Shown piece by piece: positions 1-58,206 of a stretch of 58,206 nt of DNA. The notes under the pieces were generated by a model, which saw nothing but the letters and a program-made list of their open reading frames with translations, was not told the DNA's origin and searched no databases. This DNA is from a virus (lineage: Duplodnaviria; Caudoviricetes). Numbering within the stretch: position 1 is the first letter of the stretch; each line of letters begins with the position of its first letter. The stretch is taken from the IMG/VR virus record IMGVR_UViG_3300017744_005100, positions 1-58,206 of that record; one strand, 5' to 3'. The translations under genes and the position numbers were made by a program.

Positions 1-141
1 CATTGTTGCTTCTGCGGACTTGTCTAATAGTATACCACTGAATGGTGCTCTTTGACCTTTCTTTATAGCGGCAATTTTACCATTAGCGAAGCAAGTTATT
101 GGAAATAAAGTTATTAATAAGATAATTGTTGTGGTTTTCAT
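1..141 (-). CDS. Partial exported protein (runs off the left edge), possibly lysis-associated
   Basis: Not in the ORF track. ATG at 141 overlaps the upstream TGA (ATGA). It reads MKTTTIILLITLFPITCFANGKIAAIKKGQRAPFSGILLDKSAEATM..., with a signal-peptide-like N-terminus. Confidence 0.7.
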   Translation of the reverse strand, partial: MKTTTIILLITLFPITCFANGKIAAIKKGQRAPFSGILLDKSAEATM

Positions 142-542
142 TCTTCAACCTCAACGATCTCCAATCCGAACTCATCAGCTAGAGCATGTAGTCTTTCTTC
201 TTCGGGCATAGAAACGATCTCTTTTATTCTTTTCTTTTCTTGGCGCTTTATTTTCTCGCCCTTTTCTTTCTTCATTTCATCGACTGCCTGAACAGCAACC
301 TTAAAATCATGCTGTGCTCTGGTCTTCTCTTTAATCTCTTCTTCGTGGGAGTCATTCAGAACTTTGATCTCTTCTTCGTTCTGTTTAACCTTGCCTTCGT
401 AGAGGCTTCTGAAATAATCTTTATCTTTTACAAAAAACTTATGGAGGACAAAGCCAATTATTATTAAAGCCCCTGCCCACCAATAGTTTTTTATGTAAGT
501 CCAAATTTTCTTTAAAATATGTTTAGCTGTTAGCCAAGTCAT
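138..542 (-). CDS. Single-TM membrane protein with coiled coil (possible i-spanin-like)
   Basis: 134 aa; N-terminal TM segment (YWWAGALIIIGFVLHKFFV) followed by a charged helical region; directly downstream of the holin-like gene. Confidence 0.55.
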   Translation of the reverse strand: MTWLTAKHILKKIWTYIKNYWWAGALIIIGFVLHKFFVKDKDYFRSLYEGKVKQNEEEIKVLNDSHEEEIKEKTRAQHDFKVAVQAVDEMKKEKGEKIKRQEKKRIKEIVSMPEEERLHALADEFGLEIVEVEE

Positions 543-736
543 TACTTACCTTTGAAACGGGCTACAACATCAACGAAGCCCTGTGTGCCGACATATGCTG
601 AAGCAATGATTACCCACTGCTCGGAATCTACTTTATCAGCAAGAAGTAGTCCTGTTGTTGTTAGCCATACCAAAAGTTTCTTTGATACAAATCTTTCTAA
701 GTGCCTATCGGCAAATGCTTTTACTGCTGCCACCAT
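542..736 (-). CDS. Small membrane protein, putative holin
   Basis: 64 aa with two hydrophobic segments (LLVWLTTTGLLLA; WVIIASAYVG) and a basic C-terminus; purine-rich AGAGAGGG upstream. Confidence 0.55.
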   Translation of the reverse strand: MVAAVKAFADRHLERFVSKKLLVWLTTTGLLLADKVDSEQWVIIASAYVGTQGFVDVVARFKGK

Positions 737-757
737 TTTACCCTCTCTGGTTAGTTG

Positions 758-820
758 TTAACCGCAGCAGCAATCGCAGCCGCAGTTGTTTTCACATTTA
801 CAATTATTACATCCACACAT
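758..820 (-). CDS. Metallothionein-like Cys-rich micropeptide (20 aa)
   Basis: Manual translation gives MCGCNNCKCENNCGCDCCCG* (9 Cys in CxC/CCC clusters). GAGGA RBS lies 7 nt upstream of the ATG. It fills the gap between the Mre11-Rad50 and holin-like genes. Confidence 0.7.
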   Translation of the reverse strand: MCGCNNCKCENNCGCDCCCG

Positions 821-830
821 TTTTTATTCC

Positions 831-3800
831 TCATTGATTAACAAATGCATATCCGTCATCTGTTTTAGAGATTTCGACTGTCATATCGACAACATCTTTC
901 AAACTCTCTATGTGAGTAATTAGTAAAGTAACATCAAAATACCCTTTTACAAGGTCCAAGATCCTGACGAATCCTTCCATGTTTTCAGCATCCAAAGCAG
1001 TGCCCGGTTCATCAAGGATAAACAAGTTGCTCTTCGGCATATTGCTTACATTTAGTAGGGCAATTCTAATAGCAACAGCAGCTAGTGTTTTCTCTGCTCC
1101 CGAACAAGTTTCAAGTTGCCGTGGGTCGTGCTTTGGGTGTTTGATTAGAATGTTTAATTTATTCTCGCTATTCTCAAAGAATACCTCAAAGTCAACAATG
1201 TTAGACAACACTTTCGCGATCTCTGTATTGATGACTGGTAAAGCCTTCTTGATAACATCGAAAGCAATGCCGTTAGAATGCATACATCTCATGAAGAGGT
1301 CATAAGCTGAGTATTCAGTATTTAACCTAAATCTCTCTTCTTTAAGATCCTTTAAATTTTGTAATTTTTGTTCCAAAGCCCCTTCTTTACCAACAAGCTG
1401 ATAGATCCGGTCTTCACAATCTTGTAGCTCTTGTTCAGTTCTTTCTTTATTAGTCTTAGTTAGTTCCATTTCTGAAACAACTTTTTCCATGTTTTCTAAT
1501 ACTTCTTTGTGTTCTTCATAGTAATCTGCTGTTTCATTTAGTTGTTCGATTTCACCTTCCAACTTTTGGATAGCTGTATTTGTTCTTTCTAATTCTAAAT
1601 TTAAATTAGCTATATTACTTTGCTCATCTTTTATTTTTTGAGTTAGCTGAGTCCAGTTATTAATTGTTTTGCTGACTTTATCAACATCAATGTCAGACAA
1701 CTCCCCTGAATTCAACTGTAACTTATTTTCAACCTCAGCCAAGACCTTTTGAGTGATTGTCAGATCTTGTTTAGCTCCATGAGCATCTTTAATAAACTTA
1801 CAAGAAGTTAAATACTTATCACCACATGGGATATCAGTTAGTATTTTGATCTGTCGGAGGCTTGTCTCCCTCTCTCTTTCTTGCTTTTCTTGTTCTCGGA
1901 GTAGTTTTTCTACTCTATCTTGTAACTCATCAGCCTCTTCTTTTTGTTGGCTCAAGCTCAGGATGTCGATAGACTCTAATAGAACACTACCTTTTTGTAG
2001 AAATTCTTCTTTGCTTGTGATTTGTTTTGTTAGATCCCTAACTTTATTTTTTAAAACTTTTTTATTTTCGCCAGCCTTCTCCAAGTCCTTTCTAACTTTG
2101 CGAATAGAGATCGGCTTTTCCAGTATCTGTGATAGACTCTTTTGTAAAGCAGCGATTTCTTCTTCTACAGAACTCAAGTCTTCTTTCAAACTAGAACAAT
2201 GATTCTTCTGTTTGGCTACCGCTGCTCCAGCTTTAAAAATATCATTCTTTGTCTTTTTGATATCTTCATCATAATCCACATCTTGGATTCTTCGTAAAGC
2301 TCCTCGTAAATCAGAAGCATCTTCTTTTGCCAACTTGAACTTCCGTTCAAAGAACTCTAAGTCAAGGAACTTAGCAAGGATCTCTTTACGCTTTGTTGAG
2401 CCCTCGTTGATATAATTCAAAGAACCAAGCTGTGAAGCCATAGATGTCAAAAGAAAATCATCTAAATCACCAAATACATTACGAATGGCTTTATCTGTAC
2501 TGCCTCTAGCTGTCTGATTTAGAGAACCTACTTCTCCCGATACTTCGTCCACATAGTCAAAGTCCGCTTGTGTCTTAGCCTCGTTTGTGACCTTGCCTTT
2601 AAGCTTCTTAGTGTATTTATCCGATCTGCGACTAATTTTGTAAGTCTTGTTGTTAGCTTCAATCTCCACCACACCAGATCCATAATCTTTGTTCTGGTTA
2701 ATAATGTTGTATGTTTTTCTAATGTTCTTAGAAGTATTATTATAAATTGTGTAGAGTAGTGCATCAACAATGCTAGATTTTCCACTGTAGTTCTTACCAA
2801 AAATTCCGACAGTGCCAGACAGCTTATCAAAATCAAGAGAATTATTTTCTCCATAATTGAATAAATTGTCCCAATTAAACTTTTTAATCCGCCAATGAAC
2901 ATTGCGGGAAATATCTTCACTCTCTTCAACAACTTTGTTATACTTTGAATTAAGAGCGAAGACTTCATTTAGTGTATCCTCCTCGACATTATAATCTTTA
3001 AGGTACTCTTTAATTAGATCTTGTTGTGTCTTCTCGTCTCGTAGATTTTCGAATAGCTCAGAACTTACACGATCTTCCACCGATAAATCGCCGCTGTTGG
3101 CTTTATTTAAGAAAGTGATACTCTCGGGCTTAAATCGATGCTTCGCGATGTCTACAGCCCTTCTCAGCCGTTCTAAGGCTATGTTAGACTTGGATACCAA
3201 TCTTAGTCTCGCACCATCTGGACATTTAAATCCTTTTGGGATTCTACCTGATTTGGTCAAGTTAATTGTGACAAAAGGTTTTGGGTTTATGAAGTCAAAC
3301 TTTTCTCTTGTGAACTCTGTCTTGGACTTAATGTCCCAGATAAACATACCCTTATCTTGGGTTTCACCAAAGTTTTGCTGAATAGTTGAACCAGCATAGG
3401 CAATTGTACCTTCTTTATTTAGAATCTGAGTCTTATGAATGTCCCCAAGCATTGAATAATCGCAGTCATCGAAGATATCGATGCCGTGATCGCCGTGCTC
3501 CATAACGAAACCAATGTCTGTTCGGCTATATTTGATAGCGCCATGGTAAAGCCCAATGTTAATTTTATCATGATTACTTGGCTTAACCCAATTATCTTCA
3601 TCAAACACCGATAAAGTGTTAAGACAAAAATTATCATCTAAGTGAGTTTCGCCAGCATACTTCAATAAGTGTAGATTCTTATGTCCCAAGGCATCAACAA
3701 TAGGTGTAATGGCATCTTGACGGTAAGAATTTCGTAAATTGCCATCATGATTGCCTAAAATAACATAAGTTGGGGCAATATCTGCCATATTTTTGAGAAA

Positions 3801-3986
3801 ATCAGAGCATAATTCGACAAATTCTGGTGAAATTTGTGTCTTTGTGTGGGCAATATCACCGCAATGGATGATATAATCGACCTTCTGTTCCCTCAAAGTT
3901 TGGTATAATTGCTGAAAAACAGCCTTATATTCCTTGTGATATTTTAAATTTTTGATGTGTGTGTCTGCTATATGAGCAAATTTCAT
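831..3986 (-). CDS. Fused Mre11/SbcD nuclease - Rad50/SbcC ATPase (gp47-gp46-like)
   Basis: N-terminal metallophosphoesterase motifs (HIADTH, CGDIAH, GNHD, LGDIH, YAGS). These are followed by Walker A GKNYSGKSS, a long coiled coil, signature CSGAEK, Walker B FILDE and H-loop LITH. Confidence 0.92.
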   Translation of the reverse strand: MKFAHIADTHIKNLKYHKEYKAVFQQLYQTLREQKVDYIIHCGDIAHTKTQISPEFVELCSDFLKNMADIAPTYVILGNHDGNLRNSYRQDAITPIVDALGHKNLHLLKYAGETHLDDNFCLNTLSVFDEDNWVKPSNHDKINIGLYHGAIKYSRTDIGFVMEHGDHGIDIFDDCDYSMLGDIHKTQILNKEGTIAYAGSTIQQNFGETQDKGMFIWDIKSKTEFTREKFDFINPKPFVTINLTKSGRIPKGFKCPDGARLRLVSKSNIALERLRRAVDIAKHRFKPESITFLNKANSGDLSVEDRVSSELFENLRDEKTQQDLIKEYLKDYNVEEDTLNEVFALNSKYNKVVEESEDISRNVHWRIKKFNWDNLFNYGENNSLDFDKLSGTVGIFGKNYSGKSSIVDALLYTIYNNTSKNIRKTYNIINQNKDYGSGVVEIEANNKTYKISRRSDKYTKKLKGKVTNEAKTQADFDYVDEVSGEVGSLNQTARGSTDKAIRNVFGDLDDFLLTSMASQLGSLNYINEGSTKRKEILAKFLDLEFFERKFKLAKEDASDLRGALRRIQDVDYDEDIKKTKNDIFKAGAAVAKQKNHCSSLKEDLSSVEEEIAALQKSLSQILEKPISIRKVRKDLEKAGENKKVLKNKVRDLTKQITSKEEFLQKGSVLLESIDILSLSQQKEEADELQDRVEKLLREQEKQERERETSLRQIKILTDIPCGDKYLTSCKFIKDAHGAKQDLTITQKVLAEVENKLQLNSGELSDIDVDKVSKTINNWTQLTQKIKDEQSNIANLNLELERTNTAIQKLEGEIEQLNETADYYEEHKEVLENMEKVVSEMELTKTNKERTEQELQDCEDRIYQLVGKEGALEQKLQNLKDLKEERFRLNTEYSAYDLFMRCMHSNGIAFDVIKKALPVINTEIAKVLSNIVDFEVFFENSENKLNILIKHPKHDPRQLETCSGAEKTLAAVAIRIALLNVSNMPKSNLFILDEPGTALDAENMEGFVRILDLVKGYFDVTLLITHIESLKDVVDMTVEISKTDDGYAFVNQ

Positions 3987-4936
3987 TATATTAACCTATG
4001 ACTTAGTAATGAAGTCTCTGTAAAGATCTTTGCGGTCTTTTTTCTGTTATGGTAGATGTTTCTTGGCATCACACCAACATCTTGATAACCCTTAGTGTTG
4101 ATTTTGTATACATCAATGCCATATGCCCTTAATGAACGAGCGATTGACACTTCTTTCTTCTGGGCATCATGATCTAGTGCTAAATAAATTGTAGTATTGT
4201 GCTCAATGATCTTTTGGAACAAAGGGTGCTGTTCGTCCAGTGTAGAGCCTAAAATTGGTACAATGTTTCCACCAGCATTGATGGCATCGAAGACACCTTC
4301 TACTATGACTAGTGGCTGTTCAAAGTCTATAAACAATTCATTAAAGATAATCTTTTTAGATGCTGTTGGATTTTTGTACTTTGGGAATGCCGCTTTTGTA
4401 AAAGACCTAGCGATAAAATAATTAATATCTCCGTCTTTATCAAACGATGGTATAATAATTCTATCTTTGTAAAGACCGTTTGAGCAATACCCAATCTTCC
4501 AAGTTATGATTTCTTCCCTCTCAATATCTCTTCTGCGAAGATATGACAATGCTGGTAAAGCACTAGCTGACAATTTATTAGATGTCAATGTATTAAACTC
4601 GTCTGGCAAATCAATCTTTTGTTCAACCAACACCTGTTCTGTAGGTGGATTCAGCATTTCTGTCAATTGTAGTTCCAAGTCTGAGTGATCAAAGATATTA
4701 CACAGAGTATACCAATCATCTCGTTGACTGCGAGTTCCATATCTTTTAATAAGATATGTTATGTCATTGCCTGAAAAGTCACATACCCAGCACTTGAACT
4801 TATTCTTCTTCAAGTTGACAGACATCTTCTTCTTATGATGTTTACACTTTGGGCAATAAAAAAGACTCTCCTTCCCGTGATGGAAAGGAGAACCTAAAAC
4901 TTCTTTCAAAATTTTTACTTTTCTTGTTTCTGACAT
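3986..4936 (-). CDS. Phage DnaG-type DNA primase
   Basis: Zn finger CPKC...CWVC; YLxxR and RIIIP...FIAR motifs; TOPRIM motifs IVEGVFDA and LALDHDA. Confidence 0.88.
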   Translation of the reverse strand: MSETRKVKILKEVLGSPFHHGKESLFYCPKCKHHKKKMSVNLKKNKFKCWVCDFSGNDITYLIKRYGTRSQRDDWYTLCNIFDHSDLELQLTEMLNPPTEQVLVEQKIDLPDEFNTLTSNKLSASALPALSYLRRRDIEREEIITWKIGYCSNGLYKDRIIIPSFDKDGDINYFIARSFTKAAFPKYKNPTASKKIIFNELFIDFEQPLVIVEGVFDAINAGGNIVPILGSTLDEQHPLFQKIIEHNTTIYLALDHDAQKKEVSIARSLRAYGIDVYKINTKGYQDVGVMPRNIYHNRKKTAKIFTETSLLSHRLI

Positions 4937-5439
4937 TCTAAATAACCAGCACGGGCGACAACATAGCTGTCCGCCCGATCATAACTTCCCGGTTTGGGAT
5001 TATTGCTTCTGGTATATTGTACCTCAAAACCATCTACATTGTCAAGCACAAATTTTAGTACGACCTCTTTTGCCTTCTTGCCTCTCTCAACTTTGATGCC
5101 ACAAGACTTTCTTGCTGAGTTGGCTGACATGTATTCTGGCTCTAATCCAAATGTGTTATAACTAAGCCAGCTAACGACACCGTTGAACTTTGAAAGCAAA
5201 GTCAAAACTTTTGCTGATGAAAAGCCCGGTCTAAACATCTGTAAAGATTGCTCAATTACAACCCTCTCAATGTTATAGTCTTTCTTAATAGTGGTTAATT
5301 TATTATCAATGTGAGAAGCTTTTTCAAAAAAGCTTTTAAATTTTCTAGTATCCCAAGACTCACAATAAGCAATGTCGCCGTTGGAATCAATTATAGTAGC
5401 ACCAGTAATACTGGTAGAAACATCTAAACCTAATATCAT
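4915..5439 (-). CDS. RuvC-like Holliday junction resolvase
   Basis: RNase H-fold motifs ILGLDVSTSITG, VVIEQ and DRADSYVVA. Confidence 0.8.
   Translation of the reverse strand: MILGLDVSTSITGATIIDSNGDIAYCESWDTRKFKSFFEKASHIDNKLTTIKKDYNIERVVIEQSLQMFRPGFSSAKVLTLLSKFNGVVSWLSYNTFGLEPEYMSANSARKSCGIKVERGKKAKEVVLKFVLDNVDGFEVQYTRSNNPKPGSYDRADSYVVARAGYLECQKQEK
5016..5045 (-). promoter_or_regulatory. Sigma70-type promoter upstream of primase
   Basis: Minus strand TTGACA-18 nt-TACAAT, inside the resolvase gene, about 80 nt before the primase ATG. Confidence 0.55.
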
Positions 5440-6671
5440 AAATCTAATTTTAACTTAAAAGTATAATCTTGTTCAGCAGTCTTTTTAACAGGGTTGGCAA
5501 CTTTAGCCACAGCGATTAGGTTTCTGTCCTCATCATAAACCCCAACTGTTCTAATATAAGTGGTTGGCTCAAAGCTAGCTGAGTAGGTTGAGAACGAGCT
5601 AGAGACAATATTTTTTACTAAAATATTTTCATTTTCAACATAAGCTTGCGATCCAGTAATTGCTAAATAACTATCCTTGCTATTATCGCCAGTCTGAGTT
5701 AAATAGGTTGGATTATTACTCCAGTTTAACTCGTTCTTTGGTGCATGCGCAAACATTGTAAGAACATCTTTGGGGTGGGACCCTTGAAACTCTAGGGTGT
5801 ATGAAGACCCGGTAATTGGATTACCAGAATTTGCAATCTTTAAATAAGAACCAAAATGGATCCACTTTGAATCATCTAGCACCGGAGTGCCGGAAGCGGC
5901 AAGTGGCTGAATGTAATGTTCTTGACTAGTGTTTAGACTTTCTGTATTAGTAAAAACAATTGCACCCTCTTCATATAAAATAAACCCTGTTACAGTTCCA
6001 GTTCCAATTGATGTATTTATCTGTTCAATTAAACGACCATCCTTACTAGAATCTGTTGCTTTGGCTATTAGCTCACCATTTCTATAGAAACTAGCAGTAA
6101 CTGTGCCGGGGGTTACATAATCCCCATAAAAAGTATTTGGGAAAGTAATAATATTTAAAGACTGTTTTGGACTTACTTTTGAATCTGCTGTGCCTTCTGT
6201 TGTTTCATCTTTATTTTTTGCTGGCAGACCACCATTATTAAAGTATAAATCAAAATCAAATAATTTTGCACTTCCTTTTTTATTATTAATTGCATTTTTA
6301 AAAGATAAAAACTTAAAAATTGTATTTGTGGCTGTGTAGTCGGTATCATAAGTACCACCAGTTTCATAAACAAAATCTCTTGTAATAGTAAATGGTACTA
6401 CCATACTGCCTGTTACAATTTTTGCATCTATATTAATAATACTTCCATTTTCGCTTTTAGACTTTACATAGCCCGTACCAAGATCTGTTGTTATAGTCAA
6501 ATCAGACTCTGGTGTCAAATTTAGGTCTCTATATCTAATAGAGCCTGTTTCATAGAGTCCCGCCTCAGTATCATTATTAATGTACAAGCTACCACTGTAA
6601 AAAGAAAAACGATATTTTGGTCTAGCAATTACAGTATTATTTAAAATGTCATTTTGTTCAAATCTATACAT
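5436..6671 (-). CDS. Virion structural protein (baseplate / tail-fibre attachment type)
   Basis: C-terminus YIRTVGVYDEDRNLIAVAKVANPVKK resembles the tail-collar/fibre-attachment motif; paralogous to 6678-7766. Confidence 0.6.
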   Translation of the reverse strand: MYRFEQNDILNNTVIARPKYRFSFYSGSLYINNDTEAGLYETGSIRYRDLNLTPESDLTITTDLGTGYVKSKSENGSIINIDAKIVTGSMVVPFTITRDFVYETGGTYDTDYTATNTIFKFLSFKNAINNKKGSAKLFDFDLYFNNGGLPAKNKDETTEGTADSKVSPKQSLNIITFPNTFYGDYVTPGTVTASFYRNGELIAKATDSSKDGRLIEQINTSIGTGTVTGFILYEEGAIVFTNTESLNTSQEHYIQPLAASGTPVLDDSKWIHFGSYLKIANSGNPITGSSYTLEFQGSHPKDVLTMFAHAPKNELNWSNNPTYLTQTGDNSKDSYLAITGSQAYVENENILVKNIVSSSFSTYSASFEPTTYIRTVGVYDEDRNLIAVAKVANPVKKTAEQDYTFKLKLDL

Positions 6672-6677
6672 ATCATC

Positions 6678-7766
6678 TTAGTAATCAATTCTCATCTTAA
6701 CATTTATTTCATCTTCTGGTGTCTTTTTAAGTGGTTCACTTAATTTACCAACTGCAAGCAGTTGATTATCGGCAGAGTATAGACCAACAGTAGTAATGTA
6801 TGCAACTGATGGGTTGCCAGCATTACCAGCCTTTACAATAATCTCACTACCGCTTACAAATGATGGGTTGTTACTGTAATTAAACTCGTTGTTTGCTGCT
6901 CTTAAGAAATAAGTTGTTGAATTTAATTCTGTGGTATTATTGAATTGAATATTCTGTATATGGGCACGAGCACCATTTACAATATCATTAATTGAACCAC
7001 TGGTCATCGCATTGGCTGGAGTTAATGCTGTTGTGGTTGCGAAAAAAGAACCACTAGTAAGCTCAGTGCCGAATGTTTGTGTATTAACCGAAAGGAAAAC
7101 CAATCCAGCTTGGTAAAACAAAAATCCGTTTTGAGTAGATGTTGGCACTGTTGCACTAGTACCCTCTTGCAATAGTGCATATTCACCCATCGGTGAATTC
7201 GTCTTATAGGTTTGCTGATTTCCCTCTACCGAATGTGCATCTGAAAATGTCTTGGTCCCGTCGAATGGGTCGGCATATGATCCTGTTCCAATTGTGATTT
7301 GGAATGACCCTTTTTTAATTTCATCTTTCATTAACACTCTAGAGATATCAATAAAAATGCCATCTGAGATTTTATCTGGATCCCAAGTATCGGCTGGATT
7401 TAAAACACCTGATGCATTAAATGGAACTACATTTTGATTTGTGTCATATCCAACATATTGTTGTGCAAATTGTCGATAAATATTATTTTTAAGAGAAGCT
7501 TCAGTGATTGCAGCTACTCCATCACTGTCGCTAGCACGACCTGCTGTCATGCTAAACATGAAGTTAGCTGATGAGCTAGCATGTGGGTAATCATATACAT
7601 CTATATGATCGCCAGTGCTAAAGAACTTAACATTACTCTCAGATGGAAAGGTTCCATAAGTTCCAGAAATAATCGTTCCAGTTACTGGAATTTGTTCGTG
7701 TAAGCTGGCTTTTGAATCGCCAGTATCGTTTAGTCCAAGTGTTTTAAAAACTCCGTTGTTTGCCAT
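6678..7766 (-). CDS. Virion structural protein (paralog of 5436-6671)
   Basis: C-terminus NEFNYSNNPSF...YITTVGLYSADNQLLAVGKLSEPLKK; GGAG RBS. Confidence 0.6.
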   Translation of the reverse strand: MANNGVFKTLGLNDTGDSKASLHEQIPVTGTIISGTYGTFPSESNVKFFSTGDHIDVYDYPHASSSANFMFSMTAGRASDSDGVAAITEASLKNNIYRQFAQQYVGYDTNQNVVPFNASGVLNPADTWDPDKISDGIFIDISRVLMKDEIKKGSFQITIGTGSYADPFDGTKTFSDAHSVEGNQQTYKTNSPMGEYALLQEGTSATVPTSTQNGFLFYQAGLVFLSVNTQTFGTELTSGSFFATTTALTPANAMTSGSINDIVNGARAHIQNIQFNNTTELNSTTYFLRAANNEFNYSNNPSFVSGSEIIVKAGNAGNPSVAYITTVGLYSADNQLLAVGKLSEPLKKTPEDEINVKMRIDY

Positions 7767-7777
7767 AATTTACTCCA

Positions 7778-8776
7778 TTATACCTTTCTAATAATCTCTA
7801 GTGGAACTGTTAGTGTGTATCCATAAACAAATGATGCAACCTTAACACTTGTTTGAATAACCTCCATTTCAACACCAGTGGAGGCATAGTCTGCTATGTT
7901 GCCAATTTTATGATCAGCGAACATGTTGTCTTGGTTTAACGAGTTAACTGCAAAGGTTGTAGCTAACAAGTTTGGGGTGCTTGGTCCCTGGAATGGTCCT
8001 TGGATATTTGATACAGATGGACCATTGACAAATAATCCTGGTTGGTTTGCCTTTGATACAGGATATGTTCTTAAAAACTGATCTGCCGAAAACAAATTTG
8101 ATGTAGCGGCTGCTGGTACAATACTAGCTCCAAGAGGGGGTTGACCGATTGGCGGGTTCAAGTTGGCTGGTGAAACCAACTTTACAAATCTATCATCTAG
8201 AATAACATTATATTTGTTTTCGTCTAAAGATGAGTCCAAAGCTGTCTTTGAGTCGCCTTCTGGACCATTGGATGTAGCACTGTCAATTCCAAGTGGTGTT
8301 CTCACACGAATGCCAAAAGATGCATTGTCTGGCGATCTACCATCAATAAAGCCGGATGCAAGACCAGTGGTAGCTGAGGTTAGTGAATCGTATGTCGCTT
8401 GATCTGCAACAATTGCAAATGCATTTCGATTGGTGGCGAAAACTGAATTTGGATTTTCATTACCAGTTGTATCTAATTTTAGCTTTGGGAGGTAAAGCAG
8501 TTGAGGATCACCATTTGCTGATGTAAGAGTGAAAAGTTTTGTTTGTAGAGAGATGGATGCATCTGTATGAGCAATCTCAATTGGTGTTTGTAAAATATTC
8601 AAATCATAATAAGCTGAACCACTAGTGTTGGTTGAATCGTAAAGACCATAGTTGATCTCCTGATCTCCAAAAGCATACTTTACAGGTTTGAATGTTCCTG
8701 CTGCCAATCTTTTTCTACCTACAGATGTTAGTACAACATCTAATAGGATATCTCCGCTGTTATCTAAAAAAGCCAT
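7778..8776 (-). CDS. Virion structural protein
   Basis: N-terminus LDVVLTSVGRKRLA...FKPVKYAFGDQEINY is shared with 14884-15741; strong RBS AAGGAGAGG; lies in the structural module. Confidence 0.55.
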   Translation of the reverse strand: MAFLDNSGDILLDVVLTSVGRKRLAAGTFKPVKYAFGDQEINYGLYDSTNTSGSAYYDLNILQTPIEIAHTDASISLQTKLFTLTSANGDPQLLYLPKLKLDTTGNENPNSVFATNRNAFAIVADQATYDSLTSATTGLASGFIDGRSPDNASFGIRVRTPLGIDSATSNGPEGDSKTALDSSLDENKYNVILDDRFVKLVSPANLNPPIGQPPLGASIVPAAATSNLFSADQFLRTYPVSKANQPGLFVNGPSVSNIQGPFQGPSTPNLLATTFAVNSLNQDNMFADHKIGNIADYASTGVEMEVIQTSVKVASFVYGYTLTVPLEIIRKV

Positions 8777-8795
8777 ATTTTACCTCTCCTTCAAG

Positions 8796-8802
8796 TAAAT
8801 AG
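8796..8802 (-). promoter_or_regulatory. Candidate late promoter CTATTTA
   Basis: ACTATTTAC in the only sizeable intergenic gap of the structural module, just upstream of the RBS. Confidence 0.6.
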
Positions 8803-8820
8803 TGTTTCAACCTCAAATAA

Positions 8821-11800
8821 TTATTCTTCCACCTTAGTATCTATTAACTCTGACCTTTCTTCTATAACTTTTTTGAGTTTAGCTGATTTTACTTTTTGTA
8901 CTTCTTGTGTAAACTTCAAGTTAATATCGAATGCTCTCTTTGTTTTTTTAGACCTAACTCTAATTTTAAACTTTGGTGGTGCGTTTGTAACACCCTTAGT
9001 TTTTCCTGTTTTAATTGTTGAAAACAATTTTTTAGTTCCAATTTGCTCTGCATTTTGAGGAATTGTTTCATCAAAACTTGGCTTAATCTTAATTAGTTTT
9101 TTAAATGTCTTCGAAGCTGTTTTTTCCTCAATAATGACAAATTCATATGGTTTTAGATCAACATATGTGTAGCCAGAATCATTTACTAATTTAATTCTGT
9201 ATACGGTGCTTGCACCAGAATATAACCCTGTCAGGTCTCTAGTCCCGAATACATACCAGTAATCCTTGTTTGGCACTAAGTTATCAATTAACTCGCCAGA
9301 ATTCCATGAAATTTCTTGGAACTTTGAATTTGGACCAGTAATCAACTCAAACAAATCTTGGGGCTCATTATCAGTTCTTAAAACAATAACTGAGTTTAAA
9401 TCGTTCTGAGATGCTGCCAATACAAAGTCTTCACTCTTTGATTGTTCCTTCAATTTGGCTAGTACAGTCTCGCCATTATAGATTGACAAGAAGTCATCTA
9501 TTGGCTGTTGATAATCTTCACTCTGTACTCTCTCTTGGAATCTAATCAAAATTTTGTTATCGATGTCTGCTAAAGGAACAAAGGTTATGTCTGGTGGCAT
9601 TGGGACACGGGCAACAGTAGACACTTTAATATCTGTTATTGGAACTTCAACTGTTGACTTACTATCCATCTCATTAACAGTACAAGAGTAAGATTTGAAA
9701 GTTTTATTTGTTTGATTAACAGTTTTCTTTGTCTGACACCTGTTTATATTAGTTGACTCGTTTGCTGGTGAGAACAATACATTGTTAATTATTTTTTTGC
9801 CATCAATTGTTTTTGGACCGCCAGATCTAGTTGCAATTTCAATTTTGCTATCAAACGGAACATCGCCAAAGCCATCTGAATTTAGGTAACCGTATTTTTT
9901 ACAATCTAAAATATTTCCTAAAAACTCATTTTTATCAGAAATAACATTATACTCTCTCAATAGTTCTGTTAAAAGCTTCGATATTGTAGGGTGTCTTTTT
10001 GGATTATTAGTATCTGCTGCTCTACGACAAAGTAGGCAAAACAATTCATTTTTTCTTTTATTAAATGCTTCTTTTATTGATTGAGAGCCGATATTTATGG
10101 TTTCATCGACTCCAACCTCTGATAGTGTTTTAATTGGAATAACATTATTAATTTTAACAATTAAACCTTCTCCAAGTATTGGATCGTTTTTATATTTTAA
10201 AATTTGGTTATTTAGTCCTGCCAATTGCTCACCTTTGGTGGGAATAAATTTTTTATTTTTTGCCAAGTTGTATGCCCTGTAAAGGTAAACAGTCAAGAAT
10301 GGCATTTCATAAAAATATTGATCATTAAGGAATGGCAAAATACTGTTTGGCTTAGCTTTGCTAATTCCAAGATTAAAAACAGCAGGATCGGTAAGCCCTT
10401 TTACATTTTTTAAAAATACTCCGACTGCATCATCTTTACTATTTCCTGGTCCTAAAAGATCAGAAAATTCTTTCAAAGTTAAAGATCTATCTAAGTTATC
10501 TTCAGTTTTTTCAACTTTTTTCCAAAAAGTTTTAGCTTCGTTAAGACCAAAATCATTTTCTAATGATATTGAAAGTTTATCATCTATATCTTGTTGACTA
10601 CCTTGTATTTGGTATAACTGAGACCCTTTTGTAATATTTGTAAATCTACAACATGGGTTAATAAACTGGTCATCTTGATCAACATTGTCTACAATGATCT
10701 GCTTTGTTGTGCCTGGAACGATTGTCTCATCAAACTTTAGTTTGCCAGGAGTATAGCTATAAAACTTGCCATCAACCTCATAAACACCAAAGACTGTATA
10801 GTAATATGCTTTTCCATAAATAACTTGAGAATCAAATAAGGTTAGTTCTTTATCCTCGTCCGCCTGCTGTACATCAATGTAAAAGTTTTGAATAATACTG
10901 TTTGTATACTGCTCTGCCGTTACATCATTAGCATATGGATCAAATGGAAGGGTGCTCTTTACAACTCTAAGACCAGAAAGTCTAGAGTTTCTATGTAATT
11001 CAGCATCAAATGCTGAAATTGAGGGGAAATGTGTAGGTCCAAACTTAAAACTTTTAATTAAAAGCTGATACATTTCACTCATGTTGTAGTTTGTGAAAGA
11101 ACCTTTGCCTTGTTGGATGGTAAAAGTCGCTGTGTTGGCAAACCTTGGATCATAAAAGCCAAACAAGAGATCTGCCAATCTTTCATAGCCAAATGCAGCG
11201 GCACCATTTAAGTATTTCTCTATAAAGTTTGTTCCTATGTTTGGTTCTTCAACAAAAGAAAAGTTATTTGATGTTCCATTTGAAATAATTGTGGCAGGTA
11301 TTTTAAATTGATTTTCAATTACATTTTTCTTACTATCTGTAAGTTTAAAAAGATTTTCAGATACTAAAAATGATTTTGCTAGGTCAGGATCAACTACTAA
11401 ACTGTCTCCGAGTCTATAATTTAATAACGAGTTCCTAACAACTTCTGCTTGTTTCTCTGTGGCACTCCAAGCATGTCTTAGGAAAGAAGTCTCTGTAATA
11501 AGTTTAGCTAGTTGCTCATAACTGCCAATTGAGCTATAGTTTAATGGAACTGCAAAGTCATTATCGTTAGATGGTCTGTTAACAATGCTCTTATCAGTTT
11601 TGATATAATCAATTATGTTTCTTTTATTTTTTGGCAACTTTGGTATTGAAATTGTGACAATGTTGTATAGTTTTTCTACTCCAATATTGCCCTCACCGCC
11701 TGGGTCTAACACTGTTGCATTAATATCCGCTGATTTTTCGCCGTTATAAATAATATTTTTTAATTTATCAACAACAGTGACACCACTCTCATTGCTTGCT

Positions 11801-12651
11801 TGCTCAACAAACTCTTCGTTATTTGGTCCAGTTAATTTAACCTCTTTTAACAAAAGTTCTTTTGTTCCTGCAACTTGATATTGCTCAAATGCATATGCAT
11901 ATGTTAAACTAGTCTCATCTTTGCTGGCATCTAGCTCGCCATTAGTAAAAAATTCATCGCCATTTGAAACATCAAATGTGTTTAAAAAATTTGATGCAAC
12001 TCTAGCTGATATACTAAATTCATCTAAATCTTTTACTACAAAGTTTCTATCCTCAAAGAAATCTCCAGCATTACTTTCTTGCTGTTTATTTATCAATTCA
12101 AATATTCTATACAAAGCCCTAAGAGCTTTATTGCCGTCATCAGACATTTCACCTACTTCGTTAAGAGTGAATTTATCATTTTGTAAAACTTTATCACTTA
12201 GTTTTATTGTTACTTGACCGGCATCAGCAACTGTGCTGTCAAACAAAGACATTCTTGGTGTAAATGGGATAGGTAGCTCAATAAATGGCGGATCTCCGAT
12301 ACCAGCTTGGGGATTAATAACAACAAATTTTCCTATGCCTAAACCTGTAACTCTTCGGAGTAAATCTTTAAAATGTTCGCCTTGAATTTGTGTAAAGTCA
12401 CCTACTGGATTTTCTTTATTCTTGTCTTTTTCCAAGCCACTGGCGGCAGGGAAAGCATTAACAAATTTGACATTGTTACCACCTGTCAAGCCTTTAAAAT
12501 AAAGATCTAAAATAAACTGTACTGGATCTTCTAAAGCTCCAATATTACCAGCCGGAATAAAATACTCTTTAAGGTTTGCTAAATCTTGTTGTGTAATTTC
12601 TTCAAAGTTATTAAAAAAGAATAGTTTTGTAGGTTTAAAGTTTTCTGCCAT
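8821..12651 (-). CDS. Large putative virion protein (1276 aa) with FN3/Ig-like segments
   Basis: Two beta-sandwich-like motifs (FDSQVIYGKAYYYTVF; IDNLVPNKDYWYVFGTRD); located in the baseplate module. Confidence 0.5.
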   Translation of the reverse strand: MAENFKPTKLFFFNNFEEITQQDLANLKEYFIPAGNIGALEDPVQFILDLYFKGLTGGNNVKFVNAFPAASGLEKDKNKENPVGDFTQIQGEHFKDLLRRVTGLGIGKFVVINPQAGIGDPPFIELPIPFTPRMSLFDSTVADAGQVTIKLSDKVLQNDKFTLNEVGEMSDDGNKALRALYRIFELINKQQESNAGDFFEDRNFVVKDLDEFSISARVASNFLNTFDVSNGDEFFTNGELDASKDETSLTYAYAFEQYQVAGTKELLLKEVKLTGPNNEEFVEQASNESGVTVVDKLKNIIYNGEKSADINATVLDPGGEGNIGVEKLYNIVTISIPKLPKNKRNIIDYIKTDKSIVNRPSNDNDFAVPLNYSSIGSYEQLAKLITETSFLRHAWSATEKQAEVVRNSLLNYRLGDSLVVDPDLAKSFLVSENLFKLTDSKKNVIENQFKIPATIISNGTSNNFSFVEEPNIGTNFIEKYLNGAAAFGYERLADLLFGFYDPRFANTATFTIQQGKGSFTNYNMSEMYQLLIKSFKFGPTHFPSISAFDAELHRNSRLSGLRVVKSTLPFDPYANDVTAEQYTNSIIQNFYIDVQQADEDKELTLFDSQVIYGKAYYYTVFGVYEVDGKFYSYTPGKLKFDETIVPGTTKQIIVDNVDQDDQFINPCCRFTNITKGSQLYQIQGSQQDIDDKLSISLENDFGLNEAKTFWKKVEKTEDNLDRSLTLKEFSDLLGPGNSKDDAVGVFLKNVKGLTDPAVFNLGISKAKPNSILPFLNDQYFYEMPFLTVYLYRAYNLAKNKKFIPTKGEQLAGLNNQILKYKNDPILGEGLIVKINNVIPIKTLSEVGVDETINIGSQSIKEAFNKRKNELFCLLCRRAADTNNPKRHPTISKLLTELLREYNVISDKNEFLGNILDCKKYGYLNSDGFGDVPFDSKIEIATRSGGPKTIDGKKIINNVLFSPANESTNINRCQTKKTVNQTNKTFKSYSCTVNEMDSKSTVEVPITDIKVSTVARVPMPPDITFVPLADIDNKILIRFQERVQSEDYQQPIDDFLSIYNGETVLAKLKEQSKSEDFVLAASQNDLNSVIVLRTDNEPQDLFELITGPNSKFQEISWNSGELIDNLVPNKDYWYVFGTRDLTGLYSGASTVYRIKLVNDSGYTYVDLKPYEFVIIEEKTASKTFKKLIKIKPSFDETIPQNAEQIGTKKLFSTIKTGKTKGVTNAPPKFKIRVRSKKTKRAFDINLKFTQEVQKVKSAKLKKVIEERSELIDTKVEE

Positions 12652-12652
12652 C

Positions 12653-14893
12653 TTATACTGCCAAAATAAAATATCTGTTATAAATAGATGTCCTTAACAG
12701 TTCTGGAGTTTCTATTCCATAACTTGCATTCTTATATGTATCAATAAGACATAGGTGGTTTGTGTTTTCCTCTAGCGAGGTTAGTTTATCATAATCTAAA
12801 ACAACAAAACTACTATCTTCCTCGGAGTATACTTTAACACAAAATACAGATTTAAAGTTGTGGTAAATTAACCCAAAGTTGGTTATTTGATTTAAAAGGT
12901 TTTCTCTTCTCAAATATGCAGGCTGTTCGTCCCCTGTGTTTGTTGAATAAAACGATGATAGGAATTGTGCTTGAATTGGTAAATCTTGTTGATTCGCAGC
13001 CTCTTCAATCGCATAGTATGGTTCATAGAAGTCATTGTTATGTAATGCTTTAACTCTATTTAAAAGTGCATAAGCTATTAGGCTATTACCAATAAAGCTT
13101 TCCTTATTAACTGTTCTTTTGGTCAATGCTTCATTCTCTGGTATATCTAACCTAATCGGTCCATCACATAAATTTGTTGTTAGTGTGGTTGGTACTTGAA
13201 AAGTTTTTACAATATTGTCCTTGATTGCTAAAGCAGAGTTTGCTGTTAGTGCCACTCTAAAATTAACATTTTGTGCCACACTTAAACTGTTTAGTGTAAA
13301 GTTGTTTTGTTCTGTCCTATCTTCTGTTAGAACTTCTTGCTTAGTTAATCCGTCTATCTTCTTAGAGGGATACACAATAGGATCTTTGTCTATATTTTTA
13401 TTTATGATGTCATTAAATGAATTTAAGTATCTTAAAGTATCATCATAGGAGATGTCTTCTAATGGCGAGGACTCATTATTTAGTGCCTCAACTCCATCGA
13501 TTGTAAGATTTAAAGAAGTTAAATACCCAAAATAATTGTTAACTATTTGTTCTTCGCTAAAATATTTTGATGCCTCAGAAAGACCCCGACCAAGTAACTC
13601 TTCCCTGCTGAATGTACCAACCAAATCAGCCTTCTCTTCTAACACATTTACACCAAAGTTTATTTTAGAAATATCGATAATTCTTCCAAAATCCTTATTG
13701 ATTGAATTATCTGTGTTGTCTAAAAGATGTTTAGCCTCTAATGAATTTAAAAGCACATTATAAATTTTCTCATTGATATTAAGTAAAATTCTTCTAACTT
13801 CATCATTTAAGTTAATTGATTCGCTATTATCATAAAATTTAAAAACATCATCAATATTTTCCGATGTCTGTCGGATGTAGTCTTTAAATGTGTCTATTGT
13901 ATTTTTTGTTTGGAAGCTAAATATTTCAATAATTGAACCGTTGTTTATTTGTAATTCTGAGAGAAAGTTATTTTCGTTCCTCAAAGCTGGCAATAAAATA
14001 TTATTTAGGTACTGAACTGTCGCATCAACAAAAGATACTTTTACATCGTATCCATATCTATTTGTTCTATCAAAATCTTTTGGTATTTTCAGAGATGCTG
14101 CATATGTTTCACCCATTACTTGTTTTAAGTTGCTATCAAAAGTACTTGGACTTATGTAAATGTTCTCATTGTCGTTATAAAAATATCCCAAAACATTTTC
14201 TACTAATGGTGTAGTCTCTAAATAATCATTGAATTCCTTATTTTTGTTTAAAAATTCAACAGAATTATTGTCTTTTGCAAATGACATTGAGTCTATACCA
14301 AAAAAGCATCCCAATGTGTTATCTGTTTTAAAGTGAAAAAATAAATCAGTCATATAAGAATAATTGTTCTTCTTATTAAAGTTTTTTGTAAAAAATTCTT
14401 CTTGCAACTCATATGGTGTTTTTTCTATAGATGAGTAGCTGGTCTCGTCTGCTATTGTGTAATCAACAAACTCTTTGTTAACAATTGACTTATTTTTAAT
14501 AATAACATCTTTAAAAATTTTATTGTAAGCTAACTCATTACCCTCGTTATATATCTTGACATACGAAAATAGTGAATCAAACTTATTCTTGAGATTGACT
14601 CCTACATTAACTAATATGCCATTGTTTGTCTGAGTTGCGACATCGATTAGATCATATGTGTTTTCTTCTTTGTAGTAGCTTGTAGGGACTAAATCAATAT
14701 CTTCCGTATATGAGAATCCAAAGGAAATTTTTGAATCTATGAAAGTTTCTTGTATCTCAATATCGCTAATCAAAAACTGACACAAAATTCTTTTATCACC
14801 TAGGTTAGATGCTAGTTCATATGACAATGATTCTAGTTTAATGTCATTGTTTGTTACTGATTCTTGATTTAAGATTTCGATCATTATTGACAT
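12653..14893 (-). CDS. Hypothetical protein (746 aa), probably structural
   Basis: Long acidic, Asn-rich ORF translationally coupled within the structural module. Confidence 0.5.
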   Translation of the reverse strand: MSIMIEILNQESVTNNDIKLESLSYELASNLGDKRILCQFLISDIEIQETFIDSKISFGFSYTEDIDLVPTSYYKEENTYDLIDVATQTNNGILVNVGVNLKNKFDSLFSYVKIYNEGNELAYNKIFKDVIIKNKSIVNKEFVDYTIADETSYSSIEKTPYELQEEFFTKNFNKKNNYSYMTDLFFHFKTDNTLGCFFGIDSMSFAKDNNSVEFLNKNKEFNDYLETTPLVENVLGYFYNDNENIYISPSTFDSNLKQVMGETYAASLKIPKDFDRTNRYGYDVKVSFVDATVQYLNNILLPALRNENNFLSELQINNGSIIEIFSFQTKNTIDTFKDYIRQTSENIDDVFKFYDNSESINLNDEVRRILLNINEKIYNVLLNSLEAKHLLDNTDNSINKDFGRIIDISKINFGVNVLEEKADLVGTFSREELLGRGLSEASKYFSEEQIVNNYFGYLTSLNLTIDGVEALNNESSPLEDISYDDTLRYLNSFNDIINKNIDKDPIVYPSKKIDGLTKQEVLTEDRTEQNNFTLNSLSVAQNVNFRVALTANSALAIKDNIVKTFQVPTTLTTNLCDGPIRLDIPENEALTKRTVNKESFIGNSLIAYALLNRVKALHNNDFYEPYYAIEEAANQQDLPIQAQFLSSFYSTNTGDEQPAYLRRENLLNQITNFGLIYHNFKSVFCVKVYSEEDSSFVVLDYDKLTSLEENTNHLCLIDTYKNASYGIETPELLRTSIYNRYFILAV
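12681..12687 (-). promoter_or_regulatory. Candidate late promoter CTATTTA
   Basis: TCTATTTATA about 30 nt upstream of the ATG at 12651. Confidence 0.5.
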
Positions 14894-15741
14894 TCTTCAC
14901 CATCTTCTTCTTGTAAGGCATTATAAATAGAAATTTCTTTGAAATTACTTTCGAATCTAGCCTCTTCATCAAACAACACATTTAGGTAATTTTCTACAGA
15001 GTCTAGGTCTTCAAAATCTTCTTTATCAAAATATAGTCTTTTTAGAGACTTATTCTTTTCAACATTGCCTTCTGTATCTACTACCTCATATATTTCAACT
15101 TCAAACTCTGGACTCTCCCCAGATGAAAAAACATTTGCCTCTTCAATTGAAAGTAAAAGATCTTCATTCCCTTTATCAAAGTAAAGACTTGAAAGGGTGC
15201 CGCCGCCTTTTATTTTTTGCTGTAATTGGTATAGTTTATACTTTACATTAACATAAAACTGTGGAATTCTTTCTTCGTTTGTGTTCACACCATTTAATGA
15301 AGAGGACGAAATAACAATATTGTTTATATCAGTCGTAATAATCTCAGCTTCAGATGTTGAAAAAACATCACTGGCTGGTAAATATTCCCCTTCGTAAAAC
15401 TGTATTGACCATGCAGGAGCATTTTGAGTTCCAATCTCATATGAGCCAATTGGGTTTTTTAAGTTCATCGAAGGAAGTTCTGTATCGTTCTCTTCAATCA
15501 ATAATTGACCTGGAGTTGTATTTTTCGAAAACAAAGATACTGTTGATTTTTGATATAAGCCATCTTTAATTCTTTCTGAGGAGCTATTCTGATTCTCATT
15601 ATTACTCGCATCATAAATGATTTCTGAATCGTAAAACTCATAAAATGCCGGTTTAAATTTATTTATCGACATTAACTCCCTACCCTTCTTTGTTAGAACA
15701 ACATCTAACACTTCTTCTTTTTTATCAAAAATGTCAGCCAT
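14884..15741 (-). CDS. Virion structural protein (N-terminal paralog of 7778-8776)
   Basis: N-terminus LDVVLTKKGRELMS...FKPAFYEFYDSEIIY. Confidence 0.55.
   Translation of the reverse strand: MADIFDKKEEVLDVVLTKKGRELMSINKFKPAFYEFYDSEIIYDASNNENQNSSSERIKDGLYQKSTVSLFSKNTTPGQLLIEENDTELPSMNLKNPIGSYEIGTQNAPAWSIQFYEGEYLPASDVFSTSEAEIITTDINNIVISSSSLNGVNTNEERIPQFYVNVKYKLYQLQQKIKGGGTLSSLYFDKGNEDLLLSIEEANVFSSGESPEFEVEIYEVVDTEGNVEKNKSLKRLYFDKEDFEDLDSVENYLNVLFDEEARFESNFKEISIYNALQEEDGEECQ
14924..14930 (-). promoter_or_regulatory. Candidate late promoter CTATTTA
   Basis: TCTATTTATA about 30 nt upstream of the ATG at 14893. Confidence 0.5.
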
Positions 15742-18700
15742 TATTCTTCATCTCCGTCGTATTCTAAGCCTATGTCAACCTTTGCCATTTCTATTAGAGA
15801 GTAAAAATCATGTGGATAATTGTATCCCAAAACAGGATTGTTTGGTTCTGTGCCATAAATTGATTTATTTTTAATATCATCGTAAGTAAAATTTCTTCGA
15901 TATTTTGCTTTAAATATTTTAAATCTCATTTCTTTTGGTAGCTTACCACCAAAAATATCATTATTTAAAACACTTGGACTAATAATTTCACCCTCTTCAA
16001 TTTTATGATTAATATTAAATTGTTCCATGGCAACTTTGGTGCCAGCACTTGGTAGCACACCTTGCCACCACTTTGATAAGTCTTCTTGGCTTAAATTTTC
16101 TGTTACTTCAAAAATATACATCGCAAAAGGTGGCAATATTTGTCCATATTCATCCTGTTCTAAGCGGTGTGCGGATGCATCTCTAGCATCCATGTAATTT
16201 AATCTTGGTGGTAAAATCAATTCTCTCTGTGTTGCCAACATAGTTGATAACGAGCCTCGATTATCCTTGTCAATATTGCTGTAAGCTCTTTCAAATTGAT
16301 CTATAGGGTAGTGGAAAAATGTCTCTTCCTGACACTCGTTTGTTACAAAAGGTATCACAATCAAAAATTCTTTAAGTTCGGCTGATTTTGACAATTGACT
16401 TACAACTTTTTGTTCTATTTCAAATCCAACGGCGGTAGCTAATGAACCAGTAGTTCTAGCCGCACTAGTTTCTGGACCTCTAGCAAATAATTTTAATCCA
16501 CTGTTTGTGTCTGTTGAATATTGATGCCACACACCTCTATTAACATCAGTTATGGCATCGCCGTCGCCGCCTGATGTTCCATCTGGGTAAAGTGCTGTTA
16601 CACTAACATAGTTGTGTGTGGGGCATTCCCACCTTAGTGTTGGTGTCCATTGCCCAATATTATTTGACACAAATAAATCAACACCAGCTTCAATTGTCAT
16701 AAATGGAGAACTGGAATTTACAGATGATGTGCCAAAGCCTTTAGCTAAGGTAAGGTCTGCGTCGTCCATTTGTTTATTTTTATATGTTTTTGTTGAATAA
16801 AACATTATGTCATTTAATGTAGGATCTCTATCAGTTACAGCAGTTCTAAATGAATTATAGTCAAAATTAATATTTACAATTGCTTCATTGTAAGCCCAAG
16901 AGGCATTTGGCTGGACATATCCGTTTGTTCTTCTAATTTCTTCATTTTCTAAGCCAACCCAATCAAGACCACCACCAGTTGTTGATAGTATCGATTGATA
17001 ATAGCAGGAATGTACTGCATATGGATATCCATTAGCAGACGGATCATCGTGATTTGAAAAATTGGACTTTTTAGAGACTACAATATCTAAGCTATAATTA
17101 TCAAAGTTTCCTTGTGTAAATTTCCACTCTGATTCTGGTTTACTTTTAATTGATGTAAGAACTGAATCTTCAATAAATGTATCTACTACACCAGCATAAA
17201 AGTTAGATGCTGCCAAACCATAATTTGAATCAATATACCCAACAGAAGCAGTGGAATTAAATGTATTTTCATAGTCATTTTCAACAATTAAAGATGACGG
17301 ATTCAAATAAGAGGCTGGATCTATGATCGCCTCAAATGGAATTCTATTCCACTTTTGGTTATTAGCATCCTCAATCTCTCCCCCTGTGACTAAAGGTCCG
17401 TTAACCCAATTAGCACTATCAATAGCGGTACCGGCTCTAATTGATCCATAAGTCAATCTAGAAAATACAACATTGTTCAATGTTTGGAAAGAAGCAACAG
17501 ACCCAGCCAAAGTAGCATCGGGCTGTACAGACTGGCTAAATAATGTTGAAAGTTGTAAAGTCCTTTGTGATGGATAAAATCCATCATAAGGTAGTAGCTT
17601 TTTAGCTGCTGATATTTTTAATGAGATTGTTTTTGCATCTCTTTGTTGTATTTCTCTGACTATTTCAATCGCTGGAATATCATCTGAGTGGGCAAAGGTC
17701 TCCAAGAAAACATTGTTATTCTCTGTTGACTGACTTCCTGTTAAAGATAAAGACTGATAGTTGTCATTTAAAAGGTCGCGACCGGCATCAACAACACTTT
17801 CAACATATTCTGATATTCTGTATTCTGGTATAATTGAGTGATCTTTAGCAATAGTTCTTAATTCGCTATTCCATATAGAGTAGTTATCATCAAATGGTCC
17901 CTGCTGCGCAGAATCTACTGTCCCAAAATGAACTGTATTTCTAGGTAAACTAGATGTTATGTTAACAAATCCAGTAGAACCAGATAAGTAATATCTTCCG
18001 AACCTTACATTCAAATCTCCAATAGAACCACCTTGAGTTGCGGTGTCTTGGTCTCTATTGACCAATTCTCCTCTTTTTGTAGAATCTCCAATGTTATCTC
18101 CGTCAACATCCATTGACCACAATGAATAACTTTGAAAACCGCCACCTTCTTGTGACCCATTTAGTTTTGCAACTCTATCATCTAAAGAGTCTCGCCAATT
18201 AAAAATAAATGTATTTCTGTCTCTTACTTTTGATAAGTAAGCATTTGTTTCCTTTGGATAGATTGTCTCGCTGTAAAATAATGATATTAATTTAATATTA
18301 TTTACATTTTCTATTGTTGATTTACCAGTATATAAACTTGAAATGTTATAAAATAAAGAATCTCGCTTATCTAATATTTTAAAGTTTTTAGATGGGTACG
18401 GATTTCTTAAATCATCATTTACAGTATCATAATAATTTCCATAAAAATCATATTCAGATGCAAACGGGTAAGTCAAAATTAAATCTTTTTCTGTTGGGAC
18501 ACCACCAAACTTCTCCATGCTTTTTAACAAGTGTAACATTGGCTTGTATTTTGAAGAAACAGGAGAATGTACAACTCTCATTTCATCAGCAGCCGTTGAG
18601 GCAATGATAACATTATTTTCTTTTATGCTTCTTGCAATTGGATGCTCACCAGTTCTTCCTTGCTTGAAAGAAGGGTATCCATATGGTCCATTTATATTTA

Positions 18701-21700
18701 AAAAATAAATACTTGCTGATGTAGGCTGTTCAACACCTGTATAGGCTGTTGGAGCTAGTATCAAATTACTATTTTCAGTTATTTCATAGTGATATCCGTG
18801 AGAGCCTATTTTGCTTGCTGGTGTAGAATAGTAGGCAAAATTAATAATTTGGTTTTCTTCATCACCCCTTAGAGCCCCACTAAAAAATGTGATTCCATAT
18901 GAGCTTGTGTTGATACTATTTGCAGCATATCCATATAAACCATCCATAGATAGTTCTGGATCTGCTGATGTGTTAATCCACCAGTATCCAAAATCTTTCT
19001 TTGGGATTTGGTAATTGAAGAAGCCATTATCTTCAAAGGAACCGGTAAATTTAGTTCCAGGGGCACTTTCTTTGATTCTGTTGACCCTGTTCCTTTGTAC
19101 CTTGTGATATGAAGCTGTCACTGTAGAACCAGACTGGTAACCACCAAAAGCACTTGGCTTAGCCAAAAAGTCGTTTAAGCTGTTAACGGGGTCTCTATTT
19201 CTAAATGGTAGTGCATTGTAAGGGCTTAATTCTGCCGCTTCAACATCTAGGAAGCCTTCACTCAATGTAGCCACTTCGCCAGGGGCTGAGAAGCGGTTAA
19301 CTATAACAGTCTTATTAAATGTGCCATTAGACAATGATCGGTTTGGCAGTTCGAAATCAAGAACACCAGAAACAGCAGTTGATTCAGATTCTGTAATATC
19401 AAAGCCGTTTTGTTGTACAAAGGCAAAGTTGTTTTGTCTTCTACCATTAGTCATAACAACTTGATAATTTTTATCAAAGTTGCCTAAAGTTTTAGAGCCT
19501 GTGGTGGTAGCAATATTTTTAACATTGTAAACTCTCTTAATGGTTTCGTCTCTAGAGAATTTAACTCTTGGAATATTAAAATCATAAGTTGTAGCTGCAT
19601 CGTCTGATCTTGGATTGTGTATTGTGGTCACTTCGCCAGTTGTTGCTGTAACCTTAAACAACTCTGGGCGATCGTCAGTTTCTGCAACCTCTATGTGCCG
19701 ATGTTTATATCCACCAACATGTTGCTCTGTAAAGGGACCTTGTAACGGTTCCTGTGTGCTATAAAATATGTCTGTGTGGTGTCCGTTAAGCACTGCACCG
19801 ACACCACCTGAAAAGAATCCTGCACCTGCGGATTGCTCTGCAAATTTTAATGGTAAATTATTTTGAACTAAATTGACACTTTCAACATCAGAAGTTGTGT
19901 TTGTGATACCAACATTGTATGTTGTAAAATTCTTTGTTATATCGCTTGAAATATTTGGAGTTTCAGTCCGTGTCAAGGTAATTGTGTTTTTGGCTTCTTC
20001 AGTTTGAATTATTGGTAATATTACATTGCCATCTCTAGTAGATGCATCATCCGGTCCAATAGTGTTGCTTAAAATATTGCCTTTTACTTTAGCACCTCTA
20101 GTAATATCAATATGCTTTTCTCTTTGATATGTTGAATGGATAGATGCTCTTGATTTTAATGGTGGGTCGGTACTGTATACATCCAGGTCTTCCCTGTCTC
20201 TTTTTGCTCTAAGCTTGTAGAATGCATTTTGCCCATCTGTATCAACAGCATTTTCGTTTCTTTTATTTTCATATCTGTTTAGATAAGTTTCAATATTTCT
20301 TTCAGAAACTGGATTTTTAGATCCTTTAAATTTTGGGAAGTCTCTTCTTCTTGTTTCTAGTGCGAAAGTACTCCCTTGAACATGTGTATTGAAGTTTTTA
20401 AATGATTCAATAAAATCTTCACCCACCACATCTTTCGGCTTTACATCGGTAGAAGCATCTTCATAGTAGCTTTCGTATGGGGCAATTGGATTCGCAACAC
20501 CTGGAGAATGACCAGATACTGTTTTATTACCAATTTTGTTTTGAGTGTCGATTTTTCTACCAGGAGGCAAAATCCTACTTACATGGCTTCTTTCAAATAA
20601 ATGATTTTCAATTACTGTTCTTACTCTTTCTGATGCATTGGCAGAAGCTGGCATTAAATTGAAGAGAACACTTTCAATCGCACTATCTAAAAATTTATAA
20701 AGTTGAACATACTTTTCTAAATCGGGCTCGTTTTCCACTCTCTCAAAAAAGTTTTGTCGAGCTAACCTCATTTCTTTATGAAATACTTGATGATCAACAA
20801 TTGGAGAACCAATCATGGAAGCATAATCAAGTACACCAGCAAATGTTTTTAGCATCTCTCTTGAAATGGTATCATACATACTTGCTTCTAAAGAGAAAAA
20901 ATATTTAACTGGTCTTGCATCAATAAAGAATTTATCATCATCTCTTGCAAGAATCTCAATCATGTTATCAGTATTAAGATTCTCTGGTATTTGCTGTGTC
21001 ATTATATTCAAATACTGAATATCTTTGACATCTGAGGATACTGGGAATCCCTTGCCTTCAGCAGTGTGTTGAATGCCAACTATTTTTGAATAATTTTCTG
21101 CTGGATACTTTGTAGTAAAAGTCAGAGAACCTGAAGATAAGTCTGGTACTACAAATTCTCCTGAACTGTCCGATGAAGTCACCTGATTAAAGGCAAGGTT
21201 CATTGCTAAAGAATCAAACTTAGGAATAAAGATTGTGTCTAAATTATTTCCTCTAAAACTAAATGAGTTTTTATAAGGTCTTGCTCTACCAAAAGAGGTA
21301 ACATCTCTTGAATGTGATTTTAGTTCATCATCCTCTAAGTAATCTGCCCATGCCAGAACAGATAACAATTTCATATTAGCTCTATGAGTTAAAGACCCTG
21401 TAATATTTTCTTTTTCAGCACCAGCATAAATTCTCTTATCGGCACCTGTGAAGCCTGTTCCTTGTGCTGATGTTAAGGCTGAATTTAACGAAAAGGAATT
21501 TTGTAAAACATCTTGAATGTAGTTATATCCATTAAATTCTAGTGTCCATGGACCGGAGCCAGAAACAACTGTGAATGGATCTAAGTCGTATTTTACACGA
21601 ACTGATAAGCTCCATCTTGAATTATCATACACATCATAGAACCTATCTGATTCTAACAGTACTCCTAAAGATGAACTTAGTTGAAACTTTGCTGTATTAT

Positions 21701-23843
21701 CATCTTTTACAACCCTGACACTAATATTAGCAAGGTCTGGTGATGGCACAGTGGTTGAGTTTGCATCTTGAGCTTGTCTTATTCCAAAAATTGACGCAGT
21801 TACAATGGCTGGTTCAGTAAGTTGCACTGAGTCATGGTATGTTGGTGGTATTTTTGGAAAAATAGCATTACTTTCCACTGTAAATGGTAAATAAATGTCG
21901 TCTGTTGATCCTGAAATAAATGGTGCGGTGTCTGCATTGCCTGCTTCAGCAAAGTTATAAATAACACCTTGTGTGTTCTGATTGTCTGCAAATGGAGTTA
22001 AATCCAAAGAATCAAACTTTATTGAACTGTTTTTATAATCGTCCTTAATAAAGTATTCTGCCTTGTCTGCATATACATTAAAGTTAAATAAATCATCATC
22101 AATGCCATAGCATCTTAATAAGTTTCTAACTGATTTTATAGTACCCTTTGATTTGTTAATATAATTTAAGTTGTTATAAATATTTTTGTAGATAAGATTC
22201 TTAATTTCATTTAATTTATCTTCAAATTTTCTCTTGTCATCTTGATCTAAAATTGTTTCCAAGACCCTCTTATCAATAAACATCTCTGGAATATCAAATC
22301 CTAAAGAGGTTAAGAGTCTTCTATTGTGTGGGTTCGCTGCAACACTGTTATTGTCTTGATACTCAGCTTCGTGAAACTTTACCATCTGAGTGATCTGCAA
22401 GTATAAGCTATCTAAATAGCTGCCCAGTACTTGCAACAGGTTCTGTATCTCGCCGCCTTGATTTAAATCTTCATCCATCATCCACAAGGGAATAGAGTCT
22501 TGTAAACTACCAACATTCTCTGCATCATACTGTGTGCCAGATGCTTCTAAGTTGCTAGACAATGCGTCAACATCGGGATGTATTGAATAGATGATTGGAT
22601 CACCTTTTTCCGCTCCAACACCTGACTGTACAATAGCGGATCCAGTGTCGCGACTATTTGAAACATAGCCAGTCCAGACTCCATTAGCTAGGCGACCTGA
22701 ATAGTCTAAAACTGTTGAATCTGTTGACAATGCTCCTGTTTTGCCTTCATTAAATTTGAAGTAACAAGCCAGTTTTAATGGGTTGTCGTTATTAACCTTG
22801 TTAGTATCAGTATTTCCGCCACCATTTACAACACTAAAGTAATTTCTACCAATCTCTTGAGCATTTCTTGGCTCTTGCCAAAATCTAAATTCATCCAGCG
22901 AACCAGATAATTTACCAAAACCAGCGGGGGTTGCTGGGAGAATATTGTAAAAGTCACCTCCTAGAGCACCGACTGTAAGCTTCAAAGAGCCTGTTTGAGC
23001 AACATTTACACTTGTTGCTGTTGTACTATTGACAAACTCACCATCAAGATATAAATTGGCTGTGTAGGTAGACCCAGTGTAACCATATACAATTGCATAG
23101 TGATGCCAATCGGTATCACTAGTTCCTAGCCCAGTTGACAAATTTAAAATAAAGGTGTCTGAGGGGTTGTTGTAATAAGAAATAAGATTACTAGTCCCAG
23201 CCGATGATATCATGTAGGCACCGAAAGCGGAACCAGATGGTTCTACAGTGCCACGAATATCAAATATTGCTTCTGAACCGCCTGCAACACCAAAAGATCC
23301 TTTTTTTAACCAAAACTCAACTGTAAAACCTTCTGTAAAGTCTAGTCTAAAGCTTTGTTGTTGGCTAGATGTTGTATTCCAAATTTGATCTTTCTGATAA
23401 CCAAATGCTGTAATATGTTCTGGCAAACTTGAAGAGTAAAAGCCAACAGAATTGGTACCATCGTTAGTTCCCCACCCATCAGGTGAAAACACTGCAAAAC
23501 CAGTTGATTTTGGATAATCAACATCTAAAATATGTCGTTCTAGTTGTGTTATTTCATTTCTAAATGCAATTTTTTCTGCATTAGAACCATCGTATGGATA
23601 CTGATTATAAATGCGTTTAATCGCATCTTCATAATATTTCTTAGCTGATCCATATTTTACAAAGCTGCTGGCTGAAGCATAGTTTAAGTCTGGTTGGATT
23701 AAAGAGTCTTCAATCCTTATTTGCTTAACTTCTTCACTAGATTCTATGTCCTGCCTAAATTCATCGAGACTTTTTTTATTAGCACCTCTAAATTGTTGTG
23801 ACTGGGACTTTTGTTTTGAAAATAAATCTTTAATCGACATCAT
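15741..23843 (-). CDS. Giant baseplate-associated protein (2700 aa) with LamG/concanavalin-like domain
   Basis: LamG motifs FTVEFWLK, WHHYAIVY, LYLDGE, GSLDEFRFW and YFKFNEG. The segment KSKGTIKSVRNLLRCYG resembles the baseplate wedge (gp7/gpI-type) motif. Confidence 0.65.
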   Translation of the reverse strand: MMSIKDLFSKQKSQSQQFRGANKKSLDEFRQDIESSEEVKQIRIEDSLIQPDLNYASASSFVKYGSAKKYYEDAIKRIYNQYPYDGSNAEKIAFRNEITQLERHILDVDYPKSTGFAVFSPDGWGTNDGTNSVGFYSSSLPEHITAFGYQKDQIWNTTSSQQQSFRLDFTEGFTVEFWLKKGSFGVAGGSEAIFDIRGTVEPSGSAFGAYMISSAGTSNLISYYNNPSDTFILNLSTGLGTSDTDWHHYAIVYGYTGSTYTANLYLDGEFVNSTTATSVNVAQTGSLKLTVGALGGDFYNILPATPAGFGKLSGSLDEFRFWQEPRNAQEIGRNYFSVVNGGGNTDTNKVNNDNPLKLACYFKFNEGKTGALSTDSTVLDYSGRLANGVWTGYVSNSRDTGSAIVQSGVGAEKGDPIIYSIHPDVDALSSNLEASGTQYDAENVGSLQDSIPLWMMDEDLNQGGEIQNLLQVLGSYLDSLYLQITQMVKFHEAEYQDNNSVAANPHNRRLLTSLGFDIPEMFIDKRVLETILDQDDKRKFEDKLNEIKNLIYKNIYNNLNYINKSKGTIKSVRNLLRCYGIDDDLFNFNVYADKAEYFIKDDYKNSSIKFDSLDLTPFADNQNTQGVIYNFAEAGNADTAPFISGSTDDIYLPFTVESNAIFPKIPPTYHDSVQLTEPAIVTASIFGIRQAQDANSTTVPSPDLANISVRVVKDDNTAKFQLSSSLGVLLESDRFYDVYDNSRWSLSVRVKYDLDPFTVVSGSGPWTLEFNGYNYIQDVLQNSFSLNSALTSAQGTGFTGADKRIYAGAEKENITGSLTHRANMKLLSVLAWADYLEDDELKSHSRDVTSFGRARPYKNSFSFRGNNLDTIFIPKFDSLAMNLAFNQVTSSDSSGEFVVPDLSSGSLTFTTKYPAENYSKIVGIQHTAEGKGFPVSSDVKDIQYLNIMTQQIPENLNTDNMIEILARDDDKFFIDARPVKYFFSLEASMYDTISREMLKTFAGVLDYASMIGSPIVDHQVFHKEMRLARQNFFERVENEPDLEKYVQLYKFLDSAIESVLFNLMPASANASERVRTVIENHLFERSHVSRILPPGRKIDTQNKIGNKTVSGHSPGVANPIAPYESYYEDASTDVKPKDVVGEDFIESFKNFNTHVQGSTFALETRRRDFPKFKGSKNPVSERNIETYLNRYENKRNENAVDTDGQNAFYKLRAKRDREDLDVYSTDPPLKSRASIHSTYQREKHIDITRGAKVKGNILSNTIGPDDASTRDGNVILPIIQTEEAKNTITLTRTETPNISSDITKNFTTYNVGITNTTSDVESVNLVQNNLPLKFAEQSAGAGFFSGGVGAVLNGHHTDIFYSTQEPLQGPFTEQHVGGYKHRHIEVAETDDRPELFKVTATTGEVTTIHNPRSDDAATTYDFNIPRVKFSRDETIKRVYNVKNIATTTGSKTLGNFDKNYQVVMTNGRRQNNFAFVQQNGFDITESESTAVSGVLDFELPNRSLSNGTFNKTVIVNRFSAPGEVATLSEGFLDVEAAELSPYNALPFRNRDPVNSLNDFLAKPSAFGGYQSGSTVTASYHKVQRNRVNRIKESAPGTKFTGSFEDNGFFNYQIPKKDFGYWWINTSADPELSMDGLYGYAANSINTSSYGITFFSGALRGDEENQIINFAYYSTPASKIGSHGYHYEITENSNLILAPTAYTGVEQPTSASIYFLNINGPYGYPSFKQGRTGEHPIARSIKENNVIIASTAADEMRVVHSPVSSKYKPMLHLLKSMEKFGGVPTEKDLILTYPFASEYDFYGNYYDTVNDDLRNPYPSKNFKILDKRDSLFYNISSLYTGKSTIENVNNIKLISLFYSETIYPKETNAYLSKVRDRNTFIFNWRDSLDDRVAKLNGSQEGGGFQSYSLWSMDVDGDNIGDSTKRGELVNRDQDTATQGGSIGDLNVRFGRYYLSGSTGFVNITSSLPRNTVHFGTVDSAQQGPFDDNYSIWNSELRTIAKDHSIIPEYRISEYVESVVDAGRDLLNDNYQSLSLTGSQSTENNNVFLETFAHSDDIPAIEIVREIQQRDAKTISLKISAAKKLLPYDGFYPSQRTLQLSTLFSQSVQPDATLAGSVASFQTLNNVVFSRLTYGSIRAGTAIDSANWVNGPLVTGGEIEDANNQKWNRIPFEAIIDPASYLNPSSLIVENDYENTFNSTASVGYIDSNYGLAASNFYAGVVDTFIEDSVLTSIKSKPESEWKFTQGNFDNYSLDIVVSKKSNFSNHDDPSANGYPYAVHSCYYQSILSTTGGGLDWVGLENEEIRRTNGYVQPNASWAYNEAIVNINFDYNSFRTAVTDRDPTLNDIMFYSTKTYKNKQMDDADLTLAKGFGTSSVNSSSPFMTIEAGVDLFVSNNIGQWTPTLRWECPTHNYVSVTALYPDGTSGGDGDAITDVNRGVWHQYSTDTNSGLKLFARGPETSAARTTGSLATAVGFEIEQKVVSQLSKSAELKEFLIVIPFVTNECQEETFFHYPIDQFERAYSNIDKDNRGSLSTMLATQRELILPPRLNYMDARDASAHRLEQDEYGQILPPFAMYIFEVTENLSQEDLSKWWQGVLPSAGTKVAMEQFNINHKIEEGEIISPSVLNNDIFGGKLPKEMRFKIFKAKYRRNFTYDDIKNKSIYGTEPNNPVLGYNYPHDFYSLIEMAKVDIGLEYDGDEE

Positions 23844-25296
23844 TTACCCTAAACTTAAATTTAGCTCTCTGTTCTGAGTATTCGCCTACTAGATTAAATA
23901 GGAAGGTAAGTTGATAACTGTACCCACTTTGTAGCATACTCATATCTAAATCAAAATAATTACCAGAGACATCATAAGATAGTTGGGTATATGATTCATT
24001 TCCACTTCCGGTACCATAAGAAATAACTTCAAAGTTGTCTACCACTCTGTTTAATTTGTAGTATGCTTTTTCTATTGGAGTTGTTTCAATTTGTGTTTGT
24101 GCCACAGTGTAAAGGTTTGGATTCCAATTCTTTGGACGAACATAAAGTCTAAAGTTAGCAACTTCATCTGTTGAGTAGGTTGTTTTAAGATTTGTAATGT
24201 TTACTACCCAATCTTTAATTGGATAATTTGCTGCACTCTCTAGCGGTTTAACTGTAATAGCCGAGCCGGTAAAAAGCTCTTCAGTGTCTGAGTCGTCAGA
24301 CCAAACAGGGTATACGGTTGTAATCGAAGAAGAATTAAAAGCAATGCTCGCACTATAAATGCCTGTTGAAACTTTATTGGCTCCGGCTCTATCAAGACCA
24401 TCTGTGGGCACATCTCCACCGGCTGGTAATGGGAGTCCAGATCCGACTGGTCCAGTAGATCCTGAATATAACCTTACAAGCGGGTTGCCCAATGGAAGAT
24501 CAACTAACTGTCCCCTAATATAATTGTACAAGTACAAAGTGTTTAAATTATCGGCAGCGGGTGCTCTTGAACTGCTTAGGTAGAAGTTGGAACTATCATC
24601 AGCCTGATGATCATTGAATCGAGCTTCTAAAACCGGTCTTCTATGAAAAAACTCACTTCCACGAGCAAAGAACTTTTTAGTGTAGTAAGATTCTGTCGCT
24701 TGTTCTTGGCTTGAAGTTAGAAAAACACCAAAGCCATAACTTCCTGTGACTCCTTTTAGCCACTCTTCAACAATCGTAGTTACATTTAAGTTTAAATCTT
24801 CAGTACCGCCATCAAAAGACTGAGATGCATGCATATCTGGAGTGTCCCCTGATCCGGTTAAATAATCACCACCTTGGACTGACCAAATTGTTGATGAGTT
24901 GGCTTTCTCCCAATTTGATTCACCAAGATCGGTGTAATTGTTCATATCTAATCCAGTGCCCTCATTCCACGATTGTGAAATTGCGGCGACAGTCAAAGTA
25001 AAATCTCTCGGTGTTGACTCAACATGTTCAGCGTCATACATGCGAAGGTAAAAATCAACTGAGCCTGAAGCCGGGATAGTACCTGCCGTTCTTGCTGCGG
25101 CGACGGCTGTTGTGTCGAATTCTACTAGGACCCTAGATAACTCGCTAGAAGCTGATGTGGCTTGCCCATAGATGCTAAACACTTCTAAAATGTCAGCAGC
25201 ACCCATGTTTGATCCTGTACCACGGGTTGTTAAACCTTCTTTGAAAGCATTTGTTATTGTATTGTCTTTGGTGGCAAAGAATCTTTTAATAGCCAT
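23830..25296 (-). CDS. Virion structural protein (DNRLRE-like beta-rich domain)
   Basis: Motifs KDNTI...SRVLVEFD...YLRMY...ISQSWNEGTG...W...GGD...LNVTTIVEEW...RPVLE; lies between the gp6-like and giant baseplate genes. Confidence 0.55.
   Translation of the reverse strand: MAIKRFFATKDNTITNAFKEGLTTRGTGSNMGAADILEVFSIYGQATSASSELSRVLVEFDTTAVAAARTAGTIPASGSVDFYLRMYDAEHVESTPRDFTLTVAAISQSWNEGTGLDMNNYTDLGESNWEKANSSTIWSVQGGDYLTGSGDTPDMHASQSFDGGTEDLNLNVTTIVEEWLKGVTGSYGFGVFLTSSQEQATESYYTKKFFARGSEFFHRRPVLEARFNDHQADDSSNFYLSSSRAPAADNLNTLYLYNYIRGQLVDLPLGNPLVRLYSGSTGPVGSGLPLPAGGDVPTDGLDRAGANKVSTGIYSASIAFNSSSITTVYPVWSDDSDTEELFTGSAITVKPLESAANYPIKDWVVNITNLKTTYSTDEVANFRLYVRPKNWNPNLYTVAQTQIETTPIEKAYYKLNRVVDNFEVISYGTGSGNESYTQLSYDVSGNYFDLDMSMLQSGYSYQLTFLFNLVGEYSEQRAKFKFRVNDVD
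23895..23901 (-). promoter_or_regulatory. Candidate late promoter CTATTTA
   Basis: CCTATTTAA about 52 nt upstream of the 2700-aa gene start. Confidence 0.45.
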
Positions 25297-27086
25297 TATC
25301 TAATTTCTCCAACAATATCAGAATCTAAATTTTTAATTTCAAAAATTAAATTTTCTGGTATTCTAACTAGTCTTTCGTCCGCTGTTGTATTTGAATCAAT
25401 GTCGTACTGAACACTGCTGTATCCTGCACCAAACTTTCTTACAATCTGTACATTCTTTGTGTCAACAACACCATCAACATCATTTAAAGTTGAGTAGATG
25501 TCAGAGATGTAAATTGGCTCTCCTAAATTAAATTTAGTTGTATATTTTTGTTTTAGTGCATCAATCGCATCATTCAAGACTAATGTAAAATCTTTTTCAA
25601 GTTCACCAACTAATTCAAAATTAATGCCAATATTAACAATGCCTGCATCCAAAATGTCAATTGAATCATTAATCATTTTATAGTGATTTAGCCATTGCTT
25701 AACATTTTCTTTTAAAGAGTCGGAAGCATTAGCTAAGTTGCCATTTTGATTTTCTGCGATTACATACAAGTTTAAGTTTCTTTTAGAACTGTTTGAATCT
25801 TGTGAAATGTTTGCTCTTTTAATAGCACCAAACTTGGAAGGCATTCTGTACAATATTGCTAAGTAATCTTGTTTTGTAACTGCTCTATTTTGTGCAGCAT
25901 AATTATCAATTGCACGAACTTTAATTTCATCTGCTGTTGGGGCGGCAATGTTGCCAACAATAGCTTCTTCATTGTCAACCTCAAAAGCTGAAATTTGTTG
26001 CAAAGCAGTTGTATTAGCGATATCGCTCTGCCTAAATTCAACGATCGCATTTACGACACTATTAACGGAGCTTACGGCTGCATTAACAGTTGAGGAACTA
26101 TTTTTTCTGTAGCTAACTGTTAAAGTGGTATTAACTGGTACAATACCCAATTTTTCTGTTTTAAGGATTTGTGATGGATCAAAACTAGTATCAGAGAAAA
26201 ACTGTTTTCCATTTAATTGTAGTGCTGCTGCTGTTGGGTCTGGGAATGATTTATTTTCAATCTCAGTCTCTGAACCAAAGCCAAACTGAAGATGAGTGTC
26301 TCCTTCAATATTTTGTTCCATGACAAATCTTCTTGGAACATACATGTCTCTAACAACATATGGTACAGTCTCTGAGTCGTCTCCGAGGTTTCTGATGGAC
26401 CTGAAAACAGTATTCTGTGAAAGGTATTCAACTTCGTAGTATTCGTTACCATCGGAGTCTACTACACTTGTAATCTCAGAAATGTTTGTGTCATCAACTT
26501 TTAGTTTTAAAAATCTCTCAAAATCGCCAACTACGATTGTATCTTGTGATAATTCTCCAGAGACAATTGTTCCATATGCCTTGTAGGCAAAGCTAGTTGG
26601 AGTACCATTTGCATCTACGGCTGCAACTTTAATCTGTGTGTTGGCATCTGCAAAGTCAACATCATCTGCTAGTGTGTAGGCTGAGCCATTATCTGATGAT
26701 AGTAGCGAACCAGCCTTTAAAATTGGAACATAATCTGTATTTGGTCCTGTGCCTGCATCGTTTGCTGGAACTGAAACATAGAAAGCAGCTTGACCGGTTG
26801 CGACGGGAGTGGTGCCAAATTTATATCCAAGTTGTTTTGCAATCTTAAAAATACTATCTTCTAGGATAGCTGAATCCATCAATGTTTCGTTAGTTTGAAA
26901 GTCTACATAGAAAGACATAATATCACCTATGTATGCAATCATGTCAATCATCATGGCACCAAAGGATGCATCATTAAAATCCTTATAAGTGTTTGGATAA
27001 TAAATTTTTGCATAATTGATAAGGTCCTGCTTGATTGAAGCAAAATCTCTATTTGTGTAATTAATTGGCGGCTTTACCGTTGGCAT
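25296..27086 (-). CDS. Baseplate wedge subunit (T4 gp6 / baseplate J-like)
   Basis: NYTNRDFASIKQDLINY...DFNDASFG...AKQLGY, LQFGFG and QNRAVTKQDY motifs; follows the gp25-like gene. Confidence 0.88.
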   Translation of the reverse strand: MPTVKPPINYTNRDFASIKQDLINYAKIYYPNTYKDFNDASFGAMMIDMIAYIGDIMSFYVDFQTNETLMDSAILEDSIFKIAKQLGYKFGTTPVATGQAAFYVSVPANDAGTGPNTDYVPILKAGSLLSSDNGSAYTLADDVDFADANTQIKVAAVDANGTPTSFAYKAYGTIVSGELSQDTIVVGDFERFLKLKVDDTNISEITSVVDSDGNEYYEVEYLSQNTVFRSIRNLGDDSETVPYVVRDMYVPRRFVMEQNIEGDTHLQFGFGSETEIENKSFPDPTAAALQLNGKQFFSDTSFDPSQILKTEKLGIVPVNTTLTVSYRKNSSSTVNAAVSSVNSVVNAIVEFRQSDIANTTALQQISAFEVDNEEAIVGNIAAPTADEIKVRAIDNYAAQNRAVTKQDYLAILYRMPSKFGAIKRANISQDSNSSKRNLNLYVIAENQNGNLANASDSLKENVKQWLNHYKMINDSIDILDAGIVNIGINFELVGELEKDFTLVLNDAIDALKQKYTTKFNLGEPIYISDIYSTLNDVDGVVDTKNVQIVRKFGAGYSSVQYDIDSNTTADERLVRIPENLIFEIKNLDSDIVGEIR

Positions 27087-27475
27087 TATTCTGTCTCTCC
27101 GTTCAAGTTAATGAGGATGTTATCATTAAAATTTAGTGGTGTAATGTAGTAGTTTATAGCTATGCTTATTAAATTTGAATCAATATTTGAATCATCAAAC
27201 CTGACACTTCGAACTTTTATAAATGGCAGGTAGGCTTTTGCCTGTTCTATTACTCTAGATTTAAATCTGTCTTTTACATCTGATGTGTAGTTTTCAAATA
27301 AAAGACCAAAGGCACCACAACCAAAGTTTGGATCCATTATTCTTTCACCGGGTGTTGTTAAAACTAAATTTTTAAAATTTTGCTTTACAGTAGAAGCAAG
27401 ATCCTTTGTTAATCCATAAGGACCATCTTGTTTAGTAACTCTCAATGGTAGTTTAACGGATATTCCTATCGCCAT
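27086..27475 (-). CDS. Baseplate wedge subunit, gp25/GPW family
   Basis: KQNFKNLVLTTPGERIMDPNFG...LLFE...YLPFI signature. Confidence 0.9.
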   Translation of the reverse strand: MAIGISVKLPLRVTKQDGPYGLTKDLASTVKQNFKNLVLTTPGERIMDPNFGCGAFGLLFENYTSDVKDRFKSRVIEQAKAYLPFIKVRSVRFDDSNIDSNLISIAINYYITPLNFNDNILINLNGETE

Positions 27476-27477
27476 TT

Positions 27478-28035
27478 TTAATCTTCCTCGTTAAAATTAA
27501 TTAGACTCTTAAGTGTATTATCTAAGATATCGTTTTGTGCTATAATAGGAATATCTTCATTATCACTCCAGAATTTTAGAGGATCAAATGTAAAATAATC
27601 GCGGATTCCATTCAAAATGAAGTATATATCAAACAATGAATCGCCTTCTGGGTATTCAAATATATAGCCTAATGGTTCTTCTGGTATATCCTGAAAATAA
27701 TTGTCTAAAACTTTTGCAAACACTGACTCAAAAGAAGAATTGGCTTCTTGTACAATTAATTCCTCAGACTTTGTGGTAAAATCATAGTTTGTTTGCTCTG
27801 TAAACAATGAACAAATCAAATATTCTTCATATATCTTGACATCTTTTAAGCTAGTTTTGAATTCAATAAACAATATGTTTCTAAAAGCATCTTTAATTTT
27901 ATCTGGTAATATTTGAGATTTAAAAATATTTCCAAAGGTAGGGTTCAAAATAAAATAACTTGCAAAGAACAGCTTAATTCTTTGTTCAACTATGTTTGCT
28001 GTATTTGTCTCTACAAACTGGCTAAATCCTATCAT
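27478..28035 (-). CDS. Hypothetical protein (185 aa)
   Basis: Coupled ORF (ATGA overlap) in the structural operon; no motif recognised. Confidence 0.5.
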   Translation of the reverse strand: MIGFSQFVETNTANIVEQRIKLFFASYFILNPTFGNIFKSQILPDKIKDAFRNILFIEFKTSLKDVKIYEEYLICSLFTEQTNYDFTTKSEELIVQEANSSFESVFAKVLDNYFQDIPEEPLGYIFEYPEGDSLFDIYFILNGIRDYFTFDPLKFWSDNEDIPIIAQNDILDNTLKSLINFNEED

Positions 28036-31000
28036 TGTTCATCCTTCAGCTTTTTAATTAAACCGCTCATTTTAAACATATTATTCATATAATAATCTAC
28101 AGCCTCTGTTGACTCATCAAGCAAACCATCAAGTTTTTTCTTAACTTCGCTTGCTAATACTTGTATCTTCTGTCCTTCTTGTCTTAACCCATCTAGTCCA
28201 GTAAGTTCATCTACTTTAAGTCCCTCTTTAATCTTTAGATAGTTTACTATCGCTAGGTTTTGTTTTTCAGCAGCAGCAGCTTTATCTAATGGTCCAAGAG
28301 GTGTTACCAAGTTAATCGGTGTCTTTAGTATTACTTGCCCTTCTTTAGAATCTGATGGGGTATAAGAGTAAACTAAATTAATTGAATCGTCCCTGTCGAT
28401 TCTAAGACCATTTATATTATTATCTGTTATAACGGGTGCAAAACTGTATAAATTCTTTCTAATATTTTGTACAACAACACCATCAGGATCAAGTGGACCT
28501 GGGGATGGATATCCGTATGCAAGATAACCATATTTATTATCTTGTAAATTTATAAACGATAATATTTGCTGGTAGTTCTTTTCACTGAGGCTGTCAAGCC
28601 CAGTAATTTCACTGCCAATAGATATTTCTTGTGAAAAATTATTTGGTTTAGCAACAACATACTTTGATGGAGTTGAATCCGCCCTAACCAGAAAAACTTT
28701 TTTATTTAAAAATCTATTTTTATCTAGTTTGGTGCCAACTCCCAGTATTTCTTTAACCGGGGCTTCTAATGCCTTTTCTAATGTTGCTGGTAATTTCTCT
28801 GTTTTGTATACAAATAAACTATTATTAACCAATGGATTAGTAAAAAGTGCAAAACCAAATTTTAAACGATCAAACTGTACAAACAGGGGGGCTTGAGTAT
28901 CTTCAACAATTTGCCCACTTAGAACATTGGTGCCCTCAATTAAACTCTCTGCTGACTTTAATAATTCTTTTTTATCTTGCTGGTTTATCAAATCCGAAGT
29001 TGAATTTTTTGCTTGCCCATATGCTGAATTTATTGTATCGCAAGCTTTATTGATAGAGTCAATGATTGAATTTAACTTATCTAATACTGTTTGTTCTTTA
29101 TCAGCGGCAGTTATAACAAAGTCTTCAAATAAATCACGACCTTCAGTGTCTTTTGATGTAAGATTCACAAAACATGGGCTTGTTCTTCTGGTAACTGTTT
29201 TTAAAGACAATTCATCAACAATATTATTATTAATAAACTGATTTAGATAGATGAATAGGGTTGATAGATTCACTTCGTTTTTTAATTCTACTTTTATTAA
29301 ATTTAGCACATTTAAATCATCAACAACAACTTGATTTAATTTTTTTACATCGTCAGTGACAAAACCTTGTAAAAGGTTTTTAAACTCTGGTACTGTTAAG
29401 TTGTCAGAGAGGTTTTTAAGATAACTTAAAATAAGCCGTTCTTTATTGACCACACCTTCTTGCTTTGATAATATTGGATAAATCTCAATGGCTCCATTTA
29501 AAATGTTGCTTAGTGGTTCTATGCCACTCTTTGTTAGCATTGCCACTATGTCAATCTTTATTATATTCTCAGCCAACTTTGAAATATTTTTTGAACTACC
29601 AATAGAATCTAGAGATTGTTCTGGACCACCTAATAAATCTAAAGCATTTTCTAGTTGACTGTTTATACTATCTCCTAAAAACTCAGTTGCTTCGGAGAAA
29701 GACCTTTGAGCTAAATCTTGCAGGTTTGATATAACTGTCGATAAAATATTTGCAAGAGCAGCTACTGCAACTTTTTGCACTTCTGCCTCTATCTTATCGC
29801 GGATTGCAGCTTGAAAATCTAAAACAAACAAGTAATCAATATTGTCAGCCAAGCCAATCAAATCTTTTAAATCTTTTTGTACAAATTTTTGTATATTTTC
29901 AAAAGCCTCTTTGTAATCTTTTATTGTTTCGATGGTATCTAATACATCTTCTCCAAGGTCTTTTAAACAAGAATCAACAACATTCGTCACATCTTTTGCA
30001 ACATCTTCAGACAAATCCTCTATATTACTTAATGTGTTGCTCAAGTTAGAAAGGTCATCCTTTAAGCCTTTGGCTGCTAATTCGGACCAATCAAACTTTG
30101 TTAAAATTTTATCATATATCTGGTCTAGATCTCCGCTATCAATGATAGAGGACAAATCTTTCAAGAATGGGTCATTAGTTGTTGCGGCAGCAACTACAGA
30201 AATTTGTTTTTGAGCCTCAAACAAAAGCTTTTCTTTTGTGTTGTAGAAATATTCTTCAATTGGCTGTCCAACCTGTTCTTTTACCTCCACACCTGATAGT
30301 GAGGCTATAGATTTACCTATATTTGATATTTCTCTTGTTATCTGTTTTGCAGTTTCAAGTTTTTGATTAATATTTTGTAGTGTATCGTCTGCTAAATCCA
30401 AAAAAGAAGGTTTAATTTGTATTCTTGGGTAATGATATCTTAATAAAAACTCATCAATGCTCTTAGAGATGGCATTTACATCGTCATATGTCTCGTTTCC
30501 AAGCAAAAAGTCGATATCAGAACCACCTTTTTGTAGGTTTAAAAAGTCAAAACTTGGATTATCGCCGGAGGATTCAAGCAATAAAATCTCATTTGAGTTG
30601 TAAAAAAAGCCATTTATAGTTGAATTTACCATGATTATTGGGTATTCACTGCTTTTTATTATGGTATTTTGGTAGTGTTGATCAGAAATAACATAAGGAT
30701 CTAAATTCTTATTATAGACACCTTTTTTGACTAACACTTTCTTAAAATATTCACTAATAAATGCTAGCTCACCGTCAATACCACTCTCATTGCTCTTTGT
30801 GTCTTCTTTTGTTCTATCAACATCAGACAATAGCTGGTAGATAAAATCTAGATTACTCAAAGGCTCATTTAATTGATACTCAAATGGAATGTTATTTCTT
30901 TGTTTTTGTGGTTCTTCGACAATTGTATTGTTGTAATAATTCTCTTTTTTGTTTGAAAATACCGCTAATAGTTGATAACTGTCATCGTAATAAAATGATA

Positions 31001-32366
31001 TGTCTTCAGTTATCGCTGTTTTATCATAATCTACAAAAAGTGGATTTATATTTCTAACATTTCTATATTCTGTAAGTAAGTATCTGTATTCGTTTGCTAG
31101 AGATTGTGCTGTTGTTATCGCATCAAAATTATATCTTTTTGATAAAATAGAAGCTGCTGCATCAGCATCCAAACCTTCGTTTAAGAAATATTGTTTTGTT
31201 GCACTTAAAGAGTTATTATCTTGATCTAAAAATAAAGGAGGGGCTAAATCTACTTCTTCTTGCTTAGAAAATAAAACTGATGATATTTTTCCTATTTGCT
31301 CTTGTATAACAACATCTGTTGACTTTGCCGCCACTGGATTAAACTTTAAATTAAGGGCATTCATGCCTGTTAAAGTTAATTTAACATTTCCAATTTCATC
31401 TAAATTAATTGGTTTGTTCTTTGGCAGTAAAACAAGAAATGAATAATCAAATGCTAGACAAAAACGAACTATTGACTTTCCACCCTTTGAAATTTTAACA
31501 TCTTCTACCAAGTCAATTGGTGTGTTTGTTATGTGTGTATATTTTTTTATGTTAGCATTACCTGCATTCTGTCGGTTAAAAAGAGTTCCAACTTTATTGA
31601 ATATGTCATTTTTTATCTGCTGCATTCTTTGAGAGGCAACAAATTCTGATAGATTTTTTATACCGCCAACTTCAAAAACAGAGCAAAGAACTGGAAAGCC
31701 AGTATTAAATGGTGAGCCATTCGTAGAAATAAAGAAATTACAATTTACTGGCGAGTCCATGTCTTTTGATGTAAGATCATTAAGTACTAATTTATTCCAG
31801 CCAGATGCTGAAAGGTCTAGTGGGTTCTCGCTTCTTATTCTATCTTCTAAAAAGGTTCCCTCAATATAAGTTGAGTAATGCCATTTATAGAATGCTTGCT
31901 TTGTTATGCACTCAAAAGTGTTTGGATCATCTAAAATATTTGATTGTAGAAATTGAGATTCAAATGCAGGATCTTCAAAAGCTTTATTTATAACCGACAA
32001 TTTAGCTTTTAATTTAGTTGGATCTTGACCAGATTGAGCTAAGTACTCAACAGCAAGCTTGTATAAAAGGTTGTTTGAACTACCTATACCAACCCCAACA
32101 TCTATTTGTTTATTTGAAGATTTAAAATCATTTAGTCTTAAAAATTGAGCAAATTTTTGAAAGTCCTCTTTTTGATCAATTGGATCAGTGTATGCTGTCT
32201 TATCGTTAGTAAGATATCTTGCACAAGCTATCGCAAATAAATTTTCATCTGTGTTGACATCAGAGCTTTTACCAGCACTTAAAAAAACAGAATCGCCTAA
32301 ATTTGCAGTTGCAAACTTCTCAAAATATGCTTTTGCTCTAGTGTATATTTCTTTTGTTAGTGCCAT
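28032..32366 (-). CDS. Large hypothetical protein (1444 aa), probably virion-associated, with helical central region
   Basis: Long ORF between the spike and gp25; amphipathic helical middle section. Confidence 0.5.
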   Translation of the reverse strand: MALTKEIYTRAKAYFEKFATANLGDSVFLSAGKSSDVNTDENLFAIACARYLTNDKTAYTDPIDQKEDFQKFAQFLRLNDFKSSNKQIDVGVGIGSSNNLLYKLAVEYLAQSGQDPTKLKAKLSVINKAFEDPAFESQFLQSNILDDPNTFECITKQAFYKWHYSTYIEGTFLEDRIRSENPLDLSASGWNKLVLNDLTSKDMDSPVNCNFFISTNGSPFNTGFPVLCSVFEVGGIKNLSEFVASQRMQQIKNDIFNKVGTLFNRQNAGNANIKKYTHITNTPIDLVEDVKISKGGKSIVRFCLAFDYSFLVLLPKNKPINLDEIGNVKLTLTGMNALNLKFNPVAAKSTDVVIQEQIGKISSVLFSKQEEVDLAPPLFLDQDNNSLSATKQYFLNEGLDADAAASILSKRYNFDAITTAQSLANEYRYLLTEYRNVRNINPLFVDYDKTAITEDISFYYDDSYQLLAVFSNKKENYYNNTIVEEPQKQRNNIPFEYQLNEPLSNLDFIYQLLSDVDRTKEDTKSNESGIDGELAFISEYFKKVLVKKGVYNKNLDPYVISDQHYQNTIIKSSEYPIIMVNSTINGFFYNSNEILLLESSGDNPSFDFLNLQKGGSDIDFLLGNETYDDVNAISKSIDEFLLRYHYPRIQIKPSFLDLADDTLQNINQKLETAKQITREISNIGKSIASLSGVEVKEQVGQPIEEYFYNTKEKLLFEAQKQISVVAAATTNDPFLKDLSSIIDSGDLDQIYDKILTKFDWSELAAKGLKDDLSNLSNTLSNIEDLSEDVAKDVTNVVDSCLKDLGEDVLDTIETIKDYKEAFENIQKFVQKDLKDLIGLADNIDYLFVLDFQAAIRDKIEAEVQKVAVAALANILSTVISNLQDLAQRSFSEATEFLGDSINSQLENALDLLGGPEQSLDSIGSSKNISKLAENIIKIDIVAMLTKSGIEPLSNILNGAIEIYPILSKQEGVVNKERLILSYLKNLSDNLTVPEFKNLLQGFVTDDVKKLNQVVVDDLNVLNLIKVELKNEVNLSTLFIYLNQFINNNIVDELSLKTVTRRTSPCFVNLTSKDTEGRDLFEDFVITAADKEQTVLDKLNSIIDSINKACDTINSAYGQAKNSTSDLINQQDKKELLKSAESLIEGTNVLSGQIVEDTQAPLFVQFDRLKFGFALFTNPLVNNSLFVYKTEKLPATLEKALEAPVKEILGVGTKLDKNRFLNKKVFLVRADSTPSKYVVAKPNNFSQEISIGSEITGLDSLSEKNYQQILSFINLQDNKYGYLAYGYPSPGPLDPDGVVVQNIRKNLYSFAPVITDNNINGLRIDRDDSINLVYSYTPSDSKEGQVILKTPINLVTPLGPLDKAAAAEKQNLAIVNYLKIKEGLKVDELTGLDGLRQEGQKIQVLASEVKKKLDGLLDESTEAVDYYMNNMFKMSGLIKKLKDEQ

Positions 32367-33304
32367 TAGTTTACCTTGTTAAAAGAGCTTCTAATCTTGG
32401 TTGGAGAGTTACTATTTAAATAGTTTTTCATCAGCACGGAATAGTTCTTTTCTAGTGAAGACAAGCTTGTGCTTATTTTTGTGGTCTTTGGCATTGATCT
32501 GCCAATAGCACTTGCTAGTTTTACAGACTTAACAGTTGCCCCTTTTGCTGTTCCAGTGACTGGTCCACTTGGGGATGTTCCAGTGACGATACCTTTAAAT
32601 TTATGAGTATGACCTGCAAGTTCTTTTTTTAAGCTTTCTACATCCTTGTTTAACTCACGAATTTGAGAATTTGTTTGTCTAAGCTGTTTAATAAAATCTT
32701 TTAAAAATTTAACCAAATTTTCACCCTTGACCATTGATTGTAAATCAAAGTCTTTGCCCTCTGTCTTATCGCCTGATATTAAATGAATCCCACCATATAC
32801 ATTTGGGTTTTTTGCACCATTTGCTAGAAGGTATGGGACACCGCCAGATCTAATTTCAACTAGTTCGCTAGCTTTTATAGCTACAACATCTGCCTTGTTA
32901 TAAACCAACGATCTGGCATTATAGTTTTTATAATCTGTCATAGAGGAGGCTATCACTGAAGCAGCATCTGTTGGGGTTGGATATGCAACTCTGATTGGAG
33001 TTCCATCTTGGGGTGCTTCTGGGTCGTTATCGCTTACCAGGTGCCCTAAAACACCCGCAATCAAGCTTACCTGTGGTTTAGTCTGATATATCTTATTATG
33101 CCCCATGAGCAAGACTGCGGGCTTATTTTCATGAACTATTGGCTTAATGTTGTAGTTTGTTTCAAAAATGGGCATTGAGTGCCTATCTGCTTCTTGTACA
33201 AACTCATCACTTGATGCAGCATTTAATGCATCATTTATAATTTTTCTGTTATAATATGACAGCCTATCGCTATTAAATGATGGTAGCTGTTTAATCTTTA
33301 TCAT
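32366..33304 (-). CDS. Baseplate central spike / puncturing protein (gp5/gpV-like C-terminus)
   Basis: VKGENLVKFL coiled coil followed by LAGHTHKF...TSPSGPVTG, the HxH metal-binding spike-tip motif. Confidence 0.6.
   Translation of the reverse strand: MIKIKQLPSFNSDRLSYYNRKIINDALNAASSDEFVQEADRHSMPIFETNYNIKPIVHENKPAVLLMGHNKIYQTKPQVSLIAGVLGHLVSDNDPEAPQDGTPIRVAYPTPTDAASVIASSMTDYKNYNARSLVYNKADVVAIKASELVEIRSGGVPYLLANGAKNPNVYGGIHLISGDKTEGKDFDLQSMVKGENLVKFLKDFIKQLRQTNSQIRELNKDVESLKKELAGHTHKFKGIVTGTSPSGPVTGTAKGATVKSVKLASAIGRSMPKTTKISTSLSSLEKNYSVLMKNYLNSNSPTKIRSSFNKVN
32417..32423 (-). promoter_or_regulatory. Candidate late promoter CTATTTA (inside a 14-bp palindrome)
   Basis: ACTATTTAAATAGT (32411-32424) about 50 nt upstream of the ATG at 32366. 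Confidence 0.45.
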
Positions 33305-35709
33305 GAAAGTAGCCTCTTAATTTTATCTGGTACCTGTCTAAAAGCTTTTGCCATTTCCTTTTGCATAAATTCAAGTATAATATCATCCTTATTTTCTTTA
33401 TCAAAAGCAGCTTTGTATACAGAACTGTTATCATTATTTTTTGGCTGCGAAACCCACCTTCTAGTCTTTTTAGTTTTTGGCTTTTTGTAGCCTAAAAGTT
33501 TCTTAGGTTCTTTATAGTCAATCATATACTCATAATGAATATAAGAAGTTTTTCTATTTCTTGATTGTCTAAGAAGACCAACTCCTGATTTTCCAAATGG
33601 GTTTTCATTTTGTTTTATAAATTTTATTAAGTATAAATAAATTATCTCTGCTGGTAATTTATAGCTTGATACATTGTTTGTTTCAAATTCTTCACGAGAA
33701 CCTAATAAAAGACCGTCTGTTTTTTGATAACCAGGATAATTTAAATCTGTATTTGCATATACAACAAAGTCCATAGCCCTGTTGTAAAAGTGCCTACTGT
33801 TAACATCTACACCTCTTCCTGGTTGTATATTTTCATATCTTCTGAACACACTTATAGGCAACAACAGAATGTTTTTTTCAGGCAAACCTTCATTATCTGC
33901 AATAAACTTTCTAAATGCTATGGCAAATTTTAATAAGTTTTCACCATTCTTTTTCATTATTTCTAAATTGGTGCCCCTTGTTTCTGTTGTTGGCAATGCA
34001 GTAGTGGTGCCTTGCACACCCTTGTTATTGTTTTTTTCATTAGATGACTCTTCAGTTACTGCAATAATTTCATTTTGCAAATTATAACTAAAATTACCAG
34101 TTTGTGACGGCAATTGAGAGTTTGATTTTGGCAAATCTTTAAAAATCACTCTCCTTAAAAATTCTTTTCCAGAGGTATCATCTATGTTTTGTAAATCTTC
34201 AAGAATTTCTTGTATTAAAATTTGGTCTGCTGTAAAATCCTCTAATTGTTCTGGTTGTATACCATCCTGGGCTAATGGAATGTATAATTGTGAGTTTACG
34301 ACTCTCTGCAACCTTGTACAAGAATCTAGCTGCTGTTGTGCTTGAGCGATTATAGCAGGATCTGTAGGTTGTCCAATCAATGCTGCTGTTTGACTAACAT
34401 ATGTTGCATTTTGTAAAACATCAAAAGCCCCAGGTCTGTTTCTAGCTTTCTTTTGTAAAGAGTATTCAATGGCTGCATCAACATTTTTGTCTGCTAAGTC
34501 TTCAGACTTGCCAAAAATATCCACTTGAACCAAACTAAGATTTGTACTCTCTACAAAGCCATATTTGTATGTGTTTTGTACTACACCTTTTATATAATCT
34601 TTTAATGTTGTGTTTATCAATGTTTTAAATTGTTCACTATTTTTAAAGTTTGATCCAGGTTGCTGATTTGCAGAGCTTACAAATTCAAATGTAAAGTAAA
34701 GTGATCTATTATCCTTTATATCATCCGTTGTTAAACTAGCTTTTGTTTCTTGAGTTGCCAGTGTCACAGGAAACTCAGAGTAGTTTGTATTATTCTGCAC
34801 TGGTGTTAATGCTTTAATATAGTTTAAAACCTTATCACTGCCAGCTTCAATCTTAACCTTGAAAGGAATGTAAACAGACTCATTTAAAAATAGTGTTTCT
34901 AATTGATTAGAGCTTACTTCTCCAGATGCTGGTTGCGGTAAATTTGTTAATTGTTGTCTTGTTTTTGTAGAGCCTAGGCTGGCTATGAGTCTTTTTCTTA
35001 ACTTATCTGGTGACAAAACATTTGATATCATATCAGAATAGAACTGACCGTAGCCTACAGTTGGATTGCTTGGATTCGCCAGTGATCTAGCACTAATAGA
35101 TGAGCCAGATGCTGGTGTTATCTGAAGGTTTCTACATGTCTGTGCTTCCTGAGAGTATGTCTCTGCTAAAGAAACATTTCCACCCTGCACACCTTTAATA
35201 ATCGGAGCAGTCTTCCCTGTTTGTACAAGAGTAATGTCAGAAAAGTTTTCTATATCTCCAAAATTTACCTTTACAATATCACCTCTTTTAATGGACAAGC
35301 CAGTTTTAACCGGTATTAAAAATGAATCGGAAGTTAAAATCTGTGATGTGAATTTTGATTCAGCTATATTGTGTGTTGTAAAATATGAATATAAAGATGG
35401 GATATGTAGCAATGCTATCTTAAATTTAGAATTTTCAGAATTACTCGTATTATCTTCTCTGTCTATATTATATTCTTCATTTAAAAAAAGGTCACTTAAA
35501 ACTCTACGATCTTTGACATACGAATCGCTAGCTATTTTGACTACAAGACCATAAAAACTAGTTTTATTTTTATTTTGTTCTTTTTCTAGGCTTTTTCGAG
35601 CAAGTTCGTCTAAGATAACATCATAGGGAGTGTCTCTTATTATAGCATCAGCAGGACCAGATTTAATTGGCTTTGGTCTTGCTACTTTATTTAATGTAGA
35701 AGCAACCAT
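33301..35709 (-). CDS. Baseplate hub-like protein with C-terminal M15-type Zn peptidase (peptidoglycan hydrolase)
   Basis: N-terminal OB-like IKRGDIVKVNF. The C-terminal ISVFR...NSRHFYNRAMDF...GVGLL...YIHYE matches the M15 pattern SxHxxxxAxD / HxD-E. Confidence 0.6.
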   Translation of the reverse strand: MVASTLNKVARPKPIKSGPADAIIRDTPYDVILDELARKSLEKEQNKNKTSFYGLVVKIASDSYVKDRRVLSDLFLNEEYNIDREDNTSNSENSKFKIALLHIPSLYSYFTTHNIAESKFTSQILTSDSFLIPVKTGLSIKRGDIVKVNFGDIENFSDITLVQTGKTAPIIKGVQGGNVSLAETYSQEAQTCRNLQITPASGSSISARSLANPSNPTVGYGQFYSDMISNVLSPDKLRKRLIASLGSTKTRQQLTNLPQPASGEVSSNQLETLFLNESVYIPFKVKIEAGSDKVLNYIKALTPVQNNTNYSEFPVTLATQETKASLTTDDIKDNRSLYFTFEFVSSANQQPGSNFKNSEQFKTLINTTLKDYIKGVVQNTYKYGFVESTNLSLVQVDIFGKSEDLADKNVDAAIEYSLQKKARNRPGAFDVLQNATYVSQTAALIGQPTDPAIIAQAQQQLDSCTRLQRVVNSQLYIPLAQDGIQPEQLEDFTADQILIQEILEDLQNIDDTSGKEFLRRVIFKDLPKSNSQLPSQTGNFSYNLQNEIIAVTEESSNEKNNNKGVQGTTTALPTTETRGTNLEIMKKNGENLLKFAIAFRKFIADNEGLPEKNILLLPISVFRRYENIQPGRGVDVNSRHFYNRAMDFVVYANTDLNYPGYQKTDGLLLGSREEFETNNVSSYKLPAEIIYLYLIKFIKQNENPFGKSGVGLLRQSRNRKTSYIHYEYMIDYKEPKKLLGYKKPKTKKTRRWVSQPKNNDNSSVYKAAFDKENKDDIILEFMQKEMAKAFRQVPDKIKRLLS

Positions 35710-36014
35710 TACTCACTAGTGTCCTCTTCTTCTTTTTTGTTGATTTCTTCAAACAACTTATCTCTTTCAGAATCGGAGAACCCAGTAAAGTGGTTGGTCT
35801 CTGTTTTCTTAAACAAAGCAGTAAGTTTAACTAACTGTTCGTTAGCTCGCTGCATTGTCTCTAGGTGTTTAGACAAAACCATACCTGCCGATTGATGGTT
35901 TGTCTTGCCTGCTTGAATATCAGACAAGATTTGTGTTACAAGGTAGTCTGCCTTGTTTCTATCTTCTACAATGTTTTGAATTGCTTTTTCTGCTAATTCA
36001 TCTGGATCTATCAT
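35709..36014 (-). CDS. Hypothetical helical protein (101 aa)
   Basis: Coupled ORF between the sigma factor and the hub gene. Confidence 0.55.
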   Translation of the reverse strand: MIDPDELAEKAIQNIVEDRNKADYLVTQILSDIQAGKTNHQSAGMVLSKHLETMQRANEQLVKLTALFKKTETNHFTGFSDSERDKLFEEINKKEEEDTSE

Positions 36015-36718
36015 CTAGGATCACCATTTACCCAATCATGTTTAAATTCTCTGTAACGCTTTTTAATGTTACTCAAACTTGCTACAAGTTGTTTAGTATT
36101 TAAACCACTAATCTCTCGTAGGTATAGATAAATAGCTTTTTTGTTAAAAATTTCAATACTTTCAATACTGTTCATCAGATCTTCGATGGCTAAAATAGTT
36201 TTTTGCTCGTTTTCCTTTAGAGGCATTTGTTTCCAGCCTTCAATTTCACTTGTTAAAGCAGACCAAAATTCTTTTTTGGCGCGATCGTCATCGTAATGGT
36301 TCTTTGTGACAAATTGCTCATTGTTCATTTGATGATAAACATCATCACAGTTGACTTCTCTTTGAAGCCGCTTTGTATTCTTCTTCACCTTCTGAATGAA
36401 CCAATTTTTTGTGATTACACTAAAATATGAAAATGCTTTATGTCCCTTATCAGGGTCAAATTTAGCTAAAATTGTAGTAAGCCAAATCTTACACTCATCT
36501 GCCAACACTTCAATGTTTGGAAGGTTGTTAAATTTATATGTATAGATAATCTTATCGACCATCTCACTAAAAGCGGGTTGGATCAAAGAGCCATATAATT
36601 TATCTCTTTGATACCTATCACTTGTAAGGCAATATTGAATTATTGCTTCCTCGTGGACTTTTGTAAAATAAAGTCGTTTAGTTCTCTTCCGTCTCTTTCT
36701 CTTCATTGGTTTTGTCAT
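36011..36718 (-). CDS. Phage late-transcription sigma factor (T4 gp55-like)
   Basis: Region-2-like KFDPDKGHKAFSYFSVITKNWFIQKVKK; sits at the head of the structural module. Confidence 0.72.
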   Translation of the reverse strand: MTKPMKRKRRKRTKRLYFTKVHEEAIIQYCLTSDRYQRDKLYGSLIQPAFSEMVDKIIYTYKFNNLPNIEVLADECKIWLTTILAKFDPDKGHKAFSYFSVITKNWFIQKVKKNTKRLQREVNCDDVYHQMNNEQFVTKNHYDDDRAKKEFWSALTSEIEGWKQMPLKENEQKTILAIEDLMNSIESIEIFNKKAIYLYLREISGLNTKQLVASLSNIKKRYREFKHDWVNGDPR

Positions 36719-36989
36719 TTTCTATCTCAAATATGTTTCTGAACATGTTAATACTGTTGATGACTTCTTTAGAATGACGGATAAGTTGTCCAAGGGTTTC
36801 ATCCCCATAAAACATCTCCATCTCATAAACATTGTCCAAATGCTTTGAGAACTCAACCATCTTATCTTCCATCTGTTGGACATCTACGGTCATTTGATAC
36901 ATTACCCTAAGTAATCCTCTAACATACCACACAGCCAATCCTAGAGCGATTGAGAGGGTGATTGTAGCTATTGTCAGTGTAACGATCAT
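36678..36989 (-). CDS. Small membrane-anchored protein
   Basis: N-terminal TM helix followed by a coiled coil; GAGG RBS. Confidence 0.55.
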   Translation of the reverse strand: MIVTLTIATITLSIALGLAVWYVRGLLRVMYQMTVDVQQMEDKMVEFSKHLDNVYEMEMFYGDETLGQLIRHSKEVINSINMFRNIFEIENDKTNEEKETEEN

Positions 36990-37228
36990 TTGATTGCCTC
37001 GGTTTTCATCTGCTTTAATATTTTTCTGTTCTCTTCAATGTGATCAATCACATTTTCTTTAGCAGATTTTTTTTCTTCTTTCTTGTTTATTGTAACAAAC
37101 TTAGTAGGAACTTTGTAGGGCTTTCCCTGTTCGCAATGAGGGCATTCTACTGGAAGCGGATCTTTTATCCCCAGCCATTCCGACCACTGCTCATTACAAA
37201 ACTCGCAAGCAAAATTATATTTAGGCAT
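36986..37228 (-). CDS. FmdB-like zinc-ribbon protein
   Basis: Probable start MPKYNFACEFC...VECPHC (ATG 37228, GAGG RBS). Confidence 0.7.
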   Translation of the reverse strand: MPKYNFACEFCNEQWSEWLGIKDPLPVECPHCEQGKPYKVPTKFVTINKKEEKKSAKENVIDHIEENRKILKQMKTEAIK

Positions 37229-37424
37229 TGTTATAAGCCTCTTGAAGTTTTTCAAAAAGATTTTCCATTTCAGAAACACAGAAAAATCTATTCCAAAATT
37301 GTTGTTCTTCTTCTCTTAGGCATTCTTTTAATATATTGTTTTTGTCTTTTATGTATTTTTCAAGGTGTTGTAACAAAAACTTAGCTTCTTCTTTTTTTAA
37401 AGTAATGCTATCTCCCATAGTCAT
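37221..37424 (-). CDS. Hypothetical protein
   Basis: Short coupled helical ORF; start at 37424 or 37418. Confidence 0.45.
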   Translation of the reverse strand: MTMGDSITLKKEEAKFLLQHLEKYIKDKNNILKECLREEEQQFWNRFFCVSEMENLFEKLQEAYNNA

Positions 37425-37755
37425 CCTGTAGCCTGACAAGATCGTCAAGTTCTGGAGTGGAGACTTCAAAAAGCTCTACTGGGGCATTATGAGGTGCTGT
37501 GAATCTATGAATAGTTTTTGGAATAATCCTCCACGATTGTCCCTCTTCAAGCTTCACAACATTACTTTCAAGATCGTTTGTTGATAAATCTAAAAGCAGT
37601 GTTCCCTTGAGAACAAACACTGTTTCATCTTTTTTTACATGAAACTGTCTTGAAAGACGTTGACCTTTATTAATATAAAGTTTTTTCATGACATACTTGT
37701 CAGTATGAATGATAATTTCTTCATGTCCCCATGGTTTATCAACAATTTTATTCAT
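37408..37755 (-). CDS. Cupin, mannose-6-phosphate isomerase (type II C-terminal)-like
   Basis: VDKPWGHE, LSRQFHVKKDET, HRF, EVSTPELDDLVRLQDDYGR; probable ATG at 37755. Confidence 0.8.
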   Translation of the reverse strand: MNKIVDKPWGHEEIIIHTDKYVMKKLYINKGQRLSRQFHVKKDETVFVLKGTLLLDLSTNDLESNVVKLEEGQSWRIIPKTIHRFTAPHNAPVELFEVSTPELDDLVRLQDDYGR

Positions 37756-37942
37756 GAACAAACTCTGATTGTTGCTCTCCAACCTTAAAAGTTGGTGGGT
37801 TTGTAACGACTAATTCATCTTGGGAGTCACCCTGAATTGTAAAATTAAATTCTTTTAAAACTGGTACAATGTCTGATTGTTCCAATAGTGATTTTTGAAG
37901 AGCCATCATTACGGCTCCTAGTGCTTGATCTGATAGTTTCAT
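37748..37942 (-). CDS. Hypothetical protein (64 aa)
   Basis: Coupled ORF with GGGGA RBS. Confidence 0.55.
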   Translation of the reverse strand: MKLSDQALGAVMMALQKSLLEQSDIVPVLKEFNFTIQGDSQDELVVTNPPTFKVGEQQSEFVHE

Positions 37943-37943
37943 T

Positions 37944-38945
37944 TTATCCCCTTATCTGTTCTTCTATCCAATTAAAGGTTTTTTTCATCCCTTCTAAAAG
38001 TGATTGTTTGTAATCCCAATTTAAATTTTCTCGTATTAGTTGGTTGTCACTGTTTCTACCCCTAACCCCGATTGGGCATGGGAAACCATATTTATCAAGA
38101 AATTCTTGTCCCTTTATATTATGTATTGTAACATTTTTATCAGAAATATTAATAGCCATTTGTGCAAAATCATTAATTGCTATCATCTCTTCTGAACCTA
38201 TGTTGACCGGTCCATTAAAATTTGGACTGTCCATTAATCTACGAGTTGCTTCAATACACTCATCAATGTATAGAAAGGAGCGAGTTTGTTTGCCATCCCC
38301 CCAAACTTCTATTGTTTCTCCATTTTTTGCCAGAGCGGCTTTTCGACAAAAAGCAGCAGGAGCTTTTTCGCGACCATTATTCCATGCCCCTTCTGGTCCA
38401 AATATATTGTGATATCTTGCAATTTTTACATTTAGCCCATAATTTCTTGAAAATGCAAGCCACAATCTTTCTGAAAATAGCTTTTCCCAACCATATTCAG
38501 AGTCTGGATTTGCTGGATATGCAGAATCTTCTTTACAATTTGGATTGTTTGGATCTAACTGGTTGTGCTCTGGGTACATACATGCAGAAGATGAGTAGAA
38601 AATTTTCTTTATTCCCTTCCTTACACACTGTTCTGCTACATTTAGATTAATCATGGCAGAATTGTGCATAATATCTGCATCGTTCTCTCCGGTAAAAACA
38701 AAACCAGCACCGCCCATATCAGCAGCAAATTGATAAATTTCATCTAAGTCTTCTGTTATTACTTCACCACAAATTTTTGGATCACGAAGGTCACCAAGAA
38801 TAAATTCATCTGCGGTGGCTTTGATATCAAAGAACTCATGTTCACTTATATCAACACCTCGGACCCAATGCCCTTCGCTTTTTAATCTTTTTACCATGGC
38901 GCCGCCAATAAATCCACCGGCTCCACATACTAATATTTTTTTCAT
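37944..38945 (-). CDS. GDP-mannose 3,5-epimerase-like NAD-dependent epimerase
   Basis: GAGGFIG, FAADMGGAGF, YSSSACMYP, AYPANPDSEYGWEK, GREKAPAAFCRK and GVRGRNSDN are characteristic GME motifs. Confidence 0.85.
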   Translation of the reverse strand: MKKILVCGAGGFIGGAMVKRLKSEGHWVRGVDISEHEFFDIKATADEFILGDLRDPKICGEVITEDLDEIYQFAADMGGAGFVFTGENDADIMHNSAMINLNVAEQCVRKGIKKIFYSSSACMYPEHNQLDPNNPNCKEDSAYPANPDSEYGWEKLFSERLWLAFSRNYGLNVKIARYHNIFGPEGAWNNGREKAPAAFCRKAALAKNGETIEVWGDGKQTRSFLYIDECIEATRRLMDSPNFNGPVNIGSEEMIAINDFAQMAINISDKNVTIHNIKGQEFLDKYGFPCPIGVRGRNSDNQLIRENLNWDYKQSLLEGMKKTFNWIEEQIRG

Positions 38946-38959
38946 TTTTTTTCCCCGTT

Positions 38960-39736
38960 TCAAAGAAGCAACCAGTTATCAGGAATCAAGTCTTGAGTGT
39001 TGTACAACTCTTCTTTACTACTATGAAACCAGTTTTTTGGAGCAGCGATCTTTTTGTGCTCATTGCTGTTTAGCCATGCACCCCACCAACTAAAACTACT
39101 GTTTGCTATAATATTGTTTTTGCACATTGACATTATATAAAGGTCTATATAATCTTCTTCTTCAATAATTTTAAAATTTCCTTTTTTAAATATGTTTTTA
39201 CACCACTCTTTGTCATCACTAAATACCATATAAATGTCAGTTTTAGGCAGTTTTTTAATTGCCTCTGCATAATATTTTGGAGTACAAAGAGGATTAAAGT
39301 CAGGTATGGTTATGTAATCACCTCTTCTTATATGTATTGATGTGGCTTTTTTATTCAAATCTTTACCGTATTTTTCTTCTATGTATTGTTTAGTTTGCAA
39401 TGACGGCTTAAACATTTTTTTTATTTCTTTTTCACAATCTTTGAAATATTTTTCTGATTGAAAATATCCTTTCAAGCACATGTTTTTTGTATAAGCTATT
39501 TCTTTATAAGAAAAATGAGGCTCGTTATAAGTTTCTGAATAGCTTGTGTTCTCCTTAAATGTGACATTTCTAAAAATATTGTCTAAATAATTTATTGCTT
39601 TTCTTCCCTGTTGTGGGAGATCGTGGCGTTCTAAATCAAAAATTGGTTCATCTTCGTTTCTCCAAGCTAATGCTGAAGCGGCGGCGATTTGAAACATTTG
39701 ATTTCCTAATCCACCTTGTAGATTACAAGTTATCAT
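38960..39736 (-). CDS. GT11 glycosyltransferase (alpha-1,2-fucosyltransferase family)
   Basis: GGLGNQMFQ, GYFQSEKYF, SIHIRRGDY, FSDD, IIANSSFSWWGAWL. Confidence 0.9.
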   Translation of the reverse strand: MITCNLQGGLGNQMFQIAAASALAWRNEDEPIFDLERHDLPQQGRKAINYLDNIFRNVTFKENTSYSETYNEPHFSYKEIAYTKNMCLKGYFQSEKYFKDCEKEIKKMFKPSLQTKQYIEEKYGKDLNKKATSIHIRRGDYITIPDFNPLCTPKYYAEAIKKLPKTDIYMVFSDDKEWCKNIFKKGNFKIIEEEDYIDLYIMSMCKNNIIANSSFSWWGAWLNSNEHKKIAAPKNWFHSSKEELYNTQDLIPDNWLLL

Positions 39737-40440
39737 TCGTCGTTCTCCATATTTAAGCTAACATCTTGTGGTATTGGAAAATCTAAATCTTCTATTTTAA
39801 TCTTTTTAACATGCGGGTTTCTTTCTTTTGCTATTTCATAGATGCTTCTACGGCGGGAGCCAATATGAGTAATGCCCTTTTTATTACTCTTTACTGCTTG
39901 TAGCACTTTCAAAGATATAACATCTACATAATCTTTTGTAGTCCACTGATTTGTGCAAGCTTTTTCATACGGAAAACTGTGTCCGAAAAAAGAAGTTCTG
40001 ATGATTAAATGATTGTCGTATGTCCTTACCAACAACTCTGCGGCGCCTTTTGTTTTAGCATATTTTGATAATGGATTAATACCATCATTTATACTATAAT
40101 TCCCTTTTTTACCATCAAAAACATAGTCTGTTGAGATATACACTAATTTTGTTTTTTTCTTTTTACAAGCCTTAATTACATTAATAGTGCCAATAACATT
40201 AGTTTCTATGCAGGCATCTGGACTTTTTTCTGCTAGTTTCACATCTGTAAAAGCTGCTGCATGTACAACAATTGATGGTTTTATGTCCTCTATCGTTTTT
40301 AAAACTTGGCTATAATTTAAAATATCACACTCTGTATGTGCTGGTGCATGAATATAAGGTGCTAATTTTAATAATTCTTTCCCTAATAGTCCAGACCCTC
40401 CCGTTAAAAGTATTTTATTTTGAGAGTCTGTTAAAACCAT
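39733..40440 (-). CDS. rmlD: dTDP-4-dehydrorhamnose reductase
   Basis: GGSGLLG, HAAAFTDV, YISTDYVFDG, PLSKYAKTK; follows rmlC and rmlB. Confidence 0.8.
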   Translation of the reverse strand: MVLTDSQNKILLTGGSGLLGKELLKLAPYIHAPAHTECDILNYSQVLKTIEDIKPSIVVHAAAFTDVKLAEKSPDACIETNVIGTINVIKACKKKKTKLVYISTDYVFDGKKGNYSINDGINPLSKYAKTKGAAELLVRTYDNHLIIRTSFFGHSFPYEKACTNQWTTKDYVDVISLKVLQAVKSNKKGITHIGSRRRSIYEIAKERNPHVKKIKIEDLDFPIPQDVSLNMENDE

Positions 40441-41321
40441 TTATATAAACCCTTATTTTTCTTTGGAGACCATCCCAAACTTCTCAGTTTTTGATTGTCA
40501 ACGGCATATCTTAGATCTTGACCCCAGCGATTTTCTACAAACTTTATCATTTCTTCATTTGAATCAAACCATGACAAAATTGTTTTAGCAACCTCTATAT
40601 TTTGCATATAATTTTGAGAAGAAATGTTGTAAATTTCATTTATGTTTTCGCTCTCTATGATCTTAAAAATACCATCAACATTATCTTTAACATATAACCA
40701 ATCACGAACATAGGTACCATCTCCATGCAAAGGTATTTTTTTGTTTCTTTTAATTCTAGAAATGCATTTGGGGATTAATTTTTCTTCAAATTGTCGAGGA
40801 CCATAATTGTTACTACTTCTAGTAATAACATAATTTATTCCATAAGTTCTGCTATATGCCAGAACTAACATTTCTGCTGCCGCTTTTGTAGCAGAATATG
40901 GATTGCTTGGATTTAATATGTCGCTCTCTTTAAATTCTCCCTGTAGAATATCTCCATACACTTCGTCAGTACTAATATGAAAAAACAAAGGTCTTTCATA
41001 AGAGGCTTTTCCTCTGACTAGTTCTAACAAATTGTGTACACCATCTATATTGCTCTTTATAAAGGGCATTGTATCATTAATTGAATTATCAACATGACTT
41101 TCAGCAGCAAAATTTATTAAAAGTTCACAGTTTGGAAGATGTGTTATCTCGCTTATATCTGCCTTTATAAAAGAATAGTTTGGATGTTTATCCCACGGTA
41201 AGTTCTTATTTGAGGCATATCCCATTTTATCTATATCAATTATTTCGTGCTCTTTATTTAAAGCCTCTTCTACAAAATGGCTCCCGATAAATCCTCTTCC
41301 GCCAGTAACAACAATTTTCAT
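40431..41321 (-). CDS. rmlB: dTDP-glucose 4,6-dehydratase
   Basis: GGRGFIGS, FAAESHVDNSI, HISTDEVYG, PSNPYSATKA, NNYGPRQFEEKLIP, RDWLYV. Confidence 0.92.
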   Translation of the reverse strand: MKIVVTGGRGFIGSHFVEEALNKEHEIIDIDKMGYASNKNLPWDKHPNYSFIKADISEITHLPNCELLINFAAESHVDNSINDTMPFIKSNIDGVHNLLELVRGKASYERPLFFHISTDEVYGDILQGEFKESDILNPSNPYSATKAAAEMLVLAYSRTYGINYVITRSSNNYGPRQFEEKLIPKCISRIKRNKKIPLHGDGTYVRDWLYVKDNVDGIFKIIESENINEIYNISSQNYMQNIEVAKTILSWFDSNEEMIKFVENRWGQDLRYAVDNQKLRSLGWSPKKNKGLYKWF

Positions 41322-41332
41322 TTTTTTCCTTT

Positions 41333-41863
41333 TTAAAATTTTGGTCTTTTCTTATATTCAGAAAAACTTTTAGAGTTTAAATCTTTTTTTGATAAAACTC
41401 TTTTATGTTTAGGAGTTAACCATGGTATTGACAACTCTTTATCAAAGGGGTTAATTCCACTCTCACCTTTTGAATTATAAAAACTTGTACATTTATATAA
41501 AACGATGTTTTCGTCTCCTAGACTTTCAAATCCATGGGCAAAGCCGGGTGGTAACCACAAAATCTTTTTATTAGCATCGGAAAGCAAAATAGATCCCCAC
41601 TTACCATAAGTTGCAGAATCTTTTCTTATATCAACATAGTAGTCTATGATTGAACCGGTTACCACTCTTATTAGCTTTCCCATAGGCTTATCCCATTGAT
41701 AGTGAAGTCCTCGTATGACATGCCTTTTGGAGTACGAATGATTATCTTGGTAAAAATCTTCTTTTAAATCTTCATATATTTTCTTACTAAATGGCTCAAA
41801 AAAGCACCCTCTCTGGTCCTCGTGAACAATCGGCTCAAAAATTTTTACCCCTTCTAATATCAT
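41333..41863 (-). CDS. rmlC: dTDP-4-dehydrorhamnose 3,5-epimerase
   Basis: DQRGCFFE, QDNHSYS, RGLHYQ, VDIRKDSATYGKW, PPGFAHGF. Confidence 0.92.
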   Translation of the reverse strand: MILEGVKIFEPIVHEDQRGCFFEPFSKKIYEDLKEDFYQDNHSYSKRHVIRGLHYQWDKPMGKLIRVVTGSIIDYYVDIRKDSATYGKWGSILLSDANKKILWLPPGFAHGFESLGDENIVLYKCTSFYNSKGESGINPFDKELSIPWLTPKHKRVLSKKDLNSKSFSEYKKRPKF

Positions 41864-41901
41864 TCTAATTTTACAACTTTACTAATTTTTGGTTATAAGT
41901 A

Positions 41902-42792
41902 TTATATAACTTTTTTTATCAGTTGTTCATACCTTGCTTTGTTTTTTATTAAATATTCTGGGTATGTTTTATCCATATCGACAACTGTTAACGACCCTCT
42001 AAAAAACGGATCTACATTGTTCTCTATGTTTTTTTCCACAGACTCAAACACTCTCTTATCAACTAAATCAACTGCTGAATAAGATGTTATTTTCTTTTTT
42101 ACACGGTCGGCACCGCCCAAAAAACTAAAATGCCAGCCACCATTTTTAATAGTAAAATTCTCTTGTGCACGCAACTGATTGTAGGAGAAGTTTTTTAAAT
42201 TTTTGTATGCCCCCATTCGTGAGCCACCCCAGTTGTTTTCTTTTAACACATTAAGATAGTAACAATAAAATTTCTGATTAAAGGTAAAAAATTTATCTGC
42301 ATGCCCAGTGTCATAAATACGATGCAATTGTTCTAAAATTTTTGGATTTGGAATTTCATCAGCATCTGAAAATATAATCACATCATCATCTTCGCAATTA
42401 ATTAAGCCTCTTCTAACACACTCTTTTTGAAAAAAATCTCTACCATAATCTTGCTGTGTGTGAACATTAAACCTTTCTGTTTGAGTGTTTATAAAATTAT
42501 ATATCTTATTTAGTTCACACTCATCATAGGTTTTTGGATGTTCTATTATAGGCAAATTTACAAAATCACTCGGTGTGTCCTCTATTTTTAGATGTATTAT
42601 TTTATGAAGAAACTTACTAAACATGTGTTTATTTTCATCAAAATAATATGGTTTTGGTTTGCCAGTATGAGTGACATTTGCCTCCGAAATAACAAAAAAA
42701 TCTACATAGTCATCCAATATGTTTAAACGGAGTTCTAGTAATTCTAATTCATTAAAAAAACAAAAACAATCGTATACTTTTCTTTTTCTCAT
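41902..42792 (-). CDS. GT17-like glycosyltransferase (beta-1,4-GlcNAc transferase family)
   Basis: YDCFCFFNELELLELRL, VDFFVISEA..THTGKPK, FSDADEIP, GGWHFSFLG. Confidence 0.8.
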   Translation of the reverse strand: MRKRKVYDCFCFFNELELLELRLNILDDYVDFFVISEANVTHTGKPKPYYFDENKHMFSKFLHKIIHLKIEDTPSDFVNLPIIEHPKTYDECELNKIYNFINTQTERFNVHTQQDYGRDFFQKECVRRGLINCEDDDVIIFSDADEIPNPKILEQLHRIYDTGHADKFFTFNQKFYCYYLNVLKENNWGGSRMGAYKNLKNFSYNQLRAQENFTIKNGGWHFSFLGGADRVKKKITSYSAVDLVDKRVFESVEKNIENNVDPFFRGSLTVVDMDKTYPEYLIKNKARYEQLIKKVI

Positions 42793-42800
42793 TTTAAATT

Positions 42801-43718
42801 TTATTCACTCCCATACATGGCATAAATGTGGGAATTGTCTTTTTCATATTGTTGTTTTTCACTTAAGCAATCATCATAACTGAACATGTCACCATTTCTG
42901 TCCAAATATTCCCACCCCTTTGTTAGAGAGTCTCCTTGTGCCCAAAATCCATCTGATACATTATGTCTTGCCCAAAATTTAGGTGCAATAACATTTTTTA
43001 CACCGTCATTTATCCATGTTGCAATCCATGCAAAACTAGAATTAGACATTATGATGTTTTGAGCATTTCTTATCAATATCCAGTCGGCTTGTGTATTATA
43101 ATGATATACATCTAGATTTGGAAAAAACATTTTAGCGGTTCTAGGATCATCTGTTACAACCTTAAACACCATATTTGGATTCCGGCTTTTCATAATGTTC
43201 ATTGCATTGTACCAGTATGATGGCGGTAGAAAAAGTTCATTAACTCCTACATACTCTCCACCACGAAACCCTAATATACAGATATCTGGACTTGAAAGAC
43301 CATAATATTGTTTGTCTTCCTTTATTTTAAACCATTTTCTTACATCATCTTTGTAGCCCTCTAAATATTTTTCGGACTCCATATTTCCGTCTATTTTAGT
43401 GTTATCAAGGATATTAACAAGACCTGGATCATAGAGTCTACAATCACATTGATAAACTGGGTGGATTAATGATTTTTCTTCATAATACTTTTCGATACCC
43501 TCTGGCAGTGTGATTGGCGGTCCACCTTCAGGTCCATCACCACCAACAACCTCGTTACCAAAATCTAAATTAAAAATTTTAGATGCTTTAAACTTATGCG
43601 GATTCATTATTCCAAAATCATATCCATTTTTTAAAGCAATAACTCTCGTTACTGTATATCTCCACAATTGGTTCCCAAGACCAGATCCATTGTACAATTC
43701 ATTAACTATCATTTGCAC
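42801..43718 (-). CDS. GT11-like glycosyltransferase
   Basis: GSGLGNQLW, ESEKY, FRGGEY, VVTDD, IMSNSSFAWIATW. Confidence 0.75.
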   Translation of the reverse strand: MQMIVNELYNGSGLGNQLWRYTVTRVIALKNGYDFGIMNPHKFKASKIFNLDFGNEVVGGDGPEGGPPITLPEGIEKYYEEKSLIHPVYQCDCRLYDPGLVNILDNTKIDGNMESEKYLEGYKDDVRKWFKIKEDKQYYGLSSPDICILGFRGGEYVGVNELFLPPSYWYNAMNIMKSRNPNMVFKVVTDDPRTAKMFFPNLDVYHYNTQADWILIRNAQNIIMSNSSFAWIATWINDGVKNVIAPKFWARHNVSDGFWAQGDSLTKGWEYLDRNGDMFSYDDCLSEKQQYEKDNSHIYAMYGSE

Positions 43719-44524
43719 CTCTCTAGAAGGTTATAATCCTTCATCTCTTGTAATTGCTCTTTAATCGTTTTATCTGTTTTTGTTTTTACAAAATTAGAAA
43801 ACAAATCTCTATACACATGGTGTTCTGTATTGTGTTCATTTATTTGTAATTGTAAATTATAAACATCACTTATTTGTTGCAACAATTCATTTTTTGAAAC
43901 AGTATTTTTTGAAAAAAAATGTTTTACACCCTGCCAATAATCATTTTGTAAATTAATTGTTTTTATTACTTTTGCTAATTCTAGGCAGGTCACACCGTTC
44001 CATAAGTGATTTATATATCCATGTACAGATGTTGCTTTTTTTGATTTTGCCCACTCAAGTAATGAGACCTTGTTAAACAATTCCTCACCAATAATTGAAG
44101 TACGAATGATTGTTAAATTAGGATTCTCTCCCAAAGACTTTGTTTTGCCATAGTCATCTAAGCAATCATGTAGGTCATTCTCAGTATATTGTCCTTTATG
44201 CCCACTAAAAACACAATCAGTTGTTATATGAATCACATTACACTGTTTTTTATTTTTAAAATCAGCTAATATATTTGGGAACAAGCTATTAACTTTTATC
44301 ATTTCGAATAAACTAACATCTCTTTGTTTTATAACACCAGCAGCATTAATTATTAAATCTTCTTCTTTTACATGTTTGTTTAAAAAATTTATTATTTCTT
44401 CTTTAGATGATAATGAAATATCCAAGTCTCTTCTTGTGAATTCCACAACCTTATGAGTTTGACCCAAGTAAGAGCTAATGTAGGAGCCAAGCATACCATT
44501 TGATCCAAATAATATTATCTTCAC
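43709..44524 (-). CDS. RmlD-like NDP-4-keto-6-deoxy-sugar reductase
   Basis: GSNGMLG, INAAG, IHITTDCVFSG, DDYGKTKSLGE, IRTSIIG; coupled to the PseB-like dehydratase. Confidence 0.78.
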   Translation of the reverse strand: MKIILFGSNGMLGSYISSYLGQTHKVVEFTRRDLDISLSSKEEIINFLNKHVKEEDLIINAAGVIKQRDVSLFEMIKVNSLFPNILADFKNKKQCNVIHITTDCVFSGHKGQYTENDLHDCLDDYGKTKSLGENPNLTIIRTSIIGEELFNKVSLLEWAKSKKATSVHGYINHLWNGVTCLELAKVIKTINLQNDYWQGVKHFFSKNTVSKNELLQQISDVYNLQLQINEHNTEHHVYRDLFSNFVKTKTDKTIKEQLQEMKDYNLLERCK

Positions 44525-45456
44525 AACTCCTCCTTAAAATAATTGTTTGTTTGCAAGTATTGTTGTAGTTCTTCCATTGTTAAACAGCAGGTGTTTGACG
44601 AATATTCACCACTAGAAAAAGTTACTGTTCTGAATGTCTTTTGAGGGTGCAAAAGATATATTTCTTCATCTTTAATTTCTTCCATTCTGGGTACCTCTTC
44701 CGAAGAAGCCATTATTTCATGGATCTTTTCACCTGTGCGGGGCTCAGTTACTTCATACTTTAAACCAAACTCTTTTCTGTATATTTCAAACAAGTCATGG
44801 ATTTTAAATGATTTAGCCTTTGGTATGATATTGCAGTGACTGTATTTCATAGATTTCAAGACTAGATCTACGGCATGGTCAGCAGAAATTAAAAATCTAG
44901 TCATTTCTGTTCCATAAAGTTGTAACTTTCCATCACTTCTTATTGTTTTCCATATTAATGGTATAATAGAACCAGTTGATGCTGTTACATTGCCATAAAT
45001 TAAAGAGGTTAGATTGCAATTAGACTTTCCGCTAATAAACCCTTCTCCAGCAACAAACTTCATTGCACCGTAAATTGTTGTGGCTCCCCTGCTTTTGTCT
45101 GTTGAAATAAAGCAAGCCGCCTTAAAATTGTTTTCTTCTGCGGCTAGCCGTGAATTAAAAGCACCATCTATAATTATTTTAGATGCCTCTTCATAGTTGT
45201 CATTACATGCTTCTATTTGTTTTAATGATGCTGCAAAAATACCAATGGTGTGACCTTTAGCCTTTCTAATTAAAAAGTCTCTATTTCTAATATCCCCAAT
45301 AATGAAATTAACTTTTGGAAACTGTTTTTTCATATAATAATGTTTTGATTCATCACGAGAATAAACAGTTATTTCATTGTGTTCATACAATCTTTTTACT
45401 AAATTCTTACCTAAAAATCCAGCGCCGCCAGTTATAAATATTTTTTCGCCCTTCAT
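44521..45456 (-). CDS. UDP-GlcNAc 4,6-dehydratase (PseB/FlaA1/CapD family)
   Basis: GGAGFLG, YSRDE.K, GDIRN, FISTDK, YGAMK, YGNV..STGSIIP, MTRF, GEKIHE. Confidence 0.82.
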   Translation of the reverse strand: MKGEKIFITGGAGFLGKNLVKRLYEHNEITVYSRDESKHYYMKKQFPKVNFIIGDIRNRDFLIRKAKGHTIGIFAASLKQIEACNDNYEEASKIIIDGAFNSRLAAEENNFKAACFISTDKSRGATTIYGAMKFVAGEGFISGKSNCNLTSLIYGNVTASTGSIIPLIWKTIRSDGKLQLYGTEMTRFLISADHAVDLVLKSMKYSHCNIIPKAKSFKIHDLFEIYRKEFGLKYEVTEPRTGEKIHEIMASSEEVPRMEEIKDEEIYLLHPQKTFRTVTFSSGEYSSNTCCLTMEELQQYLQTNNYFKEEL

Positions 45457-45465
45457 ATAATTAAC

Positions 45466-46197
45466 CTATTTGTATTTTTCTGTAACTTCCCAGTCACATG
45501 TGAACATTGTATACAAGGCTCTTTCTAACAAGTGAGCCTCTGCTGGGGCAGTGCCAGTTCGATTCCAGCTAATGTACTCCATCATTTTCCTATAAAATTT
45601 CTTACTATATCTTAAAAGTCTATCTTTTGGAATGATATAGTTTCCACCGGGGGAAAAACGAACATATTGGTTTATGTCTGGATTGACATAAACATCTTTA
45701 AAAAAATCATTTAAATTTGAAAAATGTCTCCAAGGTGCATGGTGCATGTACCAGCTATTATTGATTTCTAAAAATCCCCCGTCATGGTCCATCTTACTAG
45801 CTGGTATTGGAGATCCAGCATAAGGGGCATGTGCTTCTATTCCAAAGTCGTGTATTTCTGTAAAAAAATTATTGTTAATAATTTTTAAAAAATGTTGTTC
45901 ACTGCAATTTCCACTAGATAAAGGTTTTTCTCTTCCCTTTGGGAACATTAGACATGCTCTACAAAATGCTGTTACATCTGGTAGATTATTATAATTTTTA
46001 TATGCAAAATAAAAAATATCAAAAATGTTTTGTCCAACATTTATCTGATGTTTTACTTTCTCTGTTTCCTCAAAGCGGTGTGCTCTGTCGTATATGAGAT
46101 AATTGTCTGATAATTTATGCACCCAAGATTCTTCTAAATCTTTTGGAAGCCAATTATAATCACTTACAACTAAAAAATTTGTTTTAACATGCTTCAT
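45466..46197 (-). CDS. DUF3431-like protein, putative glycosyltransferase
   Basis: NVG...YNNLPD...FSPGGNYIIPK...YSKKFY...AHLLER pattern; lies inside the glycan cluster. Confidence 0.55.
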   Translation of the reverse strand: MKHVKTNFLVVSDYNWLPKDLEESWVHKLSDNYLIYDRAHRFEETEKVKHQINVGQNIFDIFYFAYKNYNNLPDVTAFCRACLMFPKGREKPLSSGNCSEQHFLKIINNNFFTEIHDFGIEAHAPYAGSPIPASKMDHDGGFLEINNSWYMHHAPWRHFSNLNDFFKDVYVNPDINQYVRFSPGGNYIIPKDRLLRYSKKFYRKMMEYISWNRTGTAPAEAHLLERALYTMFTCDWEVTEKYK

Positions 46198-46923
46198 CTA
46201 CTTTATAATCCCATAATCATTAAAATTAAATCTTTTTGGATAAGTGCCCGGTAGATAGCGATGAAAACCAAATGGTTTTTTGACAGCCTCTGTTTCTGGG
46301 CATGGTTCTTCATGTGAAAATCTTGCTGCCAACTCTACTGGGGCAAATTTGCAGCCATGTTTTTCAAATAAGTGCTTATTGTGTACACATATGTTACCGT
46401 CTTCGTTATAAGCACCGGCATTCATGTGCTTATAAAAATTTCCCTGGTTGACTTCAAATGGAATATTTTCAATAGAAGGGACATTAAGGAGCTTTTTACT
46501 TCTTAATGTAAAGCCTCCGTTGCCGACCCTCTGGTGATTACCATATGGATCAATAAAAGCATTATCACTTATCTGCCATGGTGCCCCAATATAATCCCAC
46601 TCCAAAAACTCATCAGTCCATGAATCTGCATTTATTACAAAACCATCAGGGTGAATCATAAGCATATAATCAGTGTCTACATGCTCAACTAGTTTGTAGA
46701 TACAGTAATAACTAAATTCTTTATATGTTATGTTTTCAAAGCCTTTAAATTTTTCAAAAACAATACCTTTGGGCATTTTTTTTGGTTCTTTATGAGAAAT
46801 AAACTTTACAGCACCAAAATCAATATGTTTCATACTAACTTGTAATGCTGCTAAGTTTTCTTGAATTTGGGTTGATCCAAGAGCCAACATAGTTACATTC
46901 TGTAATTGTATCTTACTTTTCAT
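46198..46923 (-). CDS. DUF5672-like protein, putative glycosyltransferase
   Basis: HPDGFV, WDYIGAPW, VGNGGFTLRSKK, NEDG, ARFSHE, PFGFH. Confidence 0.7.
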   Translation of the reverse strand: MKSKIQLQNVTMLALGSTQIQENLAALQVSMKHIDFGAVKFISHKEPKKMPKGIVFEKFKGFENITYKEFSYYCIYKLVEHVDTDYMLMIHPDGFVINADSWTDEFLEWDYIGAPWQISDNAFIDPYGNHQRVGNGGFTLRSKKLLNVPSIENIPFEVNQGNFYKHMNAGAYNEDGNICVHNKHLFEKHGCKFAPVELAARFSHEEPCPETEAVKKPFGFHRYLPGTYPKRFNFNDYGIIK

Positions 46924-47602
46924 GCTTTCCTATCGACATGCTTATTTCTTTAGCCTTCCTTTTAGGTGGTATTAAATGTGTCATTTGTTTATCCCATAAT
47001 CTTATTGCAACCGTTTTTTCATTTAAGATTTTAGGTGGACCAAAATTATCATGTAACCTTTTATAGTAATCAATATCAACTGCCCAAATCATTTTTTCAT
47101 CAAACATTAGTAAACTATCATCGTTTCTTACTGATAATACACTCGGGTTACCTATTGTATTATTGCCAGTATAAATTTTTTCGTTATAAACTGGTGTCTC
47201 CTCATTAAAGAAATTTTGTCCATCATGAGTGTGTGCATAGGATGTGACTAACCATTTTGTTTCATCATCAAAGGAGTCTTCAATTTTTTGTAAACTGTTA
47301 TCATCCCATAAAAAATCATCTTGATATAAAATTTTAATTATTTTTCCAGTGCAACGTTGCATTGCCTTGTTTGTGTTAAAAGTAAAATTACCTCTTTTTT
47401 CTCTATTTCTTTCATATTTTACTGTGAAATTATCTGTTTTATAATTTTTGCAAAAATCTTCTATTGCATCAGTTTTACTGTGATCCGAAATAACCACCTC
47501 AAAATTTTTATAAGTTTGAGTTTCAAATTTTTCAAAATGATGACTTAAAAACTCAACCCCTCTTCCAAAGGACTCATACACTGGCATTGCTATTGATATC
47601 AT
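46913..47602 (-). CDS. GT2 family glycosyltransferase
   Basis: ISIAMPVY, EVVISDHS, ILYQDDF, IGNPS. Confidence 0.82.
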   Translation of the reverse strand: MISIAMPVYESFGRGVEFLSHHFEKFETQTYKNFEVVISDHSKTDAIEDFCKNYKTDNFTVKYERNREKRGNFTFNTNKAMQRCTGKIIKILYQDDFLWDDNSLQKIEDSFDDETKWLVTSYAHTHDGQNFFNEETPVYNEKIYTGNNTIGNPSVLSVRNDDSLLMFDEKMIWAVDIDYYKRLHDNFGPPKILNEKTVAIRLWDKQMTHLIPPKRKAKEISMSIGKHEK

Positions 47603-48942
47603 GTTTCCCGCCTGTTATCAAAAAACAACTTAACACAACTGCGGATGTAGTCAATTTGTTCTTCTGTTATTGTTGGTGCTGTACCTAGAAAAAATGTATC
47701 AGATGTAATTTTTCTTGCAGTTGGAAAATCTCTGATGATTTGTTGGGGATCAGCCAAGTGTGTATAGGCTGGTTGCAACATTACATTTCCACCAAAATAA
47801 GTTCTAGTTTGTATTTTCCTGTATTCTAAAAATTTAGTAAACTCAATACGACTAACCCAGGATGTATCCTTTACAGTTAAAGGAAAAGCAAACCAATTTG
47901 GATCTGAGTGTTCAGTGGCGGTAGGAATATGAAAGTGTTCTTCATACTCTAAGAAAATATCTCGTAAAAGATTAAAGTTTCTTTGCCTTTTGCTTTTGAT
48001 TTCTTTAATTTTCCCTATTTGTGTTAGACCAAGAGCCGCTTGTATTTCTATTGGTTTTAGATTATACCCTATTTCTTCATACACATATTTATGATCAAAT
48101 ATTTGGTTTGGTAAGGATGGTAACCAGTTTGAAAACCTCTTTCCACATGCTCCACAAGCAGATACACTTGCTTTTTCACCTACACAGTAACACCCTCGAC
48201 CCCAATCACGGAAGCTTCTAATTGTTCTCTCTTGCTCTAATGTGTTACATGCAATAAACCCACCTTCGCCCATTGTAATGTGGTGTGCAGGATAAAATGA
48301 ACAACTTGCAAAATCACCAAAACTACCTAAAGGCTTTCCTTTATAAGTCGAATCTAAGGCATCACAACAATCCTCCAACATTATCAAGTCATATTGTTTA
48401 ACCAAGTCCATTAGTCTATCCATGTTTGGTGGATTACCTAAAACATGAGCAAAAGTTATCGCTTTAATGTCTGGATCTTTTTTTAAAACATCCTCAACCA
48501 TGTTTAGATCTAAATTTAAAGTCTTCAACTCAATATCGACAAAGACTGGTTCAAATCCAACTTGAAAAATTGGATTAATTGTCGTGGGGAAGCCTGCAAT
48601 CGGAGTTAGTACTTTTGTGCCCTTTGGCAAGTTATACAAGTTTTTTGAAGTCAGCGGCAGCATCATTAACAAGTTGGCACTAGACCCGCTGTTAGTTAAA
48701 ATTCCATGATTTTTATCAAAAAACTTTTTAAACTTTCTTTCAAATTTTGTTCCTTCTTTACCTAAAACAAGCCAACCATTTAAAAGAGTGCTTATTGCAT
48801 TCTTGTACTCTTCTGAATTGTAGTATGGACCAGCATAATGGACCCAATCCTGCCCAGGTCTCCACTCTTTTTTGTTTAATTGTTTATTTTCAATGTATTT
48901 TTCTACAGCTAGTAATATTTCTTTCAAACCAGGATCATTCAT
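47599..48942 (-). CDS. rfbH: NDP-4-keto-6-deoxyhexose 3-dehydrase (RfbH/DdhC, E1)
   Basis: NSGSSANL, AHVLGNP, EDCCDALD, SFYPAHHITMGEGG (His replaces the PLP-binding Lys), Fe-S motif RDWGRGCYC...C...RF, DHKY. Confidence 0.88.
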   Translation of the reverse strand: MNDPGLKEILLAVEKYIENKQLNKKEWRPGQDWVHYAGPYYNSEEYKNAISTLLNGWLVLGKEGTKFERKFKKFFDKNHGILTNSGSSANLLMMLPLTSKNLYNLPKGTKVLTPIAGFPTTINPIFQVGFEPVFVDIELKTLNLDLNMVEDVLKKDPDIKAITFAHVLGNPPNMDRLMDLVKQYDLIMLEDCCDALDSTYKGKPLGSFGDFASCSFYPAHHITMGEGGFIACNTLEQERTIRSFRDWGRGCYCVGEKASVSACGACGKRFSNWLPSLPNQIFDHKYVYEEIGYNLKPIEIQAALGLTQIGKIKEIKSKRQRNFNLLRDIFLEYEEHFHIPTATEHSDPNWFAFPLTVKDTSWVSRIEFTKFLEYRKIQTRTYFGGNVMLQPAYTHLADPQQIIRDFPTARKITSDTFFLGTAPTITEEQIDYIRSCVKLFFDNRRET

Positions 48943-48957
48943 ATGTTTTCATTCCTC

Positions 48958-48974
48958 TAAAGTAAGTTACTTTA
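48958..48974. promoter_or_regulatory. 17-bp perfect palindrome (operator-like) between promoter and RBS of rfbH
   Basis: TAAAGTAA-G-TTACTTTA, abutting the GAGGA RBS. Confidence 0.4.
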
Positions 48975-48992
48975 TAGCCTCCCGCAAATTTT

Positions 48993-49021
48993 ACTATAAC
49001 ATATTTTGCCTTTTTGTTTAA
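48993..49021 (-). promoter_or_regulatory. Sigma70-type promoter with extended -10 upstream of rfbH
   Basis: Minus strand TTAAAC-17 nt-(TGt)TATAGT in the 80-nt intergenic gap. Confidence 0.55.
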
Positions 49022-49022
49022 C

Positions 49023-49694
49023 TTAACCTTCAGCTAGCTTGTTAAAGATTTTATAATATTCTCCAATTATAAATCTTTTTTGAGAGGTTACAGATGATTT
49101 AGATTGCCCGGTATATTTGCTTAATGGCATAACTCTAAAATCAAAAGAAACACGAGTACGGTCTTCTTCATTAACTTTATTCCCGTGCTTGCAGCGGTTG
49201 CCATCAAAAAATACATACTCTCCGTAATTCATCTCCATTGGCGAGAAATCTTCTAACCCTGGTACTGACTCAATCCAAGTTGCTTGGGTTTTTATCATTT
49301 TAGTTAGAGGGACTTGAACATTTATCTCCCATGGAGGATGCTTGTGTATTGGATCTGAATCATAATGCCACTGGTGAATAGCTTTGTAATTTGGGATGTG
49401 TATACGGAATGTTGGAAAAGACTGATAAATAAAATCTTCCTTAAAATACAATGAAATTTCATTTTTTATAAAATCTTCATACGATTCTATAAGACTAGTC
49501 CATGGAGAATTTAGTTTTTTATAGAATAATTCATGAAACTTTGTCCTTGATTCATTTGAAAAATCTAGTTTTTGAGGTGGTAACAAATCTTTGCGATTAA
49601 TATGAAGCAGCGATAAATCATCAACTTCAAATGTTTTTGACACTAATTCAGCAAATCTGTACTTGTCAATATTGTATTGTATTCTTTTATGCAT
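49023..49694 (-). CDS. 2OG-Fe(II) oxygenase (StrG-like)
   Basis: YQSFPTFRIH, WHYDSD (HxD), HGNKVN, TRVSFDFR; probable ATG at 49694. Confidence 0.72.
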   Translation of the reverse strand: MHKRIQYNIDKYRFAELVSKTFEVDDLSLLHINRKDLLPPQKLDFSNESRTKFHELFYKKLNSPWTSLIESYEDFIKNEISLYFKEDFIYQSFPTFRIHIPNYKAIHQWHYDSDPIHKHPPWEINVQVPLTKMIKTQATWIESVPGLEDFSPMEMNYGEYVFFDGNRCKHGNKVNEEDRTRVSFDFRVMPLSKYTGQSKSSVTSQKRFIIGEYYKIFNKLAEG

Positions 49695-49708
49695 GACTAT
49701 TTCTATCC

Positions 49709-50368
49709 TTATTTTTTCCACAATTTGTAATGAGATAGATCTTTATACTTCCAAGACCCACCACAATCTTCATTTTCCTCATTCAGTTCGTTAAACAACA
49801 TGATGCCGCGAGCAGCTTGTTCAGGAGGCATGTACATATTCCACCCATTTATAGTTGGCTCTGGCATTTCATCGTGAGGGACCCTTCGGTCGCGACCTTC
49901 GTATTCTGCTAACTTAAACCATTCAACAGCTTCTTTATCATCGGTAAGAATCATACCGCCTTTAGCAATTGGCAAAATTTTTCTTATATGGAAAGATAAG
50001 CAGTGGTATGTTCCAGGGATGTACATTCCTTTTGTAAATCTTGTAGCTCCATCAATAACAGGATATGGTTCTAGCCTGTAGACACCTGACCATTCTTGGT
50101 CTTCAAAATTAATATCACAACCTGCATGTAATATAAGACCCGGTACTGATAAGTAAGTTTTAGAAGGGATAGTTATCTTTCCTGTGGCTTCTAAATATTT
50201 TAAACTCATAAACATGGCATTGGTACAACTATCACAAGCAACAGCATATTTACTCCCGGCATATGCTGCGACCTTGGTTTCAAATGCTTCTACAACATCC
50301 CACGGATCATTAATTTTAAATCCCTCTTTTTCCAAAACGGGGATTACTTTTTCTAAAGTTTCATACAT
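49709..50368 (-). CDS. Shortened DegT/DnrJ/StrS-family PLP-dependent enzyme (219 aa)
   Basis: FETKVAAYAGSKYAVACDSCTNA, VIDGA, CLSFHIRK..PIAKGGMILTDD, GWNMYM. Confidence 0.75.
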   Translation of the reverse strand: MYETLEKVIPVLEKEGFKINDPWDVVEAFETKVAAYAGSKYAVACDSCTNAMFMSLKYLEATGKITIPSKTYLSVPGLILHAGCDINFEDQEWSGVYRLEPYPVIDGATRFTKGMYIPGTYHCLSFHIRKILPIAKGGMILTDDKEAVEWFKLAEYEGRDRRVPHDEMPEPTINGWNMYMPPEQAARGIMLFNELNEENEDCGGSWKYKDLSHYKLWKK

Positions 50369-50388
50369 TTTTTTCTCTCTTAATTTTT

Positions 50389-51144
50389 TTATTGTTGTTT
50401 AGAAATTCTATCATATTTTATTTTTTGTCGTATTTCTCTTTCTGATGACATTAATTTAATATGATCTACCTTGTCTTCATTTAATGGGTTTGTTCTATTA
50501 TATGATAGCATAATTTTTTCAATATATAAACTTTTTCTACCACACATTTCCAACATGGGAAACATAAATCTCATATCCCATGCACCATCACAAAATTTTC
50601 CTTCCTTGTTGAGAAGATCTTCATATTTAATTTGTTTCCACAACCAATATTTAAAGGTCCTTAAATGAGAGGACATCCACTCTGATTCTCTGAAAGAGTT
50701 GTCATCTATTACCTTTGATGGTACTTGTCTAGAAAATTTACCTCTGTGTTTAGAGGGAAACTCAACATAACTACCGTATGTCATCCAACACTTTTTTTCT
50801 AGATATTGCCTGTTTAGATAATCTAAAACATTATTTCCAAGAAGCCAATCGTCGCCATCTAAAGTTATGACCACATCCTCTTGAGAGGGGTTTGAAAGAA
50901 CAATTGCTTCATAAATGTTTCTCAATGCTAATTTCTTTTCTGTGTTCTTTACTAAAATAAATCTATCATCATTTTTTATAATATTTTCAATAATGTTAAC
51001 ACTACTATCTGTGGACATGTCATCAATTATTATACATTGATAATTTTCATATTCTTGTTTTATAACACTTTTTAAACAATATTTTATCCACTTTTCATTA
51101 TTATAATTTGGAACAATTATTTTAAAATGTGTATTTGTTCTCAT
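50389..51144 (-). CDS. GT2 family glycosyltransferase
   Basis: IIVPNYNNEKWI, IIDDMSTD, LDGDDW. Confidence 0.85.
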   Translation of the reverse strand: MRTNTHFKIIVPNYNNEKWIKYCLKSVIKQEYENYQCIIIDDMSTDSSVNIIENIIKNDDRFILVKNTEKKLALRNIYEAIVLSNPSQEDVVITLDGDDWLLGNNVLDYLNRQYLEKKCWMTYGSYVEFPSKHRGKFSRQVPSKVIDDNSFRESEWMSSHLRTFKYWLWKQIKYEDLLNKEGKFCDGAWDMRFMFPMLEMCGRKSLYIEKIMLSYNRTNPLNEDKVDHIKLMSSEREIRQKIKYDRISKQQ

Positions 51145-52097
51145 TTAAAATCTTCCTTATTGTTTATAGAATTTATTGTATATTCTTTGAGCGAGTCAAA
51201 TAAAGTTTTTCTTGGCGACCATCCCATATCCCACAATTTTTGTCCATTTAATAAAGATAAGGCATGTTGCTTATTATTTGAAGTAGCTACTAATTTATAT
51301 TTCAGCTTCTTTTTTAAAACTTGAGATATCGTCTCAGCTAATCTTAAGTTGTCTGTATATTCTTTAGATACAATATTATATCGTTCCCCAGGAAGACCAT
51401 TTTTTAACAAAAAGTAAATGGCACTGCAAACATCATCGACATGCAAATAGTTTCTAGATAATGCGGTTGTTGATTTTTTATCACAATGTATATCAACTGA
51501 ATTATCATAATTAATACTTTTAATTAATGTAGGGATGTACCTATCATGGCACTGACCTTCTCCAAAAACATTCATAACATAAGTTGTAATTATTGGAAAG
51601 TTGTTTTGTTCTCTATAAAAATCACCCACATCTTCTGCTTGTTTTTTAGATAGTGCATATGGGCTTTTTGGGGTTTTTAAGTCTTGCTCACTAAATCTAT
51701 AATTATTTAATGATGGTCCAAAAACTTCAGCAGTGCTAAAATGTATCATTTTTTCTATAGGAATATTTTTAAAGTGATTGATTAAATTTGTTATAGATAG
51801 AATATTGTTTGAAATATAATCTTCAGGATTTAAAAAACTATTTTTAATATCAGATTTGCCAGCCAGATGCACAATAGATTTTACATCAAGTAATTTTTCA
51901 GCAACTTTGTCCGATATCGGAGAAGTTAAATCATGTTCAACAACTTGAACTCTTTTACTATTAAATTTTCTTTTTAAATCTATACTTTTTTGTAAAGAGA
52001 TTATATTATTGTCTGTATTTTTTATTAAATAATTAATAAAGTTTCTGCCTATAAAACCAGAACCACCAGTCACTAAAATTTTCTTATTATTTTTCAT
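51141..52097 (-). CDS. NAD-dependent sugar epimerase/dehydratase (extended SDR)
   Basis: ILVTGGSGFIG, HLAG, FSTAEVFG, PKSPYALSK, RNYLHVDD. Confidence 0.8.
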   Translation of the reverse strand: MKNNKKILVTGGSGFIGRNFINYLIKNTDNNIISLQKSIDLKRKFNSKRVQVVEHDLTSPISDKVAEKLLDVKSIVHLAGKSDIKNSFLNPEDYISNNILSITNLINHFKNIPIEKMIHFSTAEVFGPSLNNYRFSEQDLKTPKSPYALSKKQAEDVGDFYREQNNFPIITTYVMNVFGEGQCHDRYIPTLIKSINYDNSVDIHCDKKSTTALSRNYLHVDDVCSAIYFLLKNGLPGERYNIVSKEYTDNLRLAETISQVLKKKLKYKLVATSNNKQHALSLLNGQKLWDMGWSPRKTLFDSLKEYTINSINNKEDFK

Positions 52098-52941
52098 GGT
52101 CTTTTATTATGTTCCAAAATTCTACTTTATTATTTTGAATTTTATCCCAAATAGATGTTTTATTTAAGAACCATTTTTCTTGTGAGTGTTGAACATAATC
52201 GTTACAAATTATTTCACACCCCAACAATTTAGCTTCTATAATAGTTCGTGGACATGTATCAAAACCATTTGGTAAAAAGATAAAGCCCTTGGAGGATGCG
52301 AACAAAGACAGCATTTGCTCTCTTGTTAAGTTTTCAAATAATTTAAAATTTAATTTTTTTTCTGTAGCATATTTGATAGAATTTTTAGTCCCCTTGACCC
52401 ATGAATTTGATTTTTGAATTAGCCAAGTATCATTTTTATTGTCTATCTTTTGACTTTTTATTGTGGACATGTCCTTATCACAAAAAGCAGAACTTATTAC
52501 AATATTATTTTTATTTTTTAGTTTCGAAACATTTTTAAGATAATAATTTTTTTGTTGTTCAGACATGAAAAAATTAATTTTTGAGTGAAATAAAAGCAGC
52601 ATATTCGTTTTAATATTTGCTAATAGTGTTTTTTGACAATCACAATTTGAATCAACATGCAATTGTGGCAGTCGGTGTTTGCATATTCTATAATCAAATT
52701 CTAGCAAACAATAATTTATGTTTTTACAAAAATAAAATTTTAATTCATCGCTTAAAAGTGATAGATTTCCTAATATAAATAAATTTTTTTTATTTTGTTG
52801 TAAGTATTCTTTTGTTATTGCCTGACTTTCTTTTTTTTCATGCTGATATGGGCATTTTTCTATCAAGGCTTCAAAAGTAAGCTCTGCACCTCCTTGATAG
52901 TTCCAAAAATCATTAACAAAAATTACTTTCTTACTCATCAT
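52087..52941 (-). CDS. GT-B fold glycosyltransferase
   Basis: GGAELT, WVKG, FIFLPNGFDTCPRTIIEAKLLGC; probable start at 52941 or 52938. Confidence 0.72.
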   Translation of the reverse strand: MMSKKVIFVNDFWNYQGGAELTFEALIEKCPYQHEKKESQAITKEYLQQNKKNLFILGNLSLLSDELKFYFCKNINYCLLEFDYRICKHRLPQLHVDSNCDCQKTLLANIKTNMLLLFHSKINFFMSEQQKNYYLKNVSKLKNKNNIVISSAFCDKDMSTIKSQKIDNKNDTWLIQKSNSWVKGTKNSIKYATEKKLNFKLFENLTREQMLSLFASSKGFIFLPNGFDTCPRTIIEAKLLGCEIICNDYVQHSQEKWFLNKTSIWDKIQNNKVEFWNIIKDHEK

Positions 52942-54220
52942 CGTCAAACAAGTCAGAGAACAGATCATCGATTTCTTTCTTTTCTAAACCAGATTCTAAA
53001 AATCCAGATTTTTCTAAAAAGTCATCATACTTGGCTTGCTGTGTAAATTCTTTTTCTATCCACTTTTTTAGCCGCTTAGCTTCTCCCTGTAAAAGTCCAT
53101 AGTTTTTGACTGCTTCTCTCATAGCTATTTTACAGTTTGATTCTTTAGGATATGCCCAAGACATGTTTGGTTCAATTACACCCTGCCAGAGTACTTCTTT
53201 TTGAACTGGTTCAAGATCATAATTAATTTTACTAAAGTGTGCTCTTAACTTAGATTCGCCCTTCTTATTCTTTTTTGGTGCATACAAAAAGTCTTTTTGC
53301 CCGCCAAAATCATGTGTAATAATAGGCAAGCCAGAATAAGCAGCTTCAAATAGCGGAAGACCAAATCCTTCTCCATGACCAAAATTTATCATTACTTTTA
53401 TTTTTGGATCGACATACAGTGAATGAATTTCTTCCTCAGTCATATACCCATGAAGAAGGTAAACTTTACACTTTTTATCAGGAAAATTATTGGAGATTTG
53501 TTTAATTGTGCTATTAATAAATGCTCTGTCTATTCTACTATTTCCTTTAGCAAAAGTTTTTACCACCAATCCTACATCTTCATTATCATGAAATTCCTCA
53601 CAAAACCAAGTAATCATATTTGGCAAATTCTTTCTAGGTCCCCACTGAGCCATGGCTAAAAAGTTAAAATCTGTATCTAACTGAAGATCTAAATTTTTTA
53701 CCTCAACTTTTTTAACTGGATAGTGGACCACTTCAATTGGTTTTTGTAAAACAAATTCTATTTCATTTCCATTCTGATCATGTACTTTAATTGGTGTTTG
53801 CAAACCAGCTTTTGCATGTTCTGATATTACTAAAATTTTATCTGCAAACTGATGGCATTTTGCAATCCACTCTTCACAAGCCCTATCAGTTTCAATCCCA
53901 GCAGTGTAGAGAACATTTTTTTGTGCTATTCTATGTAACTCATTTGGTATTGTTACTTGAAGTGATACATCGAACAAGGACACTTGTGGATTTTGATTTT
54001 GTTCATCTAGCATTGGTTTTGCTTTGATAATCAGTTCGTCGATCCATCTTCTTTCTTCACTATCATCAAAGATCCAATTTGTTCCTCCCCATGGTATATT
54101 TAAAAGATAAATATCGAACAAATCCTCTCTTGATCTTAAAGCTCTTAATGCAAAGCGGCATTGTTCGCCATACCCTGTTTGTGATAATGCGGGTCCTCTT
54201 ACTAATATTTTATACTTCAT
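52931..54220 (-). CDS. GT4-like glycosyltransferase
   Basis: GPALSQTGYG, QWGPRKN, GEGFGLPLFEAAYSGLPII. Confidence 0.85.
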   Translation of the reverse strand: MKYKILVRGPALSQTGYGEQCRFALRALRSREDLFDIYLLNIPWGGTNWIFDDSEERRWIDELIIKAKPMLDEQNQNPQVSLFDVSLQVTIPNELHRIAQKNVLYTAGIETDRACEEWIAKCHQFADKILVISEHAKAGLQTPIKVHDQNGNEIEFVLQKPIEVVHYPVKKVEVKNLDLQLDTDFNFLAMAQWGPRKNLPNMITWFCEEFHDNEDVGLVVKTFAKGNSRIDRAFINSTIKQISNNFPDKKCKVYLLHGYMTEEEIHSLYVDPKIKVMINFGHGEGFGLPLFEAAYSGLPIITHDFGGQKDFLYAPKKNKKGESKLRAHFSKINYDLEPVQKEVLWQGVIEPNMSWAYPKESNCKIAMREAVKNYGLLQGEAKRLKKWIEKEFTQQAKYDDFLEKSGFLESGLEKKEIDDLFSDLFDDDE

Positions 54221-55479
54221 TTTATTTCTTCCAATGTCCAGTTTTGTTTTTTATTTCGTGTTTCCCATGAGCCATATTTTTTATGCACATTAGTAAAGAT
54301 TTCATCCCAAGACTTTATAAAATTGTCAAAATTGTAATTTTTCTCTACATGCTTGCGACCTTTAAGTCCCATCTTCTTTCTATCTTCAGGAGATTTGTGA
54401 TACATCTCTAAAAGAGCTTCTACAAATTTTTCTTTTGACAATCTGTCCTCATAGATAAATGGAACTTCTTGAGAACCCACAACTGTTTTACTGACCGGTT
54501 CTAATCCATATCCAAACCAATCTTTGCCATCTGTAACCTGTTCTTGAAGACCACCTGTCATGTTAACAATAATTGGTGTTCCACAAGACAACGATTCTAA
54601 AGTTCCAAGTCCAAAACCCTCAGCATCAGAAATGTTTACTGTACAATCTACCATGTTGTACATGGCAGCTAAATTTACTGGTGGTAGTTTTTCTTTGGAA
54701 AAAAGCACTTGTCCATCGTTTAATCCAAGTTCTACCAATAAAGCTTCTAAGTTTGACCCAGCTTGATCGCGAGGATTGGTGTGCATCAACAAAATAGCCT
54801 TATCGTCGCCCACTTTATCTAAGAAATCCTTAAACCATAAGATTAAAGTAGCTCCCATTTTTCTACGGGCATTTCTATTGTTCCAAAAAACAACAAACTT
54901 ATCTTTATTCTCTTTAAAATTATCTGCTCTAAGTTTACTTACATTTTCATCCTCTAAAGGTTTAAAAACATCTAAGTTAACAGCATGTGGAACATACTGT
55001 CTGTCTACATCTGGAGACACATTAGCTACAATATCATCTGTAACCTTAGAGATCGTAGCAATGAAGTCATTACTATCATAGTATGGTTTATTATAAGTTG
55101 GATAAGGATAATTGTCCCAAACATGATAATAGATCATTGGTACATTATATCTTACCTCTTCTTCCATTTCCCACAACCAACCCCAAAATCTAGGATCGGT
55201 CATAAACCAAACAATATCTGGCTTTTCAGACCAAAGCAAGGCTCTGACTGCTTCTTGTGTGCCATAACCATCTGTGGGGACAATAATCCAGTCGTCTCCG
55301 AACTCTTCTGTCTTAATCGGGCGATAGTCTTCATGCTTGATCAAGCCACCAAAAGAAATAAACTGGTACTTACCAGTTCTAAGCATGCCTTCAATAATAT
55401 ATCGTGTTTGAGTTCCAACCCCTGATGGTGTAAGTGGGTGGTCACTCAAAGTAAAAATTTTAATTTTTTTGTCTGTCAT
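54217..55479 (-). CDS. GT4-like glycosyltransferase
   Basis: SDHPLTPSGVG, NNRNARRK, AEGFGLGTLESLSCGTPII; ATG at 55479 (ATGA overlap). Confidence 0.85.
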   Translation of the reverse strand: MTDKKIKIFTLSDHPLTPSGVGTQTRYIIEGMLRTGKYQFISFGGLIKHEDYRPIKTEEFGDDWIIVPTDGYGTQEAVRALLWSEKPDIVWFMTDPRFWGWLWEMEEEVRYNVPMIYYHVWDNYPYPTYNKPYYDSNDFIATISKVTDDIVANVSPDVDRQYVPHAVNLDVFKPLEDENVSKLRADNFKENKDKFVVFWNNRNARRKMGATLILWFKDFLDKVGDDKAILLMHTNPRDQAGSNLEALLVELGLNDGQVLFSKEKLPPVNLAAMYNMVDCTVNISDAEGFGLGTLESLSCGTPIIVNMTGGLQEQVTDGKDWFGYGLEPVSKTVVGSQEVPFIYEDRLSKEKFVEALLEMYHKSPEDRKKMGLKGRKHVEKNYNFDNFIKSWDEIFTNVHKKYGSWETRNKKQNWTLEEIK

Positions 55480-56258
55480 GTACAATGTTCCGTTCTAAAG
55501 AATGGGCAAGTCCCATACATCTTGTGACAACTTAAACGATTCTTTAAGTGTCTGTTATTAGAAATATTATACAATGCATCTGTTAAAAGTTTAACAGCAT
55601 TTTTAGTTTTTTTATCACCGCTTGTAACTCTAAAGATCTCAACTTTCTTACCGGGCTTAGCTGTTCGCTTTAACAGACCGAAATGAGTTTCAATATCTGA
55701 TGGATCAATATCGTATTTTTCAGCAAAAAACTTTTTATATAAAGTTAGCTGATATGTGGTTAGCTTTTCTGCTTTCCTACGGGCATCCCATCCCCAAGAA
55801 CAAGTTTTCCAATCGATAATATGATACTTACCATCTGGAGTTTTGATGACCAAATCAACAAAGCCTTTAAAATCGTATTCTTTGTTTGGGAACTCAATAA
55901 TTCTCTCAAACAATTGTTCTTCTACTTGATGTACTTCGTATTCGCCAAAATATTCTTTAAGACCCTCGGTTACCTCGACGACGATTTCTCTGCCGTGTTG
56001 CATGAACTGATCGATCTGCTTTTGGTCTGGGTCTTCAAGCTTTGTTATTTGTTCTTTGAATCTGCTTTCAAAGAGTGTAGTTGGATCGCTAACTTGGTGA
56101 TCCATTGGTGCGACTTCTTCGCACACAGCGTGAACAGCCGTTCCAAAGGTCGTAAAAATAGAATCAGTGCGCGGATTAAGTTTATCTTCATTTACTAATT
56201 TCCTGTAATGTGGACACATGGTCCAGTTTTTAAGTTCTGAAAAAGAAATATGTGGCAT
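55476..56258 (-). CDS. PD-(D/E)XK exonuclease, Cas4/AddB-like with Fe-S staple cysteines
   Basis: ISFSEL...MCP, FGTAVH, GFVDLV...IIDWKT, YQLTLY, C-terminal C.....CPF....C; start 56258 with GAGGA RBS. Confidence 0.82.
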   Translation of the reverse strand: MPHISFSELKNWTMCPHYRKLVNEDKLNPRTDSIFTTFGTAVHAVCEEVAPMDHQVSDPTTLFESRFKEQITKLEDPDQKQIDQFMQHGREIVVEVTEGLKEYFGEYEVHQVEEQLFERIIEFPNKEYDFKGFVDLVIKTPDGKYHIIDWKTCSWGWDARRKAEKLTTYQLTLYKKFFAEKYDIDPSDIETHFGLLKRTAKPGKKVEIFRVTSGDKKTKNAVKLLTDALYNISNNRHLKNRLSCHKMYGTCPFFRTEHCT

Positions 56259-56265
56259 AATGTCC

Positions 56266-56931
56266 TCAAAAAAATTGCTTGAGTTTATTATACAACACTG
56301 GGCTCGTCCTGTAAAGCATTTCTTGCTCACCCTTTAACCAGTTCTCAAAGCCGGATGCAAAGTATTCTCTTAATGATGTTACAGCATAAGGGTTTGTAAA
56401 TATGCCAGCACAATACTTCCAAAGTTTATCATATCCTATTGTGTTTACTAAATAATCGTCTAATTCTTTTGAGTAATTTATTTGATTAAAGTTAAAAGGA
56501 GGTGTTCTACCACCTTCATACATTGAAATTACATTCTTAAGTTGATTTCTTTTATTTTTAAATTCTTTTGCTAAGAAGCCGTCCTCGTAGATCTCCTCGT
56601 AGTAAGGTTTCTCAAATGAGTGAGCTAGCTCGTGAAAGAAGTTCATTAAAAGGTCCTCTACAAAATTTACCTGGTTCGAAAGATAAATTGTTCCGTCCTT
56701 ATAGTAAGACTTATAGTTTTCTTTGTCTAAATTTGGAAATCTTCCAAGCTTCACTTGGTTCACATGGTTGAGAGCCTTTGGGGAAAGTGTTTCTTTAAGT
56801 TTATTAATAAAAAAGTTTATGTCTCTAGAATCAAAGCTTCCCTTGTCTTGAATAATAAATTCAACACCTAAAACTCCCTTATGTGAGTTCTTCTTGTGGC
56901 TTTCTATGATAAATGACCTTAAAGACATCAC
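56266..56931 (-). CDS. Putative zincin metalloprotease (HExxH)
   Basis: FFHELAHS plus downstream YAVTSLREYFA (third Zn-ligand motif of lethal-factor/PPEP/MtfA-type zincins). Confidence 0.6.
   Translation of the reverse strand: MMSLRSFIIESHKKNSHKGVLGVEFIIQDKGSFDSRDINFFINKLKETLSPKALNHVNQVKLGRFPNLDKENYKSYYKDGTIYLSNQVNFVEDLLMNFFHELAHSFEKPYYEEIYEDGFLAKEFKNKRNQLKNVISMYEGGRTPPFNFNQINYSKELDDYLVNTIGYDKLWKYCAGIFTNPYAVTSLREYFASGFENWLKGEQEMLYRTSPVLYNKLKQFF
56287..56315 (-). promoter_or_regulatory. Sigma70-type promoter upstream of nuclease and glycosyltransferase genes
   Basis: Minus strand TTTACA-17 nt-TATAAT, about 29 nt before the ATG at 56258. Confidence 0.62.
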
Positions 56932-58205
56932 AATACCTTGGCTGCTAGTGTGGCTACCTTTGATCTCTCACCCTTCTGTAGTGAAATGTGTCCTGCTAAA
57001 TCATGATTCTTAAATTTTTCTACAGCATAAGATAATCCATTGCTTGTAGCATCTAAGTAAACTGTATCAATTTGTTCAATATCTCCAGTCAACACAATCT
57101 TTGTACCCTCGCCAACACGAGTGATGATGGTCTTTAGCTCATGGGTTGATAAGTTTTGTGCCTCATCAATAATGATGAATGCTTTCGCAATAGAACGACC
57201 ACGAATGTAAGTTAAAGCTTCAATTTCAATTATGCCTCTTTCAGCATACATCTCAAGTGCCACTTTATCATTACCCATCAAGAACTGTAAGTTATCTTGT
57301 ACCGGAGCCAGCCATGGAGCCATTTTTTCTTCCAATGTGCCCGGTAAGAAGCCAATGTCTCTACCCATAGGCATCACTGGTCTTGAAACTACAAGTTTGT
57401 TATAGATTGGTTCTAAAGAGCCTTCATCTAAAACCTGTTCCAATCCAGCAGCCACAGCCAGTAGAGTTTTACCACAACCAGCGGCACCAATGAGGGATAC
57501 AATTGGCACATTTGGATCAAGCAGTAAATCAATGGCAAATGATTGTTCTTTGTTTCTTGCGGTAATATCCCAGACTCCATGTTTGTGAATTCCTGCTTTA
57601 ATAAGCGGTTTGTTGTAAGCTAAGAACCTAGCTAACGCAGTTTTCTTTTCGTTGCAATTTGAAATTAACATCACAAATTGGTTTGGTAATAATAATTTTT
57701 CATCTTTCTCAATAAAAATTTTCTCACCAGAGTAGAAATGATCGATAATCTGATCATCTACTAAATGCTTCTCTAAGCCCGTGTAAAGCTCGCTACGGTC
57801 ACTAACGACTTGGTTTACATCGTAGCCCTCACAAGGGATTCCTAGGGCATCACAGCGGACTCTGAGGTTAATATCTCGGGACACAACAACAACTCTTTTA
57901 CCCTCGGCTTTCTCATTGAGAGCACAAGCTAAAATAATATTATCTGGATCCCGCCTATTGGACTCTGGTGGGAGGGACGATATATCTGAGACTCTTGCTC
58001 TTAAAAGACCTTTGCCTTTTTCGATTCGAACTCCTTTCTGTACCGAACCCTTCCCACGGTATTCATCCAAAAGACGAATGGTGTGGCGAGCATTAGCCCC
58101 CACACCATCTTGCCTCTTTTTATGTTTATCAATTTCTTCAAGAACCTTTAAAGGAATTACTATATCGTTTCTTCCAAAGTTTTTAAAAGCTGTTGGGTCT
58201 GAAAG
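56928..58205 (-). CDS. phoH: PIN-PhoH ATPase (PhoH2/YlaK-like), 5' end outside the window
   Basis: The frame stays open to the right edge: LSDPTAF...DIVIPLKVLEEIDKHK...PDNIIL...VSRDINLRV (PIN domain). This is followed by GAAGCGKT, IGFLPG, YIRGRSI, IIDEAQN and GDIEQID (PhoH). Confidence 0.9.
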   Translation of the reverse strand, partial: LSDPTAFKNFGRNDIVIPLKVLEEIDKHKKRQDGVGANARHTIRLLDEYRGKGSVQKGVRIEKGKGLLRARVSDISSLPPESNRRDPDNIILACALNEKAEGKRVVVVSRDINLRVRCDALGIPCEGYDVNQVVSDRSELYTGLEKHLVDDQIIDHFYSGEKIFIEKDEKLLLPNQFVMLISNCNEKKTALARFLAYNKPLIKAGIHKHGVWDITARNKEQSFAIDLLLDPNVPIVSLIGAAGCGKTLLAVAAGLEQVLDEGSLEPIYNKLVVSRPVMPMGRDIGFLPGTLEEKMAPWLAPVQDNLQFLMGNDKVALEMYAERGIIEIEALTYIRGRSIAKAFIIIDEAQNLSTHELKTIITRVGEGTKIVLTGDIEQIDTVYLDATSNGLSYAVEKFKNHDLAGHISLQKGERSKVATLAAKVL

Positions 58206-58206
58206 A

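Follow-up and report, generated by a model that had tools for sequence, protein, structure and literature searches.

A short [ST]GS motif enriched in the outer tail proteins of a phage clade is a candidate sequon for phage-encoded O-glycosylation

The tripeptide [ST]-G-S is over-represented in outer tail and baseplate proteins encoded in a 58,206-nucleotide stretch of DNA from a tailed virus (Caudoviricetes; IMG/VR record IMGVR_UViG_3300017744_005100, positions 1 to 58,206, hereafter the window), and this over-representation is real; it extends to a large group of marine phages that share a conserved pair of GT4-family glycosyltransferases. We propose that [ST]GS marks the sites at which phage-encoded enzymes O-glycosylate exposed tail proteins, a reading to which we give about an even chance; if it is true, each phage lineage would carry a glycan coat of its own. 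The literature on these phages yielded neither a glycan nor a mass shift or staining result. The original prediction had placed a glycan on exposed baseplate proteins at the broader motif [ST]-[GAS]-S; the analyses described below support it in part, with the motif found also in the sheath and in fibre or spike proteins of relatives.

Each of the 45 minus-strand ORFs in the window was compared with 2000 composition-preserving shuffles. The counts of the broader motif that had been made by hand proved exact and lie above those of the shuffled sequences, with 12 against a shuffled mean of 2.61 in the 488-aa protein (z 6.0), 28 against 9.83 in the 2700-aa protein (z 5.9), 8 against 1.61 in the 411-aa protein (z 5.2) and 5 against 1.86 in the 362-aa protein (z 2.3, p 0.044), the last being weak when taken singly. 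All five peptides given as examples (FYSGSL, YETGSI, YLTGSG, IYSASI and LFTGSA) are present, and the low counts reported for other proteins were likewise found (Mre11-Rad50 0, gp6 1, the 1276-aa protein 1, the 1444-aa protein 1); in the same module as the enriched proteins, the large 1276-aa and 746-aa proteins contain 1 and 0 sites, respectively. Of the broader motif it is the [ST]-G-S form that carries the excess, with 31 occurrences against about 4.8 expected in the four proteins pooled, while [ST][AS]S is enriched about 2-fold only (22 against 11-12; matched in 2-10 of 2000 local shuffles). Among 1966 tripeptides in these four proteins TGS ranks first (18 against 2.2 expected, z 10.4) and SGS second (13 against 2.6, z 6.9). 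Local shuffling within 10-40 residues gave 5.5-6.1 [ST]GS sites, the mean with 10 residues being 6.1, and none of 2000 shuffles was as high as the 31 observed. The four [ST]GS sites of the 362-aa protein, against about 0.7 expected, were matched in 6-11 of 2000 local shuffles. The enriched proteins and the other features discussed here are collected in Table 1.

Table 1. Positions of the motif-bearing proteins, the motif-poor baseplate genes and the candidate glycosylation genes in the window
Feature	Position	Strand	Remarks
411-aa protein of the tail or baseplate, paralogous to the 362-aa one	5436..6671	-	5 [ST]GS, 8 of the wider motif
362-aa protein, paralogous to the 411-aa one	6678..7766	-	4 [ST]GS, 5 of the wider motif
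2700-aa peripheral baseplate or fibre protein	15741..23843	-	15 [ST]GS, 28 of the wider motif
488-aa baseplate-module protein, gene right after the gp25-like and gp6-like genes	23830..25296	-	7 [ST]GS
gp6-like (596 aa) and gp25-like (129 aa) proteins, inner baseplate wedge	25296..27475	-	motif-poor contrast
Variable sugar island	37408..52097	-	nucleotide-sugar enzymes and glycosyltransferases
293-aa conserved protein adjoining the GT4 pair	52087..52968	-	probable third, short GT-B-like protein
GT4b, 429-aa divergent GT4-family glycosyltransferase	52931..54220	-	PF00534, 28.2 bits
GT4a, 422-aa GT4-family glycosyltransferase, first gene of the pair	54217..55485	-	PF00534, 50.1 bits (cut-off 26.4)

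The motif is sharply defined. Its first position is exclusively Ser or Thr and its third exclusively Ser, with Thr, Asn and Asp showing no enrichment there; the middle position is Gly, Ala being also 2-4-fold enriched in sets that had not been selected for it, and Gly, Ala and Ser replace one another at the same alignment columns in the 488-aa and 2700-aa families. The flanks are hydrophobic at -1 and +1, with Gly at -5, and Pro and charged residues are avoided. The motif had been described as dispersed and common to unrelated folds. The 488-aa protein was not matched to the 2700-aa one by BLAST, which gave no self-hits either, all 15 pairs of 488-family segments compared by hhalign stayed below 1% probability, the flanks of the 31 sites are not more alike than random S/T-centred windows (likeness 17.30 against 17.57 +/- 0.30), and 22 enriched proteins from three relatives have no Pfam domain common to them. 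Judged by these sequence comparisons, the motif is not the hallmark of a repeated domain.

The sites were located on predicted models, and all 16 of those modelled fall in turns or loops, as had been expected, two of them being exact three-residue hairpin connectors. The AF2 model of the 488-aa protein (pLDDT 69) is a multi beta-sandwich in which the seven sites (residues 27, 77, 147, 184, 278, 343 and 429) all lie in loops, two or three of them in stretches with pLDDT below 50, and in the model of the first 1000 residues of the 2700-aa protein the same is true of nine out of nine. This placement would also fit the main rival reading, which is less likely: [ST]GS would be an unmodified, lineage-specific tight turn or beta-arc between strands of beta-sandwich and fibre domains, a remnant of old domain families that are no longer alike in other respects, and the glycosyltransferase island would act elsewhere, for example on host envelope glycans or another acceptor. 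Gly and Ser form loops anyway, with Gly falling there in 34 of 39 and in 51 of 71 cases. The hydrophobic residues on both sides and the avoidance of Pro and charge are what is expected of a tight beta-turn or beta-arc; yet Thr, Asn and Asp fit the same turns and [ST]G[TND] is not enriched, whereas [ST]AS is enriched even though Ala disfavours the Gly-type conformation, and no sequence or profile similarity connects the sites.

Conservation of the sites bears on both readings. In the 488-aa family the seven sites hold their positions in 69-106 of the 110 sequences aligned, and one site of the 2700-aa protein belongs to the conserved C-terminal motif region of its LamG/ConA-like domain (residues 166-331), both of which would suit an inherited turn. 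Against it, positions turn over while the number of sites remains steady at 4-7 times expectation. The 2700-aa family holds 1074 sites across relatives against 224.9 expected, and within its first 1000 residues each homologue of a 34-sequence alignment has 5-14 sites, spread over about 25 columns of which two alone are near-fixed. Thus, as far as the alignments indicate, site number is kept while positions turn over, with part of the sites fixed. The C-terminal domain of about 100 aa of the 411-aa protein recurs in several proteins of the cultured relatives immuto (a Flavobacterium phage), Mel-JY01 (a Microcystis phage) and RM378 (a Rhodothermus phage). Two distant sheath orthologues, from the relative G001 and from immuto, carry all their sites (10 of 10 and 7 of 7, respectively) in an N-terminal extension that lies beyond the conserved core. 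Inner or non-virion proteins show no excess; the gp6 family has 6 [ST]GS against 32.8 expected (78 ORFs), in the gp25 family there are 0 where 3.8 would be expected, and relatives show no enrichment in their major capsid proteins. In the remaining proteins of the clade genomes there is no depletion, the motif standing at about 1.3-2 times expectation.

An unbiased genome-wide tripeptide scan was carried out on 11 genomes, five with GT4a and GT4b and six without GT4b. SGS and TGS are among the top nine tripeptides in all five of the former (the window, G001, immuto, Mel-JY01 and RM378), while in the six others (T4, Syn9, HTVC008M, SPO1, FCL-2 and LR756508) the best rank of either is 25 and no ORF attains p<1e-3. 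As the original prediction had anticipated for relatives without glycosyltransferases, the five GT4-less phages lack the excess (observed against expected: T4 19 and 27.4, Syn9 59 and 50.1, SPO1 20 and 21.5, FCL-2 7 and 6.2), with a mild rise in HTVC008M (55 and 36.3); turn preferences are universal, and the values of T4, Syn9, SPO1 and FCL-2 argue against a mere turn. LR756508, which is nested in the clade in both TerL and sheath trees, likewise shows no excess. This genome retains GT4a and a rich sugar island, and therefore the whole island is not tied to the motif, a point in favour of the unmodified turn; however, its sheath extensions are orthologous and its two sheath paralogues of 824 aa contain 0 sites, which speaks against that turn. 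The presence of GT4b tracks the motif excess across the 11 genomes as a correlation, which is confounded by phylogeny, the five positives being one clade and the within-clade negative a single event.

Both enzymes of the pair retain an intact EX7E. That of GT4a is conserved, and orthologues of this protein occur in every clade genome examined, its best solved relative by sequence being chlorovirus B736L (PDB 3oy2, E 1.3e-7). In GT4b EX7E is present in 7 of 7 aligned sequences; profile searches found GT4b in G001, immuto, Mel-JY01 and RM378 and no separate GT4b gene in LR756508, its best solved-structure match is again B736L (E 0.02), and it has at least 5887 metagenome homologues. The adjoining 293-aa protein matches no Pfam family at E 0.001 and falls in virus-only clusters of the ESM Atlas; GT2, GT4 or GT9 domains occur as fusions in some of its structural neighbours, and Glyco_transf_4 gives a weak match to its G001 counterpart (292 aa). 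The tandem GT4 pair is present in five of five large relatives, and the order of the PD-(D/E)XK nuclease and GT4 genes is kept down to about 30% identity.

The sugar island encodes RmlB/C/D-like enzymes, a PseB-like dehydratase, RfbH/DegT aminotransferases, short-chain dehydrogenases, a 2OG oxygenase and a cupin, together with several transferases. About nine glycosyltransferase-like genes had been claimed, of which seven pass the Pfam cut-off (one GT11, one GT17, two GT2, DUF5672 and the two GT4) and two of the island, a 305-aa GT11-like protein and DUF3431, are marginal and fall short. The reported absence of export and polymerase genes was borne out, the Pfam scan giving no flippase, export, transporter or polymerase family and none of the 20 island proteins having a TM-like segment. 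Gene content of the island differs among G001-G005, immuto and LR756508, and the sugar genes downstream of the GT4 pair are unrelated in every relative examined; in the marine relatives and immuto the island nevertheless always starts with the same pair. The expectation that other glycosyltransferase sets would go with a different tripeptide was not borne out, as relatives with differing sugar genes keep [ST]GS and the GT4 pair, a combination that fits conserved initiators and variable elongation.

Under the glycosylation reading, the sequon would have the form phi-[S/T]-[G>A>S]-S-phi (phi, hydrophobic residue) in surface turns of peripheral virion proteins, and the acceptors would be the four enriched proteins of the window and the outer sheath domains, fibres or spikes of relatives. 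The system would be phage-encoded and cytoplasmic, and in it the soluble conserved GT4 pair would, late in infection, start the glycan on tail proteins that are folding or already folded. GT4b appears the stronger candidate for the motif-recognising enzyme, probably Ser-specific and perhaps assisted by the 293-aa protein, and the hypervariable genes behind the pair would provide unusual nucleotide sugars and glycan extension. The motif counts, the conservation and turnover of the sites, their placing in loops, the gene content and the joint distribution with GT4b are observations; we infer that the motif is modified at all and that the modification is a glycan, as well as the residue bearing it and the enzyme that starts it. 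It is improbable that some other clade-wide factor reads the motif in trans, by Ser phosphorylation, acylation or phosphoglycosylation or as an assembly or folding factor, with the GT4 pair as a co-inherited clade marker. A sharp short motif in unrelated contexts does suggest recognition in trans, the link to GT4b is correlative, and the islands of relatives include sulfotransferase-like, methyltransferase, carbamoyltransferase and acetyltransferase genes; but no kinase or other protein-modifying enzyme was seen in the window, and the conserved candidates found beside the structural module are the GT4 pair and the 293-aa protein. An origin of the enrichment in composition, low-complexity sequence, a motif at the DNA level or a choice made after the fact is refuted, since, although the motif was picked after the sequence had been seen and the four proteins are rich in Ser, Thr and Gly, neither global nor local shuffles ever reach the [ST]GS count, the all-tripeptide scans are headed by TGS in the window (rank 1 of 3616) and by SGS and TGS in G001 (ranks 1 and 2 of 6343), the three motif positions use 7, 4 and 6 different codons, and 120 of 120 homologues have 5-10 sites each against about 1 expected.

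Mycobacteriophage glycosyltransferases have been proposed to O-glycosylate the phages' own virion proteins (Freeman et al. 2023, cited in PMC12619734), the glycans being placed, in what that source describes, at the C-termini of capsid and tail-tube subunits. The likeness lies in phage-encoded enzymes with their own virion proteins as proposed targets; in contrast to those C-termini, the tripeptide found here is dispersed over sheath extensions and baseplate or fibre proteins, the capsid proteins of relatives are not enriched, and the phages are marine and aquatic myoviruses akin to RM378, immuto and Mel-JY01. The proposed system also shares with chloroviruses, from which the best solved-structure match of both GT4s comes, a soluble virus-encoded machinery without a membrane export step, although the similarity to B736L is weak and confined to the GT-B C-terminal half. 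Chlorovirus capsids are glycosylated by virus-encoded cytoplasmic glycosyltransferases and their glycans are N-linked to the capsid protein, whereas a Ser O-linkage on tail proteins is proposed here. In Gram-positive adhesins, O-glycosylation is performed by tandem GT4 enzymes, GtfA/GtfB on serine-rich repeats and SdgA/SdgB on Ser-Asp repeats. Two adjacent GT4-type genes are a common feature, as would be cytoplasmic action and Ser acceptors in short small-residue contexts such as S-A-S. Both phage GT4s have EX7E, whereas GtfB is regarded as non-catalytic; their putative acceptors are isolated turns in folded beta domains instead of long low-complexity repeats, and no NCBIfam GtfA/GtfB model gave a match. 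The island resembles O-antigen or capsule clusters and the 'LPS gene' islands of marine phages in its hypervariable Rml, PseB-like, DegT, GT2 and GT11 sets, which differ between close relatives. It departs from them in having no initiating membrane phosphoglycosyltransferase, flippase, polymerase, ligase, ABC transporter or TM segment, and in being always opened by one GT4 pair throughout the marine relatives and immuto.

The excess of the tripeptide [S/T]-[G/A/S]-S, on which the original prediction of a virion glycosylation system was built, is borne out by our analysis with a narrower core. The counts of 12, 28, 8 and 5 claimed for the 488-, 2700-, 411- and 362-aa proteins were exact on recount, the example peptides quoted are found in the proteins, and the motif is as scarce elsewhere as had been stated (none in Mre11-Rad50, one each in the gp6-like, 1276- and 1444-aa proteins). 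Against 2000 composition-preserving shuffles, with means of 2.61, 9.83, 1.61 and 1.86, the enrichment corresponds to z values of 6.0, 5.9, 5.2 and 2.3. Pooling of the four proteins (3961 aa) gives 18 TGS against 2.2 expected and 13 SGS against 2.6, which puts them first and second among 1966 tripeptides; all six members of the motif lie at or below expectation in ten other structural proteins (6107 aa). Shuffling within local windows of 10, 20 and 40 residues gave 5.5-6.1 for the 31 [ST]GS sites, a number reached in 0/2000 shuffles, while the 22 [ST][AS]S sites, only about 2-fold up against 11-12 expected, were reached in 2-10 of 2000, so that the signal resides in [ST]GS and not in the broader pattern first described. 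Chance is excluded as the source of the excess. The global and local shuffles also rule out composition or local S/T/G clustering, and scans of every tripeptide without prior selection rule out a post-hoc choice of motif. Codon usage at the 31 sites is diverse, with 7, 4 and 6 codons for positions one to three, which rules out a DNA-level motif and places selection at the protein level. [ST]GS thus shows one feature expected of an acceptor sequon, being a short motif over-represented in the candidate substrates both against composition and against other proteins.

Position profiles were drawn from protein sets picked for [ST]GS excess and therefore only their values other than [ST]GS are informative. 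The first position is exclusively Ser or Thr and the third exclusively Ser, with Thr, Asn and Asp at expectation; the middle position is Gly, with Ala also enriched 2-4-fold although the sets were unselected for Ala. The flanks of 264 sites in 37 proteins are hydrophobic, with Ile, Val or Phe at -1 (2.1-2.4 times expectation), Tyr at -2 and Leu, Ile or Phe at +1; Gly is favoured at -5, while charge is disfavoured on both sides of the motif (-1, +1), as is Pro at +1. AlphaFold2 models of the 488-aa protein (pLDDT 69) and of residues 1-1000 of the 2700-aa protein (pLDDT 73) show a chain of beta-sandwich domains with generic Foldseek matches only (Ig, FN3, macroglobulin-like) and a fragment containing a LamG domain, respectively. 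In these models 16 of 16 [ST]GS sites are located in loops, 2-3 of those in the 488-aa model falling in low-confidence stretches; two of them form precisely the three-residue link of a beta-hairpin, and several stand directly before or after a strand. Gly is mostly found in loops regardless of the motif (34/39 and 51/71 in the two models). The turn-like flanks favour the main rival explanation, a lineage-specific structural turn motif accompanied by a sugar island that serves another purpose, which we consider rather unlikely; the strict requirement for Ser and the tolerance of Ala speak against it, as does the lack of detectable homology between sites.

A repeated domain or paralogy as the origin of the motif was ruled out by self-comparison, flank, profile and Pfam tests, homology beyond the reach of hhalign being possible. 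The four motif-rich proteins gave no self-hits, and the only paralogues among them are the 411- and 362-aa proteins, with 26% identity over the C-terminal ~200 aa. Flank likeness over 31 sites (+/-20 residues, motif masked) was 17.30 versus 17.57 +/- 0.30 for random S/T-centred windows, the profile-profile probability was below 1% in 15/15 pairs of segments from the 488-aa family, and no Pfam domain is common to 22 enriched proteins of three relatives.

Homologues of the 488-aa protein and of GT4b, the second enzyme of a tandem glycosyltransferase pair, each number more than 5000 in metagenomes, marine ones in the case of the 488-aa protein. Searches of a cultured-phage collection with the 488-aa region by blastn and tblastn gave no homologue, and cultured relatives were reached via the portal protein and GT4a, the first enzyme of the pair; the portal protein ties the group to Flavobacterium phage immuto, Microcystis phage Mel-JY01 and Rhodothermus phage RM378. 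Counts over all tripeptides and all ORFs, without prior selection, are collected in the following table.

Genome-wide [ST]GS counts and tripeptide ranks; ORFs with excess are those exceeding composition at Poisson p<1e-3, and the FCL-2 figures cover listed ORFs of at least 300 aa
Genome	GT4 genes	[ST]GS observed	[ST]GS expected	ORFs with excess	SGS rank	TGS rank	Tripeptides ranked
Window	GT4a + GT4b				9	1	3616
G001 (marine relative)	GT4a + GT4b	112	42	5	1	2	6343
immuto	GT4a + GT4b	117	46.3	5	1	3	5560
Mel-JY01	GT4a + GT4b	106	37.5	7	4	8	6241
RM378	GT4a + GT4b	51	18.3	2	3	8	5460
LR756508	GT4a only	106	77.1	0	187	837	7300
T4	none	19	27.4	0	3316	5920	5995
Syn9	none	59	50.1	0	1371	1023	6007
HTVC008M	none	55	36.3	0	25	2417	5626
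SPO1	none	20	21.5	0	4170	1346	5079
FCL-2	none	7	6.2	0	419	1671	2441

The motif was enriched in 5 of 5 genomes with GT4b and in 0 of 6 without it, just one of these contrasts (LR756508) lying within the clade. No GT4 was found in T4, Syn9, HTVC008M and SPO1 by PF00534 search, nor any glycosyltransferase in the annotation of the FCL-2 record, and in keeping with the expectation that phages lacking the enzymes should lack the motif too, none of these five phages has an ORF with significant excess, HTVC008M showing a mild one. In this Pelagibacter phage the mild excess concerns two large structural proteins (9 vs 3.1 and 9 vs 3.2). A host-phylum effect is ruled out as the source of the bias since Flavobacterium myovirus FCL-2 and cyanophage Syn9 have no excess. 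Unrelated beta-rich phage proteins have none either, which argues against a merely structural turn.

LR756508 is an uncultured 484-kb phage that TerL and sheath trees, with T4-like phages on the outgroup side, place inside the clade of members having both the pair and the motif; clade support is 100/100, inner branches are weaker, and the RM378 branch of the sheath tree is long. The phage retains, in conserved synteny, the PD-(D/E)XK nuclease, GT4a and a sugar island that encodes GT29, GT25, GT10 and sulfotransferases; no GT4b was found by profile search, two 824-aa sheath paralogues hold 0 [ST]GS sites, and there is no genome-wide motif excess. An alternative genetic code was ruled out, tables 4 and 15 giving no longer longest ORFs. 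The retention of the island without the motif favours the structural turn. The GT4a of Mel-JY01 is divided between its Rossmann halves into neighbouring ORFs of 190 and 302 aa that are read in different frames, which could reflect a frameshift, a sequencing error or a truly split enzyme; its GT4b is intact and its motif strong despite this.

Conservation was followed in the 488-aa and 2700-aa families. Among the homologues listed for the 488-aa family, 120/120 contain 5-10 [ST]GS each against ~1 expected; the window protein's own seven sites recur in 69-106 of 110 aligned sequences, the motif being present at other columns in just 26-36, and such fixed sites again favour a structural turn. Residues 1-1000 of 34 members of the 2700-aa family contain 5-14 sites apiece, distributed over ~25 columns, with two columns only near fixation (33/34 and 28/34) and G, A and S interchanging at many, so that site number is maintained while positions turn over. 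Over 79 related loci, whose sequences are akin and whose counts are not independent, [ST]GS was observed 1074 times versus 224.9 expected in the 2700-aa family, 517 versus 75.7 in the 488-aa family and 66 versus 70.7 in unmatched ORFs. In the gp6-like family (78 ORFs, loci L001-L079 of the relatives' genomes) it was rarer than expected, 6 versus 32.8 with a small effective sample because the sequences are akin; this deficit may mean that an inner baseplate protein avoids the motif.

The enriched proteins of G001 (185 kb, 100% complete by CheckV estimate) are the orthologues of the four window proteins, a 1056-aa internally repeated protein and a 968-aa tail sheath. All ten sheath sites lie at residues 142-605, ahead of the conserved core (682-960), and in immuto 7/7 occupy residues 62-275, the core being at 431-701. 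Capsid-region ORFs of both genomes gave no motif flag. The 1056-aa protein adjoins the head genes and belongs to no Pfam family. A pair of [ST]GS sites (...SGSAxxHST... / ...V/C-SGSxxLG...) recurs at equivalent positions in each of its three internal repeats, and the protein is possibly a fibre of the head or neck.

GT4a and GT4b match PF00534 (Glycos_transf_1) with 50.1 and 28.2 bits at a cut-off of 26.4. The EX7E motif in the C-terminal Rossmann domain is the signature of GT4 enzymes, and it is present as E-G-[FWY]-G-x4-E in 3/3 GT4a and 7/7 GT4b aligned sequences. The best relative of known structure by sequence is for both, weakly, the chlorovirus GT4 protein B736L; membership of GtfA/GtfB was rejected for want of an NCBIfam match. 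The tandem pair is found in 5/5 large marine relatives (G001-G005) and in immuto and Mel-JY01, and RM378 has a divergent GT4b directly after GT4a (profile search, E 9.4e-11). Fusions of GT4b to a C-terminal GT2 domain (~660 aa; proteins P0141, P0147, P0153 and others) occur in some marine relatives, and one cluster (P0158) has GT4b joined to a region whose MptE-like (Maf-like) match is below threshold. Weak, independent GT4 matches occur in phiPsal1, S-CBS4, Mae-JY09 and MT835496. The adjacent 293-aa protein falls in virus-only clusters, and fusions to GT2, GT4 or GT9 domains are seen among its structural neighbours; it has the look of a third, short protein of GT-B-like type. A Maf/MptE-like identity was rejected, as it does not resemble P0158 in the C-terminal part and the MptE-like match of P0158 is itself below cut-off.

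The sugar island behind the GT4 head is different in each relative examined. The window has Rml-type, PseB-like, GT11 and GT17 genes; G001 and G005 have GT10, sulfotransferase-like and methyltransferase genes; G004 carbamoyltransferase, transketolase-like and aldo-keto reductase genes; G003 a UDP-GlcNAc 2-epimerase and a GNAT acetyltransferase; and G002 aldolase, transaldolase and cytidylyltransferase genes. The roughly nine glycosyltransferase-like genes originally claimed for the window become seven GT-family proteins above the Pfam cut-off and two marginal ones, and the reported lack of export and polymerase genes was confirmed, flippase, polymerase, ligase and transporter families being absent from the window by Pfam and NCBIfam. 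None of 20 island proteins in the window has TM-like segments. The membrane initiating transferase with flippase/polymerase or ABC transporter that marks a Wzx/Wzy- or ABC-dependent cluster was not found within the window, which is a partial genome, so that such genes could lie elsewhere. Glycosylation of DNA bases as in T4 needs a ThyA-family pyrimidine hydroxymethylase to create the acceptor base. This family (PF00303) is absent in 3/3 near-complete marine relatives, which speaks against the T4-type route only, and is present in immuto and LR756508. Three island enzymes look partial: the DegT-like protein (219 aa) matches its profile best at positions 24-92 only (two matched stretches), the RmlD-like protein (235 aa) covers the first half of its profile only, and the cupin (124 aa) corresponds to the C-terminal domain only of GMP/PMI enzymes. 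Their genes may have been split or be decaying, or they may represent minimal domains.

We propose that a clade-specific enzyme recognises the motif in trans, the obvious candidate being the two conserved, soluble GT4 proteins and GT4b above all, and that the variable island builds a lineage-specific glycan, a reading to which we give about an even chance. Recognition in trans is the most economical account because the motif is sharply defined, Ser-strict and placed in unrelated contexts, because the sites lie at turns of outer virion proteins and are maintained in number while their positions turn over, and because the motif is restricted to one clade and absent from one nested relative without GT4b. 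In a wider proposal, tentative and in our opinion somewhat doubtful, thousands of uncultured marine myoviruses would carry a lineage-specific O-glycan on their tail sheath, their fibres and the periphery of the baseplate. GT4b would here be a conserved Ser-specific GT4 that acts on folded virion proteins in the cytoplasm, with the three-residue turn sequon [S/T]-G-S as the attachment point, and the phage 'glycotype', given by the hypervariable sugar island, would influence adsorption, host range, or escape from host or environmental recognition. That the motif serves instead another modification, or an assembly factor, is quite improbable.

Virion glycosylation is established in giant viruses and a few mycobacteriophages, but to our knowledge phages have no known acceptor sequon. 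The sugar-gene islands of marine phages are usually taken as host-surface or DNA-modification genes. In the literature searched, neither glycosylated virions nor an [ST]GS motif were found reported for this clade. Were the proposal correct, no O-glycosylation sequon would have been defined in a bacterial virus before [S/T]-G-S, GT4b and an excess of [ST]GS would jointly be a sequence-readable marker predicting modified proteins and residues, and a widespread class of 'auxiliary' sugar genes would be reassigned to particle decoration; it could be tested directly in immuto, Mel-JY01 and RM378. Should the motif have a structural role only, one would still have to explain a tripeptide bias that spans the clade, tops the genome-wide ranking and is confined to the outer proteins of the tail. 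A passage of PMC12619734 cites Freeman 2023 on glycosylated mycobacteriophage virions and Pyle 2024 on viral GTs that glycosylate DNA, and places glycans at the C-termini of mycobacteriophage capsid and tail-tube subunits. The candidate system resembles that of the mycobacteriophages in having phage-encoded glycosyltransferases; unlike those C-terminal acceptors, the candidate sites here are dispersed in sheath extensions and in baseplate and fibre proteins.

Coordinates of the features discussed (L numbers are handles for sections of relatives' genomes)
Genome	Position	Strand	Feature
Window	831-3986	minus	1051-aa fusion of Mre11-like phosphoesterase (residues 1-221) and Rad50/SMC-like ATPase (367-1044)
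Window	5436-6671	minus	411-aa protein
Window	6678-7766	minus	362-aa protein
Window	15741-23843	minus	2700-aa protein
Window	23830-25296	minus	488-aa protein
Window	25296-27086	minus	gp6-like protein
Window	37408-52097	minus	sugar island
Window	37408-37782	minus	cupin
Window	39733-40440	minus	RmlD-like protein
Window	49709-50368	minus	DegT-like protein
Window	52087-52968	minus	293-aa protein
Window	52931-54220	minus	GT4b
Window	54217-55485	minus	GT4a
Window	56266-56931	minus	221-aa ORF
G001	113252-116422 (L085:13252-16422)		1056-aa protein
G001	133144-136299		1051-aa protein
Mel-JY01	83441-84932 (L101-L110)		GT4a in two ORFs
HTVC008M	37918-43923 and 46673-49735 (L141-L142)		mildly enriched proteins
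LR756508	202463-208426 and 302641-306748 (L161-L185)		tandem sheath paralogues; thymidylate-synthase-family gene directly upstream of PD-(D/E)XK, DprA-like gene and GT4a

The window (58,206 bases) is a low-GC (30-38%) phage fragment with all genes on the minus strand. In transcription order a PhoH-PIN protein and the PD-(D/E)XK nuclease come first, followed by the two GT4 enzymes and the 293-aa protein, then by ~17 sugar-pathway or glycosyltransferase genes with a late-sigma-like protein after them. The baseplate and tail module reads 802 aa, 312 aa, 1444-aa hub-like, 185 aa, gp25-like, gp6-like, 488, 2700, 285, 746, 1276, 332, 362 and 411 aa, and RuvC-like, primase-like and fused Mre11-Rad50 proteins end the order. 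The 221-aa ORF overlaps the nuclease gene by 65 bases and has a weak Pfam match to an ATLF metalloprotease-like family (E 0.001, 19.3 bits versus a cut-off of 27.4) that is probably without meaning. The second G001 protein in the table has exactly the size of the Mre11-Rad50 fusion and could be its homologue.
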